In this document: positions 1 through 64,000 of the stretch, in pieces
Layout of the letters: the number at the start of each line of letters is the position of its first letter
How positions within the stretch are numbered: position 1 is the first letter of the stretch
Source: Moniliella sp. 'wahieum'
Lineage: Eukaryota
Assembly: GCA_003971905.1 (NCBI GenBank)
Contig: RSEE01000036.1
Span: 248,001-312,000 of the forward strand
Direction of reading: 5' to 3'
Length of the DNA: 64,000 bases
Translations under genes and position numbers: made by a program
The notes under the pieces: model-generated
The model's database searches: none
What the model was told of the DNA's origin: nothing
The model's input: only the letters and a program-made list of their open reading frames with translations

Positions 1-311
1 AACGTAGGCCTGGTTCACACGGCGGAGAGGCACCCGTTCACCTTGAATGGACCCGTGACGAGGAGGAGACCCGACTCGAGCTGCTTGAGGAAGACGACAC
101 GCTTGCCCGCGAAGCGGCCGGCAAGGAGGATGAGCACAGTGCCGGGCGTAATGCTGGCACGCAGCTTAGAGGGCTTGTTGACCTTGCGCGACACCTTGGG
201 CTTAGGGGCGTCCACAGCAGGGTAGTACTTGTGGGCCCGCTGGGCGGGCAAAGTACGGGTGCCCTTGCCGAATGGCTTGCTCTGAGTAGCAGCGGCGTTG
301 ACAGCGGCCAT
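1..311 (-). CDS. RPL6: 60S ribosomal protein L6 (eL6), 5' part; runs off the window start
   Basis: [12 protein letters not shown]...[44 protein letters not shown], then (V)[10 protein letters not shown] after one missing G in a G run near 33-35; ATG at 311. Confidence 0.96.
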
Positions 312-827
312 TTTTTTATCTGTGGTGGAGATATGGAAGTCAGATCGGAAGGGCGGTCCAGCGAGCAAGGCAGGGGAACGAGCAAAGGTGGAGCAACGTA
401 CGAGTTAAGCCTTGATGGTCTTGCGGGTGAGGTGAACGACGATGAGCTGGCCAACGAGGCCAGCGGTAAGCAGAAGCCTGACTGGATGGTGCTAGGGTTA
501 AGAAGTGGATAATGCACTTTGGAGAGGACGGGACACTGATGATACGCTTGCCCACCAGAATTGCGCCGTAGCTAAACAACGTAGGGTTGGCATCACGTGC
601 TGGAACTGCATTGCTTTGAACAATACTGAAATCTTTGGAATTTCAAAGATGAAATATCTGTGTCGGTGCATTTGAGCTGCGCGTCAGGGATGATAGGATG
701 ATCGATGATCGATGGACACCATTCCGCCTGCCCGGATTCCGTGACATTTTTTTCTTTTCCCCCCCACAAGCAGTAGCACTGCCAGGGCTGCCCCACCCCT
801 CCCCCCACCACCTCTGAGCTCTTCACC

Positions 828-1768
828 ATGCCGCGCGCACGCCGCAACAAAGTTGTCTCGCTGACGCAGACCAGTAAGAAGACTAGGGCCGACAAGGAGT
901 CTTTCGCGCGACACGGTCCGTGATACCGCCAACAAGTTTACCTATGCATGGCTCTTCTCTATTGGCAACATGCGAAATGCCTACATCAAGGATGTCCGGC
1001 AACTCTGGGAGGGCAGCCGTATTTTCTTTGGAAAAGCGGTGTCATTCGCTTTGCTCTTGGCACGGAGGAACAGAATGAACTCCGACCCGGTATCTCTGCT
1101 CTGTCCAACGTACGTTTCATAATCATGCCGGTTTTTCGGGAACGAAACTAACATGGTTTTTATGCCCTACAGCGCCTGACTGGTCAAGTAGGCATCCTCT
1201 TCACGATTCTCCCCGGAAGAAGTGCAGGACTGGTTCGAGAGCTACTCTCGCCCGCGACTTTGCACGCGCGGGCAACATTGCGACGGAAACGGTCGTCCTC
1301 CGAAGGGGCCCGTACAGATGCGCACCACACCGCCCGAGAATCTGCCTCATCCATCGAGCCCCAACTGAGGCAGTTGGGCATGCCCACCGAACTGCAGCGT
1401 GGTGTGCCTACCCTGCTTCGGGACTTCACCCGTCTGCAAAAGGGCGAGAAATTGAGCAAGGAGGCTGCACATTCTGAAACTCCTGCTTGTCCAGCAAGCT
1501 GAGTTCCGCATTATCCCGCTGGCCTACTGGAGTGCTGTGGCTCGCGGCGATAAGGCAGAGGGTGCATTTACCGAGCTTGAGCTCACTCTGAACAGAGAGC
1601 TGTGATTGAGCAAAGCGGAGCGGACCTGGCGGTAGTGGGTCAATCCGGAACAAGGCAGATGGCACTAAGGTTGCCACGGCCCAGAATGCAAGCGACGACG
1701 ACGAGGACGTTGAAATTGACGATGGCGACCAGGTCACCGACGGGATGCTCCCTGCCCACCTCCGCTGA
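828..1768 (+). CDS. MRT4: Ribosome assembly factor Mrt4 (uL10/P0 paralogue)
   Basis: MPRARRNKVVSLTQTSKKTRADKE start; IGNMRNAYIKDVR, IRFALGTEEQNELRPG, DFARAG, SIEPQLRQLGMPTELQRG; intron GTACGT 1110 to AG 1172; acidic tail; several frameshifts. Confidence 0.9.
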
Positions 1769-3494
1769 CGCCTTGTTCACCTTTGCCTAGTTTGCCTGCA
1801 TTTCGTCTCGACCCCACACTCCTCGAATGTACTATTACCTCATGGCGCCTAGCTTGGGACCATGGGGGTGGACTGTGACAGAAACCAAACTCAAAAGGTG
1901 CCGAGTGGGCTCCTGAGAGGTTAAAATGGGGAAGATGCTGGATATTCGGTATACAGCAAGCCGTGAACACAGGCACAAACATGCATGACTTGATGCATGA
2001 GTGGGGTCGAGATATATGAGAGAAGGATTGATAGGTGCCTAGATGTCAAGGATCACGCAGTGGGATTATGCGCCAAATTCGAAAGGCTGGAATACTTCCC
2101 TGTCGAAGTGCGGGAGGAATTGAATCCACTTGCGCACCTGTGTGATGCATTCTTCCGCATGCCCGATCCGAAACGCCTGTAAAAGACAGCCGTCTCCCTT
2201 AAGATGAGCTAGGCTACACCCCCCCACCACACGTGCCATGGCCACTGCATGCATCATGAACAGGGCAAAACGCCTCTTCAAAGAGTTTGACCTCCTCAGC
2301 CATCCCCATCTTTTACCAACGATTGTCTCGCTCTCCTCCGGCGTATATATCGCACACAGACATCATTAGCATTGCCGTTTGACATAGGGGCCTCGCCAAC
2401 ACCATTTTATGGTTTAGCAAATTAACAACACCAAGGTTATCAACGAGAGGGGAACAGATTCTACGTGGGCACAGCAACACAAAACAAAATATGCCCCCGC
2501 TCAGCTCACATGGCTCACAGAGGCCAGGCTTGTAGAGGGCGTTGTGAGGATGCTGCGCAGCGCTGACATGGCTGACAGGCTAATACTCTGGCACCTTTTC
2601 CCTTTCAGTATTACTTCCTACACTTGCTAATAGTAGACGTGGAGAGGGCGAAGCCTCACGGCACCGGTGGCACTTCCTCGTGTAGCGCTATTATACAGAG
2701 GGTCTGTTAAATTTACGGGGCTTTCTCTGACAAGCTGTGATGTGATCGACATGTGATCATCGATCATCGATCATCCGATCATCGGTCGACGATCGATGAT
2801 CTAACATTCTAAAGGCAACGTATCCGCAGTCGGTGATGTATGACCGGATGACCGGATGACCGGTGACCAGCCTGGGGCATGAGGCTTGCATCATGCATAT
2901 ATAAGGCCTAAGGTCTAGGCTGGGCAGGCCCAGCCTAGCAGTGGCTTGAAGCTTCCCTGCCGAGCACCGATTCCCCCGCCACGTAACATTTCACCGCGCG
3001 AGCGCGAAGGGGTGCGCGCCATCCAACTGCGACGTGGCGGTCGCCCTCTGTCCTAAATGTCCCCACGCTCCCCCGCGACCATCGACCCTGGCCCACTCGT
3101 GGCGCAGCACTGGCGCAGCCGGGAGCGAGCGGCACTACTGCGACAACGGAACTGACCCTGTATACTGCACCCTGGCAGCCACTGCTGCGCAGCCACCGAT
3201 GAGGCCCGCAACGCTCATCCTATTGACATCTATCCGTCCATCCATCCGTCCCCTGATTATGCAGCCCTATATATAGCCTACAGGTCTACCACCACAACAG
3301 CACGATAGCCCTCCATCCTTCCCACCAAACCTGCAGTCAGCTTGACGCTGTCACCCTCCAACACTGTGCGCCCGAAAGCCGGATCTTTTTGGCACCCTCC
3401 TCTGCACCTCTTCTCCCTCTTTTTCATCTTACCCCCCCACAATCAACCCTCTACCTATATCGTCTCTCTCTTTCTCTTCCTTCCTCTATCTCTT

Positions 3495-4775
3495 ATTGCT
3501 GGCTACGATTGCTCTCCTCCGCCTTCTCACTCTTTCCATTGTCGCTGGATCGACATTGATTGCCGCTACTCCCGAGTTCAGCTCGGGAGCCGCTCCGGCT
3601 GGTATCGCAGGGCGTGCCTTGGTGTCGTTCTCAATCGTGGAATGAGCCGCAAGCTTCGCATGCGTGGTGACTCGGGCTACGGTGACTCCGGTTCGAACTC
3701 GTCCGGATCGGGGTCGGGTTCTTCCACTTCAGGTTCTTCAGCCTCTGGCTCCGGTTCCGGTCCGGTTCCTCCGGCTCTGGCTAACTCGGATGGTTCGTCC
3801 AACTGGAGTTCAGGTTCGGGTTCCGGCTCGAGCTCGACTTCAAGCTCGGGCTCCTCCGACGGTGCCTCTAGCTCGCAATCAAGCAGCTCTAGTGCTCCTA
3901 GCTCGTCTGGCTCATCTGGTTCCTCCTCTGGCTCTTCGGCCGGACTGAATGTGGGTAAGAATGGCTTGGCTTGGCCAAATGGACCGTGGGTCAACATCCA
4001 GTCCTACAAGAAGACGATGGGTGGCTTTACTCCTGGGATGCATATCCTGCGACGGGGAACCCGACAGCATCTTCGTTCGTCCCGACTCGATTAAGTTCTT
4101 CCCTATGTTGTGGGGGTAACTCGGGCACGCGCGTCTCCAACTGGAAAAAGTACGTACTCAATGACCGTACCTCCACCCGACAGCGCCAAAGTCGCTATGG
4201 GACCCAACGAGGTCAATCAAGCGACAGTCAGACATGAGCGTGAGTGACGCTTGTACCCTTTTCCGCGACTACATTGTTCCCCTCAAGGATCAATGGCTGG
4301 TCCATCATCGGAGCTTCGACCAATGGCGCTCCCGACGGTATCACATGGATGAACACTTTAAGTCGCAGTGCAGTGACGTGTGGAACAAAGTGCGTTTCCC
4401 CTTCGTACCCCCTCTCTTAGCCTTCTTATTGCTGACCTGTTTTCTATATTTAAGGTCGACGCAGACAGCTTGCACTTTTACGGAACTGACCCGCAAAAGG
4501 CTATTCTTACTTTGAGAACTGGTACAACACATTCAAGAAGCCCATTTTCATTACTGAGACAGCGTGCATGAACTACGATGGTTCGGCCCGCGCCTCGCTG
4601 GGCCAAGCGTACAACTATGTCAAGGAGGTTAACAACTGGGCCACACACTAGTTATGTGAAGGGATCGCATTTTCGGTGTTATGAGAGCATCAACATCAAT
4701 TCTGTCAATCGCCTTGCCACCTCGAGCGGCACGCCCACTGATCTGTTCACCTTCTGGGTGAACAATTCTTCCTAA
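3495..4775 (+). CDS. Secreted GH128 (Glyco_hydro_cc) beta-1,3-glucanase-like protein with a Ser/Gly-rich linker
   Basis: Hydrophobic leader LATIALLRLLTLSIVAGSTLIAA; S/G-rich 3670-3940; GKNGLAWPNG, GWLYSW, FFPMLWG, GPNEVNQ, MSVSDAC, SLHFYGTD, KPIFITETAC; intron about 4390-4454; start approximate; TATATATA at about 3268. Confidence 0.8.
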
Positions 4776-5440
4776 ACACCATCTTTTGCCTTTACTTTCT
4801 TCCTGTGCCGGTCACGGGAGGAAGACACTCTGTTACGGACCATTCTCATGAGCTTGGAGGGAGACGTTTTTGTCACTGCACGCGGCGGATGACAGAAAGT
4901 GCGTAATTTCTGCTTTTGCCTTTTGTCCCCACTTTGTGTGGGGACCCCCCCCCCCTCTCTCTTGCTGATGCTAATATGGCCATACTTCTTTGTCATCCAT
5001 TTCTTTGACTTTTTGGTACCGTAGGATGTGTGCGAGCAACGTATTTAATAAACCCTGTCCTGCTAACCCTGACCCAACCCTCTTGCGCACCGTCATTCGG
5101 GAGATACTAGCCTTTCTGAAAACCTTAATAAGGTGTCACATGTCATTGGGTTCAAAATGCTGATGCATGCCTGGAGCATGATGCAGGGCATATGCATGAT
5201 GCATGATGCATGATGGGGCACATCAGCTCATCAGTGCACCCGCGCGCTGATCGCGCTGATTGCGCGGATCATAAGGCGCGCTCTGGCAGCATAACCGGTA
5301 ACAGCAGGCATGCCGGCTTGAACATTGCATGGGCCACTGCCCTTTGCCCGGTGGCTGATGGCATGCATACTCGGTATTCGGCCCAACGAGGCGCGGCTAA
5401 TGCAGTGCCCGTCCTCGCATTCTTCTGCCCCACCTCCACC

Positions 5441-7705
5441 ATGTCGGCCACCCCGCAGCGCCCCAAGCCATGGACTGGCACTCGCCCAACCCTTTACTGA
5501 CATTGGCGATGGGACCTTCCCCGCACCGACCGCACGCTTTGGCGTCTGTCCAGCAGCGACGGCAGCCATGGCCGCCACACCTGTCCTTCCTCCCCCCCCG
5601 AGCAGGCCGCCGCCTGGCCGCAAACTGACGAGGACAAGTATTGGCTCGGCCTCCCGCTTGCGCCCTTCGACCCACCCCCCTCCACCTGCCACCACGCCTG
5701 CTCAGGCTGCCGCCAATGGGTTTGCCTTCTACAAGCGCCTTCAGGCTCCCGATGGGCACTGGTCCGGCGAATATGGTGGCCCGCTCTTCCTCTTGCCGGG
5801 TCTGGTGATTGCCAACTACGTTGCGCGCGTGCCCATGCCCACCGCTTGGCGGACCGAGTTTGTACGCTAACCTTGCCAATATGCAGAACGAGGACGGTGG
5901 TTGGGGGCTTCCCATTGAGGACCACAGCACTGTCTTCGGTACGGCGCTCAACTACTGCGTTCTGCGTCTGCTCGGCCTTCCAGCAGACCACCCTGTTGCT
6001 CAGAAAGCGCGTACCCGCCTCCACACCCTTGGTGGCGCCACCGGCGCACCTTCCTGGGTAAGATGTGGCTCGCGATCTTGGGTGTGTATGACTGGGAAGG
6101 CATGGCACCCATCCCCCCAGAGCTTTGGGGTGCTGCCCGACTTCCTGCCTGTCCACCCGCACCGATGGTGGATCCACACCCGACAGGTTTACCTTCCTAT
6201 GGGGTACATTTGGGCTGACGCATCACAGCACCAGACGATGCGCACTAGCTTCATTGCGAGAAGAGCTGTCGTGCAATCGTATGAGACGATCAATTGGCCC
6301 AAGATGCGAACGTACGTCAACCCGGCCGACGTCTACTCTCCGCAATTCCTACTTCCTTGATGGCCTTTTTGGCCTGATGGGGGTGTACTAGCAGTGCCGT
6401 ATTGAGCCGTTGCGACAGTCAGGAATCCGCCGCGCCTATGACTTGATCGTGATGGAAGATGAAACACCAAGTGCCATGTCTTGGGCCAGTCAACAAGATG
6501 CTCAACCAACTCGTTCGATGGCACGTCGATGGACCCGACAGTGAGGCATTTGCTCTGCACATCGAAAAGACCAAAGACTTTGTTTGGATGTCGGACCGTG
6601 GTCTGATGATGACTGGTACCAACGGCTCGCAGCTCTGGGATGCCCTCCTTCATCGCTCAGGCCATGGCAGATGCAGGACTTTCAACCTTGCCGGAGCATA
6701 ACGAAGCCTGTCAACGCTTGCTGGATTGGCTCGACAAGTGTCAGATCCGCCAAAACCCCAAGTTCTACAAGGAAGGTTACCGCCCGCCACTAAGGTGCCT
6801 GGCCCTTTAGCACCCCCGAACAGGGCTATACTGTCAGTGATACAACTGCGGAGGGCATGACGGCTGTCTTGCGTTTGCAAGAGCCAGCACCACTAAACTG
6901 CGTGCTCGGGTCAGTGTTGAACGCCTTCACGACACCGTCGATCTTCTGCTTTCACTACAAAACCCAGGGGAGGATTTGCAAGTTATGAATTGGTGCGAGG
7001 GAGTTCGCTGCTCGAGGCTCTTAACCCGGCTGAGGTGTTTGCCAACATTATGGTCGAATACCCTTATGTGGAGTGCTCCACTTCGGTCGTGGCATGCTTT
7101 CGTACGAACGGGAGATTAAAGATGGGTACCGCCACGAGGACATCCAGCGCACCGTTCGCCAGACGATCAAGTGGATCCTCACACAAACAACGGCCTGATG
7201 GGAGTTGGTATGGTTCCTGGGCTATATGCATGACTTATGCTGCCATGTTCTCCCTGCACTCACTACGCTTGGCCGGATATCGGTGGGACAATACACCAGA
7301 AGTACGACGGGGAGTAGAGTTCCTCCTTTCCAACAGAATGCCGACGGCGGCTGGGGGGAAACGTACGAGTCGTGCACAACCGGCGTATACTCCCGCTCCC
7401 GAAAGCCAAGTGGTTCAGACTTCATGGGCAGTGATCGCACTGATGCACGCCGACTACCACAAACACGATCCAGAGCCCATTATTCGTGCTACCAAGCTCA
7501 TCATGTCCCGCCAAACCAAGGATGGCGCGTGGAAACAAGAGCGAATTGAAGGAGTCTTCAACAAAAACTGTAAGTCACGCTTTTCGATGGTTGGAAATAT
7601 TCTGACACTCTCCTTTCCCCAGGCATGATATCTTATCCCAACTACAAGCATTCGTTCTGCATCTGGGCCCTCGGAAAGGTAGCCCACGAGGTGGAATGGA
7701 AATAA
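5441..7705 (+). CDS. ERG7: Oxidosqualene cyclase (lanosterol synthase type)
   Basis: [118 protein letters not shown](7571-7623)-MISYPNYK; many frameshifts. Confidence 0.95.
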
Positions 7706-8232
7706 ACCCTTTCTTGCTTTCATGGAAAACGAAATTGATGCATCCTGAGTTTCGCATCCCCCCTCTCCATCCGAAGTCCCACATAATTTCAAGGCAATGG
7801 GGAAGCACAAGTGCGGTACATATAATAGGTACAGTGCCAGTAGCTACCAGTGATGGACGTATTCAAGATGGCGAATGAAACGAGACCAATCATTAGTTGT
7901 CCATCCGTGGAACAAAACGTATTATCCAACTATTAGTACCACGCGCAGATGTTGCTCTAGTAACTATGGCTCCACTTAAAGTCCATCAAAGACATGCTAT
8001 ATCCTAATAGTACCCTTGTTTCTATGCTCACACTTTTAAGAAGGGATCAGCCATACGGTGGTTTTTGTGGTGTTACGATTCGTGCGGCAAAGCATCTTGC
8101 CTCTCCGTTGATAATAAAGCCTGGAGCTTGGCCTCAATAGCTACGCAAAGCGATCTCGAGCTGACGTTCAACTTCATTGGTGTCTTGCGCTTTGCTCTGC
8201 GACCGATCCTCAATCAAGATCAGATCCGGGAT

Positions 8233-9190
8233 GGGGCCACCCTCCTCGGATTCACTGCCTCAGAGGGTGCTTTGATCAGTGACCCCTGCTCAACATCCCC
8301 ACCTTGGAAGATGCGCTGGTGGGCAAGTTTGTATGCAGGCCACACAACTTCGTCGAATACCCTGGCGGGTCCTGCATGAATGTGTTAGTGAAGCTCAGCA
8401 ACTGCTCGAAATGTACGCACCACCCAGGACTCCCCGACTCCGTCACGTATCCTCCACGGTTCTCCCTTCGATACAGTACTTCATCCCTGGGAGTGCGGAT
8501 GAAGAGTTTGAGTTTGAGTCCATATATCTCCTCACCTCAGGGTCAAAGTACAAGAGGAAGCCTCAGTCACCACAATGTACAGCGGCTTCCTCAACTCGCT
8601 GGCCACAGGCCTGTTCCGCTGCACGAACCAAGAGGGACAGGAAACGAGATTGCCACTTGGACCTAAAGGCAGGGGTGACGGGAAGCGGCTTCAGCTCATT
8701 GAGATGGTCATGGGTCTTATACCACAACGGAAGATCGCCATGTTCTTCACATACGCTAAAGCTTGAGCCGTCTTTTGATAATCCACCGTCCATATGGTGT
8801 GTCCCAATCTTCAGCACCAAATGCCTCGTTCCAAGGGAGCGTTTTGTTGAGAAAGTCATCTTGATGGATCAGGACCACGGCGGGGCTCATACTGGCAGTC
8901 GAAGAAGGATGGGCCATGCGCTCTTCCATCGCCTGATCCCGGGCGTGAGCAAGTCCACCAGATGTTTGGCCATAGTTGTTTTTCCCGAGCTCGTGGCCCC
9001 TCCTACCCGATGTGAGCACGTCCGCTTTGCGGGCTCAGTTGCCTCGTTTGTTGAATCCATCGCTCGTGGTGGGGAGCGGAAGGACCCGCAAGTGCTCCAT
9101 GGCAAAGACCGGCGGACAAAGAATAGGGACAACGAGGGCGGATATGAAATGTTAAGCTATTTGACCGGCAACGGTAACCGCCCATATTGA
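8233..9190 (+). CDS. Hypothetical protein
   Basis: Overlapping plus-strand ORFs (8279-9190, 8304-8666, 8575-8766) that could join across frameshifts; no recognised domain. Confidence 0.3.
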
Positions 9191-9404
9191 ACGTTTCATG
9201 TTGAGTGAAGACCTGGCGGCTGCGATGCATGCAGGGCGCAATAAGCCAACCCTAGTGCAATATACTAGGGTAGAGGGTGAAGTGCGCCCTCTGCCTAGTT
9301 TCGAATCTATGGCGAGCTTGCGATGGGCGTCGGACACTGGAAAGACCGTGGTGAAGCTTGACGCGAGATCCAGTTTACACTCAACCTCCGACACTCCAAG
9401 AAAG

Positions 9405-9899
9405 ATGGCCACGACGGTTCCCTCCACGAGTCAATTTTGCGCCCTGAGGCGATCGCCAAGCAGGTGGCTTGCGCAGGTGCCGTCAAGGCTGAGCTCGCTG
9501 CCAAGGCGGCGGAGGCGAAGAAGGTACGTGGTGCTGCCCATGCCATGGGATGGGCCCGGATGCTCGTGACATCCAGCGCCGGCGAACGCCCAAAGCGCTG
9601 TACCGGGAGCAGAGCGCTATGATGCATAAACCCACTTTGATGGCTAGCCTTTTTGCTATGCTGCCTCAATATCATACCATCTTTCGGGTCTGAGCATCCT
9701 ACTCCCGGACGCGCTCGTGCCTGTCCCAACCCTTCCGCATCGATGAGTGCCTCCCTGGATTGGGACTGACCTTTTTGACACTTTTTAGGCTTCCAAGGAA
9801 ACCCGCGAGAAGATCCTTAAGCGCAACGAAGCTTACGTCGCCGAGTACGCTGCGGCTGAAGCTGAGGAGGTGAAGAACCGCCGTGTGGCCAAGGCCGCC

Positions 9900-9932
<33 letters not shown>

Positions 9933-10417
9933 GTGTTTGTGGTCCGTCTCCGCGGTATCTGCAACATCCCCCCTAAGCCCCGCAAGATTATGCAACTTCT
10001 CCGTCTGATCCAGGTCAAAACGGTGTGTTTGTCAAGCTCACCAAGGCCACGGCCCAGATGCTGCAGCTTATCGAGCCCTACGTTACGTACGGTACTCCTT
10101 CGCTGGCCACCATCCGTCTGCTTCTCTACAAGCGCGGTTACGCCAAGATTAACGGCCAGCGCCTGCCTCTGTCGGACAACAAGCTGATCCAGTCCCGCCT
10201 GAGCAAGCTTGGCTTCCTCTCGGTTGAGGACCTCGTTCACGAGATCTACACGGCCGGCCCCCACTTCAAGCAGGTTACCACCTTCCTCTGGCCCTTCAAG
10301 CTGTCCAACCCCACGGGTGGCTTCCGTGCCCGCAAGCTCAAGCACTTCGTTGAGAACAACGGTGACACGGGCGACCGCGAGCACTTCATGCCTGCCCTCA
10401 TCAAGCGCATGGCTTAA
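9405..10417 (+). CDS. RPL7: 60S ribosomal protein L7 (uL30)
   Basis: MATTVPS... exon; intron 9524-9788; [85 protein letters not shown]. Confidence 0.96.
9616..9696 (+). ncRNA. Intronic box C/D snoRNA guiding 2'-O-methylation of LSU rRNA (snR39/snR39B-type site)
   Basis: Inside the RPL7 intron: C-like box ATGATGC 9619-9625, D box CTGA 9690-9693, preceded by ACCATCTTTCGGGT (9676-9689), complementary to conserved LSU rRNA ACCCGAAAGAUGGU; flanking stem CCGGGAG (9603-9609)/CTCCCGG (9702-9708). Confidence 0.88.
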
Positions 10418-10911
10418 TTCGTTTCGTCCGTCTTCTCATGTTCGGACCCCGTATTCTGCGGCCTCCACCAGCCGGTGTCTATTCTGCCCCTGGGGGCGCA
10501 CACACACCAGTTCCATCGGTCTATTGCCCATGCCCTAGCCATGCTCCAAAACGCGCCTGGCTTCGGCCAGGCGAGCACTCCATGCCCTCTCCTATCATGC
10601 GATTGCTATGATCCCCCTCATACAGCGTTATTTGCCCGTAGTGCTGTTCATTCTATCCAGCATGGACTGGGAGACACCTTTGGTGCTCACCTTCATCCGC
10701 TCTAAGTAACTCGAAATGCCAGCAGATGCAGCAGAGGTGTAAAGGACCGATCCCACGAGCCAAAAATGCAACTTGCAAAAACGCATAGAGCAGCACAACA
10801 TCGACATCAGCGCACCCTTCGTGCCAGTTTACCATCGCCTCCTATGCGTCTCCCGTGTGGGCCCAATGCCTGCGATGCACCATATCCCATGGTCTGCGGA
10901 AACCCACGAGG

Positions 10912-12101
10912 ATGAGGACGTATGCCAATCTGTCTCTGCGCCCCTTTCTTCCATCTTCACAGCTGTCCACTGCACGTGTGGTCTACGCTCCTACGCCAGC
11001 CCAGGCCCCTGTCCCTCCACCGCCCTACTCTTCAGACGGCTTGGTACAGAAACGGGCGAGAGGAAGACCCAAAAAAGTGTGGCGCTAAGTGCAATATCTG
11101 GGACCGAGAAAGATGCCGCCCCGCAGGGACATTACCTGTACCAGACGGTTCAGTTACGACACGTCGCAGAGGGCGCCCCAAGAAGACTGTTGCCGAGGGT
11201 ACCCTTACCTTGGGGGATCCATTCCCCAGCCCAAGCCAAGCAAGAAGGATGCGTTGCGCCAGCTGACCTCGTTACCCCAAGGGGCTGAGGATCATGACAT
11301 GACAGTCATGTCTCCTCACTTGCACCGTCTGGGCCTGTGAAGGGTGCGACACCGCGGCTGGAGTCGACTGTGGCGCGTGGTACACGTTTCGAGTTTGGCA
11401 CGCTCGCCTACCTCTCTTCCTTGGGTATGGACCTTTATCGTGTGGGGGGGAGGAACGATCAAGGTGCGGACTTGCGGGGGTGGTGGAAAATTCGTTGGTC
11501 TCCCCGCGAAGGCGTGGCGACAACATGCTGGGTTTGGACATGCGGGTGATCGTACAGTGCAAAGCAGAGAAACGACCGTTGGGGCCCAAGATCCTTCGTG
11601 AGCTCGAGGGGACTTACATCGTGCCGCCTGGGCTGGGGCTGGCGTCGAGACCACCGATACGAGTGGAGGGTGGTGGCGCGTGATGCTTCGGAGGGGCAGA
11701 GGTGGCCTGGTATCCCGCCTGCAGACTCGCAGGCTTCCGAGACGCCTCCGGCTAGCCAAGGGAGCCAGGCCACCACTGCTCCGCTTGAAGTGCAGATTGG
11801 AGTTCTAGCCAGTTTGAGTGGCTTCTCCAAGCGCACAAGTCAAAATGCGTTCAATGCGCCGATGCCGATCCTCCTCCAACTTGATCATGGTGGAGTGCCC
11901 CCCACAGGAAGTTCTACTTCGCCCCTCAGGGTGGTATCTTTCCTGCCCAACAAGCACTTGCAGTCTATCCTTGCTCCTGCTGTGAGTTCTATTGCTGCAT
12001 TCCACTTCTACCCCGATACTGTAGAAGACGAGACGGTCGCCCCATGTATTATTTGGCACAAAGATGTACAAGTGGTGAGCAAACTCTCTTCCAAGGCTTG
12101 A
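10912..12101 (+). CDS. RRG7: RRG7-like DUF2034 protein (restriction-endonuclease-like fold), probably mitochondrial
   Basis: STVARGTRFE...LYRVGGRNDQGADLRGWW...VIVQCKAEKRPLGPKILRELEG...IGVLASLSGFS; start inferred at MRTYANLSLRPFLPS; frameshifted. Confidence 0.8.
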
Positions 12102-12175
12102 TCAAGAAAGGGACTTGATATGGTCGAAAGATTCCTCCACGGCTTTTCGTAACTGTACGTCAAGGCGTTACAATG

Positions 12176-13036
12176 TTAGTTTGATGCACACGCACTAATC
12201 GAAGAACGTACCGGAGGAGAAGGCACGTTGCCCTGTGACACATAGGCCAGGACCAGGTTGCGGGTGAGGGGTGTGCCATGGACTTGAGGCACAACTGTAC
12301 CCAGTGCCACCCCATCGTGAGCAATAGTGACCGCTGTGGTAGCGCGATCCTTGAGTGCGACACGCTGGAAGAGAAGGTCGAGGGTGTGGCCCTTGTGGAT
12401 CTTTGTCCGTTTCGCAAACAGTGACTTGAACAGAGCCGAATCGCTTGCTGCCAGCTTCTCCTCGACCTCGTCCGGCTCGGATTCGGAAACAGGAAGAAGC
12501 TTGGCGCGTCCGGCTGCGGCACGCGTAAGCCCACCGTGAATATGGGAAAAGTCGGTTGTCCGTACGGGCACGATTCGGACTGCGAAGGGTACGCCAGCAT
12601 CCAGTAGCGTTCCCACCACCTCGTCCAAAGGAGCATCATCAGGCAGCTTGGCTGATTGAAGTACCTTGGTCGCCTGGGCAACGTTGGTGTAAAATCCAGC
12701 CACATATACTCTTACCCGGAGAAAGGTGACGGTGCGCACACCTGTTCCAAGCAAATCAAGTTCGCCCAAGGGGGCAGACTCGTTCGCATCGGTAGAGTCC
12801 GCTTTTATAAGGACGAACGCTTGGGGAAGGCCACACCGGTGGTCGGGTCAGAGAAAAAGTTATCACCGACATCCGTCCCCAGAAGTTCCGAGGAGCAGGC
12901 GCTTCGAGAGAGAGCGGCTGTCCCAGCCAGGTGTACAAGACCAAAGAAACAGCGGCCGCCGCAGCTGCGGTAGTGAAGGTAGTACGTGGACAGAAGTGGG
13001 CCGGCCAGCGGCGCGCGTGGAGGCGAAGGCCCGCAT
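12176..13036 (-). CDS. Chalcone-isomerase-fold mitochondrial protein (Aim18/Aim46 family)
   Basis: LLGTGVRTVTFLRVRVYVAGFY, AVRIVPVRTTDFSHIHGGLTRA, LVLAYVSQGNVPSPPVRSS; presequence-like MRAFASTRAAGR. Confidence 0.85.
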
Positions 13037-14336
13037 AGCGGTCTTGGGGTGTGGGCCATGACCACGGCTGGTCGCACAGCGGCGCGGACCGCGGGGAGCA
13101 CCCCGAGATGTGATGGGCAGCATGTCTGATGGATGTGGATGGGGCGATGGTGAGGCCGATGTTCGCTTGATGTTGCTCGACCCAGTTCTTGCCTTGCGCT
13201 GGAGTGGCAGCGGCAGGGTGATGCTGACAATTGGGCCACGATGCCGTGGGGCGTGAGCGTGAGCCTGCGAGCGAGATCGATGATCCACACAAAGCATTGC
13301 GGAATGCAACTTTCCATTTCAATTGCATCACAGCCAACGCAGCGCTGGCGGGCAGAGAAACAACAGAACACGCAGCTCTCGGCTGCCACCATCAACGAAG
13401 GAGTATATTCATCTCCACAGCGTCTGAGGGGCCTTGAGCTTCAAGCTCAACACACTCAAGCTTGGCTTTTCAATCCTTCCTTCAGAGCTCTTTCAACCAG
13501 CGGTTGAAGCTGCAAGCCAAGCGCCGCCAGCATCCTCATTTTGCCACTCCCCACCAGACGAAACGGCGGCACGCGTACAACCGCCCATCAGGCGAGTCGA
13601 GTGCACGCGGAGGGCTTCTTCCAATTGTCACAGCAATGCAAAATGTACCGGTATGGGCCTCCGTGTAGACTGTTGCGATATACCACCGCTATTGGTCCTT
13701 GTCACGGTCCCCGCGCGTAGTCGCTTGGTCTGCATCCTGCTTCTTCACCCGCCTCGCTCGCTGCTCGGCGAGTACTATAGTCATTGGGACGACGATTCTC
13801 AGGTAAAACACTTCCACTTCTGATTCGCTTAATCAATAGGACCCGCACAGCTGGATTTGCTTCTCTCGGTTCTGACAGGAAAACAGTCCCTCAATCAAGG
13901 AGGCCACACGCCGCCACACCTAGCCTGCATATCCTTCGATGGATCAAGGCCTTCATCACCTATATTCATGCCCATGAACCCGGGAGCTCCGAGGGAAACC
14001 CACCGCAGTCTCAGCGCTCACTGCTCACTATTGGCGCATCATGCAGGAAAGAGTGTTTCCTACCTGACTGGCACCCTTGACAATGAATCAGCCTCCCACT
14101 ACATCTGCCATCCGTCCGATGCTGGGACTGCTCCTTCCACCCCATCGCCTCCTACAGCCTAGTATATAGCTGCCGAAGTTGTCTCACCATCTTCCACCTC
14201 TTTCCTACCTTCTATGGCCCCTTGATCATAACTTGAGCCACAGCACGAGAACAATCTTATCCTCCAAAATCTCCAGCTGCTAGCCAGACTGCAGAATCAG
14301 GGTATGCAACAAAGCAAGAAGGTGCGATCAGACAGT

Positions 14337-14959
14337 TTACTTGGTGTGCACAATGCGCAACTTGCCGGGCGCATAGCTATAGTTTGCTGCATAGCTCTTG
14401 GGTGGGATACGCGAGACGTGAGGCTCTTGGACAAAGAAGGGCCATCCTGGATGGGTAAGAATGAGTTAGTGGATGAGCTCGCCGTAGGTGCCCTCTCCCA
14501 CCTAGCGGGGTGCGCTTGCGTACCTTGCTTTTCACAGAAATGGATAGCGTCCTCCTTCGTCTTGAACTTCATGCTGGTCCCTTGCATGTAATCGGCAGAG
14601 GAAGCCCAGCCCATCAACGGGTTCTCCCACCGGCCCGAGCCCTGAAGAATATCCCAGTCTACACGCCAGGTCGCGGTACCCGCCTTTCCCGACGTCGTGG
14701 CCGACTTGTTGGGGCGAAAGATGCGCACAGGCCGCTGCGCCAGCTCGGGCGGGGCGTCGCTGACCATGTCCGCGGTGTGGGCCTGGGCGAGACGCGCCTC
14801 CTGCTCCGCGGCCAGATCCCGGGAGCCCGTCTTGCCAGACACAGCGAGAGAGGTCTGTCCTGGACCGGCCTTGCCAATGAAGGAAGCGTGAGCACTGGTG
14901 CTGAGGCTGCGCACGGGCGTGCGCGCCAGAGGCGTCCTCAGGGCTGACGCAAACAACAT
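14337..14959 (-). CDS. NDUFS4: NADH:ubiquinone oxidoreductase NDUFS4-type subunit
   Basis: RPVRIFRPNKSATTSGK...WRVDWD...RWENPLMGWASSADYMQGTSMKFKTKEDAIHFCEKQG, intron about 14447-14523, then W...PKSYAANY...KLRIVHTK. Confidence 0.93.
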
Positions 14960-15406
14960 TGTGGGTGAGGCCTGAGGGCCAAGGCCGGATGTGGGCGTGC
15001 TGGGGGCGCTGTGGGCGAGGCAGGGCGCGTGATGTGCGGGGTGATGGGACAAACGCCCGCACTGTGCCCTGGTGCCCCAACCCATTTCTAAGCTGCAACA
15101 AGGTGACCAGGACGTGACGCTCCATTCCGCCCAGGCGGAACTATGCGTGCATGTTTTCAACAACAACCGGTACCTAAGCGGGGACGAGACGGCCTGCAGC
15201 GACGGCTTGCGTAAGTGCTCTGCAGTGCTGCGCAGGCTGAGGCAGAACGGCAGTCGCGATGCGTTTCGCCCCGCAAAGCGGGTTTGGTACTCTAGGTGAG
15301 CTTGGCGTTGGGCGGCTCCCACGGCATCACATTCTCAACGCCTGCTCCTGCCTGCCTTGCCCGCCTTGCCTCCTCCTCCTTCCCTTCGACCAGCAGTGCC
15401 GTGGAG

Positions 15407-16786
15407 ATGGGCGCCTACTCCGAGGTATCCAAGTGTGTCGCCATCGACAACACACCTGGCTCCATCTGCCAGCTTCAGCATGCGCCCTATCGCTACATCC
15501 CCACCCTCTGGGTCGGCGTCCTCTTTTCCTGCATCTATGCCGCCGCCTTCCTCACCCACCTCCTCTTCGCCATCTGGCCCGGCCGCTTCCAGCGCGGAGG
15601 CTTCATGCTCCTGGCCACCGTCTGCGCCGGCGAGCTGGCCGGCTGGGCTGCGCGCACCACGAGCCACTATGACTTTTTCAGCCGCACCCCTTACCTGTCC
15701 AGCTTATCTGCCTCATCATCAGCCCCATCTTTATCAGCGCGGCCAACTATGTGGCGCTGGAGCGCATTACGCTCTGTGTTGGTAATGAAATGGCCCGGCT
15801 GAGCCAAAGTTTACTTTATCATCTTCATCAGTGGCGACATCCTTTCGCTCGTTGTCCAGGCTGCCGGTGGTGCGATGAGCGCAACAGCAGCTACAAGCAA
15901 GGGTGTTCGCCATGGTCTGACATCGCCCTGGCGGAGTGATCATTCAAGTTCTTGTGACTGGGCCATTCCTCATGCTCTTCTTGGACTTCCACTATCGCCA
16001 TTATCGCGCTTGGAAAGAGGGCTTGAACCACGACCGCTGGACTAAGGGCACGATCCGCGTCTCCTGGGCAACTTTCATCTCACCATCTTCATTCTCTGTC
16101 GGTGCGCTTACCGTTGCGCAGAGATGAAGGAGGGTTGGGTTGGACGCCTGTCTACCACTGAAATTTGGTTCTGCATCTTTGATGGTGCTAGATCGCGGTA
16201 GCAATTTGGGTAAGCCACTCTCTTATGCCCCTGTACCCCTTGCACCGTACCTCGTCACGCCTTGGACTAACGTGAAAATATGCTTAGGTGTTCCTTTTTG
16301 CCCACCCGGGATTCTACCTTCCTTGCCATGGTCGGTCAGGGGACAGTACGTTCCAATGGAGGCCAAACCCGTACAGTGTCAAGCAGCAAACGTGGATCAT
16401 ACGGGTACTCCTCAGTTCCCTACGACGATTTCCCCACGTACGCCACAACATATGCGACGGGGGCCGAGAGCTACCACTCTGGGTCAGATACAGCAGCGTA
16501 CCCTCAGTCTAAATCGCGGCCAACGGTCACGTCTTATGACCGTACAAGAATGCAGCGCCCAACCGGTTCACGGAGCGCTACGCACCCGATCCTTATGACC
16601 GGTTTGATGACAAAGGGTACGACCGCTACCGCGAGAACTCGTACTCCTCGCCGGGCTGGACGACTATGGTGCGGATCCTTACAGCGATTACTACGATTCG
16701 AAGGACACCATGCTTATCGTTCTGCGGGTCGGAAAGCATCTCGAACCCAACGGGCGTCATACTATGACGACTACATTTACAGCTAA
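15407..16786 (+). CDS. RTA1-family multi-TM protein with a Tyr/Asp-rich C-terminal tail
   Basis: PYRYIPTLWVGVLF, GELAGWAAR, IISPIFISAANYVALERI, FISGDILSLVVQAAGGAM, RCAYRCAEMKEG, FCIFDG; intron near 16210-16288; end approximate. Confidence 0.85.
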
Positions 16787-16987
16787 GCTCATTGTGGACC
16801 TTTTTGTTTTCGTTTTACCCTTCCACCGCCCCCCTGATACGATTCGTCTCTGTTGCTCTGTTCTATCCTCACAATGACCGTTTCACGCGAAGTTTTTGAG
16901 GGGAGATTAAGGCCAGCCCGTTCAGCGTTCAGTGAAGTAGAGGCAACCCAAAAGAGGAAAAAAAGATAACATGATCATAACCAGAAC

Positions 16988-17933
16988 CTATACCCAGATT
17001 AACTCGCCGGTGTCACAGCTGCCGCCAGCATCAGCCAACACAGGCGCCCGCTCTTCATCCGTCGCGGTTGTGTTCCACCGCGGCTGCGGTACTTGGCATC
17101 GGCACTGGCTCGGACAAGCGCCAGGAGGAGTCAAGACGAAGAAAATAAGCGCCGACCAATGGATGAAGCGCGCTTTTTGTTGGTGCTCAGCAATGCCAGC
17201 AAACCTGCCGCAATTACCACAGCACCACCGCATCACCATTGCCGTAATACTACAGGAGGTCAGATGAGCTGCGGGAGAGAATGGATCAGCGAGGGTAGGT
17301 ACGTACAACGTAGCCGGCAGCCGTGGCTTAAGACAAAAGAGTGTGACAAAAGCCGCAACATCAGTAACGACCCCAGGCCTGTTTGTTGGCGTTGACCCCG
17401 ATGCTGAAAAAGCAGCGACAGCGAGGAGAAAGCATTGAAACCATGGTAGAGACTAAAAGGCCATTGAACAAAAAGGTCTCTCCCCAACTCGTGCGCGCGG
17501 GAGGGAGTAGTAGGGTCGTTCTTGGTCCGCTGCCGTGCGTCCCGATAAATGGCGGACACCCACCGCCGGCAGCCAGCAAAGCCAGAAGGCCAACACAAGA
17601 CAGACGGTGCGGGTGCTCGTTGTCGGGCGCGAGTTCCAGTAGGAATAGATGCTCACCAGTACGGCAAGGACGGGAAAGCGCCACCCGACCGTCTTGATCA
17701 CTGGGTCATAACCGGCATCGGTAAATTGGTACACCAGCATGCCCAGGAGTAAGGTGTGGATCAAGGGCCATGTGGCAAAAAGCCACGCAGCAGGAGTGAG
17801 GTACGTTTCGTGTGGGCCAGCCCCCCAGCCAGCATGACGCGGGACCAGAGCGGCATAGGCATTGGACGAAAAGAAAGCGCACAAAAGATACCACGTTGGC
17901 AGCCTGAGACCGAGACGATCCCACTTGTGACAT
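16988..17933 (-). CDS. Fungal multi-pass membrane protein (TspO/Trp-rich sensory-like)
   Basis: ETYLTPAAWLFATWPLIHTLLLGMLVYQF..GWRFPVL, LFVQWPFSLYHG, FIHWSALIFFVLT, C-terminal EERAPVL; frameshifted. Confidence 0.6.
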
Positions 17934-20501
17934 GCTGTGAGGCTGACGAAGAGGAAGAAAAAGAGGAGGAAGCAAGCGGGGGGAGAAAGAGGCGGTGGTG
18001 GCGCGGAACGAACGATAACGGGCGTGAGCTGGGCGAGCTGGCGAATGGGAAGCCAGGGTAAGGCCAAGCCTGAGCCTGGCCACCTGAGCGTTAATGTGGG
18101 CGCGGCGCTCAGCGATGATCGATGAGGCCTGAGGCCCATCGCTCATCGGCTCAACCACCTGCTTGGTGCAGCTCCATCGCCATCCCTATGACGTGCATGA
18201 CGTCAGCACGCGCTCACCGCCACCAACCCAGCCAATGCACAAAAACAAAGTTCACGGGCGAAACCAGAGATCGGTAGACGCGATGGCAAGGCACGCCTCT
18301 GAAAGTTGAAAAAGGTGTGATACGGCGTCACCCCTGTCACATGCCCTTTCGGCGCTGAGGCGCTGGGAGGCGCTTAGGCACTTTAGATGTCACTGTCACA
18401 CTGTACGTTCACTGTCACAGTTGTCACTGGTTCCCATGTCACATGTCGCGTGCCGCTCATGCGGCGTACTCTTCGTCCCCTCTCCATGTCCTCCCCAGCC
18501 ATCGAGGAGTCAATATTCATCTCTGCTCTCCACCACACCGTGTCTTGGTCTCATCTCCACCCACTGACTTTCGCGTGGCTCGTGCGGCCTATATAACGTT
18601 CAAGTGGAAACCCTACTATGAACCACAGCCAGCAGCATGCCGGGCGAGACGGGCTGGGACGAAACGGAGGAAGGGAGACGATTGACAATATTGACACCCC
18701 GCCAGGCATTATTGTGGCTGCTGTTCCCACGCCCCTGGCCAAAAGTGGCTCTCCTCCCGCCGCCATCGCTGAAGATGACAGAGGGTGTCATGCGCATGAC
18801 CCGAGTCAGATCTCAGAGCCGAATACGCTGCCCTGTGCCCTCTTCATTGAAAGCTCTCACAACACCGTGCGGCTGGAGAGCTTATTTCCTCGGTCGTCTC
18901 GCATTGGAGCAGTCTCATTCTCGAACCGCCCCTGCGCCTCCTCCACAAGTAGGGGTTGCGAACATAGCTTGCGCCCTGTGCACCCCCACTTGTGTTCGCC
19001 ACCCCTATAGAAAAGTACTCTTAAAAGACTGTGGCTCGGTCGTCGTTCGCTTTCCCATCTCCATCGCCCCACCACACCGCTACGCCAGCTCACTCTGGAC
19101 GCAATGTCCCCTCTCTCGTCCAATTTTAAAGGAACTGTGACCACACTTCATCCCCTTTCGCTGGCCGTTCGCGTTTATATGCCTGGCCGCGGTGTGCAGC
19201 ACCTTATCCAATGCTCGAATGACGGTCCAAAAGGGGTGGCACCTTCGTTGGAGGGATGGCTTTGCCGCCGATGGGTCAGCTATGCCCCCCCTTGCGCCTC
19301 GACCCATAAGGTCACTGCCCATGCCTGAGCCCGAACGTTGCACATTTCTCTCGTCAACCTGTCACTCTGACTCAACTTTGAGCAGCGATGAGCCACGGAG
19401 TTGACCCATTTTTAGCAAGTCTCTCCTTCCACCTACGTTAAGTAGGCCGAGACGGAGCAGAATGATGGCATTTTACCAAAGAGAACACGTCCTCTTGTGT
19501 GCGTGTCTGACGCGGTCCCAGTTTATCTCTGTTTCATGAGCCCCGGATCACACGAAAGGATCCTTCCAGCACACTAACCCTTTCACAGTGGGAAGGTAGA
19601 AGGCCATTCGGTTAAACGACCAGTGGGCCAACGAGTGTTGTACTAACAGATACGAGGTACGTTCCCATATTCTTGAATGTGGATTCAATCTTGATATTGG
19701 CGTCACGGCTGGGGAGAAAGGATAACGCTGACCAAACTTTTTCAACAGCTTCTTTTTCTCATCTTTTTACACTTTTTCGTTCCATGAGCCAACCAATTTA
19801 GCAGACACTTCTTTTCCATTTCACCTACCAGCACAAGTGTATAGCACCCCCCACCGTTTCATCATCTGCGCACACTTGCCATTCCTGAATTCATACGTTT
19901 GAGCGATTGCATTCCACCTTATACTGATGCGGGTGAATCCATAGTATCGTTTGCTCAACTTCATGTTCACTATGCTATAAAGGATGCCTTTCAGTATTGA
20001 GACTGAGTTCCGTTTATCGCTACTGTCTGGATGGTGGACACTGTGGTGATGCATCAATCATGCATCTTATGAACGTGCCAGCATGCATATGAGCATACGA
20101 ATCCCCCTGTCCTATATCCATAAAAGCTTCTGTTGCCAGCGGGGCTGTATTATGGATTGAACCATGTAACGAGAAAAGTAGGCTGAGACGAGAAATAGGA
20201 CATGCAACTCCATTCGCCTCTGGTATACATCGCCCACTTCACAAAAAGGTAGACGGATGCGTTGTAAAGCTTCTGAAGGGCCCAACAGTACATAGGAGAA
20301 GAGGCAGTGTGGGAGGGGGAATAGTCGCAATTGTGGCAATAGCATGCACCTGCCACCAAGCCGAAAAAATCAAGAAGGGGAACCAAAGAGTATATCCACA
20401 CTCAAGAAGTAAAGTAAAACACCTTCACGTGCTGGAAGCGCTGTTGAAGCACATATGGACGCAATGTGGTCTAGGCCAATGTGAGAGAAGAGGTGGGCTT
20501 C

Positions 20502-20983
20502 TCAGTACCCACCACTTCCTCCGCCTGGCTCGGCAAAGGATCCGAATTTGTTCTTGTGCTCGGCTTGCTTCTTGGCCCAAGTTTCGGCCCAGGGGGCATC
20601 GAGCTCTTCCTGGGTGAGCGCATGGGTCTTCTCATGGGTGGGTGTAGCCGCACCCGATGCCGGACCGGAACCCGGGGCGGGGCGCGAGGGGAAAGCAGAG
20701 CCCTTCTCGGACAGGTGGGAAATACGACGAATGAATCCTGGGCGTTCAGGATGCTCTTCGGAAGGCGTGCCAGGTGTACCAGGCGTACCAGGGCGCGAGG
20801 GCGTCTTAGACTCCTTTTGGTGGGAGAACTTGCGCAAGAACCCAGGACGGTCGGGATGATTCTGGTGCGAGATGCGGCGGAAGAATCCTGGGCGCTCGGG
20901 GGCAGGGGCGGCGGCGGCAGGCGCCCCGCCTCCTCGGGCACGGTCTCAGGGATAACTTCGGCAGCAGTGGGTTCGGCAGACAT
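20502..20983 (-). CDS. Small Pro-rich, disordered hypothetical protein
   Basis: MSAEPTAAEVIPETVPEEAG... joined to MRKFSHQKESKTPSRPGTPGTPGTP...APWAETWAKKQAEHKNKFGSF; TATTTAA upstream on the minus strand at about 21061-21067. Confidence 0.55.
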
Positions 20984-22179
20984 GGTGTGAGTCGTCAAGG
21001 CTATCCGAGTTGGCGGGCCCAAACGGAAGCGGGCGTGCTCGTGGGTCGGAAAGGAGGGGGTTAAATACGAGTGGTCGATGATCGAGATATCACCAGCCAG
21101 TGTCCAGGCACAGCGCCTGGCACAGCCAAAACAGGCGACAGTGGCTGTGAAGCCGAGGCGGCGGTTCGGCCCAAACGAGGGCGGAGAGGCCGCAGTGCAG
21201 TGCCAGGCAGTACCCCAGTGTCGTTACCTGTTAGTGGTCCCTCTCTCCTCGTCCTCTCCGGCTTGTCCCCACATCTCGGACCGTCTACACAGGGGCCGGG
21301 CGGGGGGAGGTAGTGGAGGCGTGGGGAGGCGCGGGGAGGCGCGAGGCCGCCCCAAGCTGTACTGCTGCCGGCTATACCCTGCCATGCACCATGTATCAGA
21401 GACACACTGCCGGAGGCACGTCTTTCATCGATGATGGATCGCTGATGGACCGATCAGCGTATCAATATCAACGCCTTGGGGGAGTGGCGGCATCCGCGTG
21501 GGTGGCGCGGGGCGGCACAAAGCGGCCCCTGCTCGTCCCATCGGGGGCAGTGTGGCGCGATGTATACGCGTCGCAGACAGGAACCGCGAACGAGCAGAGT
21601 GACGAATGACTAGTGCGGCAGAGAGCGACTGGGTCCTGGGCAGAGTAACGGAGTACTGAGGACACTGAGAACTGACTTTCCGCCTCGTTCATACGCTCAT
21701 CCCGCCGCCTCCAGATGCCCGTGCGGGGTCAAGGGGCGGTCACTGGTCACGCGGGTCACGGTCACTGGTCAAGCCACAAGCTCAAACAGATCCAGCACTG
21801 GCCAAGCTCGGAGATCGAGATCTGAGTTCTGTGATATGTCGCAGGCTACATGTGACATGTGACATGCGAGGCTGTGACGCGTGACGCCTGAGCGCCTGAG
21901 CGCCTGAGGCCTGAGCCCGCTAGCTTGATCGAACTTGAAGAGCTTGAAGAGCTTGAAGCCTGACGCGTGCATTTGGTCGATGGTCGGGTGATCGCGGGGA
22001 GAAGCACACAGGGACACAACCTGGCACAAAACGCCCCGCACCTACACACAGACGTACACGTTACACCCTCTCGTACATCGCGACCCTCACCTCAGGGCCT
22101 CAGGCCCCCCCCAGAGGTCCCCAAGGTCCTCAGGACTTCAGATCTAAGCCTCACATCTCAGGCTTATAGCGCTTAGGCC

Positions 22180-23490
22180 ATGGGCCTTAGGAGAGAGCCC
22201 CGCTGTTTCCTCGCCCACAAGGGTGTTTTGTCTTAAGAGGTGTGGACGGACCAGATTGAATATTGACGATCAAAGTCGATTACCGGCACATAAGCGTGGG
22301 CACAGGCTTTGGGCCAGTCTTAAAGCTCAAGGAGCTTTTAAGGAATTTAAGGGGCCTGACCGCCTTCTGGTTAGGCCTTGTTATTATAATAAGACTCGTG
22401 CGGCTCCGGTGTGGCCATCCACTTCGCCGCAGCCGCCGGACCAGATGAAACATTCCCGGTGGCATCCTTCGGAGGCATTTTGTTAGGAAACTCGCCCTGC
22501 GGTAGCCATCCTTTGTGTTTTCAACCAAGGATCAAGACCGGGTGACAAAAAGAAACGCTGATGAGGTCGATGAGGCATATATACTTCAAGATTTTTGTCT
22601 TTCACAGCTTTGGTATCCCCCCCTCACCAGTCAGCATATATTACTAGAAAGGTGTCATCATGTATACCAACAAAACGAGACCGGAAGATACCGTTATAGG
22701 GCAGGAACTGCTCAAAAAATTCGACGATTCGACGGTCGCAATGTGGCCGAGTACAGGAATCCACTCAACTACATACGGCTCTCCCCAATCCCATCAGCCC
22801 TGTGCCTCCGGATCACCGACGAGCAGGTTCAGGCTGTACACCCGCACCCAACAGTCCATTATTGCGTGAGGCGATGCGAGAAGCCATTCTCCAGCTCGTG
22901 CGCTCCATCCCCGACACCTACATCCACAATGAGCCGACTATGGAGGAGGAGGATGGGACGAGGCGTGGGATAAAGGCAAAAGCCGTATACTGACTACCAA
23001 GGGCTGGGACCTAGCTCATTCGGAAGTGCAGGAATGGAGGAAGACCATACGCGTTGCGGGACTCGGGAACGCGGCCAAATCGATGTCTTCATACCGACGG
23101 AGGATGCTACGCGAGAGCACCGCAACAAAAACGCCTTTGGAACCTCGGGAGAATAAATGATCTGCTTGCTTGGCTGTTGGAACAGTAGGCAGAATGCGAC
23201 AAGAAGGCCGAGTACCACAGGGTCGCGCTCAAGAACCCTTCCTCCTGTTGTGGTTATGACGACGCGAGGATACTACGGCACCAAGACGGCGGGCAAGATG
23301 TTTGCGCATTGGAAGGATTTGGCTACTAAGTCTCAGTGGAAATGGTTCCTCGCTCGGATGTCAATCACGTTCATACGTGTCCACACGCGCTTCCTAGGGT
23401 ACGGGACCGGATGGCGAGAACCGGAGGGTCCTGATATCCTGGCGATCCCCTTGGTTCCTTAACCTGGGTGGTGCTTCCAGGTAACCCCCG
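22180..23490 (+). mobile_element. Degenerate or 5'-truncated non-LTR retrotransposon fragment (CRE-like, restriction-like endonuclease C-terminus)
   Basis: Motifs across frames, in the expected order: FPVASFGG (LPxxxGG-like), FDDSTVA..CAS..H..C, LLREAMREAILQLV..IHNEP, KKAEY, PF.PVVMTTRG, MFAHWK..WFLARMSITFIR; no RT YxDD seen. Confidence 0.62.
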
Positions 23491-25177
23491 CAAGATGAAC
23501 GGTTCGGTTTAGACGTATAGCGTTCCCCCTGTCCCTCCAGCCTTAAGCTCTCTGTCAATGATATGAACCCATCAGCCCCGTTTGCTGAAGTGATATCATG
23601 GATCGAGTGCGTTCGGTGCCATTTATGACACTTTCCCTTGTGGTGTATATGGAGTGTGCGCTCTTATCAGAAACTTGGGAGAGGGAAGCACGCAGGGGGT
23701 ATTGTAATACGAGAGGATACACCTCTCTTTCTTTCCTTTTTGTGGAGGAAACGCACTACATGTCTTTGCCATATGTGCATCACATCTCTCTCGCATCTCA
23801 GATCTCAGATCTCAGAGAGCAAGCCTGTGTGTTCCACATCAAGCAGATATCCACTGGAAAGCCACATATACTTGTGTGGCTTGTGAGGTATTTGGTGCTC
23901 TCTGTGCCCATATACAAGAACTTATCGACGTCATCATCAGTCTCTCGTCATGATATTTGGATACGAGTATGATGTGTGTGTGATTCTATAGCCTGCGTCT
24001 CTCAAACGCTTCGCATATGACTATGTGTCACATCTGTGTTGCTACTATTCTGTCAAATAGAAGTACCATCTCTCTGCTACCTTCATAATTTGCCAATATT
24101 ATGCACCATGTGCATATGGCTCGCCGGAAAGGGTCATGACGGTACTGGAGTGCAAGGCAACCTTGCGATATGGTTTGTGTGGGGTCAAAATTGAGAGCGG
24201 GGTATAGAGGTAAGTATAATGATGTCAACCTAATGATGTTGACGTTCTCGCGCCCTCACACTGACTATAATCGGGTACCATAGTATAACGCGTGACGCAG
24301 TGTACTAAGGCTCATATATCCAACGAAGAGGCATCTCTCCACTATACATCGGGTGCATCAGGGGGGGTTAGGGACTGTTCTAAATGTTGGGCCAATCCAC
24401 ACAGGAGGATTAGCGCGAAAGGATTACCGCATGTTGTGTAGAGGACACAGGCATGCACATGCATCACACACGTTGCGGCCCAAGCACAGACGCACCTGTT
24501 GGCACACTAGCTACATGCAGAATGAGATGCGTTCATCGAGTTCACCAATTATAATCATCGATCGTCGACCATTGAACATTGACCCTCGCCTGCCGCCGTC
24601 AACGCGTCAATCATCGGGGCGTCGAAGGGAAACCCACGTTGGCTTGGCTTGACTAGTGAGTAACTAGTAACTGGTGGCTAGGTGATTTGGCTTGCGCCTG
24701 TACTGGAAAGGAGCAGCACACTATAGTTGTGTGGGCTGGCGCAGGCATTGAATATTGATGTCTTCTCAAGCTTCCGTTGAATGTTGAACATGGAATCGAG
24801 TATTCAATTCTCAGCACTGTCTCATCTACACCGCCCCAATCTCTGGTGGCTTATTTTGCGACGTTCAATATTTGGCGAGAGCTGATAGCCTGCAAGTACC
24901 GACCACCATCTCCCTGCTGCTGTGGGCTCCATGCTGTGCGCTGGCCGCCTGCCTCAGTGAAGTGCCAAACGCAGCTTGCCTGTGCTTCTAGGATCCCTGC
25001 CTGCATGCCCCCTCCGCCGCCGCCCCGGCCGGGACGGTCGCACATGTCGACGCCAAGCATCTTCCGCCCCCTTTTCCGGCCCGTTCTCATCCTGGCCGCA
25101 CACTTCTTTTTCTTTTTCTCGCTGCCCACATTGTACTGGCGCTGGGGACTCTCGTTCTTCGCGTCGCCATTCTTGCT

Positions 25178-27170
25178 ATGTCCCATCTGTTGGCCGTTCT
25201 CCAACGCACCTTCGCACGCCTTGAATACGGCAGCAATGTTCGCCTCTATCCCAGCGACGTGGATAGCTACGCCAGCGCTGATGAGGAGGTCACTCCCCAC
25301 AGCCGCAACCAACGGTATCATGTGGCGAGCGCATTGGACCGGGATGCAAGCCTGCATCGCTTCCTCCTGGGCCGCCCTAATCAGCCAATTCATGTCCACC
25401 ACCATCATATCCACCATGACGCCGGGCAACATCCCTGGAACCCCACCCCTTTGGCAACGGCGAGGAAAGCAATACAGGTCAACATGGATTTGATTCCGAA
25501 TCCGAGGAAGGTTCGCTCTCTGGGTCAGGTGTCACTGAGCGCGTTCCTTCCCCCTCGATGGAGGATGTTTGTCCAGGAGGAGGCACCTCCAGCAATCTAG
25601 CGCTCGAGCTGCATCAGATGGCCATGCGTGCACAAGCCGAGTTGGACGCCCGCTTAGCGTCTGGCCGGGTCCGGATCGGCACATCCATGGACGATGCTAT
25701 TGCCGAAATGGACGAGCCTGGTGATGCCTCTCCCGACTCCCCAGGGGACGATACATCGTCTAGTGGCCCTTGTGTGGTGGCCATCACTTCATCCGATTCC
25801 ACTACACCCCTTGCTTCTCATCCTATCACTGTTCCCCTCCACCCATATAAGGAGGGCAGCAATCTTTCTCGGTTGCTCCAAGCCCATGATTTGCACAGTA
25901 CTCCTCCGAGCGCTTTCCCTAGCCCCTTCTCCCCCTCGACCATGTCCAAGCGCCGTGCCTCGGCCCCCCCAATTCTCATTTCCTCTGCGATCTCGGATAG
26001 CAAGGCGCGCGCCCCTTCGGAGCCCGACGCAATGAGCCGAAGGGAGTCGTATTCCTCCTCTCAGGGATCCAGTGCGGGCCGGCGCATTCGGCTGAAAGAG
26101 CCGGACTGGCAACCGTTTGTCGAGTCCCATGCACGCGCCGGACGCGCGTCCAACTCAATGCGCTCCTCACCAGTACCCGCGAATTGCAATCGCCCCGCCT
26201 CAAGGCAAGGGGCGGACGGCCAGCGCCCTCCCTTCGTGCTTCGCTGGCGGATTCGCTGGGCACAACAGGGTTGCCTTCCCATGCGCGTTCGGACATGCGT
26301 CTGCATGCACTTTCGGCCCATGCGCTGCACGCTGGCGCTCATGCACAGATCCATGCTCGGGCTCACGCGCGTGCGCACTCCAGTGCGATGGACGAGGAAT
26401 CGAAATCCCTTTCCTTTGTTGGGATCCGGAGGGAACAGTCTCGCGCTTCGACAACCTCAAGCACAGACGACATGTGTTTCAGCCCGACCGATTCGGTACT
26501 GTCATCGTCCTCGGTGGTAGACGAACCAGACTATTGGTTTGAACGTTTTTTCCCCGGACGAGCTGCGGCAGGGTCAGAATGGGACTGGCGCCGTCCTACC
26601 CCACACAGTGGCGACGCCGAGAACGACGTGCGGCCCATGAAGCCGCGCGGCGCGCAGGACTCGCCTGCCGGAGCCCCGGCTCCCCCTCACCTCGACGCCA
26701 GACGAGAGCAGTACATTCCTGGACCAGGATGATACTCCGGTATTGGATCAGGTGGCACAGCTACTCCTCGAGTCGTCAGAGGAGGATCCCCTTCCGGCTC
26801 GCCGGTCGGTGTCGCGAATTGTGTCACAAGCTAAAGCAGCGGAGGCGTGGTGGCATCGACGGCCCAAGTGACGGCTGCTCGAAGCCTGTCGTTGGAGGGC
26901 AAGACGAACAGCCGAGTTCATCCGTCCCCGCGGCCTGTGCACCGATACACTGGTGCCCGTCACGCTCGCGTCCTGCCCAATTCTCGACGTCCCGTCTCTC
27001 ATTCTGACGGTCCTTCCCCGACACGTCGCGTTCAGCCTCCTTTTCCCGGATCAAGTCTCAGGATGCTTGGCCGACGATTCATACTTAGTACCTTTGCTCC
27101 CTTGCATCGTTCCCACCGCCTTGGCCGTGACAAAACGTATATTTATCTATACCTCAAGCTCTCTGGTCTT
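25178..27170 (+). CDS. Hypothetical low-complexity Ser/Pro/Arg-rich protein
   Basis: Chain of plus-strand ORFs 25178-25600, 25558-26520, 26184-26732, 26847-27305; His run HVHHHHIHH; end uncertain. Confidence 0.5.
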
Positions 27171-27737
27171 GGGGTTACTGATCGCCTAGTTCCCCCTTGT
27201 TTTTTGCACGTCAATTGTTCTTGTTTAAGATTGTCAACATTCATGTTCCTGGCCTGTGCCGGATCTCATCGCTATACATCTACATCTTTTTCTTCTTACG
27301 GTTAGCTCTGGTGAGTAGTCTGAAAGATGTGAACGAAGAAGGTTGAGCGTGGGCTGTAGAACGCAGAGGGAGCGGTCGTTACTGACAGAATCAAGAAGAA
27401 AGGCACCAAGGCGACGGATCGCAAACCGCCGGGAATGAGGCTCTGGCGCTGCCGCAAGTCTCTCGGCGCCATATTAAAGTGGCAGGGGACGTGTGGTAAT
27501 TAAAGGGGAAAGGGCGTCTCTGCTGAGTGGCCATGGGGCGTCTGAGATGCAGGAAACCCTCTCGAACCGAATCTACGCCTCTCTGTTAGTTTCTATATAA
27601 GCCCAATCCTTGAGCTGCTCTGGTCAACAGAACGATGCATGTACGAAAAGATGGCGGCACGTAAACATCGTAGCCACACGAACGAAGACAAGTGGTACAA
27701 AATCGTGAGAGCAAGGTGCACATGTAGGCCAGGTAGC

Positions 27738-29039
27738 TTACCTACGCATTCTGTGAGGCAGCCGGCTCTGGCGCCAGTGGAGCTCGAGCCGCCGCATCTG
27801 TACCGCTCGTCTTGCTCGGGGAAGCAGAGACATCGTTCCTCGTGTTCTCCACAGAACTAGGGGAGGGCGCAGGCTGAAGAGTGGACTTGCGGAGGGTCTC
27901 ACGCCCCATGACTGAGCATACGTGGAGGGCCGTGCACGCATCCAGCGCATCCGTGGCCCTGACCGTGCCAACTCAGAGACGCGGAAGCCATAGATCCGCG
28001 GCTGATACACCCGCCACGTGGGCACACCCGTCGACAAGAGACTAGGTGGCAAATCTAGATCCTCATAACGCCCATCGGGGAATCCCCCGAGCTCCCCCAA
28101 GGCCGACTCGTCCACCCCGGCTTCCTCCTCCGCGTCGCTTCCCCCGGGAGCGGATCAGGGTCTGAGTCGGATGGAACGCCCTCGTTCCCAAATTCATCCT
28201 CCTCCGAGCTTCGCCTCCTTCGCCGCCCCCGCAGACTGAGAGAGGCGATGGGACTGGAAGCGAGGTCCTTGCAGGCTTGTAGGATCAAGTGGGGAAAAGT
28301 GGTGCCAAAGTAAAATCCTGTATCCAGGGGCTGAGTTAGATTACTCCCACCAAGAAAGAGGGAGGATAGCGTACCATCAATCCCATGGAAACGAGACGAA
28401 GAGGGGTATAGAGGTCCATGCAGTTGGGGCAGAAGAGTTTAACAGTGTCGATTCCTGGGGTGTCGGACCGGCCCCGACGGGAGAATAGGTTGGTCATCGC
28501 AGTAGACGCGTGGGCAGCAGCCAAATACACCGTCTTCCAACTTGGTCACCATTTGCTGCATTCCTGGCGCAGTCAAGATATATCTCTGATGGATCATGCC
28601 GTACAGCAACTCGGCCGATGACTCAACAATGGAAATGTCGGGGATTTGAGGAGAATCTTCTTCTGCAGGACGATGGGTTAGTACTAGTGCGTGCTGCAAA
28701 ATCCCAGGCGAAATGAGGCACGGACCTGGCTCAATGTCGAGAATCATCTCCATCGCCTCGCGGTAGTAGGGCACAACAGCGTTGAGCCCAGTCATGTTGA
28801 AGTCATCCTCGATAAACTCCTCTGCGACCTCGGCGAGAAACTCGTGACCAGCCAGGGAGCAGAACCATGAGATCCAGGTGAGAGACTCGGTGCCCGACTC
28901 GGTAAGGGAGTACTCGTCTGCGGGCACGCAAGTTACAACGTTAGTTTCCTGTGAATTCAAGGAAGAGACACATACCTTCCAGCTCCTCCTCTTCGAGCCC
29001 TTGGCTGTCCGAGTCGTGCGACGTGCTCTCGGGGAGCAT
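27738..29039 (-). CDS. CKB1: Casein kinase II regulatory (beta) subunit, Ckb1-type
   Basis: TWISWFCSLAGHEFLAEVAEEFIEDDFNMTGL, AELLYGMIHQRYILT, FGCCPRVYC, VKLFCPNCMDLY, YFGTTFPHL, VYQPRIYGFRVSELARSGPRMRWMR; three introns; 3' end approximate. Confidence 0.95.
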
Positions 29040-29877
29040 CGCTGGGCTTGGAAGGGCAGCAGCAGATTCAGTCGGGGGGTGGGGGGGCATGGTGCGCAGG
29101 CCGGTGTGGGTGCGGGGTGGGTGGACAGCAAGGCACACGCGGACGCTGGGGGTGGTGGAGAGCAACGCCAAGGCGACTGGCTCGTCGCCACTCGGCGCCG
29201 CTCTGCACAGCGCCAGTGTTCCGCCCTGTCTCTTTTGCGCCCTGCTATTCCGCCCGCGCCGAGCACGTGCACTTGACGAAGCAAGGCACGGGAGGTGCGT
29301 CCACCAGCAAGCCTGCCGCCAGGCGAGCCCACTCCGCCTGCAGGTGGCGATGCCCGCGTGCCGTCCCCTCCAGGCGAAGGGAAGGCGAGCTCGCGGCTGC
29401 CACCCCCCACCGGTTTGCTTTACTGCCGCCGCCAAGCGGCTCGGCCGTCGCGAAAGAGTCAGCGTGCCGCGCCCCGCGGTTTGGGGGTCCCGTAGAAGTC
29501 ATTCATTGATGCTGCGATCTCGGGGTCACCGGCTCACACTCACGCGCTCACGCCTCACGCCTCACGACGATCGAATTGCATCTTTCGCCAAAGGGCGTCT
29601 TGGGCGATCACGGACACGCCCCATGTGGCCGCGTTGCTCGTTATGTAAGACTTGCGCTCCACTGGGAGGCATGTTCATACGTTCATAGCTCGCTGCTCGC
29701 TCGCCACCATTGCTCCGCCGCTTTCCCTCAGGCCTCAGGAAAGCCTCAGCAGCAGCCGCTCACCCTCCTCAGCCATCGCCAATCCGTTGTCATCCTCCCC
29801 AGAAGCCAACCGCCTCCGCCTCATCTCGCTTGCCTGTCTCCGTACGCCGACGGGCCTCCGCCGACCACCGTTCCGCT

Positions 29878-31205
29878 ATGGGTCTCTTTAAGCGCAAGTC
29901 CGTGGACGATGCTCAATCCCAGGCCGAGGAGCCGCAGCAGAAGAAGAGCTTCCTCGATAAGCCACCACTGGGTGTGTATCCGCCCCTTCCCACTTCCCCT
30001 CCCCCCTCGCAAGTTCTTCCGCTCACTATGCTCCAGACTCGCCCCTCCGCCAGCAACGCCTGCCCGGATGGAACCCCATCTTTACCCGCAAGCTCGCAAT
30101 CTGCATCTTCTTTTTGGTGGCTGTCTTTTTTGCGCCAATTGGAGCCGTGCTCTACGTCGACAGCCAGACGGTGAACGAGTTGACTTTTGACTATACCACA
30201 TGTTTCCAGCAGGGCTCTACGCCATCACCCATGCCGAAATACGAGTATCAGATTGATGCACGTAAGGCACCCAACACGTCCGAGGCCTGGCCGAAGCCTC
30301 AATGGTCGTGGATCGACAGCAACACAGCCCCCAACGGCAAGGTGTGCCAGGTTGACTTTTATGTCCCTATGGATCTGAAGAAGTCGGTTTTTGTACTACA
30401 AGTTGACGAATTACTACCAAGCTCACCGTCGCTACTCCGTTCCTTCGACTACGAACAGCTTCTGGGTCACCGCCGCCCTCCATGACCTAAGCGACAGACA
30501 TGCAAGCCGGTGCATAACTTCTATCGCACCTACCCCAACGGAAGCACGATCCAAGTTCCCATTTACCCGTGCGGGTTGATCCCAAACAGTGTCTTCAATG
30601 GTATGCTATTTCCACGCACGAGGCACTAGCTAACGCTCAACAGACACATTTTACCAGATCCAGCGTACTCAGGAGACGGGAGTAATGGGTGTCACGCCCT
30701 ACCCAATGCAGGAAAAGGGGTTGGTTTGGCAGGGGAGATGAAAAAGTACATTCGGTCAAAGTACAATTTAACGACGTCGTCCCTCCCCCAATTGGCAGAA
30801 CGCGACGGGGAGGTTCGGGATTCCTACTGGCTTTTATACCGCCGACAACTTCTTCAACCCCGAGGGAAACGAACACTTTGCCGTTTGGATGCGAACCGCA
30901 GGTTTGCCTGTGATCCGCAAATTGTATATGCGCAATGACGATACTGATCTGGTTGCGGGACACTACAGCATCCAGATTGAGGACAACTACCCCGTTGCTC
31001 GTTTCAAGGGGACCAAGAGCTTTGTCATCTCTACCGCCAATTGGACAGGTGGACGGAACCCTTTCCTTGGGATCACCATGTTTCCGTCGATGCCTTCTGT
31101 TTCGGCATTGGTATTCTCATCTCCGTCCTCCAGCTTGTCCGACCGAGACGTCTGGGAGACACAAAGCACTTGTCTTGGAACAAGCCACAAGCTTTTCAGC
31201 AATAA
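29878..31205 (+). CDS. CDC50/LEM3 family P4-ATPase (flippase) beta subunit
   Basis: QQRLPGWNPI, FAPIGAVL..ELTFDYTTC, YYKLTNYYQAHRRY, IYPCGLIPNSVFN, NEHFAVWMRTAGLP..RKLY, GGRNPFLGI, RPRRLGDTKHLSWN. Confidence 0.93.
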
Positions 31206-31494
31206 TTAATCGCACAGCTCCACTTCTTTCACCGATTCCCGCGAGGCGTTTGCCTCTTCTCCTCTTTTTTCGAAGGGGCCCACTGTACCGCCCACGTATC
31301 CCCCGCAGTTGCACATGTTTTCGCCGAATAATGGTTTATGTTCTATACCAATACTTGTGCAAGTATGCATCGATCAACCGTACTAACACTGAAACCATGT
31401 ATCCAGTAGAGTCATACGGCGAAGAGTTGAAAATGGTAGAGCAGAAGTCGAAAGGGAGTCCATCAGAAACATGAGACAATCAGAGGTCATAGTC

Positions 31495-33296
31495 TCAAGG
31501 TAACTTGAAGAGCTCGGTCAGGTTGGGTAGACCCAATCCCGAAGCCACATCCCAGCCCTTGGTGGCAGGGAGGTAGTACTTGGGGTTATCGTCGCATCCA
31601 CCCCCCAACCCGAAGTGACGTCCCGTCCAGGCCCACGAGTTTTCGTAGAATGTCGGGTTGGCAAAGCCGAGTTGTCTTTGGCCCAAGGAAGCACGGTAAT
31701 TGTTCACCAGAGCCAGAATCGCGCGCCGACAATCGGAGCTGACGCGCAAAGGATAGTACCACCTGCTGGAGTCTGTGTTCCGTAATGATCGTGACAAATT
31801 TCCATCCATGGGACCAAAGGGCGGGGCAAAGTCAGCATAAGTATTATAAGGGTCTACTGGGGTGGTAAAACACGTACTTGGCGCTGACGTCGGGGAAGGA
31901 ACGACTTTGGGTTAAACAAGCCATAATTTGGAAAGGGAATGCTCGAATTGTACGAAACGCACAGCGCTGCCTGGTATTGGGGAACGTCAAGAATTTACTA
32001 TACCACTGGAGCTGAAGAAGCGAGAAGAGCCGTCGGGGTTGCTGGCCACCTTTGGGGGATTGAATCCAACCGTGGCACCGACGGAAAGAACATATGGGCA
32101 ACCACTGGGTAAGAGACCCCGAATCCATCGGAATGGCAGGATTGACCTTCATCGTGACCGCCTTCTAGACCACCGTCACCGGAGGCAAATACAAGCGTCA
32201 CACCTTGTGCTGTGAGCTTTTGGCAGCAGTGCAGAAGGCCTGGGCATCTCCCGGGAGACATCGTCCTCCGACACACCGTAGCTGACAGAGATCACGCCGG
32301 GGAGAGGGGAGTAACTATCGCCGATGGTGTTCAGACTTTGTCATGTCGGTAGAGAAGTCCTGGTTGTCACTATTGGCACGATAATAACCGATCTGAGCGG
32401 GGCGCCAGCACAGCCGATTGCACATCCAGGTTGCTTTCCTGGTCTGGGTTCGACGGATTGTTGCTCCCGTCACCAGGTCCCGTCTTGATGGTTAAAGTCT
32501 CCCCTTCCATAGATGGACGGAACTCGGAAATGAACTTGTGAAAGTCCGATGGGCTCACACTTGCGTACGTAGAATAGGCCATCAGTACAATGTTCTCCCC
32601 TCCCCAGGAGCTGTTGGCAGGAATGTATGAATCGGCTCCATATTGTTGCATCAGACATTTTAGCGTCACGTATTGGCTATCGCACCTTGCCCGCTCCGCC
32701 AACGCAGGGGTACCGCCGCGTACCAGCATGTTATCCTTCTTAGCTGATAAAGTGCGGAGTGTGGGAAGGCGTGGAAGGTCAAACGAAGTAAAGGGATGGA
32801 CGGCTACCACAAAGTCCTCAAGGTCTTCCGGAAGGGTGTACGAGGTCGTACGCAGAGCAACCCCCTGGTTGTACATCACATAGTGCTTGAGCGTTGTTCC
32901 CCAAGCCTTGTTGGCCTGAGCAACGGTGCTGCGAACCTCAATCCGGTCGCCGAACTTGCTGGAGGTGATTCCGTCCTCCGGCACACCAACTGAGGCAAGA
33001 TGGGCTTTGATGGCGGCAATATGCTGCGGCTTAGGGGAAATGTAGGCACCCAGCTCTTCCTCCGACAACCACTTACCACCAGTGACGGAGATGGCGTGCA
33101 ATCTGGCGTCAAGCTCATGCTCACGCTCGCCCTTGACAGTGATGGTGTAAAAGATAGGCTTGGTGCCAGGAGCATCGGCCAACTCCCTGTACGATTTGGG
33201 CACACGTTCGATGGAGTGGGTGGTGGCGGCGCTGGCAAAGCCAGTGAAGGCTAGTGCGGCGTACACGAAGTTGGCTAATAAGGACTTAGAGAGCAT
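31495..33296 (-). CDS. Secreted S53 sedolisin/tripeptidyl-peptidase-like protease with pro-domain
   Basis: Signal peptide; pro-domain LRTTSYTLPEDL; ESNLDVQ, SVSYG, FASGDGG, RSFPDVSA, LGFANPTFY, GWDVASGLGLPN. Confidence 0.9.
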
Positions 33297-36123
33297 AGTG
33301 CTGGAGGTGGCGGTGGCGCGATAGCAAGGGGTGTAGGATTCTGAAGAAAGAAGAGAGAGAGATGATCGATGATGGCCGACTTTGGCAACTACATATATAT
33401 AAGAGAGACAACAGGGTTAATAAGCTCTCGGCCCTTCCGAGGATGCAACAAGCTTTTGCCAACAGTGTATACTAAGCGTTTTGCCTAACATGTTACATGT
33501 CTATTTGTGCTATGTCGTGGTGGTGTTAGAATCCCGACTTACGGTGACTAGCCTACTGGCGCTGTGGGATTTTTGGCTTCTGGCCCCGCACAGATACCCT
33601 GGACAAGAATCATTAATCAACGAGTGGCAGCAGATCCTCATCGCCTCATCTGCGATGATCGATGAGGAGGCTTTTATTGGAAAAACGCGAAGAGGACTGT
33701 GAGAAAGACTGGTGGCCACTGCCAGAGTGGCCCACGAAACACTATATATAGAAGACTATACATCAGATGAGATGTAGATGAGATGATATAGGAGGCAGCG
33801 ATTCTCTTGTAGGCTGTGTTCTTCGCTCTTGAGAGCTTGAGCATGGATCGCTCCTCCGATGGAAGCAGTGCATGCAAGCAGTGTACCAACGGCTATTCAT
33901 ATTAGCTGCGACCTACTATATAACGCCCAACGCCCCAACAATAGCACCCGGACAAGAGCGAAGACTCGAACGTTACGATAAAAAAAGAATCGCGGCGAGA
34001 AGGCAACGACACACGTGTGTACAGACCCCTATATTAGCCCTAATACTTTCGATATAGTATCTCTATTGCCACAGAGTATAGGTCGTGAAGCTGATGAACC
34101 TCGCAAAGCGGGTCCGTTATTCCCCTCGGATACCGTTTCAGGAGGTGCAGGAGGTGTTGCATCATGCATCACTCATCATTCGCTTTACTCTGAGAGCCTC
34201 TTGACAATCTGCCTCTTCGCCACTGTCATGGGGCGGAGTCCCGAGGTGAGACCCCCACCCCAGTAGTTTTTTAGGGATATAAACTCTTGGACAGGCCAAT
34301 CGGAGTCTCGTACGTTAGGTCCTACTGCTTCAGATCCTGGTTGAACCGAGCGGGTGTAGAGGTGAGGGAGAGACCCTCTTTTGGGTGACTGCCTGCGTGC
34401 AAAGGCCGCAGCTCAGACCCTCCGAAATAGGAGCCGTGTACGTAAGTCGTTAGACCAGTTCAACCGGTCCAGGAGCTCCGAAGTTACTCTGTTCCCCGCA
34501 GCGTTGCCAAACTCGGCGCGCTGTAGTATAGGTGGAAACAGACGGCGTCCTTATGAAGAGCAAGCGCTACTGATAGTATAACCGCGACTTGTAGAGTACT
34601 CGATGAAGTCGTAAATTCGTAAGTGGTTGGTGTAGAAGGTTGGAAAGGCGAGAGATAGGAACGGGAAGTGGGGAGACCAAAGACAGAGAGGATGGTCTGA
34701 TCGACAAGGACCACAGTTAGCAAGCCCTGGACATGGCTGGTATATACAGAAGGAACCAGGCCTCAAGGGCCTCAAGTGCCTCATGACAGGTATAAACAGA
34801 ATGCGGAGCACTTTCCAGAGAGGTAAAAAAGACTAATACACAGCCCATGCTCTCAAAGGCGCTGACGCTGCGTAGTCGGGCGCAGCGGGAAGGGTTCTGA
34901 TGAGACTTGGAGTCCTGAGAGGCCTGATGGTCCTCGAGGGTGATGCAATCGCACTGGTGGTGGTGGTGGTCTAAGCCAACCAGCAACGCCTACAGAGGAA
35001 CAACAAGCAGCGAGTCGCCACCAGGGGCTAAGCTGCAGAACAAGGAAAAACAAGAGAGAGAAAACACGGAACTCCCGGGCTGAGGAGGAACTGAAGGGAC
35101 ATTGGCCAAAGCACGAGCCACACGATGGCTCAACAGGTTCTGCCAAGACTTGGTGCAATGGGCGCAAAGCATCGTACCAATGAACCCACGCGACCTTGGT
35201 GGGCTGGGGATGATATCCGCAGCATGGACAAGATGTCGACTGGCTCTCTCTCGTACATAGCCTAACAGGACTGACGGTGTTTGGATGAGATGTCTACGAC
35301 ATGCGCGGCTCAGCGTCCGGAGATAACCGGAGCGCCCCGTAACATCCACATTGGGCTTAGGTACTACTGTCGCTTGCGCTCTAGACTTTCTCTACCATCC
35401 GGGACTCATCCATCGCAGACGATAGTGGGGGGGTGGACAATGAAAGAAGGACCGAGAGTACGCCAATTGGGACACGGAACTTGCACCATGATGGCTTGAC
35501 GTAACCGGCACGGAATCCTCCCCGTTGTCAGCAACTGGTTCAGCAGTCAGTGGGGCGCCTTACATCCAGACAAGTGTGGGTCCTGGGTACCCGGCGCTCA
35601 CCGTCGTGGGCGGAGGGAACCGACGCAGGTGGGCGTTACTACTATATGGCTAGCGAGTCGGCGAGTGGTAGTAGTAGGGTTAAAAGCGTTCTAGCATCGC
35701 AGACAAGCAGAAACATGCTGACGTAACCAGACAGCAAGCCATAGTGGGCCATCGGGTCGTGGAGACTGGCAGCGAATGACGAAGGGCTCAGAATGAGCGC
35801 AGAGCCTCAGCTCCTGCCCTCGCCTTCGTCTTATTCCATTCGACTCGATGATGGTACCAACGCTTGCTGTTTACGCGGGGCCGTTTCAGAGGATGCGCTG
35901 CACACGAGAGCACGGTCAGATCCCAGACCAGGCCTCATCCACAGTTGCTCTAGCTACTTTGCAGATTTGGATTTGCGCTAGTAAAATAGTTGCAGCCGCG
36001 AACGCTGGTTTGGTAATAATGCGCGTAATTACGTGGACACTGATCCGCTGCGCTGTGGCGCAGCGGAATGTCGTGTGGGGCTTCCTGTTAGACTACCCAT
36101 CGCCCACCAACCACCATTCCAGG

Positions 36124-36865
36124 ATGCGCCTGCTCCTCTCTGTTCTGGGCTTCTTCAGCCTCCTGATTGTCCTGCTTTCCTCCCCGCTAGGGGAGCTGCA
36201 TTGACCACCAAAATTGACTCACACGAGAAGTCGTGTTACTACGCCTGGGTCGACCAGGTGGGGGAGAAGGTGGGCTTTTACTATGCTGTCCAATCTGGAG
36301 GGGATTTCCGGGTGGCCTATTCAATCCACGACCCCAACGACGAGTCCATTCTTGAGGAGCCGTCGGCACGCCAGCTGGACGTGATCTTTACGGGCAACAC
36401 GGTGGGCGAATACGTCTTTTGCTTCTACAATGGCCCTGATGACAAGATGGTACGTTCCTTTCTCTCTCTACTTATGGGGCGAACCCTGACGTGGCCTGCA
36501 GATCGACTTTGACATTACGGTCGAGTCCGAACCTCGTCTCGAGCTGCCCATTTCGGGGGGCACGTTGTTTCGGACCACACGGCTCCTTTGGAAGAGAGCC
36601 TGTCTTCACTCTGGGGCGAAATGACCGCAATTGAGAGGACCCAACGCTTCTTCCGGACGAGGGAAAAGAGGAATTTCGATACAGTCAAGAACACCCAGTA
36701 TGTTCTCACATTCCTTCTGCTTGCCCAGCAACTGACTCGTGTAGGTCCCGTATCTTCTGGTATTCACTTCTCGAGTCGGTCGTTATTATCAGCATGTCGT
36801 TGGCCCAGGTGGGGGTGGTCCGCTTCCTCTTCAACCGCAACGACACCAAGCGCTTCCGCGTATAA
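36124..36865 (+). CDS. p24/EMP24/GOLD family ER-Golgi cargo receptor
   Basis: Signal peptide; HEKSCYYAWVDQVGEKVGFYYAVQSGGDF, FTGNTVGEYVFCFYN, QRFFRTREKRNFDTVKNTQ, TM helix; two short introns. Confidence 0.92.
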
Positions 36866-37028
36866 ACTCTGCCTTCGACCATCTCCCTGCTACTCTGGTT
36901 TGATGGTAGTCAAAACCCGATACGAATCATTACTCTCATTTGGTCTAGAGAGGTGGATACATTGGTACGCCGGACAGGCCCAAGCTAACCAAATGAGTGA
37001 AGAAGTAGAAAACACCGAAACAGATGTG

Positions 37029-37447
37029 TTACTCGCCAAACAGCTGCAAGAGTGATATGTTAGATGAGAGCTCCAGAATCGCGAGGGAGATACACATTTT
37101 GCACGCGGCGTAGGACGGAATCCTTAGAGGGGTCGTAGGGATGGTCCTTGGACGGAATCTCCAGGAGAGCAGGGAAGGCTTGGGTGTACTTGTCGACCAG
37201 GGACGAATACGTTCAGCAATGTGCTGATTGATCAACACAATCGCAATGTCGTTTCTCTCCTCGGTATACTCGTGGAAGGCGGCTTCAATATCGGCCGTCG
37301 CGGTGCGGGGCTCGACAATGAAAAAGTTCTTGCTGCCGTCATCGTCAATGTTTCCTACGCCGCAAGGAGGAGGCCAGTGGTGCTGTCCTCATCCGTAATA
37401 AGGGCGAGGAGGGTACGATCGGCAGCGCCGGAGGGGGCGTGCGACAT
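37029..37447 (-). CDS. VMA7: V-ATPase V1 subunit F
   Basis: [20 protein letters not shown].., [49 protein letters not shown]. Confidence 0.94.
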
Positions 37448-37752
37448 GGTGCTCCTGGGCCCCACCGTCGCTGGTTGGAGGACGAGGGGTTGGGAGAGGG
37501 TGGCCGATATCACACCGAGTTCGACAGGTGGGCCCAGGCGCAGCGAACGCAATTCCGCATTCCGCCCGTTGGTTGGTTAAGTGCAAAGCAAGGCATTAAT
37601 CAATAGACAATCGAACAATCGAAATAGTCCCTGTAGTTCCGCCCCCTCGACACCTACAAGCCAACCCAGGACTAATACAGACCAAGCCACGGCCACCAAC
37701 CACTAACCGTCGGCCCGCCCCATCGTTCCGTGCTTTTGCACGCGTCCCGACC

Positions 37753-39504
37753 ATGTCCGACACACTTCTGCCATCCAACCCGCAGCCGACAGCACACACG
37801 TCGACCATATTTGAGCCGCCGACGTACATGTCTTCGGGGCTGCTCCAGCCACTCCCCGCCAGCGGTGCGACGAAGAGGGCGCGCGATCCACGTGTCTGCT
37901 ACTTTTTCGACACGGACATCGGCAACTTTCACTACGGAACGGGTCACCACATGAAGCCCACGCGCATCCGCATGGCCCATTCGCTTGTGATGAATTATGG
38001 GCTGTACAAACATATGGAAATCTTCGTATGTTTTCCTTCCCCCGCGCGTGCGTAATCCCGGGGTACTAAGACGGATCCGCTAGCGAGCTAAACCCGCGAC
38101 CAAGCGCGAAATGTCCCAATTTCACACTGATGAATATGTCGAATTTCTACACCGTGTCACGCCTAGCCTGGTGAGCAACTATGGGAAGGAGGTCAACAAG
38201 TACAACATTGGCGATGACTGCCCCCTTTTCGACGGCCTATTTGACTATTGCTCCATCTCGGCCGGTGGGTCGATGGAGGGCGCCGCTCGGCTGTCGCGAG
38301 ACAAGTGCGACATTGCCGTCAACTGGGCCGGCGGACTCCACCATGCAAAGAAGTGCGAAGCGAGTGGGTTCTGTTACGTGAACGACATTGTGCTCGGAAT
38401 CCTCGAGCTGCTTCGGTACCACCAACGCGTGTGTACATTGACATTGATGTGCACCATGGCGACGGGGTGGAGGAAGCATTTCTTACTACCGATCGGGTGA
38501 TGACGTGTTCTTTCCACAAATACGGGGAGTTCTTCCCAGGTACGGGTGACATTTCGGATGTGGGCATAGGCAAGGGAAAATATTATGCTGTCAACTTTCC
38601 CCTCCGGGACGGCATTACGGACGCCAACTACCAAACGGTGTTTGAGCCGACCATTACCCGGATTATGGAGACGTATGCTCCCGGGGCGGTGGTTCTGCAA
38701 TGCGGTTCCGACTCGTTGGCCGGAGATCGAATCGGGCCGTTCAACCTCTCGATGCACGGACACGCGAACTGCGTCAAGTTTGTCAAGTCATTTGGCCTAC
38801 CCACCCTCATGGTTGGAGGCGGGGGGTACACCATCCGAAACGTCTCCCGTACCTGGGCATACGAGACGGGGATCGCAGCCGGGCAAGAGATGTCGCCCCA
38901 AATCCCGGTGAGCGAATATTACGAGAGTACTTTGGTCCGGACTATCAGCTCAACGTATTGGCGAACAACATGCCCAATCAGAATACGCCGGCCTCGTTGC
39001 AACGGACGAAGGAAATTGTCTTTCGCCACTTGAGCGAGCTGCCGCCCGTGCCTAGTGTCCAAATGCACCATCCTCCCGAACGATTTCAACTTAATGATGA
39101 AGGCGAAGAGATCAGCCTGGATGAGCGGGACCAAATTGATCGTGAAATGGCTGAGGACCGGGCTGCAGCTCATGGCCGCAGAGTAGCACGACGCCCACTC
39201 ATGCGGGACGGAAACGAGGGCACCCATCCTCTCGACGAATCGGACGATGAAGACGATCTCCGTGGGGATCCGGGCCGGCGCAATCGCACCGACCCTGCTG
39301 CGGACTCGGAGCCATCGCAGCACTCCCCCTTAAATGGTGTACCTGCAAGCCAGGTGCTCTCGATACCAGCGCAAGCCACCGACCCCGCGATCGCACCTAC
39401 CCCTCAGGCCAACGGTACGACCGGGGACAAGGAGAGCCCAAGCCCAAATCCTGGAGCCCCCAACGGGACTGGACGACGGGGATGTGGAAATGGCGGAAGC
39501 TTGA
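37753..39504 (+). CDS. Class I histone deacetylase (Rpd3/Clr6 family)
   Basis: [117 protein letters not shown]; intron about 38026-38083. Confidence 0.96.
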
Positions 39505-39693
39505 TCTTGGCTTGAACAAAGTCTGCATGTATGCCTTGTGGTCTTTATACGCCACCCTCAAAGGGATCGCTATCTGCTGCTCTATGTGTCCCAGTCGCTA
39601 CATGACATGGTGGTGTGTACATACAGAGTCTAGACTAGAAGAGTGGCCAGGCCGATCGGTCGATTGAAAGAACCTGGGGCCAGATGTGAATAC

Positions 39694-41115
39694 TTAGCGT
39701 CCGGAGCGTTCGAGATTGTATGCGCGGACAAAGGTTTCGACTCCATGAAAGAAGGGACGGAACTCTGCAAAATTGTCACCCTCAGTCATGAACGTCTCGT
39801 ACTGGTCCAATTTCGGATGCTTGGCGCAGAACATGCGTGCAGAGATAATACGAATCTGAGTTAGGTGTGTGGACAGGCGGATCGATCGCTGAGAAACAGG
39901 CCACCTGGAGGTAAAGCCATGCGTGGTGCCACCGGTTCCGCTCTTGTGGAGAGAGGGAGGTTCTTGGATACGGCCGTTGCCGAGAACGGGCAGAGAGTCG
40001 TTGCCTAGGCCGACGGGTCGCATACGAAAGGGATGAGGTTGAGGTTTGGATTGGAAGGCAGTAGAGAGGGTAGATCAGGAAAGTCGGGGATAGAGAGGGA
40101 TCGGCTGATCCCTCCATCAGCTCTTCCTCTTCCGCTTGTTCCGGCTCGGGAGCGAAATGGGATTCTGGACCAGGCGAGGGCTCGGCACTTCCTTCGTCAT
40201 ACGTTGCAAGCGGGGGCGAAGAGCTCTCTTGTTCCATTGTTTGTATAGGAGGCGGAGTAGGCTGCAAGGCGGACGTCCTTCACCGTCTTTTGTCGCCCCT
40301 GGTCCCATGGAACTAGAGGCAGGCAAAAAAGCACTGGGGTGCCACCTTTTGTGGAACAACTGCACCTCAAACACTCGTTCTTCGAATCGGATGCGCAACT
40401 GCAGTTGGCTAAGCAGTGTGAAAAACCATGTTTCCTGGGGGCCCCGCCGACTTGCGGCCTTTATTGTGCACCCATTCCCAGTCCTGACCACAGAGGCGCA
40501 AGGCCCAACTGTTTTCCAAACGCCAACTGCTGAATGACCTCCAGCGGTATCCCGTCAGTTGCTGTATCTCCGCCAGAAACTCTTTAACCGAACGGCACCG
40601 CGTAGAGGCCTCATCCCTGTCCTTAATCACCATCAGGGGTGGGAACTCCTCGATGCTCATACGGCCCATAAAGTCCAAAGATGTATTTTTGGTCCGAGAT
40701 ACGCGGATCGCTTCGACCAGGTTGGCCAGGTCGAGGTAGGCGGGTACGTGCGGCGATGGAGTTTGCAATTGCGAAAGACCTTGCCATTCTTGATAAAATC
40801 GGCTTTGGGAAGTTTGCGATGGCAGGCCCCGCATACGATCCAGTCTGGCGCCTCTGCGAGCGGCATCGAGTACGGACCACTGGTTCGAGGCTTCGAAGAG
40901 CTCGGGCGAGATGTATCCTCTGTGAGCTGAGACCCCAGAGGTTCATGATCAGAGAGAGGGTCGCTTATTTGGTTTATCTCGTCCTGCTCCTCGGTGTCCT
41001 CGGCATCGTCGGCATCATCGGCATCTGGATTAACATCCGGTGGCCAGGCGGCGCGTTGGTGGTGAGCCACCGCAAGATTGGCGTTAGGGGCGTGCAGCAA
41101 GTCCTCACTGGGCAT
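39694..41115 (-). CDS. Putative zinc DNA-binding protein resembling the N-terminus of fungal MULE transposases (WRKY/GCM1-like); no catalytic core seen
   Basis: CGAC...CKLH finger; KEFLAEIQQLTGYRW...LCGQD...MVF..LSQLQLRI...VQLFHKRWHP; acidic tracts; frameshifted. Confidence 0.5.
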
Positions 41116-41698
41116 GCAGGTCGACGTGAATTCAAGGCTCGGATCCAGCTGGGATGCAAAGTGGGTGGAGAAACACAGCAAAAGCTGGCGAGCCCCCTGT
41201 GGTTGGTGTCCACCCGCAGGCGATTGGGGCAAGCATGCTTGGAGCCCAGATGAGGTGGGGTTAATTTCGTCGATTGCAACCTTCACCGCCAATCGGCTGC
41301 TCTCGGCCGACCCGCCAAGCCAGCGCCGACCTCTGCGATCGCCCCTGCCTAGTACCTCTCAAACTTCAATTCCGCTCTTATTCCGCTGCCTGCCCATCAG
41401 CCTGAATGGCCACGCTTACGCTGCCCTCCTCACTCGAGAGCCCTGACCTCACTCAGACTGAGGCCCTCAGGGCCATCTACGCCTCAGGCCTTCGCTAGCC
41501 TTACGCTGCCGAGATGGTCGCACAACGCCTACACCTATCGCTCTAGAGCAACCCGCCCGCCTGGTTGGGGTACAGCTAAGTACGAGAGGGTGAAGAATGC
41601 GAACGTCATGGCAGTGGAAGTAGTCGTACAAATGGTAGCCAAGGAGCGCCCCTTGGGAGGCGGACAGGCCAGAGTGCATAAAAGAACAAGCAAGCTAG

Positions 41699-43513
41699 CT
41701 ACAACACAGCCTGGAGCGGTAGCTGGCGCGAGGGTCCCGACTGGTGAGCAAATGACAGGTGCTGGAGCTGGCCACCCAGCTGGACAATATCTTCGGTCGA
41801 AGCGACTGACCAGACCTCATACTCGGCCTGAGGTGGTTGCCCCAGTCCACGGCGAGTAAGGTGACGCGCGATCTGGTCACGATAGGCCAGTTCCTTGCTT
41901 AGCAAGTGGGCACAAGCCCGTCCTGGTCCCAAGCAGATGAACCGCTCCACCCCACTCGCCAGGAGGGACTCGATCGCCCCCATCCACCGCACCGGCTTGG
42001 CCAAGGCATTATGCAAGTCCTGCCGCATGAGGTCGCTTGTGGGCAGCCAATCGCCAGTGTAGGGGCTGACAACATTAAAGCCTTGAGGAGAGGCAAGCGG
42101 CAGGTTCGCCACCGCCGGCCGAGTAAAGTCGGCAGCGCCCTGCATCTTGCTCGTGAACCACGGCCCGGAAACAGGCAGGTTGACGGCTTTCGCTCCGTAC
42201 CCCTTGATGCGAAGTCGGTCCGCCACATAAAGTACCGCCTCCCTGGTGCCCCCCAAAACTAGTTGCATGGACGAATTGACGTTGGCCACTTCGGCGTACC
42301 CGCCCTTCGCAATCCCCTCCACCGAGCCAGCGGCCAAGTCAGTCGCCGCCATTTCCACCTCCATCAGGGCCGCATGCAGTCTTCCGGGTTGAAGCATCAC
42401 TGCGCACATCAACGGGCGGGCACCCCCTTCGCCCAGGAAACCCCAGGAATCATAGGCACTTAGGGGTGGTGATGTGTCTGGCGGAGAGAAGGTAGGGTGG
42501 GTTCGCAAGTGCATGGTCGAGGCCAAGCCGAAGTGGCGCATCAACCGTACCCCGTCCGTAAACTCCAGAGAGCCTGCAGTGACAAGTGAGGCCAGGTTAC
42601 CCAGCCCGTGTCCGGCCACCGCATCCACATGGTCCGCGACCAGATCAACAGCAAATTCCTTTTTAAGCACCTCAGGAAAGTGATGGTTGCCGTAAAAACG
42701 GCGGGCCAAGCATTTTCGGCACGAGTCAGGTTAAGTTGATCACCATGAAAAACCGTATCGCGGAGCCAACCATGCTGCCCTTTCCCCTCACGAGCGGGAT
42801 CGGCGTATGAGGTAGTGGCCAGTGCAGCCTCGAATGCGGCTCGTTGCTCTGGGGAGGCAAACTCCGGTAAGCCATTGGGACGCGATGAGGGATTAAACGG
42901 GCGTGATAGGGCCTCTTCTGCGTCAAGCCAAACTTTTTGCGCCGCTCCAAAGGTCTGGTAGAGCTTTTGTGCCATCCCAATGTACTGTGCCCCTTGCCCT
43001 GCAAAAATCAAGGCGGTCCTCTTCCTCTTGAGTTCGCTGGCGGTGGAACCCCCCAACCCAGCAGCCGAGACTACTCCCATGGGAGAGGAGAAGTATGTAT
43101 GTTGAGGCAAGGGACGCTTCGTCCGTGTCGATGGAGAGTACTGAAGGGGAGTCAGCATTTTGTTCAGTGGAAGAGCAAAGAGGGATACACACTTCATGGA
43201 CATAGTTGGCGCCTTGTTGCTTCTCGACTTGCTCCCGCATGGCACGCAGCCCAGGGGCATGATTCGCCTCCGTGCTGCCAAGAGGCTGGCGGATTCGGTT
43301 TCGTCGCCCATAGTTGGGTGTTGCGCCTTTTCCGGAACACCCAACAATTCCTCGACTGGGATGTGAATCGGAGGCTTGGTATCGCCCCGTTGCCACCCCT
43401 CTAGGGAGGGGGAGGTCGCTGGGGAGGCGGATGTCGGCAATTGTCGAAAAGGCACAGGTGTGCCGGGGAGTGGGTCGTGGCGCACAAACGCGCCGAGCAA
43501 GGCAAACAAGCAT
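41699..43513 (-). CDS. FabD/malonyl-CoA:ACP transacylase-fold protein, catalytic residues substituted, probably mitochondrial
   Basis: TALIFAGQGAQYIGM, GDQLNLTRAENAWPAV, VAGHGLGN, VANVNSSMQLVLGGT, LPVSGPWFTSKM, LAKPVRW, CLGPG; Arg-rich N-terminus MLVCLARRVCAPR. Confidence 0.85.
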
Positions 43514-44756
43514 GCTTACGTCGGGTTGGTTGGGAAACAGAACAGATGGAGGGGAGGGGGTGTTCCAGGGGCGGTGGTGGGAGCAGCAACGGTGGTGAGG
43601 GGGAGGCAAGGGAGCAAGGTGGATTGTTTTGTTAGGCTAGCGCTTATGCCTGCGTTGGCACTACTCACGTTCACCGATGAGATCGATGAGCCTGTTTGCG
43701 GGGGCGGCGGGGGCGCAGGGTTGGCGCAGGTGGTCACCGGTCACTGGTCATTGCCGTGGGAGAGTTGCCCAAAGGCTGCGGACGCGCGGGGCCTGCTGGC
43801 GCATGGCGATCGATGATGCCATGCGACCGATGATCTGGGCTGAGCACCGGGGCGCCCAGCCTCTAGCCTCTCATCGGTGATCGAGATCGCGGAGTCATGA
43901 CGGCAATGATGTTCTGTGAGGCAGTGCCTTGGTAATCGATGACATCTTCAGCGATCCACCAGTGACTGGCAACCAGTAGCTTTGCTGGTGACTGGGTGAT
44001 TAGTGTGACCAGACTTCGCTGGTGCGGGGTAGGCACCTTACCTGAGGCCTGAGATCCTGAGAGCCTGAGGCCTCTGGGGCCTGGCCAGCCTGATGGGATG
44101 AGTAATGCATGATGCATGATGCATGGACTCTTTTTCCGGCCCGGATATAACAGTACACTGGGCCTATGCGACGTTGCTCCGGATATAACCTGGCCCGGTC
44201 CGGACACTGATGGGCTAAGCGCTAATTAGAGACTGAGCACATACTGAGCGCCATCTAGTCTTCATCGTCACGCGTCATCATCAGGAATCACGCGTCAGGC
44301 GTTACGCGCTACGCGTTACCTGTTACCGATCATCATGCATCATCGATCATCGATCATTTCATCATTGATCATCCATCAAAATTGTCATCTCCGTGGGGAC
44401 ATGATATAGCTAGGTGCGAGGGGGCTGTCTCTCATTTCCACACGTTCAGAAAGCGCTCAGCGTCACACGTCAGCCGCCGACTGGGGCGGTGACGGTGACC
44501 TGTGGTGGCCAGCGGTGGCCCTCGCCGCCAATACCCGCCCAACCAATTGGAATGCAGAGGCGGAGCCGCTTTTCAGAATGATAGAAACGCCCACACGAAG
44601 AACGCAAAGCTACCTCGTTCCCCGTCACGCGCGTCACGCGTCAATATTATCCAGTCGGTACGCCCACAGTTACTAGTTACATGAGCGCATGAGCTCGGTC
44701 TTCCCACCACGCTTAATGATTAACCTCAGCTTCGGGCACTCATGCATATCACCATC

Positions 44757-46033
44757 TTAATCAAGTCCTGAGGTATGGTACGCAGTACCCTCCTCACTGC
44801 CATCTGGTTGCCATTGGGATAGGCCAGGTGCGGGCAGAAGAGGCGTTGCGGCTGCTTGCGCTCGCAAGCGTACCGCCAGGCGAAAGCCCGACCGGGCAGA
44901 GTCCAGCAGATCCTTGCATACGTCCTCCACATGTTCACGTCTCAGGATGCCGTGGACAACGCCATAGACCTCCGACTGCCGCGCCACCAGCTTCATCCCC
45001 CAATCGACCATTTTGTCCATCAGGCAGCATTGGTCTTGTAGTAATTACGAGTCTCGTAGTCAAGATTGAAGACCTCCCTTTCCACCATCGGTCGTCGGCG
45101 GCGTAGGCACGCCGTTTCACCCACCCTTTGGGCTCCTCGGAGCGCAACTGACGAAACTCGCTTACGCCGAGCCAGCGATACAGCGGTTCGCGCAGGTGCA
45201 ACTTTGTGTGATGGGGGAAGTGTTAGCATAGGACTCATACCATCAGGAAAAAGTGAAACTCACCAAGAGCCTTCTGTTGCGAAATCGCTTGTTCCTCTGG
45301 GGGATGTAGGTCATCAATCCATCGGCGTTGATGAGGCCAGGAGGGGATGGGCATGATTTCTTGCTGTCACACCCTTTTTACCTGGGCGAGGGTAGTACAG
45401 CACATATGGGTTTGCCATCATCTCTTGGACGTTTTTTAAAGTGTTCGAAGTGGACTTTGTTCGCTTTCCGTGTCTCCTCCTTTGGGAGAGTATGGGCGCC
45501 TGATGTTCGGTCTTGGCAAAGAAGGAAGCGCATATCCTGTTATGTCCAAGGATCATGGTAGTGGAGTGTGGATACACCATCGGGTCACACCCTTGTGTGC
45601 CATCAGGAGTAGGAACGAGCGGGAGGGCATCCAAATCAGACTTTCTGTCTGGAAAGACACTCCCCTGAGGGAATACGGGATGGAAGGGCACGTCCATTGA
45701 AGATGAGTCTGCTTGGAGCAAGCAGTTCGGCCATGCTGGTAAGGATGGGTCAACAGCATTCAAGTGCTGGTATGAGCCCTGCCCTGACTCTGGAACCCAA
45801 TTCGCCCCCTGATGGCTAATGCGCGGAACGCCATCTTCACCAATACAGCAACCGTTTGTGGGTGGAGCTCTTCCATATCGCTCACATTTAGTACGGTTCT
45901 TGCAAGTGGGGCTGGGGCGCGATAGATAGCTGAAAAAGTTGTTGGTGTTTCCAGAGCTCTTGGTTGTATGTACAAAGTACATTGGAAGATGATCCAATCA
46001 AATCGGGAACCGAGAGTGGAAGACCTTCTTGCA
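44757..46033 (-). CDS. Hypothetical protein
   Basis: Consecutive minus-strand ORFs 45314-45997, 44935-45201, 44757-45020 with protein-like composition and a probable intron near 45195-45285; no recognised domain. Confidence 0.4.
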
Positions 46034-46869
46034 TAGGCAGAATAGTGTGAATAAAACGGTGGGAGGCGTGGGAAAAGAGGGTCAAAACGGGGTCAGCCGA
46101 TGCTAAAAGATCGGTATGTGCTCTCGTCCGGGGAACAAAACGGCCCTCAAGGATGGGCGTGCGGGCGGTTGCACTGTTGGTTGTAAAATCAGTAGCGAAG
46201 GGACGCAACCATATTGTGAGGAAGCATGCGGTCAGCCGGGCGGGCCTTATAAGCGTTTTACCCTCAAGGCTGTTGCCGTCTTTACTGTATAAGGCGGGCG
46301 CAAGTGTCTGTCTGGGGAGCCTATACTCGTGCCCACTGCGCCACGATTCCAAACTCTGCGCGGCCATACGTACAATCGTACTACCCCCGTCCCCCCCCCC
46401 ACGGGCCTTTGGTCTAATAGTGAGATTCCCACAACTGAGGTGTGGATCAAAGAGAAGGTTAATAATGAAGTGTTAGAGGGAGGCGAGGCTGAAGACTTGC
46501 TGGAAGGCTGGAAGGATGTAAAAGCGAACGAGTGGCTGGGACAGTTTCCATCACACCCAGTGTGCGCAGTAGTACAATATTGCTGCGACCGCCCCCAAAG
46601 AGAGACCCTCTCGATCGCGAAAACTTATTGTCACAGAGGACACGCAGCCCCCACTGAGTACATCACACTATTGCTGCGCACTTCGCACGCCCTTATCTTG
46701 GTGCTCCCCCGACCACAACATTGTACCCTCTCTTATCCGCTTGGGCGCTGAAAACTCGTGGTTATAGATTGGGGTTTGGGCCATTCAGGACATGAATGGG
46801 AACTTGGGTGCTGTTTTAGAAAACAAGTGCATTGCTAATTTGACGTGTTTTGCTCCGCTGACCAAGACA

Positions 46870-46951
46870 TCTCCGATAGTTTAGTGGCTATGACACGTCC
46901 CTGTCAAAAACGTGTTCGGACGAGACCCGGGTTCGATTCCCGGTCGGAGAG
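46870..46951 (+). tRNA. tRNA-Asp(GTC) with a 10-nt intron
   Basis: Acceptor TCTCCGA/TCGGAGA plus G; anticodon stem CGTCC/GGACG, anticodon GTC 46903-46905; intron 46907-46916; T arm CCGGG-TTCGATT-CCCGG; T7 Pol III terminator follows. Confidence 0.95.
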
Positions 46952-47645
46952 ATTTTTTTCACCTTCATCCTGCCTAACTAGCTAAATTCTTCCTTGCTGT
47001 CAGCTCTGCCCTTTTAGGCAAAAAGTACAGTGGTCCTCTACCCCAGGGAGTTGGCGGGTGTTTTGTTGACCCGGGAACCCAGTAGGGCAATTGCCTCGTG
47101 AAGCGGCCTGCGTGAACTGTTTGACAAGACCATTGGAGGACTGGGTGGATAAGGGCCGCATTAGTACTCTCATCCTGCTTTTCGTACGCCGAGCCTCTGC
47201 TGCTCAACAGTCTCTGCACTTATTCCAGCCCAGATCCATCTTAAACACAACCCCACTTTGAGTGGTGCTTCGGAATCCTCTCACTGAAAAACGTTCTATT
47301 GTTGGTCTCCACATCTACTGCCTCGGTGGCCCACAGAGGGTTTATGAACTGCACATACAGTGCTAAAGGAGCAATTACCGTTCCCACAATCTGGAAAGCG
47401 ATGAAGGAGATCACCCCGCTCGCACTAATGGATTAGTGGAACAAGAGATCAAGAGGCCTTTTCTCGTCAGTTTGCTGATTTCCTGCCTACTTTTCCTTCA
47501 GCGCGTCATCCGGGTAATCCGTTTGTCTTCCGACCGGGGTACTACACTACAGGCATTTTCTCGGCTATGCACGTTTTATGCTAGATCAGCACATCAAAAT
47601 GGTACGCTGGTATAAGATTCAGAGAAACAAAGATAATAGGCCTGC

Positions 47646-48431
47646 TTAGTCCTTCTTCGCCTTCTTCTTCGGGCGCTCGTCCTCCTCGAGATCAATCTCA
47701 GCCTCAGGGTCTTCGTCTTCGTCCTCGTCCTCATCATCCTCATCCGAGTCTTCAAACTCCAGCGCACCAAGATCAACACCATCATGAGTGCCAGTGTAAA
47801 TACCGGTCGGGTGCTGCCACAGATCCGCCACAATGGCAGTAGCCACAGGACCAGCCACCTCCAGGTCGGTACCCTGGAAGAAATGGGAGAAGAAGCTGCC
47901 CGGTTCAAAGTCGTCCTCATCCTCCCCCTTGACATGCGGGTTCTTCTTGGCCAGGTTGTGTTCATCGTCCTTCCACGCAATCTCGGTAGCTTCCGTCACC
48001 GCCACGTCGGCCAGATCAAATTCAGGTTCGGGGGCCGGAGCATCCTCCTTGATGGTAAACGCCTTGACGAGCTCTTTGTTGGAGAAGTAGGGGTTCTCAC
48101 CGAAAGTGAAGGTGATCGTGACGGGCCGCGGGTCACCCTGCTCGAGGCTAGGGTATTCGACCTTGAGGTCCTCGAGGTAAGCCATCGCCTCTACATCCTC
48201 CGCGTCCAGGAAAGTGGCAAGCGAGGAGTTCATAACCGTCTGGGCCCAGAAGTGGGGGATCTTGCGAACAATCTCCCCGCGCTTGGCATCGAGGGGCGCG
48301 TGCGCCTTCATGGCCTTTGTCATCATGCTCAGGTCGACAGCGGCAGCCTCCTTCTGGAGCTGCTCCAGCTCAGCTTGCAGCTCAGCAGGCACTTCCTGCG
48401 GCTGGTTCTGTTCCAAATCAAAAGGCGCCAT
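47646..48431 (-). CDS. NAP-family histone chaperone (SET/Vps75-like)
   Basis: KRGEIVRKIPHFWAQT, YLEDLKVEY, TITFTFGENPYFSNKELVKAF, TEIAWK, SFFSHFF, acidic tail ending RPKKKAKKD; uninterrupted ORF. Confidence 0.92.
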   Translation of the reverse strand: MAPFDLEQNQPQEVPAELQAELEQLQKEAAAVDLSMMTKAMKAHAPLDAKRGEIVRKIPHFWAQTVMNSSLATFLDAEDVEAMAYLEDLKVEYPSLEQGDPRPVTITFTFGENPYFSNKELVKAFTIKEDAPAPEPEFDLADVAVTEATEIAWKDDEHNLAKKNPHVKGEDEDDFEPGSFFSHFFQGTDLEVAGPVATAIVADLWQHPTGIYTGTHDGVDLGALEFEDSDEDDEDEDEDEDPEAEIDLEEDERPKKKAKKD

Positions 48432-49711
48432 TATCTGATGACGGGGGGGGTCAGAAAAGCGGGCAACGAGAGAGAACGAGCAGGACATACACAAGCTTGT
48501 CGACTCGAGGCAAAAGCGGTAGGTGGAAGAGAGAAGAAACCGCGCGCAGCGCGCAGAAAAATTTGAAGAGCCGTGGACCGTGCGCGCGCACCGGAATTCG
48601 GAATACAATCAACCTCGTTATGTAATTCTTCCGCGGGATTCAATATTCAATTTTGAAGATTGACGCGATTGAACATTGTAAATGGATATTGGGATCTGGG
48701 ACAGCCAAAACGATGCTGTCTGGGCATTATGTCCAGCATTTCCAACCCACAAGACCATATCAACTGAGTAATACTGAGTACTGAGTCAGTACTGACTGAA
48801 TACTGATTCGCGAGACTGATCATTTCGATCATTGTACTCCCACCCCAACAGCATAGCAGGTTTGCCCAAGCTATGTCCCTTCTTGCTCACGACTGCCCCA
48901 AGAGTGACAGTCATACCACAGAGCGCATCCCCAAGTCCACAATTAAGCTCAAGTCTCTCGCTCATACGCCGCTCCTCATTCCCCTTCCCGCATATGCTCA
49001 TTGAAGAATTAAATCTGGACACAGGCGGTCAAGTTTTACATGCCATCCTGATGGCGGCCCTTCAAGCTTGCTGATCGAGTTGAACGTTGAACGTTGAACG
49101 TTGATCCTTTTCTTAATAGGGGACGCACGCGCGCGGCGTATCGGACGAAGTCGAGCGTGAGCTTGACTATAGGGGTGCATTGACTTGGGCAGCTGGATGG
49201 ATCGCGGCGGCAGGGGCTGGCAAACCCACCAACACGGACATCATTTCTCATTGGCTTGCCAGTGTACCCAGCGCTCAGCTGTCTGAGGGCCTATAACTAG
49301 TTTGTCACAACTGACTGTCAGACTTAGGAGTTGGTGACCGGTGACCGGTGACCGGCGGGGACTAGGTGACTGGCTCAAGCTTCAAGTGACTAGTGACTGT
49401 CACATGAGTGACTACGACTGCGACCTGTGTTCTGCCGCTTTAAGTGTACAGCCCTCCTGCCTTGGCTCCTCGAGCGGCCGCACTGGATCAGCCAGGATCG
49501 CTGCGCAGCCGGCGCAGCACGAGCCCAGTCTCGAAGTGCGAGTGGCGCAGCGCAGCACAGGGCAGTACTCCGCTTAACGGTAGACGTTCAAAAACACCGA
49601 GGGGTCCGTAACGCTGCCGGCCTATTGCTTCTCCCACCACCTTCTGTGCCCCGTCTCGTGCCCATCCTTGACAACCTTGACTGGCTTGACTCTTCAACTT
49701 CAACCTTGACT

Positions 49712-50713
49712 ATGCCAGCATTGCCTTATGCCCTCTATGAGCGTGGGTGGGAGTGGAACGACGGGAGCGGCAGCACGTCGACCAACCGTCTCGCTCTCAC
49801 CTCGGACCAAAAAGTGGTGGTGATCGTGGCCTGCTGTTACATTGCCGGTATTGCGCTCTTGAGCTGGCTGCCGGTGGTAAATTGGGTCTTCTACCCCTTC
49901 CGTCTCCTTGCCGTTGGTTTCCACGAATTCTCCCATGCCGCCGTTGGCTTGCTCACTTGCGCCAAGATCGAGAGCATCGAGCTCGACCCCTACGAGGGGG
50001 GCGTGACCCGTATGCGTGGTGGGATCCCAGCCCTGACTCTTCCAGCTGGGTATACAGGAAGTGCCTTCATTGGTGCCGCCCTCATTGCCTGCGGGTTTGA
50101 CGAGAAGGCTTCCAAGATTGCCTCGATTGTCGTGGGCGTCTTTTTCCTCATCACTCTCTGGTGGGCTCGACGTGATTGGTTTACATGGCTTCTAGTCATT
50201 GTGTGTATCTTTTCCTCTCTCTATATTACAAAGGATGCTAACTGGCAATTTTTCAACCCACTAACCCATCACCTGTTGCATGCTAGATCTGGATTGGCCG
50301 TACGTCCCGTCCCACATCAAAAGCTATGCATCCCCACTAACCCTTCGCACAGTCTTCCTAGCATTCTGGTTCATCAAGGATTCAGTAGCACTCCGCTTTT
50401 TCGTGCTCTTCATTGTGCGTGCCTCCTTGGCGTCTATCCTTCCCACCACTGACCCATTCGACGCCGACAGGGAGTCCACAACTGCCTTTACTGTATCTGG
50501 GACATCTGTGATGACCTCATCTTCCGCAAGGTAAACGAATCGGATGCATCGGCGTTCGCCAAGCTCTTTGGTGGCACACCACAATGCCACGGGTTTATCT
50601 GGCTTTTGATCGCTGTCGGGTTCTTTGCCTGCGGGGTGATTGTGGGCATCGTTGCGTTCAAACGCACTGCGGCCCAACAAGAAGCTGACCCGTTCCTCAA
50701 GGTGAACGATTAA
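49712..50713 (+). CDS. Peptidase M50B-like membrane metalloprotease
   Basis: YPFRLLAVGFHEFSHA (HExxH), DPYEGGVTRMRGG..TLPAGYTGS, ALRFFVLFI, YCIWDICDDLIFRKVNESDA; introns. Confidence 0.88.
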
Positions 50714-51078
50714 TTTTTTTTGACATTTCCTATTCCTGTTATACTTGATGGGCCACGCCCCCCCCCCCCCCCCCCAACTGCTGTGGTTGTGGCGGGCCCA
50801 TCCCATCACCGCCCTTACCCCCATCAACCCCGAACATTTGTTTGGCATGCCCCCTCTTCCCATGTATTCTTCCCCTGCATCTGCGTGTTACAACCACTGC
50901 GACCGATCTTCCTTGCGGAAACACTCCAGCCAGGACAGGCGAAAGCATCCCAAAATGGCCTCTTGTTGCTTGTGCGCGTGCGCTAGACTGCAGTTGGAGC
51001 CAGCGTAGCGGAATGGACTGTGGGACGCTGAGGCGGAATGAATGATAAGGCCTAAGGAGGGATCAAGAGTGCCGGACG

Positions 51079-52232
51079 ATGGGGCCAGACGAGACAGCCT
51101 GGTCTCTCCCGTCCCATCCCTCCCATCTCATCTGGCCACGATGGGCCGGCACGTCCGCCCACGTGCCTCACGCTCGCGCTCCCCCCCACCACGCATACCT
51201 TCCCGCCACGACTCCTTCAGTGCCGCGCGCCGCAAATGGGGGCCAAGGGAGGAGGCGGCCGGTCTCCGCACCAGCCGGAGAGAAGCACGATGCCCTGCCT
51301 CCCCACGAGCGCGAGCCCCTTGCTGCCCCGCCTTCTATTGTCCTTGACCCTGCTTCCGCCCTCTCGGATGCGCATGAGCCACCTCCTCATGAGCGTCCCT
51401 CTCCCCGTGTCGAGCGACCGAGGCCTGAGCCCCGGCACCCGCGCGAACGCGAACGCGACCATCCTCGTCCTCCTCTACGGGACGCAGAGTGGATGGGGCG
51501 CATGCCGCACGCGGGAGAGCGGCGGATTTTGGTGGGGAATTTGGATGCTGCGGGGCCGCCACCACGACTTCGCAAACTGATGAAGGCAGCTGGGAGAGTT
51601 TTGGGGGTGGAGGTGTTGTTGCATCCGGATGGTTCCCGGAATGGCGATGCGGTCGTTGAGTTTGCCCATCCCGCTTCGGCGCGGTGGGCGTGTGAAAAGC
51701 TACACTTGGCCAACTTGAATGGGAGGGCAATCTCTGTGCGTGCAGATCACCGGGCCCTAACCCACTCGGCCCAAGCAGACAGCAGCATGGCCGCGGGGAG
51801 GTGGGACGCGCGCGATCCCCGCGACGTACGGCGTGGCCCACGTGACCGTCGTGAGGCTCGTGACGTGCGCGACGTGCCTGACATGCGGGACTCGCGCTGG
51901 TTTGGTACCGGTGGCAGAAGCACCTTCCCCGTTCGGGCGGCGCTACCAGCGGGCCGGTGCGTGAACCAGCTCAGCTGGTGGTAGACAATCTTCCCACCGA
52001 GACGGAGCGAGACGACCTGTTTGATCTGTTTGATACGGTTGCACCCTTGGTGAGTGCAACGCTAGAAGAGCGGCAGAGCCAAAAACGGGGGTTTGTCCGG
52101 TTCGCCTCCGCCATCGATGCGGGCCGTGCGTTGGAACGGTTTGACCAGTACCTCTATGGCGGCCTGACACTGCAAGTGAGTGTCGATGACCAGTTCCGCC
52201 CCGAGATGGAGGAGAGAGGCCCCCCATGGTAG
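51079..52232 (+). CDS. RNA-binding protein with two RRM domains
   Basis: RRILVGNL..GSRNGDAVVEF..LNGRAISVRAD and QLVVDNLP..KRGFVRF..QYLYGGLTLQVSVD; RD-rich linker; start uncertain. Confidence 0.8.
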
Positions 52233-53788
52233 AACCAGTATCGGATCCCAGTCCTCCCCCCCTCCCCCTCACATCTTGCTTTGTTTCTGTTACTGTACGC
52301 CCACGCCTGTGATTAACGAATGCTTTGTACTTTATTTTTTTCTTTGCCCACACATGGCGTGGTATAGCGCCCAACGTTGTCTACTTGTAGAGAAGCGTAC
52401 CGCAGTAGCATTCCGAGGTAGCTCGGCGCCGTTGAGGACTCGGCGCCTTCGAGGCCCGATCGACGCAGTGTTGGCTGGACAGAGAAACGCAGCCTACCCA
52501 TCGCCCCTGATATAGTGCCCTCACCCGTTTGTCAAACCACACTACTAGGTCATCAAGGGATGTGGCACCTATACAACACGCCCCCTTCAAGTTGCCATTA
52601 CTAATACGAATGACGGCACACCCAACGCGCGTCGGTCCTTTCTGCTCGGGACCCCACCAAAAGCCAGGGCGAAACCCCGCTGACAATGTATTGCCTGAGA
52701 GAAAGTGCCCGCGTGCCCGCGTGCTCGCCTAGCACCGACACCCCACTAAAAGTCCAGGTGGCACATGGGGGAGGGCCAGTGCATCGCCCGCTTCCTCATG
52801 TCGTGGCCAAAGTAGCCACCGCGGTGGCCTATGAGGTATTGTTGGGACCGCCAGTGAGTATGCACACCATCAGCCTCGTCTTGCTCCAGCAGGAGAGCAT
52901 AGCTAAGCGGGACTCATATTAGGTGGGGCCATGACGGCTACAACACCCGACCTGAGGCCTGATGTGCAGAACGTGTTTCGCTGCGCCGTTCCCCGCTGCT
53001 GGCCCACGACTGTTGATAGGATGGGGGGGGGTTGTCAAACATGGTGAGCATGGCCACGAGCGGGAGAGATGGGCAGCTGAGTCAATCGAACATGGCTAAT
53101 CGAAATTTCTTGCGCACAATCTTGCACAGCCTTGCCCACCTTGAATTTTGTACGTAGTCCTCACATATCTATCCGGAACCTTGTTACCAGCATTTTCGAT
53201 TAGCTATGAAGCTAGCACCCCTCGTCAGTCGAGCCCGCAGCCCGCGTCACTCTGTTTCGACCAAATATGAGACACATCAGGTTGCTCCATCAAGGCTAAT
53301 AAAGGATGTACCCGGGCCGCGTTTTGCGTTCGTGGACGGCAGGGTAAGGCTTGCTCTCCACGGAGCCGCACCGAGCCATACATGCGGGACAGCGGTGGCG
53401 AGGGAGGCTCCGAGTTCCCTGCATCGGTGTGCGCTAGGCTAGTTGGCCAGTATTGGTGGCCTCGGCAGGCTACGATTATCCCAAACCAACGCGCAAGAAT
53501 GCTAGGTGCTGAACCAAACAGGCTACCCACGCGGATGCATAAGAGACAATAGAGGACATGTGTGTCTAACCAGTCAAGTTGGCAGTGTGGGAAAATAAAG
53601 ATATATGGAGGGGTGGGGGTGGGGATGAAGATGTGCCTTGAGTAGGATGTAGGTGTCGAGTCTCCGATTCGAGAACTAACGAAGAGATGTGGCAGGGGAT
53701 TCACCAACGAGAGGAGTGCAAAGGAGATCCATGAAAGAGGAAAAGGGGGCCCAAGGGAGAGCAGAAAGGGTATGGAGATCAATCAAGT

Positions 53789-56700
53789 TCAATCAATCAA
53801 TGTTCGTTGTCCCACGGTTCGCCGGGGGGATGGGTGCAGAGACAGTGATGGCTTCGGTGGATGCTCGAACCGGAGCTTGCCCACTCCATAATGAACCACC
53901 GTCTTGTCCACCCGCGCGCCATCGGTGGTAGCGGCCCAATCCAGCGGCTTGGGCCTGGGCCAAAGCTTGGTGTGCCAACCCAAACTCGTCCTGCGGGTAC
54001 CAGAGGGGCAACTGCTCTTCCCGAGCTGCGGGGTGGAGGAACGCGCTCATCAACTCGTCATAGTCAACGTGGAATTCTCGTTCAAACAACGAGCGTTGCG
54101 AACGGTGCTCGCGCGCTTGGTCCGCCACCCGCATAAACCCCAAGGGCGCGGTAAGTGAACGCTTGGAGATGGGGACATTGAGCGAGCTAAGGGTGAGCGT
54201 GCGGCGCCATCTCGCCTCAGGCCGGGAGGGGGACACCGCTTTCTGTCTGTCTTTCTCCTTTTTCTCCCTTCTCCGGGGCCAGGGTGGCATCGGTATCGCC
54301 GCGGGAAGGAGAGCTGGTAGGCAAGAGGGGGGGCAAGGAACCTTGTCGGAGCAAGGTCGGGAGAGAGAAAAAGCTGCCCCAGGTAGAGGAAGGTTTGCGT
54401 TCTTGCACACTCTTTTCCTTGGTCAAGAGCACGGTCGATTCTTTTTGCCTAGGCTCGGGCGGGTTTTGGTGCAGGCTGACCAGAGGGGGGCAGAGGGCTC
54501 GGGTTGGTCCAAGGGCGGCCGTACCTGCGTCACTCTTGACACTTTCGAGGAGGCAGGCGAAGGGAGCGGTACGTCCGACAGACCAGGCAAGCCCAAGGCA
54601 GGGGTACTGGGTGAGGGGGCCAGAGGCTGGTTGGCCAAGTGGGGGGAGGCAAGGATTTCCATTGGTGCCACGACAGCGAGAGGAGCACTCTGGGTGTGTT
54701 GGTGCTTCGGCAAGCGGCTGGAAACGAGCTGGTGCGAACCACAGTCGGGGTCAAGGACCCGTTGGATGCTTTGTGAGCTAAAGGTCCCTCGGACGGAGTC
54801 AAGGAAGATCCAGACGCTTTGTGAGCCAACGGAGACACCGGATTGGGGCCCAAGGACCCGCTCGAATCCTTGTAAGTAAATATCCCCCCGACTGCGCTAA
54901 GGATATGCCAGAGGATTTGAGCGCCAACGGAGACAACGGGCCCTCCAACTCCACATCGGCCCACTGGATCGTTGGGTCCCTCGAATTCTTCCGCGAAGGC
55001 ATCCAACTGGACGGCGGACGAGCAGATGAAGGGGTACCAGTGGTGCTGGAGGACGTGGTGGGGACAAGAATCGGGGCGGGACCTTGGCCGTAGGCGGCGT
55101 TTGTGGCATCTTTTCTCCCCGAATCGTTTCCATGTTGGTCTTCTCGCCCAAGATTGCCATATGTGTGGTTCCCCTAATGATTCCATCAGCGTTTCTTCCC
55201 CGAGCGATTTTCGCCTTCCTGCCTAGAAGTCGGTTCCACTGAAAATGGTGGGCAGTTCCGAACTAGGGGAGGTAATCAGGGGCCGAGGGAAAATATCGTG
55301 GGAAGACGAGAGCGTCTCGTCCACTTCTTCATCCGCTTCCTCTGGGTCGTCCATCATGGGCCCAGCAACAATCTCACCCTGCCGTGCTTCGTCCTCAATC
55401 TCTTCGTCGTGCAGCTCGCGCAACAACTCATCGTCGTCGTGCACCAAGCTGAGGGGAAGGGTGGTGAGAAGCGGCTTGTACGAGTCGTTGAGAAAAAAGT
55501 GGAAACAGGCGACACCCACAATTAAGATCACCATCAGCGCACCTGCATACGGTAAGTACGTTAGTCTTCTCTTGCATTACAATGCAAGGATACGGAGGGC
55601 AGAGGGGACGTACCTTCTGGTAAGGCGGTTTGTTTCTGGATCCCCCTTGAGTTCGGCGCACCGGCAAGGAAGAAGAGGGCGGCGAGCATGACCATCTCGA
55701 GGTACAGCCCCCAAAAGAACTGGTCAATGGCACGGGGAAGTAAAGGCCAAGCGTCTCGTGAGCAGGGCGCTGGAGCCAGACGTAGATCAGTTGGTAGCGG
55801 TACAACAGCCAATACAGGCAAAATGTTGTCAAGGCAAACAGAGAGACTAAGGGTGCAATCACCATGTAGCCTGTGGCAATGATCGTGATGAGGGTCGTGT
55901 TGGGGAAGAGCACACCCCATTCGCCTCTGAACAGATGGTTGTCTGTCCGCCACACCCCGCGAGGCGACTGGCCAAAGACAAATTTGCGAATGTAGTACAG
56001 GCAAACGGCACCACTTGCAGCAACCCAGCGGAGGCCCTTGAACACCCGCAAGCATGATGTACGCGATGAAAAAGGTTGCGCCTTGTGGGATCGCGCCGGC
56101 CACGTCGCCCGGAAACGCGGTAGGGTGATTGGCCAAGGAGTAAATAAAGTTGGTAATGTCCGACACGGAGCCGGAAACGATGGTGAGAAAGAGAAAGTTC
56201 TGGAAAAAGTTAAAGTAGAACATCCGGTCCATGAGGGAAAGCTCGATCGACGTGCGCGTTGGCTCGCCCGATAAGCGACCAAAGATGCGCAGAACAATGG
56301 GCAAGCAGGAATTGACGAGGGCTAGCATAGCAGAAGGAAACATGCCTTGAATCATCTGCTGGAGATAGCCAATGTGCGTCATGAAATCCAGAAAGTGAAC
56401 CACCTTGACCAGTGCATCAATATTGGAGATCAATCCAACGAGGGCGACGGGGATACACCAGAACAGCACCATCCCCCACGTCGCGCCCCAAAAGACCGAG
56501 GTCCGGATCTTCTTCTCATACGGATTCACGTTGAGGTTGGCCCAAACATATCCTTCGGGTGAGCTTCAAAGTAGCGGTTGACCATCATGTATGGAAGGTG
56601 ATGGGTTTGGGCCGAGTAGGCGAGATAGGCAGCAATTTGTTGATGAAAAAGAATAAACGCAGAGTTCTTGGGGGGATACTTTTTCCTATTCCTGGCCATC

Positions 56701-57788
56701 TCGCGGCGTCGCTGATCAATTTCCTGGTTCAGGCGCACAATCTGTGCGCGACAAAGGTCCAAGGTATCGTGTTTCTCCCCCCGAAAAGGAATCCGGCTGT
56801 CGCGATAGGTGGGGCGGGGCAGGAGGCGGGCAATCTCGTCTTCAGTGGCGGTGAACTGGGTAACGACGCCATCCGGAGTGTACACCTCTTGGACTGCGAG
56901 CTTGCCCTTGCGGACCAGTTTATACGCCTTGAGGATGTACTGGGTCTGTGCCTCCTCCAGCTTTTCGGTCCACTTGACGCGTTGCGAAACAAGCGCGGGC
57001 AAGTCACGCATATTGCGGTTGATCCACACTTTGGCCACACCCCGGGAAGGTGGGAGTACATTTTGGTCAGGCGCTTCTCAGAGAGGAGGTTGTTGGGAAT
57101 GCCGGTGACGAGGATGGTACGAGCTTGGGCCGACTGGGTATGGCGCGGAGAGGTGAGGTAGTCTTGGCGAATGGTGACCACATTCTTGACCTTGGCATGC
57201 ACCACAAAACACGTCCACACTGTGCACACCAGCTGGATCACAAAGGTGGCAATGTAGCGCAGTTGTGCCGTCTGCTCTCGGCCGACATTGGCAAAGGTGA
57301 GCTGGTCGATGCCGCTCTTGTGGGCGGTGATGCCGGTGGAGTAGATGGGCATGAGGATGACAAACGTAAGAAAAAAGATGGGGAGGAAGATAACAATGTT
57401 CATCTCGAGATACTCGAGGTAGACAAACGCGTCCAGGCCCTGGGTGCGAGGATGTCAAACTTGGATGCCTTGACGACGGGGACGATCCAGCCAAAGAGGG
57501 AGTTGGGCTGGGGAGGCACACGCTTGGATTTGGGGCCAAGAAAGGTGCGGGGGGCGTAGACCTTTTGAAGCGCGGGCGCAGCAGGAGAAGAGAGTGATCT
57601 CGATGGCACAGAACACGCCGTTGACCCAGAGCGAGACGGCGATCTGCCGCCGGAAGAGGACGTGGCCTGGGGCCCGAGTTGGAGCCGCCGTCGGGGGCCG
57701 CGTTCTGGGCACCGGCGGGGACGGCAAGCGCAGCAAGGATGGCCAGAGCCAGGCAGGCACCCGACACGGACCAGGCGGGGCCGGCCAT
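53789..57788 (-). CDS. CSC1/OSCA/TMEM63 (DUF221; Rsn1/Phm7-like) cation channel
   Basis: VYAPRTFL..SLFGWI, GIDQLTFANV, QARTILVTGIP, VAKVWINRN, NSAFILFHQQIAA, FWCIPVALVGLISNI, FFQNFLFLTIVSG, YRYQLIYV, C-terminal AFLHPAA..LWYPQDEFGL; many frameshifts; 3' end approximate. Confidence 0.92.
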
Positions 57789-60000
57789 GCTGGCAGGCTG
57801 GGGGGGGGATGGCGAGGTGGGGGCGGTGGGAGCGCCGAGCGGTGGGGGTGGCTGGCCGATGAGCAGAAATAAGGCACGCCTGGAAGCGGGTCGAGTCGCT
57901 CGTTCGGGGCTGAAATTTGAAGGCGTACTGCGTCTGAGATGTGAGGAGGAGTACAGTTACTGAGTAAGGGTTGCAGACTAGGGACCGCGTCCCCCCAGTC
58001 AGCCGGGCGACACCGCAGCTGGCTTGGGTGCGGGCGGCCTGGCCTGCTGGCTGGCCTGCCTCGCTCGAGTGGCCGCTGCCGCCGTGGTTGCATGCGTCAT
58101 GCATCGTGCATCACATGTCACAGGCACATGGCCCTGGCAGGCCACACATGCGCCTTCCCCCATCACCCATCCCACCCGTGCGCTCCACCCCCACCTGCGG
58201 CGTAGTGCCGCCCCTGCTTCGCCCCCCCACCGGTGGCAGGGGCAGGTGCCCAGGCACCGTCTAGCGCGTGGGTGGCGTTGCCACCACACCAGCCGCACCG
58301 CACCCTCCCACCCTGCCCTGCCTCGCCCCCGTCCTGGCGCCTGAGCTCTGGGGAGCGTGGAGCGTGGCATGGACTGAGCCTGACACATGCTTGCGGAGCG
58401 ACGGTATTCTGTTACAGCTCGGTTTCCCAGTTTTCACATCGCACTGGCTTTCCGTCTCTCCGATCTCACCGGCCATGTTCCCTTGCGCAACGCAGTCCTC
58501 AGTCCGAGTACTCGCAAGCACTTATGCGCTTAAGATGTACCGTTTGGCTGCCAGCTGCTCGAGCGCCCAGCCTGTGCTCCCGTCAAAAAAACCCGCTTGT
58601 GCGCGACAGGCAGCAACAATGCGCTTAAAAAAGTACTGCGTTTTCCTGTCTCTCAGGGTTTGTGCCCATCAAAACATGTCCGGGTATGTTACCACCAACC
58701 TTAATCGATCTAATCACGTTCCACGTTCAAAGTTATCATCGATCATCGCGCGTCACGCATGCATCTCATTGTTCGGGCATTCTACCCTGTGAGCCAACCC
58801 TCACAGTTACGGTTCGTACTTAGTTACACTGTTACGCGCTAAGTGGTACATCTCCTTGGCGCGGTACTGTCCCGGAGGCCCCACCGGTTCTCTGTTCTCC
58901 CGTTCCTCTGGTCCCTACGCGCTGTCCACCCCAAGCTCTGGCAGCCACCGGCCACCGGCCATCCCTCTGCCCGCCGCGGTGTGTCCATCGCGCACCCTCC
59001 CAGACCTGACCTCAGGCGTCCTGCGCCACACCTTACTGACATTGATGTCACCCACTCATATATGCTTGTCTGCACCTCATCGGCACCGGCCATCGACATT
59101 TTCCACCCAATTTTTGGCGTCGTGAGAAACTCGACTAGATGATGGGATCAGTGATCCCACACCATATGTCATTAGCTCAGCGTCCAAGCCATTGCCACAA
59201 GAAGCCGAAGACTTTCTTCTCTCCCTCTGGCCCTCGAAATCGGACCCACGTTACGCGTTGGGGCTTGCAAGAAACTATCTCTGACTGCTCCCTTCTCGTG
59301 CATATGTGAGCCGTGTGTGCGCCCGTGGAATCCTGAGCCGCTGAGTGCGCGTTTATTGTGAGCCTCCTGTTCTCTACGTTTGTATACTACTCTCTCCTTA
59401 TGTACGGTACTTCTCCTCCTCTCCTTGATTGCTCAAGAAATCAGTTGGTCCGCGGGAGCTTCCAGTTCACTGAGCAGCTGGGCCTCAGCGGGCGCAGGAG
59501 ATGTGGACGGGATACGACGAAGCGTGGGTGTCCGGATCAGATCTCAGACCCACCTGGCCACACACAGTCACCAGTTGGATGGACCCCTTTATTTGTTCTA
59601 GGCCCTGTTCTCCCCTTTGTCTATGCCCCCTTCCTGTTCTCGATGCGACAGTCAGCTCGCATGTTCTCTTCTCCGAGGCATATATTACCTCGCCTCCTTG
59701 CCCATCGATGAATATGATCCTCAGGCCTGATCCCTTTTCCCATCTCCATCGCCTGGCAGCGGGGATGGCTGGGGATGGCACGATCATAAGCTGTGTCAGC
59801 CGGCAGGGTGCTGATTAGTGGTGGATGCGTTGCCTGAGGCTCAGGCCTGAGCCAGGGATCGGGACCGACTAAAGAATGCTCGAGTGCGACTTAGGAGTAC
59901 TCGCGATCCTATGGATCAGCTGCAAAGCAACCTTGACAAGGGGTGAAAGGCAAAAGTGGGTGAACCAATCTTCTAGCAACGTCTGAAGGGAAGGAGGCAG

Positions 60001-60396
60001 GAGAGAACAGGGAGATGGAATGAGCATGGGGCGCGCCGCCTGCGAGCGGAACTCTTCCGCCCGTCGCCGCTAAGCGAGCGTCACCGATCAACTGAGGGTC
60101 GTGCAGGGGAATCCTCACACTACCCTTCAACAAAGAGGACCCACTTCTATATAACGTTGAAGTTCAAGATTCAATTCAGTTGAACGTGGACCGCCTTGAA
60201 CATTGAATACGAGGAGTGCTATCGGATGATACTCTTGTGCCTTCGCAGCCTTCGAGCCTTCGCTTGCTTCTGTTGGAGAGTAGTGCCTAATGCGGGGTTC
60301 CCCTGCGGCCCTCGGTAGATCGGTGACGCTCACTTAGCCGGGCGGAAGAGTTCCGCTCGCAGGGCGCGCCCTGCTCGCTTCATCTCCCTTCTCTCT
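60001..60396. repeat. Long imperfect inverted repeat (foldback), arms about 130 nt
   Basis: Perfect 25-bp match 60039-60063/60339-60363 and 14-bp match 60076-60089/60318-60331, within arms of about 60001-60135 and 60267-60396. Confidence 0.9.
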
Positions 60397-61251
60397 CTCA
60401 TCAGGCCTCAGGGTCCACCGGTCATCCAACAGTCAGCATCCTCCTTTATCCCACCTTCCATTCTCGTCCCTTCCCACATTTCTTGTCCAACTCCTGACCG
60501 TTTCCAGCCAATTGATTGAAGTAATACAGGCAACCTCTCGTCTCCACTTAGCTGCCTCATCTTCATCATCCAAACCTCATCCGCCATCGCGCGCGAACTT
60601 TCCTTCAGTGGCGTCGATTCCCCCTACCACAGCGGTATCGCGTGGGTTCCTTTCACAGCTACGTCCACAGCGCCCCCCCCCAGCTTCAGCCCTGGCAGTC
60701 TTTGTCCTCCACAGCATCTACCCGTCCCTAAGCTCCGGAGGCTTCAGACACGTTACTACCCCCAAGGCGGCGCATACGCAGCCTTTCCGCGCGTGCGGCC
60801 GCCTCGGCTTCACGCCCAAAGGCTTCTCCTCGGCTCGGATCCATCAAATAGCCCAAACCCGAAACTACCGCAGTCGGCAGTGGCGGCACAACTCTCGGCG
60901 TGGATTGAAGGAACATGTGCGCGAGTGTGGTCGTTGGTGCCGCAATGGGGGCCCGCAGTGAGCACGGGTAGGGGGCATTTTAAGGGAGTGGAGGGACGCG
61001 TCGACGCGACTCTGTCATATGCCCGATACTTGGCGCAGCCCCCCCCCCCCCCGTCACGTGCAGGGGGGAGCAGTAGGGTTGCACACTTTTTGATGGGTCC
61101 TGCCATATGGTAATTAAAGATTCAATGTGCCATCACGTAATCCCTGTGGTCAGACTGAGACAATGTAAAACAGCGGGTGCACAGGCATTTAAAAGCAGCG
61201 GGTGGGCTGTCGCCACGCAATTCCCCCCCATCATCTCCCAGCGCTGCTCGC

Positions 61252-61922
61252 GATGAACCGCTTATTCGGTGCCGCTGCTGCTACTCCCTTCAGTCGCGTC
61301 AACTTCTTGCTCCTACTGCCCGCACCCCTGTCCACCTCATCTATTCCTCCTCGTCCTCTTCTGTTTCCTGTCTACCCTCCCATGCTTCTCAACCGTCCTC
61401 GTATGATTCATGTCCATCCTCCAGTCCTCCAGCCGTCCTCTTCATCTTCTTATCCGTCCTCCCATTCCTGTCATGGGCTCGCTCCGCGCCACACAGCCTC
61501 GTGCTTATCCTGCTCATGCACCCTTCCTTGACACATACTATTTCTTTCCTCGTTTCTTTTGACTTATTCCTTAATTGGGGTCCTTCTCCTTCTCCTTCTC
61601 CTCTCCTTCTCCTTCTCCTTCTTTCCTCTCCTTCTCCTCTCTCTCTTTCTCCTCTCCTTCTCCTTCCCTTCTCCTTCTCCTCTCTTCTCCTTCTCCTTCT
61701 CCTTCTCCTTCCGACCACTCCTTCTTCACGACCCGCCCAGACTTGGTCCACGTGTTTGAGCCCCACCTCCTTCCTGACGCTGAGCGCCGCGCCGCCTACT
61801 ACGCCAGGCGGAAGGCGGGGAGCAACAAGTACAAAACCAGGCTGGCACGCCAGCGCGCTGGCTCCGACGTCTCGCCTGGGCCATCTCCCCTTCGCCGAGC
61901 TTGGACCGCGGACGACTTTTAA
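61252..61922 (+). CDS. Hypothetical Ser/Pro-rich protein
   Basis: MNRLFGAAAATPFSR... and ...SPSPSPS..AERRAAYYARRK..PGPSPLRRAWTADDF ORFs; join uncertain. Confidence 0.35.
61581..61712 (+). repeat. Pure-pyrimidine (CCTTCT)n-like microsatellite
   Basis: About 130 nt of only C/T made of degenerate TCTCCT units. Confidence 0.9.
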
Positions 61923-63985
61923 AAGATAGTAGGCTCCTGTTTGTTGTGCTTTTTAATTGGTTTCGCTGTTTTGTTTTTGTTTGATGAAAAAAGACGTTGG
62001 TTTCCTCTCCTCTTTTGATATCTGCCATAGCAGGAAGCCATACTAGTAGGAAGCCACAGCGAGCAAATGGTACATCGAGTCATTGCAGACAATATCATCT
62101 CACAGTCGTATTCTTTTTGATCGGTTCCTGTCCGCTAGGGGTTCACAGGCGACACGCTGTGGCCTTGTTGCAGGGTGAGAACTACCGAAGGCTATGGACG
62201 AGAAGGACAGACAGCGCATTGGTCAGGGCAGCAAACACAATTGTGTGATCCCATGTGATCTGTGATCCGGGGAGGACTTGCAGCACTTGAAGCATAACCG
62301 GTAACCACTACTTACGCCACCTAGCCGTGGGTACTATTTCATAGTTACAAAAACTCTCAAAATAGCGCATGGTTCTGACGCAGACGCCTGCCGCCACCGC
62401 CACACCGCCACCGCCTCCCCGATCACCCGCTCGCCCTCCCCGAGCCACAAGGCTCCTCCCCACTCAACGGAAGATAGCATCGCGTAATGAAGTGGAGCCC
62501 ATCGAGGGGATAGTCGAGCACGTTTTATATTACTGCACCGACTGTGCCAGGGGAGGAGCACCTGGAGCTACTTAGCAATAAATTCAACCGCTATGCTCGA
62601 TTTCCCCAACGCTTTCAACACTGTGCGCCGTCGCACACTCGCAAACGCGCCCTACTGTTATGCCCCCCTCTCCTCTCTTCGAGCACCTCGTGACGGCGTA
62701 CCTGGACGCAATTTACCATGTACTCGGTACAATCACTTTCAGTAGCTACAAAATGTTGCAGTGGTTTCTATTGTCATCAATGCTTCGTTGGGCCTGCGCT
62801 TCTGTACGCAGCCGATGTGTCGCACATGTCAGTGGAACGTGGACGATCAAACATGATTAACATGATTTCCGCGCCTCTGCGTCGATGCGATGACGCTCGA
62901 TGACGCTGGGAGGATCATTGATCGATATTCGCCGTCGGGCGCTCATGCATCATGCGCTATGACGCTCACCTGATGATCCGGATGGGCAATCTGATCAGGA
63001 GAACGGGTAAGGTCAGTGATCTAGGTGAGCGACTTTCCCCGCTTTCGTAGACCAGGATCCCAGCCAACCCATTGCGCCCGTCCACCCAACTCCGATGCCC
63101 ACGCGCCCATGCGCCCACGCGCCCAGCGCCCACCCCTCCGCCCAGCGGGGTTGGCTGTCCAGGAACAGAAACTTGCCTTGTGCCCAGGGGCAGCAGGGGG
63201 CAGCCGCCTTATTCGCCGTGTGCTTGGCGCGGGGCATTAGGTGGCAAACAGTGGCTAGTGGCAAGCGCCAGCCAGGGACCAGCACGCAAGGCGCTGCAAT
63301 GGACACAGGCCCGGAGCCAGTCCCAATCGATGATCCGTCAGCGCGTCAGCTTAGGTGACCGGTGACGGTGAGCGAGTGATCGTCGGCTGGGCACCTACTG
63401 AGTACCGAGTCTCAGTTTTGAGTTGGGTTCAGAGGGTGCTGCAGCACGGCTGCAGGCACCCGCGGCCCTCGAGGCGACCCACTCCCAGCGACTGCAGTGA
63501 CTAGTGACTAGTGCTAGTGACTGACTAGTGGAGTGGCGCATGCTGGGGACGAGGGATTAGGACGTTGCCCGGCATGCCCGGCAGCAAGCAGGCGTTGGCC
63601 CGCGTCGGCAGCGTTGGCGCTGCTGCAGTAGCCGTCTGATGCATGGATGCATCGCAGGCGGCTGAGAAGCTACTCAGTACTGCATGCTCAGCCGCTCAGA
63701 CTCAGTCCGCAGTCTCCCAGTCGCCCAGCCGCTCAGCGCAGACGCTGCTATAAGGCTCAAGCGCCCAACGCCGCGCGCCCCAGTGCCATGCGGCGCCCTG
63801 CCGCGCCCATGCGCGTCCTGCGGCATCTCGAGGCTCGAGGATCGGTGTGTGTTCGGTGTGATATACCCGGTACTGAGTACCTGAGACGAGAATCAGACTG
63901 GCCATACGCAGTACAGCACCACGCCGCTCCCATCATCCGCATCGGCTCTGCAGCAACCTACTACGCCACGCGGCCAGTACCTCTG

Positions 63986-63993
63986 TATAAATA
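63986..63993 (+). promoter_or_regulatory. Putative TATA box of a gene beyond the window
   Basis: TATAAATA after a long non-coding, palindrome-rich stretch. Confidence 0.4.
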
Positions 63994-64000
63994 CCACTCT

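Follow-up and report, generated by a model that had tools for sequence, protein, structure and literature searches.

Direct repeats with palindromic junctions at T-N-A in non-coding DNA of Moniliella sp. 'wahieum', probable scars of transposon excision

What produces the many TGA and TCA triplets which flank short palindromes in the non-coding DNA of this 64-kb window (the whole stretch of Moniliella sp. 'wahieum' DNA analysed here)? The first-pass annotation described them as palindromes with a fixed TGA/TCA centre and freely varying arms, and proposed either an element read by its structure or a local template-switch process. All of the TGA/TCA loci which it listed were found where it had placed them (e.g. 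697-714, 5192-5215 and 49079-49104), as were the TAA/TTA-centred variants at 2902, 24659 and 44668. The best named protein matches of the window were to Tilletiaria and Tilletia, pointing to a Ustilaginomycotina-like, smut-like basidiomycete.

We found 55 non-coding loci in the window of the form T[G/C]A + 4-bp palindrome + T[G/C]A, or its palindrome-centred form, where approximately 2.4 were expected by chance. The linker does vary from site to site: all 16 possible 4-bp palindromes except TATA were used (n = 15). A palindromic N4 was found between the same TGA/TCA centres in 55 of 100 cases and between TAA/TTA centres in 7 of 13, compared to 0-12 of 5-116 cases for the remaining 30 triplet classes, the highest of which were rotations of these T[G/C]A arrays. 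The preference for these centres over other triplets is thus confirmed, as is the excess over dinucleotide shuffles: in crude non-ORF DNA, single-base-centred palindromes (arm ≥ 5) with a T[G/C]A core numbered 21 vs 2.5 ± 1.6 in 100 shuffles, with no enrichment for the other seven xNx' centre classes. Amongst primitive, perfect period-7 arrays of at least two copies (n = 36), 21 had the unit T[G/C]A + 4-bp palindrome, with approximately 0.5 expected for random units.

The non-coding bias which had been noted also held. Crude non-ORF DNA contained 35 loci in 18.7 kb and ORF-masked DNA 19 in 45.3 kb, with one further locus straddling a boundary between the two; of 65 independent modelled sites in the 64 kb, none lay within the 7.9 kb of Pfam-matched coding sequence. 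These 65 sites lay mostly in 5' intergenic DNA, including several in divergent promoters, and they clustered unevenly among promoter regions (0-8 per 2 kb, with some regions lacking any). The genome is compact, and 5' regions make up nearly all of the non-coding DNA present. The strand or type of a site bore no relation to genes.

Same-strand centre pairs predominated (TGA..TGA, n = 30; TCA..TCA, n = 25), whereas mixed-strand pairs, which form perfect palindromes, were rare (TGA-pal4-TCA, n = 1; TCA-pal4-TGA, n = 4); six of the seven TAA..TAA pairs also had a palindromic spacer. Inverted arms which were not themselves palindromic occurred at chance level (9 observed vs 7.7 expected, 4 nt), perfect 10-bp and 8-bp palindromes were not enriched, and single units were at chance, the excess being confined to duplicated ones. 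As non-palindromic inverted arms are at chance and mixed forms are rare, the unit is a direct repeat whose junction holds a self-templated palindrome, and not a palindrome with free arms.

This symmetry bears directly on whether the sites function as elements of promoters or chromatin that are recognised by shape or by a dimeric factor. Their 5' intergenic position and presence in divergent promoters would suit such a role, as would the A-NNNN-T hexamer palindromes which the junctions create (121 vs 60 ± 8 in shuffles), including clusters of ACGCGT at 44266-44643 which we take to resemble cell-cycle boxes. We nevertheless regard this explanation as quite improbable, because centres which are one-strand copies (55 vs 5) are invisible to a symmetric reader and could not be imposed by a two-fold-symmetric reader or a hairpin. 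The lack of excess perfect palindromes, the chance level of single units, the dependence of the palindrome sequence on neighbouring bases and the absence of a relationship with genes also argue against it, and in so compact a genome a 5' location is what most non-coding DNA has. The proposed structure-read hairpin, cruciform or promoter mark is therefore not borne out, quasi-palindromic units also being enriched mainly at period 7.

Each site consists of a 7-bp direct duplication, ab-TNA-cd, in which T-N-A is constant while the four outer bases vary freely; the middle base was G/C at 58 sites and A/T at 7. On each side, 0-2 nt between the copies are P nucleotides, reverse-complementary to the duplicate end next to them, and 1-2 terminal bases are sometimes missing at the duplicate ends. 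This one formula covers every class of site, giving periods of 7, 8, 9, 10 and 11. For spacers of 4-8 it was matched by 79 of 336 TNA pairs, compared to 0.52 ± 0.80 (maximum 4) in 200 block-wise dinucleotide shuffles, and by 42 of 7050 pairs of the 60 other triplets independently of any TNA site. Palindromic N4 spacers were equal to cd+rc(cd) or rc(ab)+ab in 54 of 62 cases, and 40 of 49 two-centre loci matched the flank on at least one side (~12% expected). In the dominant junction, two bases are lost on one side and two P bases gained on the other.

The longer periods are the most readily decoded. Period 8 is the 7-bp repeat plus one P nucleotide, and at period 9, 8 of 11 sites are an exact 7-nt NN-TNA-NN repeat with a 2-nt spacer reverse-complementary to the 2 nt beside it. 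Two diagnostic examples are GCTCACA-TG-GCTCACA (2504..2519, - strand), a 7-bp direct repeat with two P nucleotides, and GCTGACA-TG-GCTGACA (2562..2577, +). Others at this period are GGTCACG-CG-GGTCACG (21745..21760, -), GATGAGG-TC-GATGAGG (22560..22575, +), GATCATT-TC-GATCATT (48818..48833, -), the TAA-centred TTTAAGG-AA-TTTAAGG (22337..22352, +) and two chained copies, CTTGAAG-AG-CTTGAAG-AG-CTTGAAG (21934..21958, +). Every spacer base is predicted from the flanks in the period-10 junction at 62891 (GATGACG-C-TC-GATGACG, with 1 + 2 P nucleotides; 62888..62907, +) and the period-11 junction at 2743 (TGTGATC-GA-CA-TGTGATC, with two P nucleotides kept per flank and 8/8 spacer bases predicted; 2741..2758, +).

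Single period-7 junctions include ga-TGA-TCGA-TGA-tcgatg (697..714, +), about 115-130 bp upstream of an Mrt4-like gene, and (TGA CATG) at 21848..21866 (+). Two such junctions are chained in (TCA TCGA)x2 (2755..2775, -), (TGA TGCA) upstream of a lanosterol-synthase-like gene (5192..5215, +), (TCA GATC) (23795..23816, -) and (TGA CCGG) (49333..49355, +), and three in TCA TGCA / TCA TCGA x2 (44331..44357, -) and in the longest chain, gt TGA ACGT TGA ACGT TGA ACGT TGA (49079..49104, +), in the NAP / M50B divergent promoter. Period-7 arrays were also found of (TGA TGCA), its first unit TAA-centred (44105..44125, +), and of (TGA CTAG) (63496..63513, +). The CK2-beta / CDC50 divergent promoter has an exact two-copy unit with a palindromic target, CCTCAGG CCTCAGG (29726..29739, -), 2902..2913 (+) has the TAA-centred variant TAA GGCC TAA gg, and at 18113..18136 (+) two adjoining junctions have different palindromes, TCGA then GGCC. 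Periods are mixed in three chained junctions with units ATGACCGG (periods 8, 8 and 7; 2840..2868, +), in the run TGA CGCG TGA CGCC TGA GCGCC TGA GCGCC TGA GGCC TGA (periods 7, 8, 8 and 7; 21874..21916, +), in CC TGA GGCC TGA GATC C TGA GA (periods 7 and 8; 44041..44062, +) and in cg TCA CGCGCG TCA CGCG TCA (periods 9 and 7; 44623..44643, -), which yields ACGCGT hexamers.

Tandem arrays, reaching 3.7 copies at most, and quasi-palindromic units would be expected from hairpin-assisted replication slippage, in which near-self-complementary heptamers fold in the nascent strand and so expand preferentially, like a microsatellite; chains of identical units could have grown in this way after a first event. 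As an account of the whole pattern we consider slippage improbable. Quasi-palindromic units were enriched at period 7 (23/36 vs 3.9 expected) and slightly in excess at period 9 (2/9 vs 0.3 expected), but not enriched at periods 4, 5, 6 and 8, and of the eight xNx' centres T-N-A alone is used. Only two centres are present in 49 of the 55 loci, and the junctions of periods 8, 9, 10 and 11 hold inverted, not direct, copies. The modal period-7 run is 12 nt, which cannot come from copying 7 nt, as a plain 7-bp duplication requires 14 nt. The ends of perfect period-7 runs are phase-locked to the TNA edge or the palindrome centre, with left extensions of 0 (n = 19), 1 (n = 5), 2 (n = 22), 3 (n = 6) and 5 (n = 3); random decay predicts that extension 1 should be as frequent as extension 0, which is not the distribution seen.

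When a transposon is excised, hairpin opening and end joining leave a known signature, and the geometry of the junctions matches it. We think it probable that the sites are excision footprints, the donor-site scars of a cut-and-paste DNA transposon lying outside the window. Such an element would insert via a 7-bp staggered cut centred on T-N-A, giving the target-site duplication, and on excision its transposase would seal each flank as a perfect hairpin exactly at the border between element and flank. A host nuclease would then open the hairpin approximately 2 nt off the tip, leaving 4-nt palindromic overhangs (cd d'c' and b'a' ab). End joining would mostly retain one overhang, producing TNA-palindrome-TNA with period 7, and would sometimes retain parts of both, producing periods 8-11; at a symmetric target the two overhangs could anneal to leave two exact copies. 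As T-N-A targets between symmetric flanks would be recreated by the scar, chains of 3-4 identical units may have arisen when an element inserted and excised there again, or through later slippage. The arms would vary freely because they are templated by whatever flanked the target, and the centre would be fixed because T-N-A is the target preference of the element. The earlier idea of a local palindrome-building process thus survives in spirit but not in geometry, TGA being the middle of a duplicated 7-bp target and not a hairpin loop. A replication template switch does not match, as the palindrome is built between the two copies and each of its halves is reverse-complementary to the duplicate end beside it.

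Scars of this general kind are left by several known systems. The canonical Tc1/mariner footprint, e.g. the Sleeping Beauty scar TA-C(A/T)G-TA, is likewise a fixed short scar left between duplicated target bases after excision, in non-coding DNA; however, its inserted bases are constant and come from the element ends, whereas in the window the variable flank supplies them and it is the target that stays constant. In V(D)J recombination Artemis opens hairpins 2 nt off the tip, and Transib/RAG transposition gives 5-bp GC-rich duplications, unlike the 7-bp duplications of the window, where no such element or recombination signal was seen. According to excerpts of PMC5499845, hAT, Transib, MULE and RAG form hairpins on flanking DNA, with footprints left by end joining, and the window resembles V(D)J coding joints and Transib/RAG in having perfect flank hairpins opened near the tip, with even additions of 1-2 nt per side. 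The portion of PMC5873905 available describes Ac/Ds footprints in plants, Saccharomyces and Candida albicans as short deletions and inserted palindromic P nucleotides of a few predominant types, attributed to hairpins capping the flanks, their opening and end joining; our sites similarly keep the duplication on both sides and show short terminal deletions, P nucleotides and few junction types. Ac, however, makes an 8-bp duplication, compared to 7 bp with a central T-N-A here. A canonical hAT does not fit, since Ac-type footprints are centred on a base, the complement of the one adjacent to the element, whereas the window palindromes are even and centred at the duplicate edge (same excerpts of PMC5873905). 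Families with 7-bp target-site duplications reported for Basidiomycota in part of PMC12730594 are hAT7 (Pucciniales), a member of a hairpin-forming superfamily, and Kyakuja (Laccaria bicolor); they were compared by phylum and duplication length alone, are described there from Pucciniomycotina and Agaricomycotina and not Ustilaginomycotina, and have no copy in the window.

Several observations count against excision scars. The element is absent from the window: no transposase Pfam domain was found in 202 ORFs of at least 110 aa, no dispersed repeat families were found, and no pair of NNTNANN 7-mers bounded terminal inverted repeats (the best were 9/12 matches, in 4 of 1433 pairs, spanning genes). 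For a lineage poor in transposons, 65 scars in 64 kb, most of them perfect, is a high density, the dominant junction is unusually uniform, and 8 palindromic spacers match neither flank. A generic scan found a repeat-P-repeat excess only at 5-nt repeats with 2-nt spacers, all of TNA type, and this restriction also counts against scars.

The missing transposon and transposase, the very high density clustered in some promoter regions and absent from others, and the highly uniform outcomes would suit the same junction chemistry operating with no mobile element involved. In that case T-N-A sites in open promoter DNA would be broken repeatedly by a host or domesticated nuclease, the breaks being 7-bp staggered or hairpin-capped, and fill-in, hairpin opening and end joining would give the duplication and P nucleotides. 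We consider this unlikely: for a duplication to be followed by hairpins on the two duplicated ends, something must be excised between the copies, we know of no host process which does this, and a low-copy element is expected to be missing from a 64-kb sample.

The assembly is rich in indel errors within the window, which also counts against excision scars, with frameshifts within the contiguous coding sequence of the HDAC and DUF221 genes and, read by eye, in Mrt4. That conserved genes are frameshifted might suggest an artefact of assembling or base calling noisy long reads, but this is highly improbable, as random indels cannot make flank-templated palindromes which are limited to T-N-A and to non-coding DNA.

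Transposon excision thus remains our preferred explanation of the pattern. Because it resembles scars of post-excision repair, the TGA-palindrome pattern reads as mutational history rather than as a regulatory code.

Our analysis draws on the 64 kb of the window itself and on the literature. The window is eukaryotic sequence of 56% G+C containing housekeeping genes of the usual fungal kind, namely Mrt4-like, lanosterol synthase, RPL7, NDUFS4, CK2-beta, CDC50, sedolisin, p24, V-ATPase F, an RPD3-type deacetylase, NAP, an M50B peptidase, an RRM protein and a DUF221 channel. Protein searches gave Tilletiaria, Tilletia, Violaceomyces, Malassezia and Ustilago-group species as the best named relatives, with identities to named relatives of 80% for a deacetylase fragment and ~42% for the DUF221 protein; one further protein match was 83% identical. 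A metagenome scan using the NAP protein as query returned one contig only, at 33% identity. Because of these best named relatives and their identities we place the DNA, on protein similarity, in an Ustilaginomycotina-like basidiomycete which is without a close named relative.

Three genes change frame within contiguous coding sequence: the RPD3-type deacetylase (37762-39410), the DUF221 gene (53979-57576) and the Mrt4-like gene (829-1780, judged by eye), successive protein segments aligning in overlapping ORFs of different frames. As these are conserved genes, the switches point to an assembly rich in indel errors, roughly one per few hundred bases, and pseudogenes are less likely. The deacetylase coding region also contains a 26-nt inverted repeat (38535-38560 and 38832-38857, 92% complementary, 271 nt apart).

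The first-pass annotation had described palindromes centred on TGA or TCA throughout the non-coding DNA. All of the loci which it listed are present in the window, and the preference for these centres was confirmed: in crude non-ORF DNA there were 21 palindromes with a T[G/C]A core and arms of at least 5, versus 2.5 ± 1.6 after shuffling, and the other seven self-complementary-ended centres showed no enrichment of single-base-centred palindromes. In ORF-masked DNA the corresponding numbers were 12 versus 5.8. The unit T[G/C]A plus a 4-bp palindrome accounted for 21 of the 36 primitive perfect period-7 arrays of at least two copies, where ~0.5 would be expected. When the four bases lying between two identical triplets were compared, they were palindromic in 55 of 100 cases for TGA/TCA, 7 of 13 for TAA/TTA and only 0–12 of 5–116 for the other triplet classes, the highest of which were rotations of the same T-N-A arrays. 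The distance from one TGA to the nearest TGA on the same strand peaked at 7 (65 cases), with shoulders at 6, 8 and 9. The variety of 4-bp palindromes, first put at 13 of the 16 possible, proved to be wider still, with 15 of 16 used across 55 loci. The pattern is therefore real and highly non-random. It cannot be explained by a single motif, as no 5-7-mer stood out in a k-mer search of the window, nor by generic palindrome enrichment, as the excess is confined to hexamers of the form A-NNNN-T (121 versus 60 ± 8; flanks G_G 60, C_C 48, G_C 15, C_G 30), with none for the other hexamer classes or for 8-mer palindromes in the window. Repeats of other kinds are separate from the T-N-A pattern: a 42-bp tandem repeat of 2.2 copies (61352-61443), a (TCCTTC)n microsatellite of ~22 copies (61581-61711) and two poly-C runs of 14-18 nt (50758-50775 and 61039-61052).

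The pattern differs from the palindromes with freely varying arms which were first described. Non-palindromic inverted arms occurred at chance (9 versus 7.7), as did arms which were direct repeats only (n = 8), and the entire excess consisted of arms which are themselves palindromic (n = 25). Where two centres flank a 4-bp palindrome they nearly always lie on the same strand (TGA..TGA, n = 30; TCA..TCA, n = 25) versus 1 TGA-TCA and 4 TCA-TGA pairs, so that the centre base is the same in both copies in 55 cases versus 5, and the partners of TAA are TAA or TGA, never TTA or TCA. As same-strand pairs prevail and the pairing of TAA is limited in this way, the two centres are copies of one another. 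The suggestion of an element read through its structure is not supported on these counts, as identity of the centre on one strand is something that no symmetric protein and no hairpin could impose. Sites of the bZIP type, such as AP-1 TGA(C/G)TCA and CRE TGACGTCA, have TGA/TCA half-sites inverted about a dyad; they were rejected on the same scarcity of mixed pairs and lack of an outstanding k-mer.

The ends of the arrays point to how the copies were joined. Perfect period-7 runs end in two phases only, which coincide with the T-N-A edge and with the midpoint of the palindrome. On the left, extensions of 0, 1, 2, 3 and 5 were found in 19, 5, 22, 6 and 3 runs, and on the right, extensions of 0, 1, 2, 3, 4 and 6 were found in 18, 9, 18, 2, 5 and 3 runs; the main classes were one-sided (18 and 12), two-sided (7) and neither (9). 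Most commonly a run is 12 nt long, and it then comprises a 5-nt direct repeat with a 2-nt spacer reverse-complementary to the two bases beside it. This is not a copied 7-mer, which should be 14 nt or longer. The unequal counts of extensions 0 and 1 also rule out an origin by decay of exact two-copy arrays, as random decay gives 1 as often as 0. Slippage of a microsatellite or minisatellite, which should leave nothing but direct copies of existing sequence and array ends in random phase, was likewise rejected: the commonest run is 12 nt for a 7-nt period, the runs end in two phases and the spacers contain inverted copies. Quasi-palindromic units were enriched at period 7 (23 of 36 versus 3.9 expected) and slightly at period 9, with no excess in the window at periods 4, 5, 6 or 8, which argues against generic hairpin-driven slippage.

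For a presumed target ab-TNA-cd, the period-7 forms read ab-TNA-[b'a'ab]-TNA-cd or ab-TNA-[cdd'c']-TNA-cd, where primes denote complements. Of the 62 palindromic four-base spacers, 54 are templated by a flank in this manner and 8 match no flank; a further 20 spacers are one mismatch off the formula (background for other triplets: 187 of 1616). The other periods detected by Tandem Repeats Finder are predicted by the same formula with zero added parameters. Period 9 is the full 7-bp repeat with two templated bases, the repeat being exactly 7 nt, NN-TNA-NN, in 8 of 11 sites (for example GCTGACA-TG-GCTGACA, ATTGACA-AT-ATTGACA, GATGAGG-TC-GATGAGG and TTTAAGG-AA-TTTAAGG), and period 8 is the repeat with one templated base (CCTGAGA-T-CCTGAGA). 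The period-10 junction at 62891 has 1 + 2 templated bases, and in the period-11 junction at 2743 (TGTGATC-GA-CA-TGTGATC) all 8 of 8 spacer bases are set by the flanks. Periods 7, 8, 9, 10 and 11 contributed 54, 12, 13, 1 and 1 pairs, of which only 3 are plain duplications; junctions vary by 0-2 bases lost and 0-2 P nucleotides (bases reverse-complementary to the adjacent duplicate end) per side.

In total, 79 of 336 same-centre T-N-A pairs with spacers of 4-8 fit the formula, versus 0.52 ± 0.80 (maximum 4) in 200 block-wise dinucleotide shuffles. The remaining 60 triplets gave 66 fitting pairs out of 7050, 42 of them independent of a T-N-A site. Stop codons are not the basis of the pattern, since TAG is absent from it: spacers between TAG/CTA triplets were palindromic in 1 of 11 cases and fitted the formula in 0 of 55, and T-N-A triplets alone take part. 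Once chains were merged, 65 independent sites remained, of which 54 are single, 8 double and 3 triple; the centre base is G/C in 58 and A/T in 7. A unit GCCACCG, repeated 2.6 times at 58944-58961, consists of CCA and CCGG and follows the same junction logic with a centre other than T-N-A; the same process may occasionally act off target, and this may be such a case. A longer near-palindrome at 2743-2795 has GTCGAC at its centre, with TGA units and TCA units running in opposition around it, and was probably built by several events which overlap and affect both strands.

The 7.9 kb of coding sequence with Pfam matches is free of all 65 sites. Wholly within the crude non-ORF mask are 46, and the rest lie in stop-free stretches without a family match, frequently a short way upstream of gene starts. 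Together the sites occupy 1042 nt, or 4.0% of crude non-ORF DNA, and the majority are 5' intergenic, including the divergent promoters of CK2-beta/CDC50, acyltransferase/44720 and NAP/M50B; the site at 52953 lies in a convergent 3'-3' region, and no site lies between 34.2 and 43.7 kb, a stretch of 9.5 kb. A promoter preference is no more than suggested, because the non-coding DNA of this compact genome is for the most part 5' sequence. Neighbouring sites shared a strand no more than expected (19 of 39), and arrays with the same palindrome inverted around genes were at chance (15 pairs versus 17.7 ± 3.7 by permutation). Clusters of the hexamer ACGCGT in a divergent promoter (44266-44320 and 44620-44645), which are MluI-box-like, are all created by CGCG-type junctions, and footprints may therefore supply ready-made palindromic binding sites.

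We consider it reasonably probable that the pattern is best explained as transposon-excision scars, the repair products left at a donor site when a cut-and-paste element departs. Textbook accounts of donor-site repair after excision with hairpin-capped flanks describe just such junctions, in which a direct duplication of fixed length lies on both sides, reverse-complement bases are added and a few terminal bases are lost. The junction structure and its specificity are observed directly in the window; the chain of insertion, hairpins, opening and joining we infer as follows. An element would insert with a 7-bp stagger which has T-N-A at its centre, perfect hairpins would form at the border of element and flank, and these would be opened ~2 nt off the tip to leave 4-nt palindromic overhangs, after which end joining would usually keep one overhang. 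Symmetric targets are in excess (15 of 65 sites versus ~4 expected), and this would be because they give self-complementary overhangs. Other arrangements of target and insert were rejected. If a 4-bp palindrome were the target and T-N-A an element-derived insert, palindrome-TNA-palindrome with one centre should prevail, but there were 7 of these versus 48 TNA-palindrome-TNA. A 3-bp T-N-A duplication with a palindrome from the element's termini is contradicted by the 15 palindromes, which are dictated by the flanks. An Ac-like odd-centred hairpin with T-N-A as its apex was rejected as both centre bases are identical. TGATGA-type 3-bp duplications were not enriched (17 versus 13.1).

The canonical Ac-like hAT duplication is 8 bp, with the consensus nTnnnnAn, whereas the sites in the window have 7 bp with T and A directly beside the central base. 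In Ac/Ds footprints the palindrome has as its centre the base complementary to the one that adjoins the element (PMC5873905), whereas the window palindromes are even and begin at the last base of the duplicate, as in GCTGACA-TG; the element is therefore not assigned to canonical hAT. The hairpin geometry is like that of RAG/Transib, and the likeness to hAT7 and Kyakuja, which are named in PMC12730594 as basidiomycete transposon groups with 7-bp duplications, is in duplication length. Hairpin makers include hAT, Transib, MULE and RAG, with end joining then leaving footprints (PMC5499845), and in Candida, yeast and plants Ac/Ds footprints combine short deletions with palindromic P-nucleotide insertions, a few types predominating, according to PMC5873905. 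Replitron, described in a preprint, has no bearing on the pattern.

Within the 64-kb window there were no filled sites with an element inside the same kind of duplication, no transposase domain, and no unexcised element or dispersed repeats. This absence is a weak point of the excision reading, as are the high site density, the unusually uniform spectrum of outcomes, the spacers that match no flank or are one mismatch off, and the error-prone assembly. A transposon-independent nuclease with the same junction chemistry may have produced the sites instead. It seems quite unlikely to us that no mobile element is involved and that a host-encoded, domesticated hairpin-forming nuclease repeatedly cuts open promoter DNA at T-N-A, its scars writing palindromes and tandem units into promoters as a built-in generator of cis-regulatory variation. 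A long inverted repeat at 60033-60369, with arms of 31 nt (94% complementary) and 33 nt (88%) and ~200 nt of unique sequence between them, is foldback- or MITE-like and without an obvious flanking T-N-A duplication.

Full-text literature searches found no published description of such a pattern in fungi. The mechanism is already known, and what is new is the combination of the target (7 bp, central T-N-A), the hairpin geometry, the way in which scars are chained into microsatellite-like arrays and, most of all, how densely the sites occur in a smut-like fungus. Under excision, what appeared to be an unknown “intergenic grammar” becomes a record in which the mechanism of past DNA breaks and their repair can be read, and a caution for motif discovery, as strong symmetric “motifs” can be wholly mutational. 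The reading foretells an unseen element which duplicates 7 bp, targets a central T-N-A and leaves perfect hairpins on the flanks, with opening ~2 nt from the tip. The lineage is usually regarded as transposon-poor. If the excision reading is true, ~4% of the non-coding DNA of the window consists of recent transposon scars, left by 65 events in 64 kb and nearly all still perfect, which would mean heavy recent passage of a promoter-seeking element, and excision scars can seed microsatellite-like arrays and palindromic hexamers, including ACGCGT-type boxes, in promoters as raw material for binding sites.
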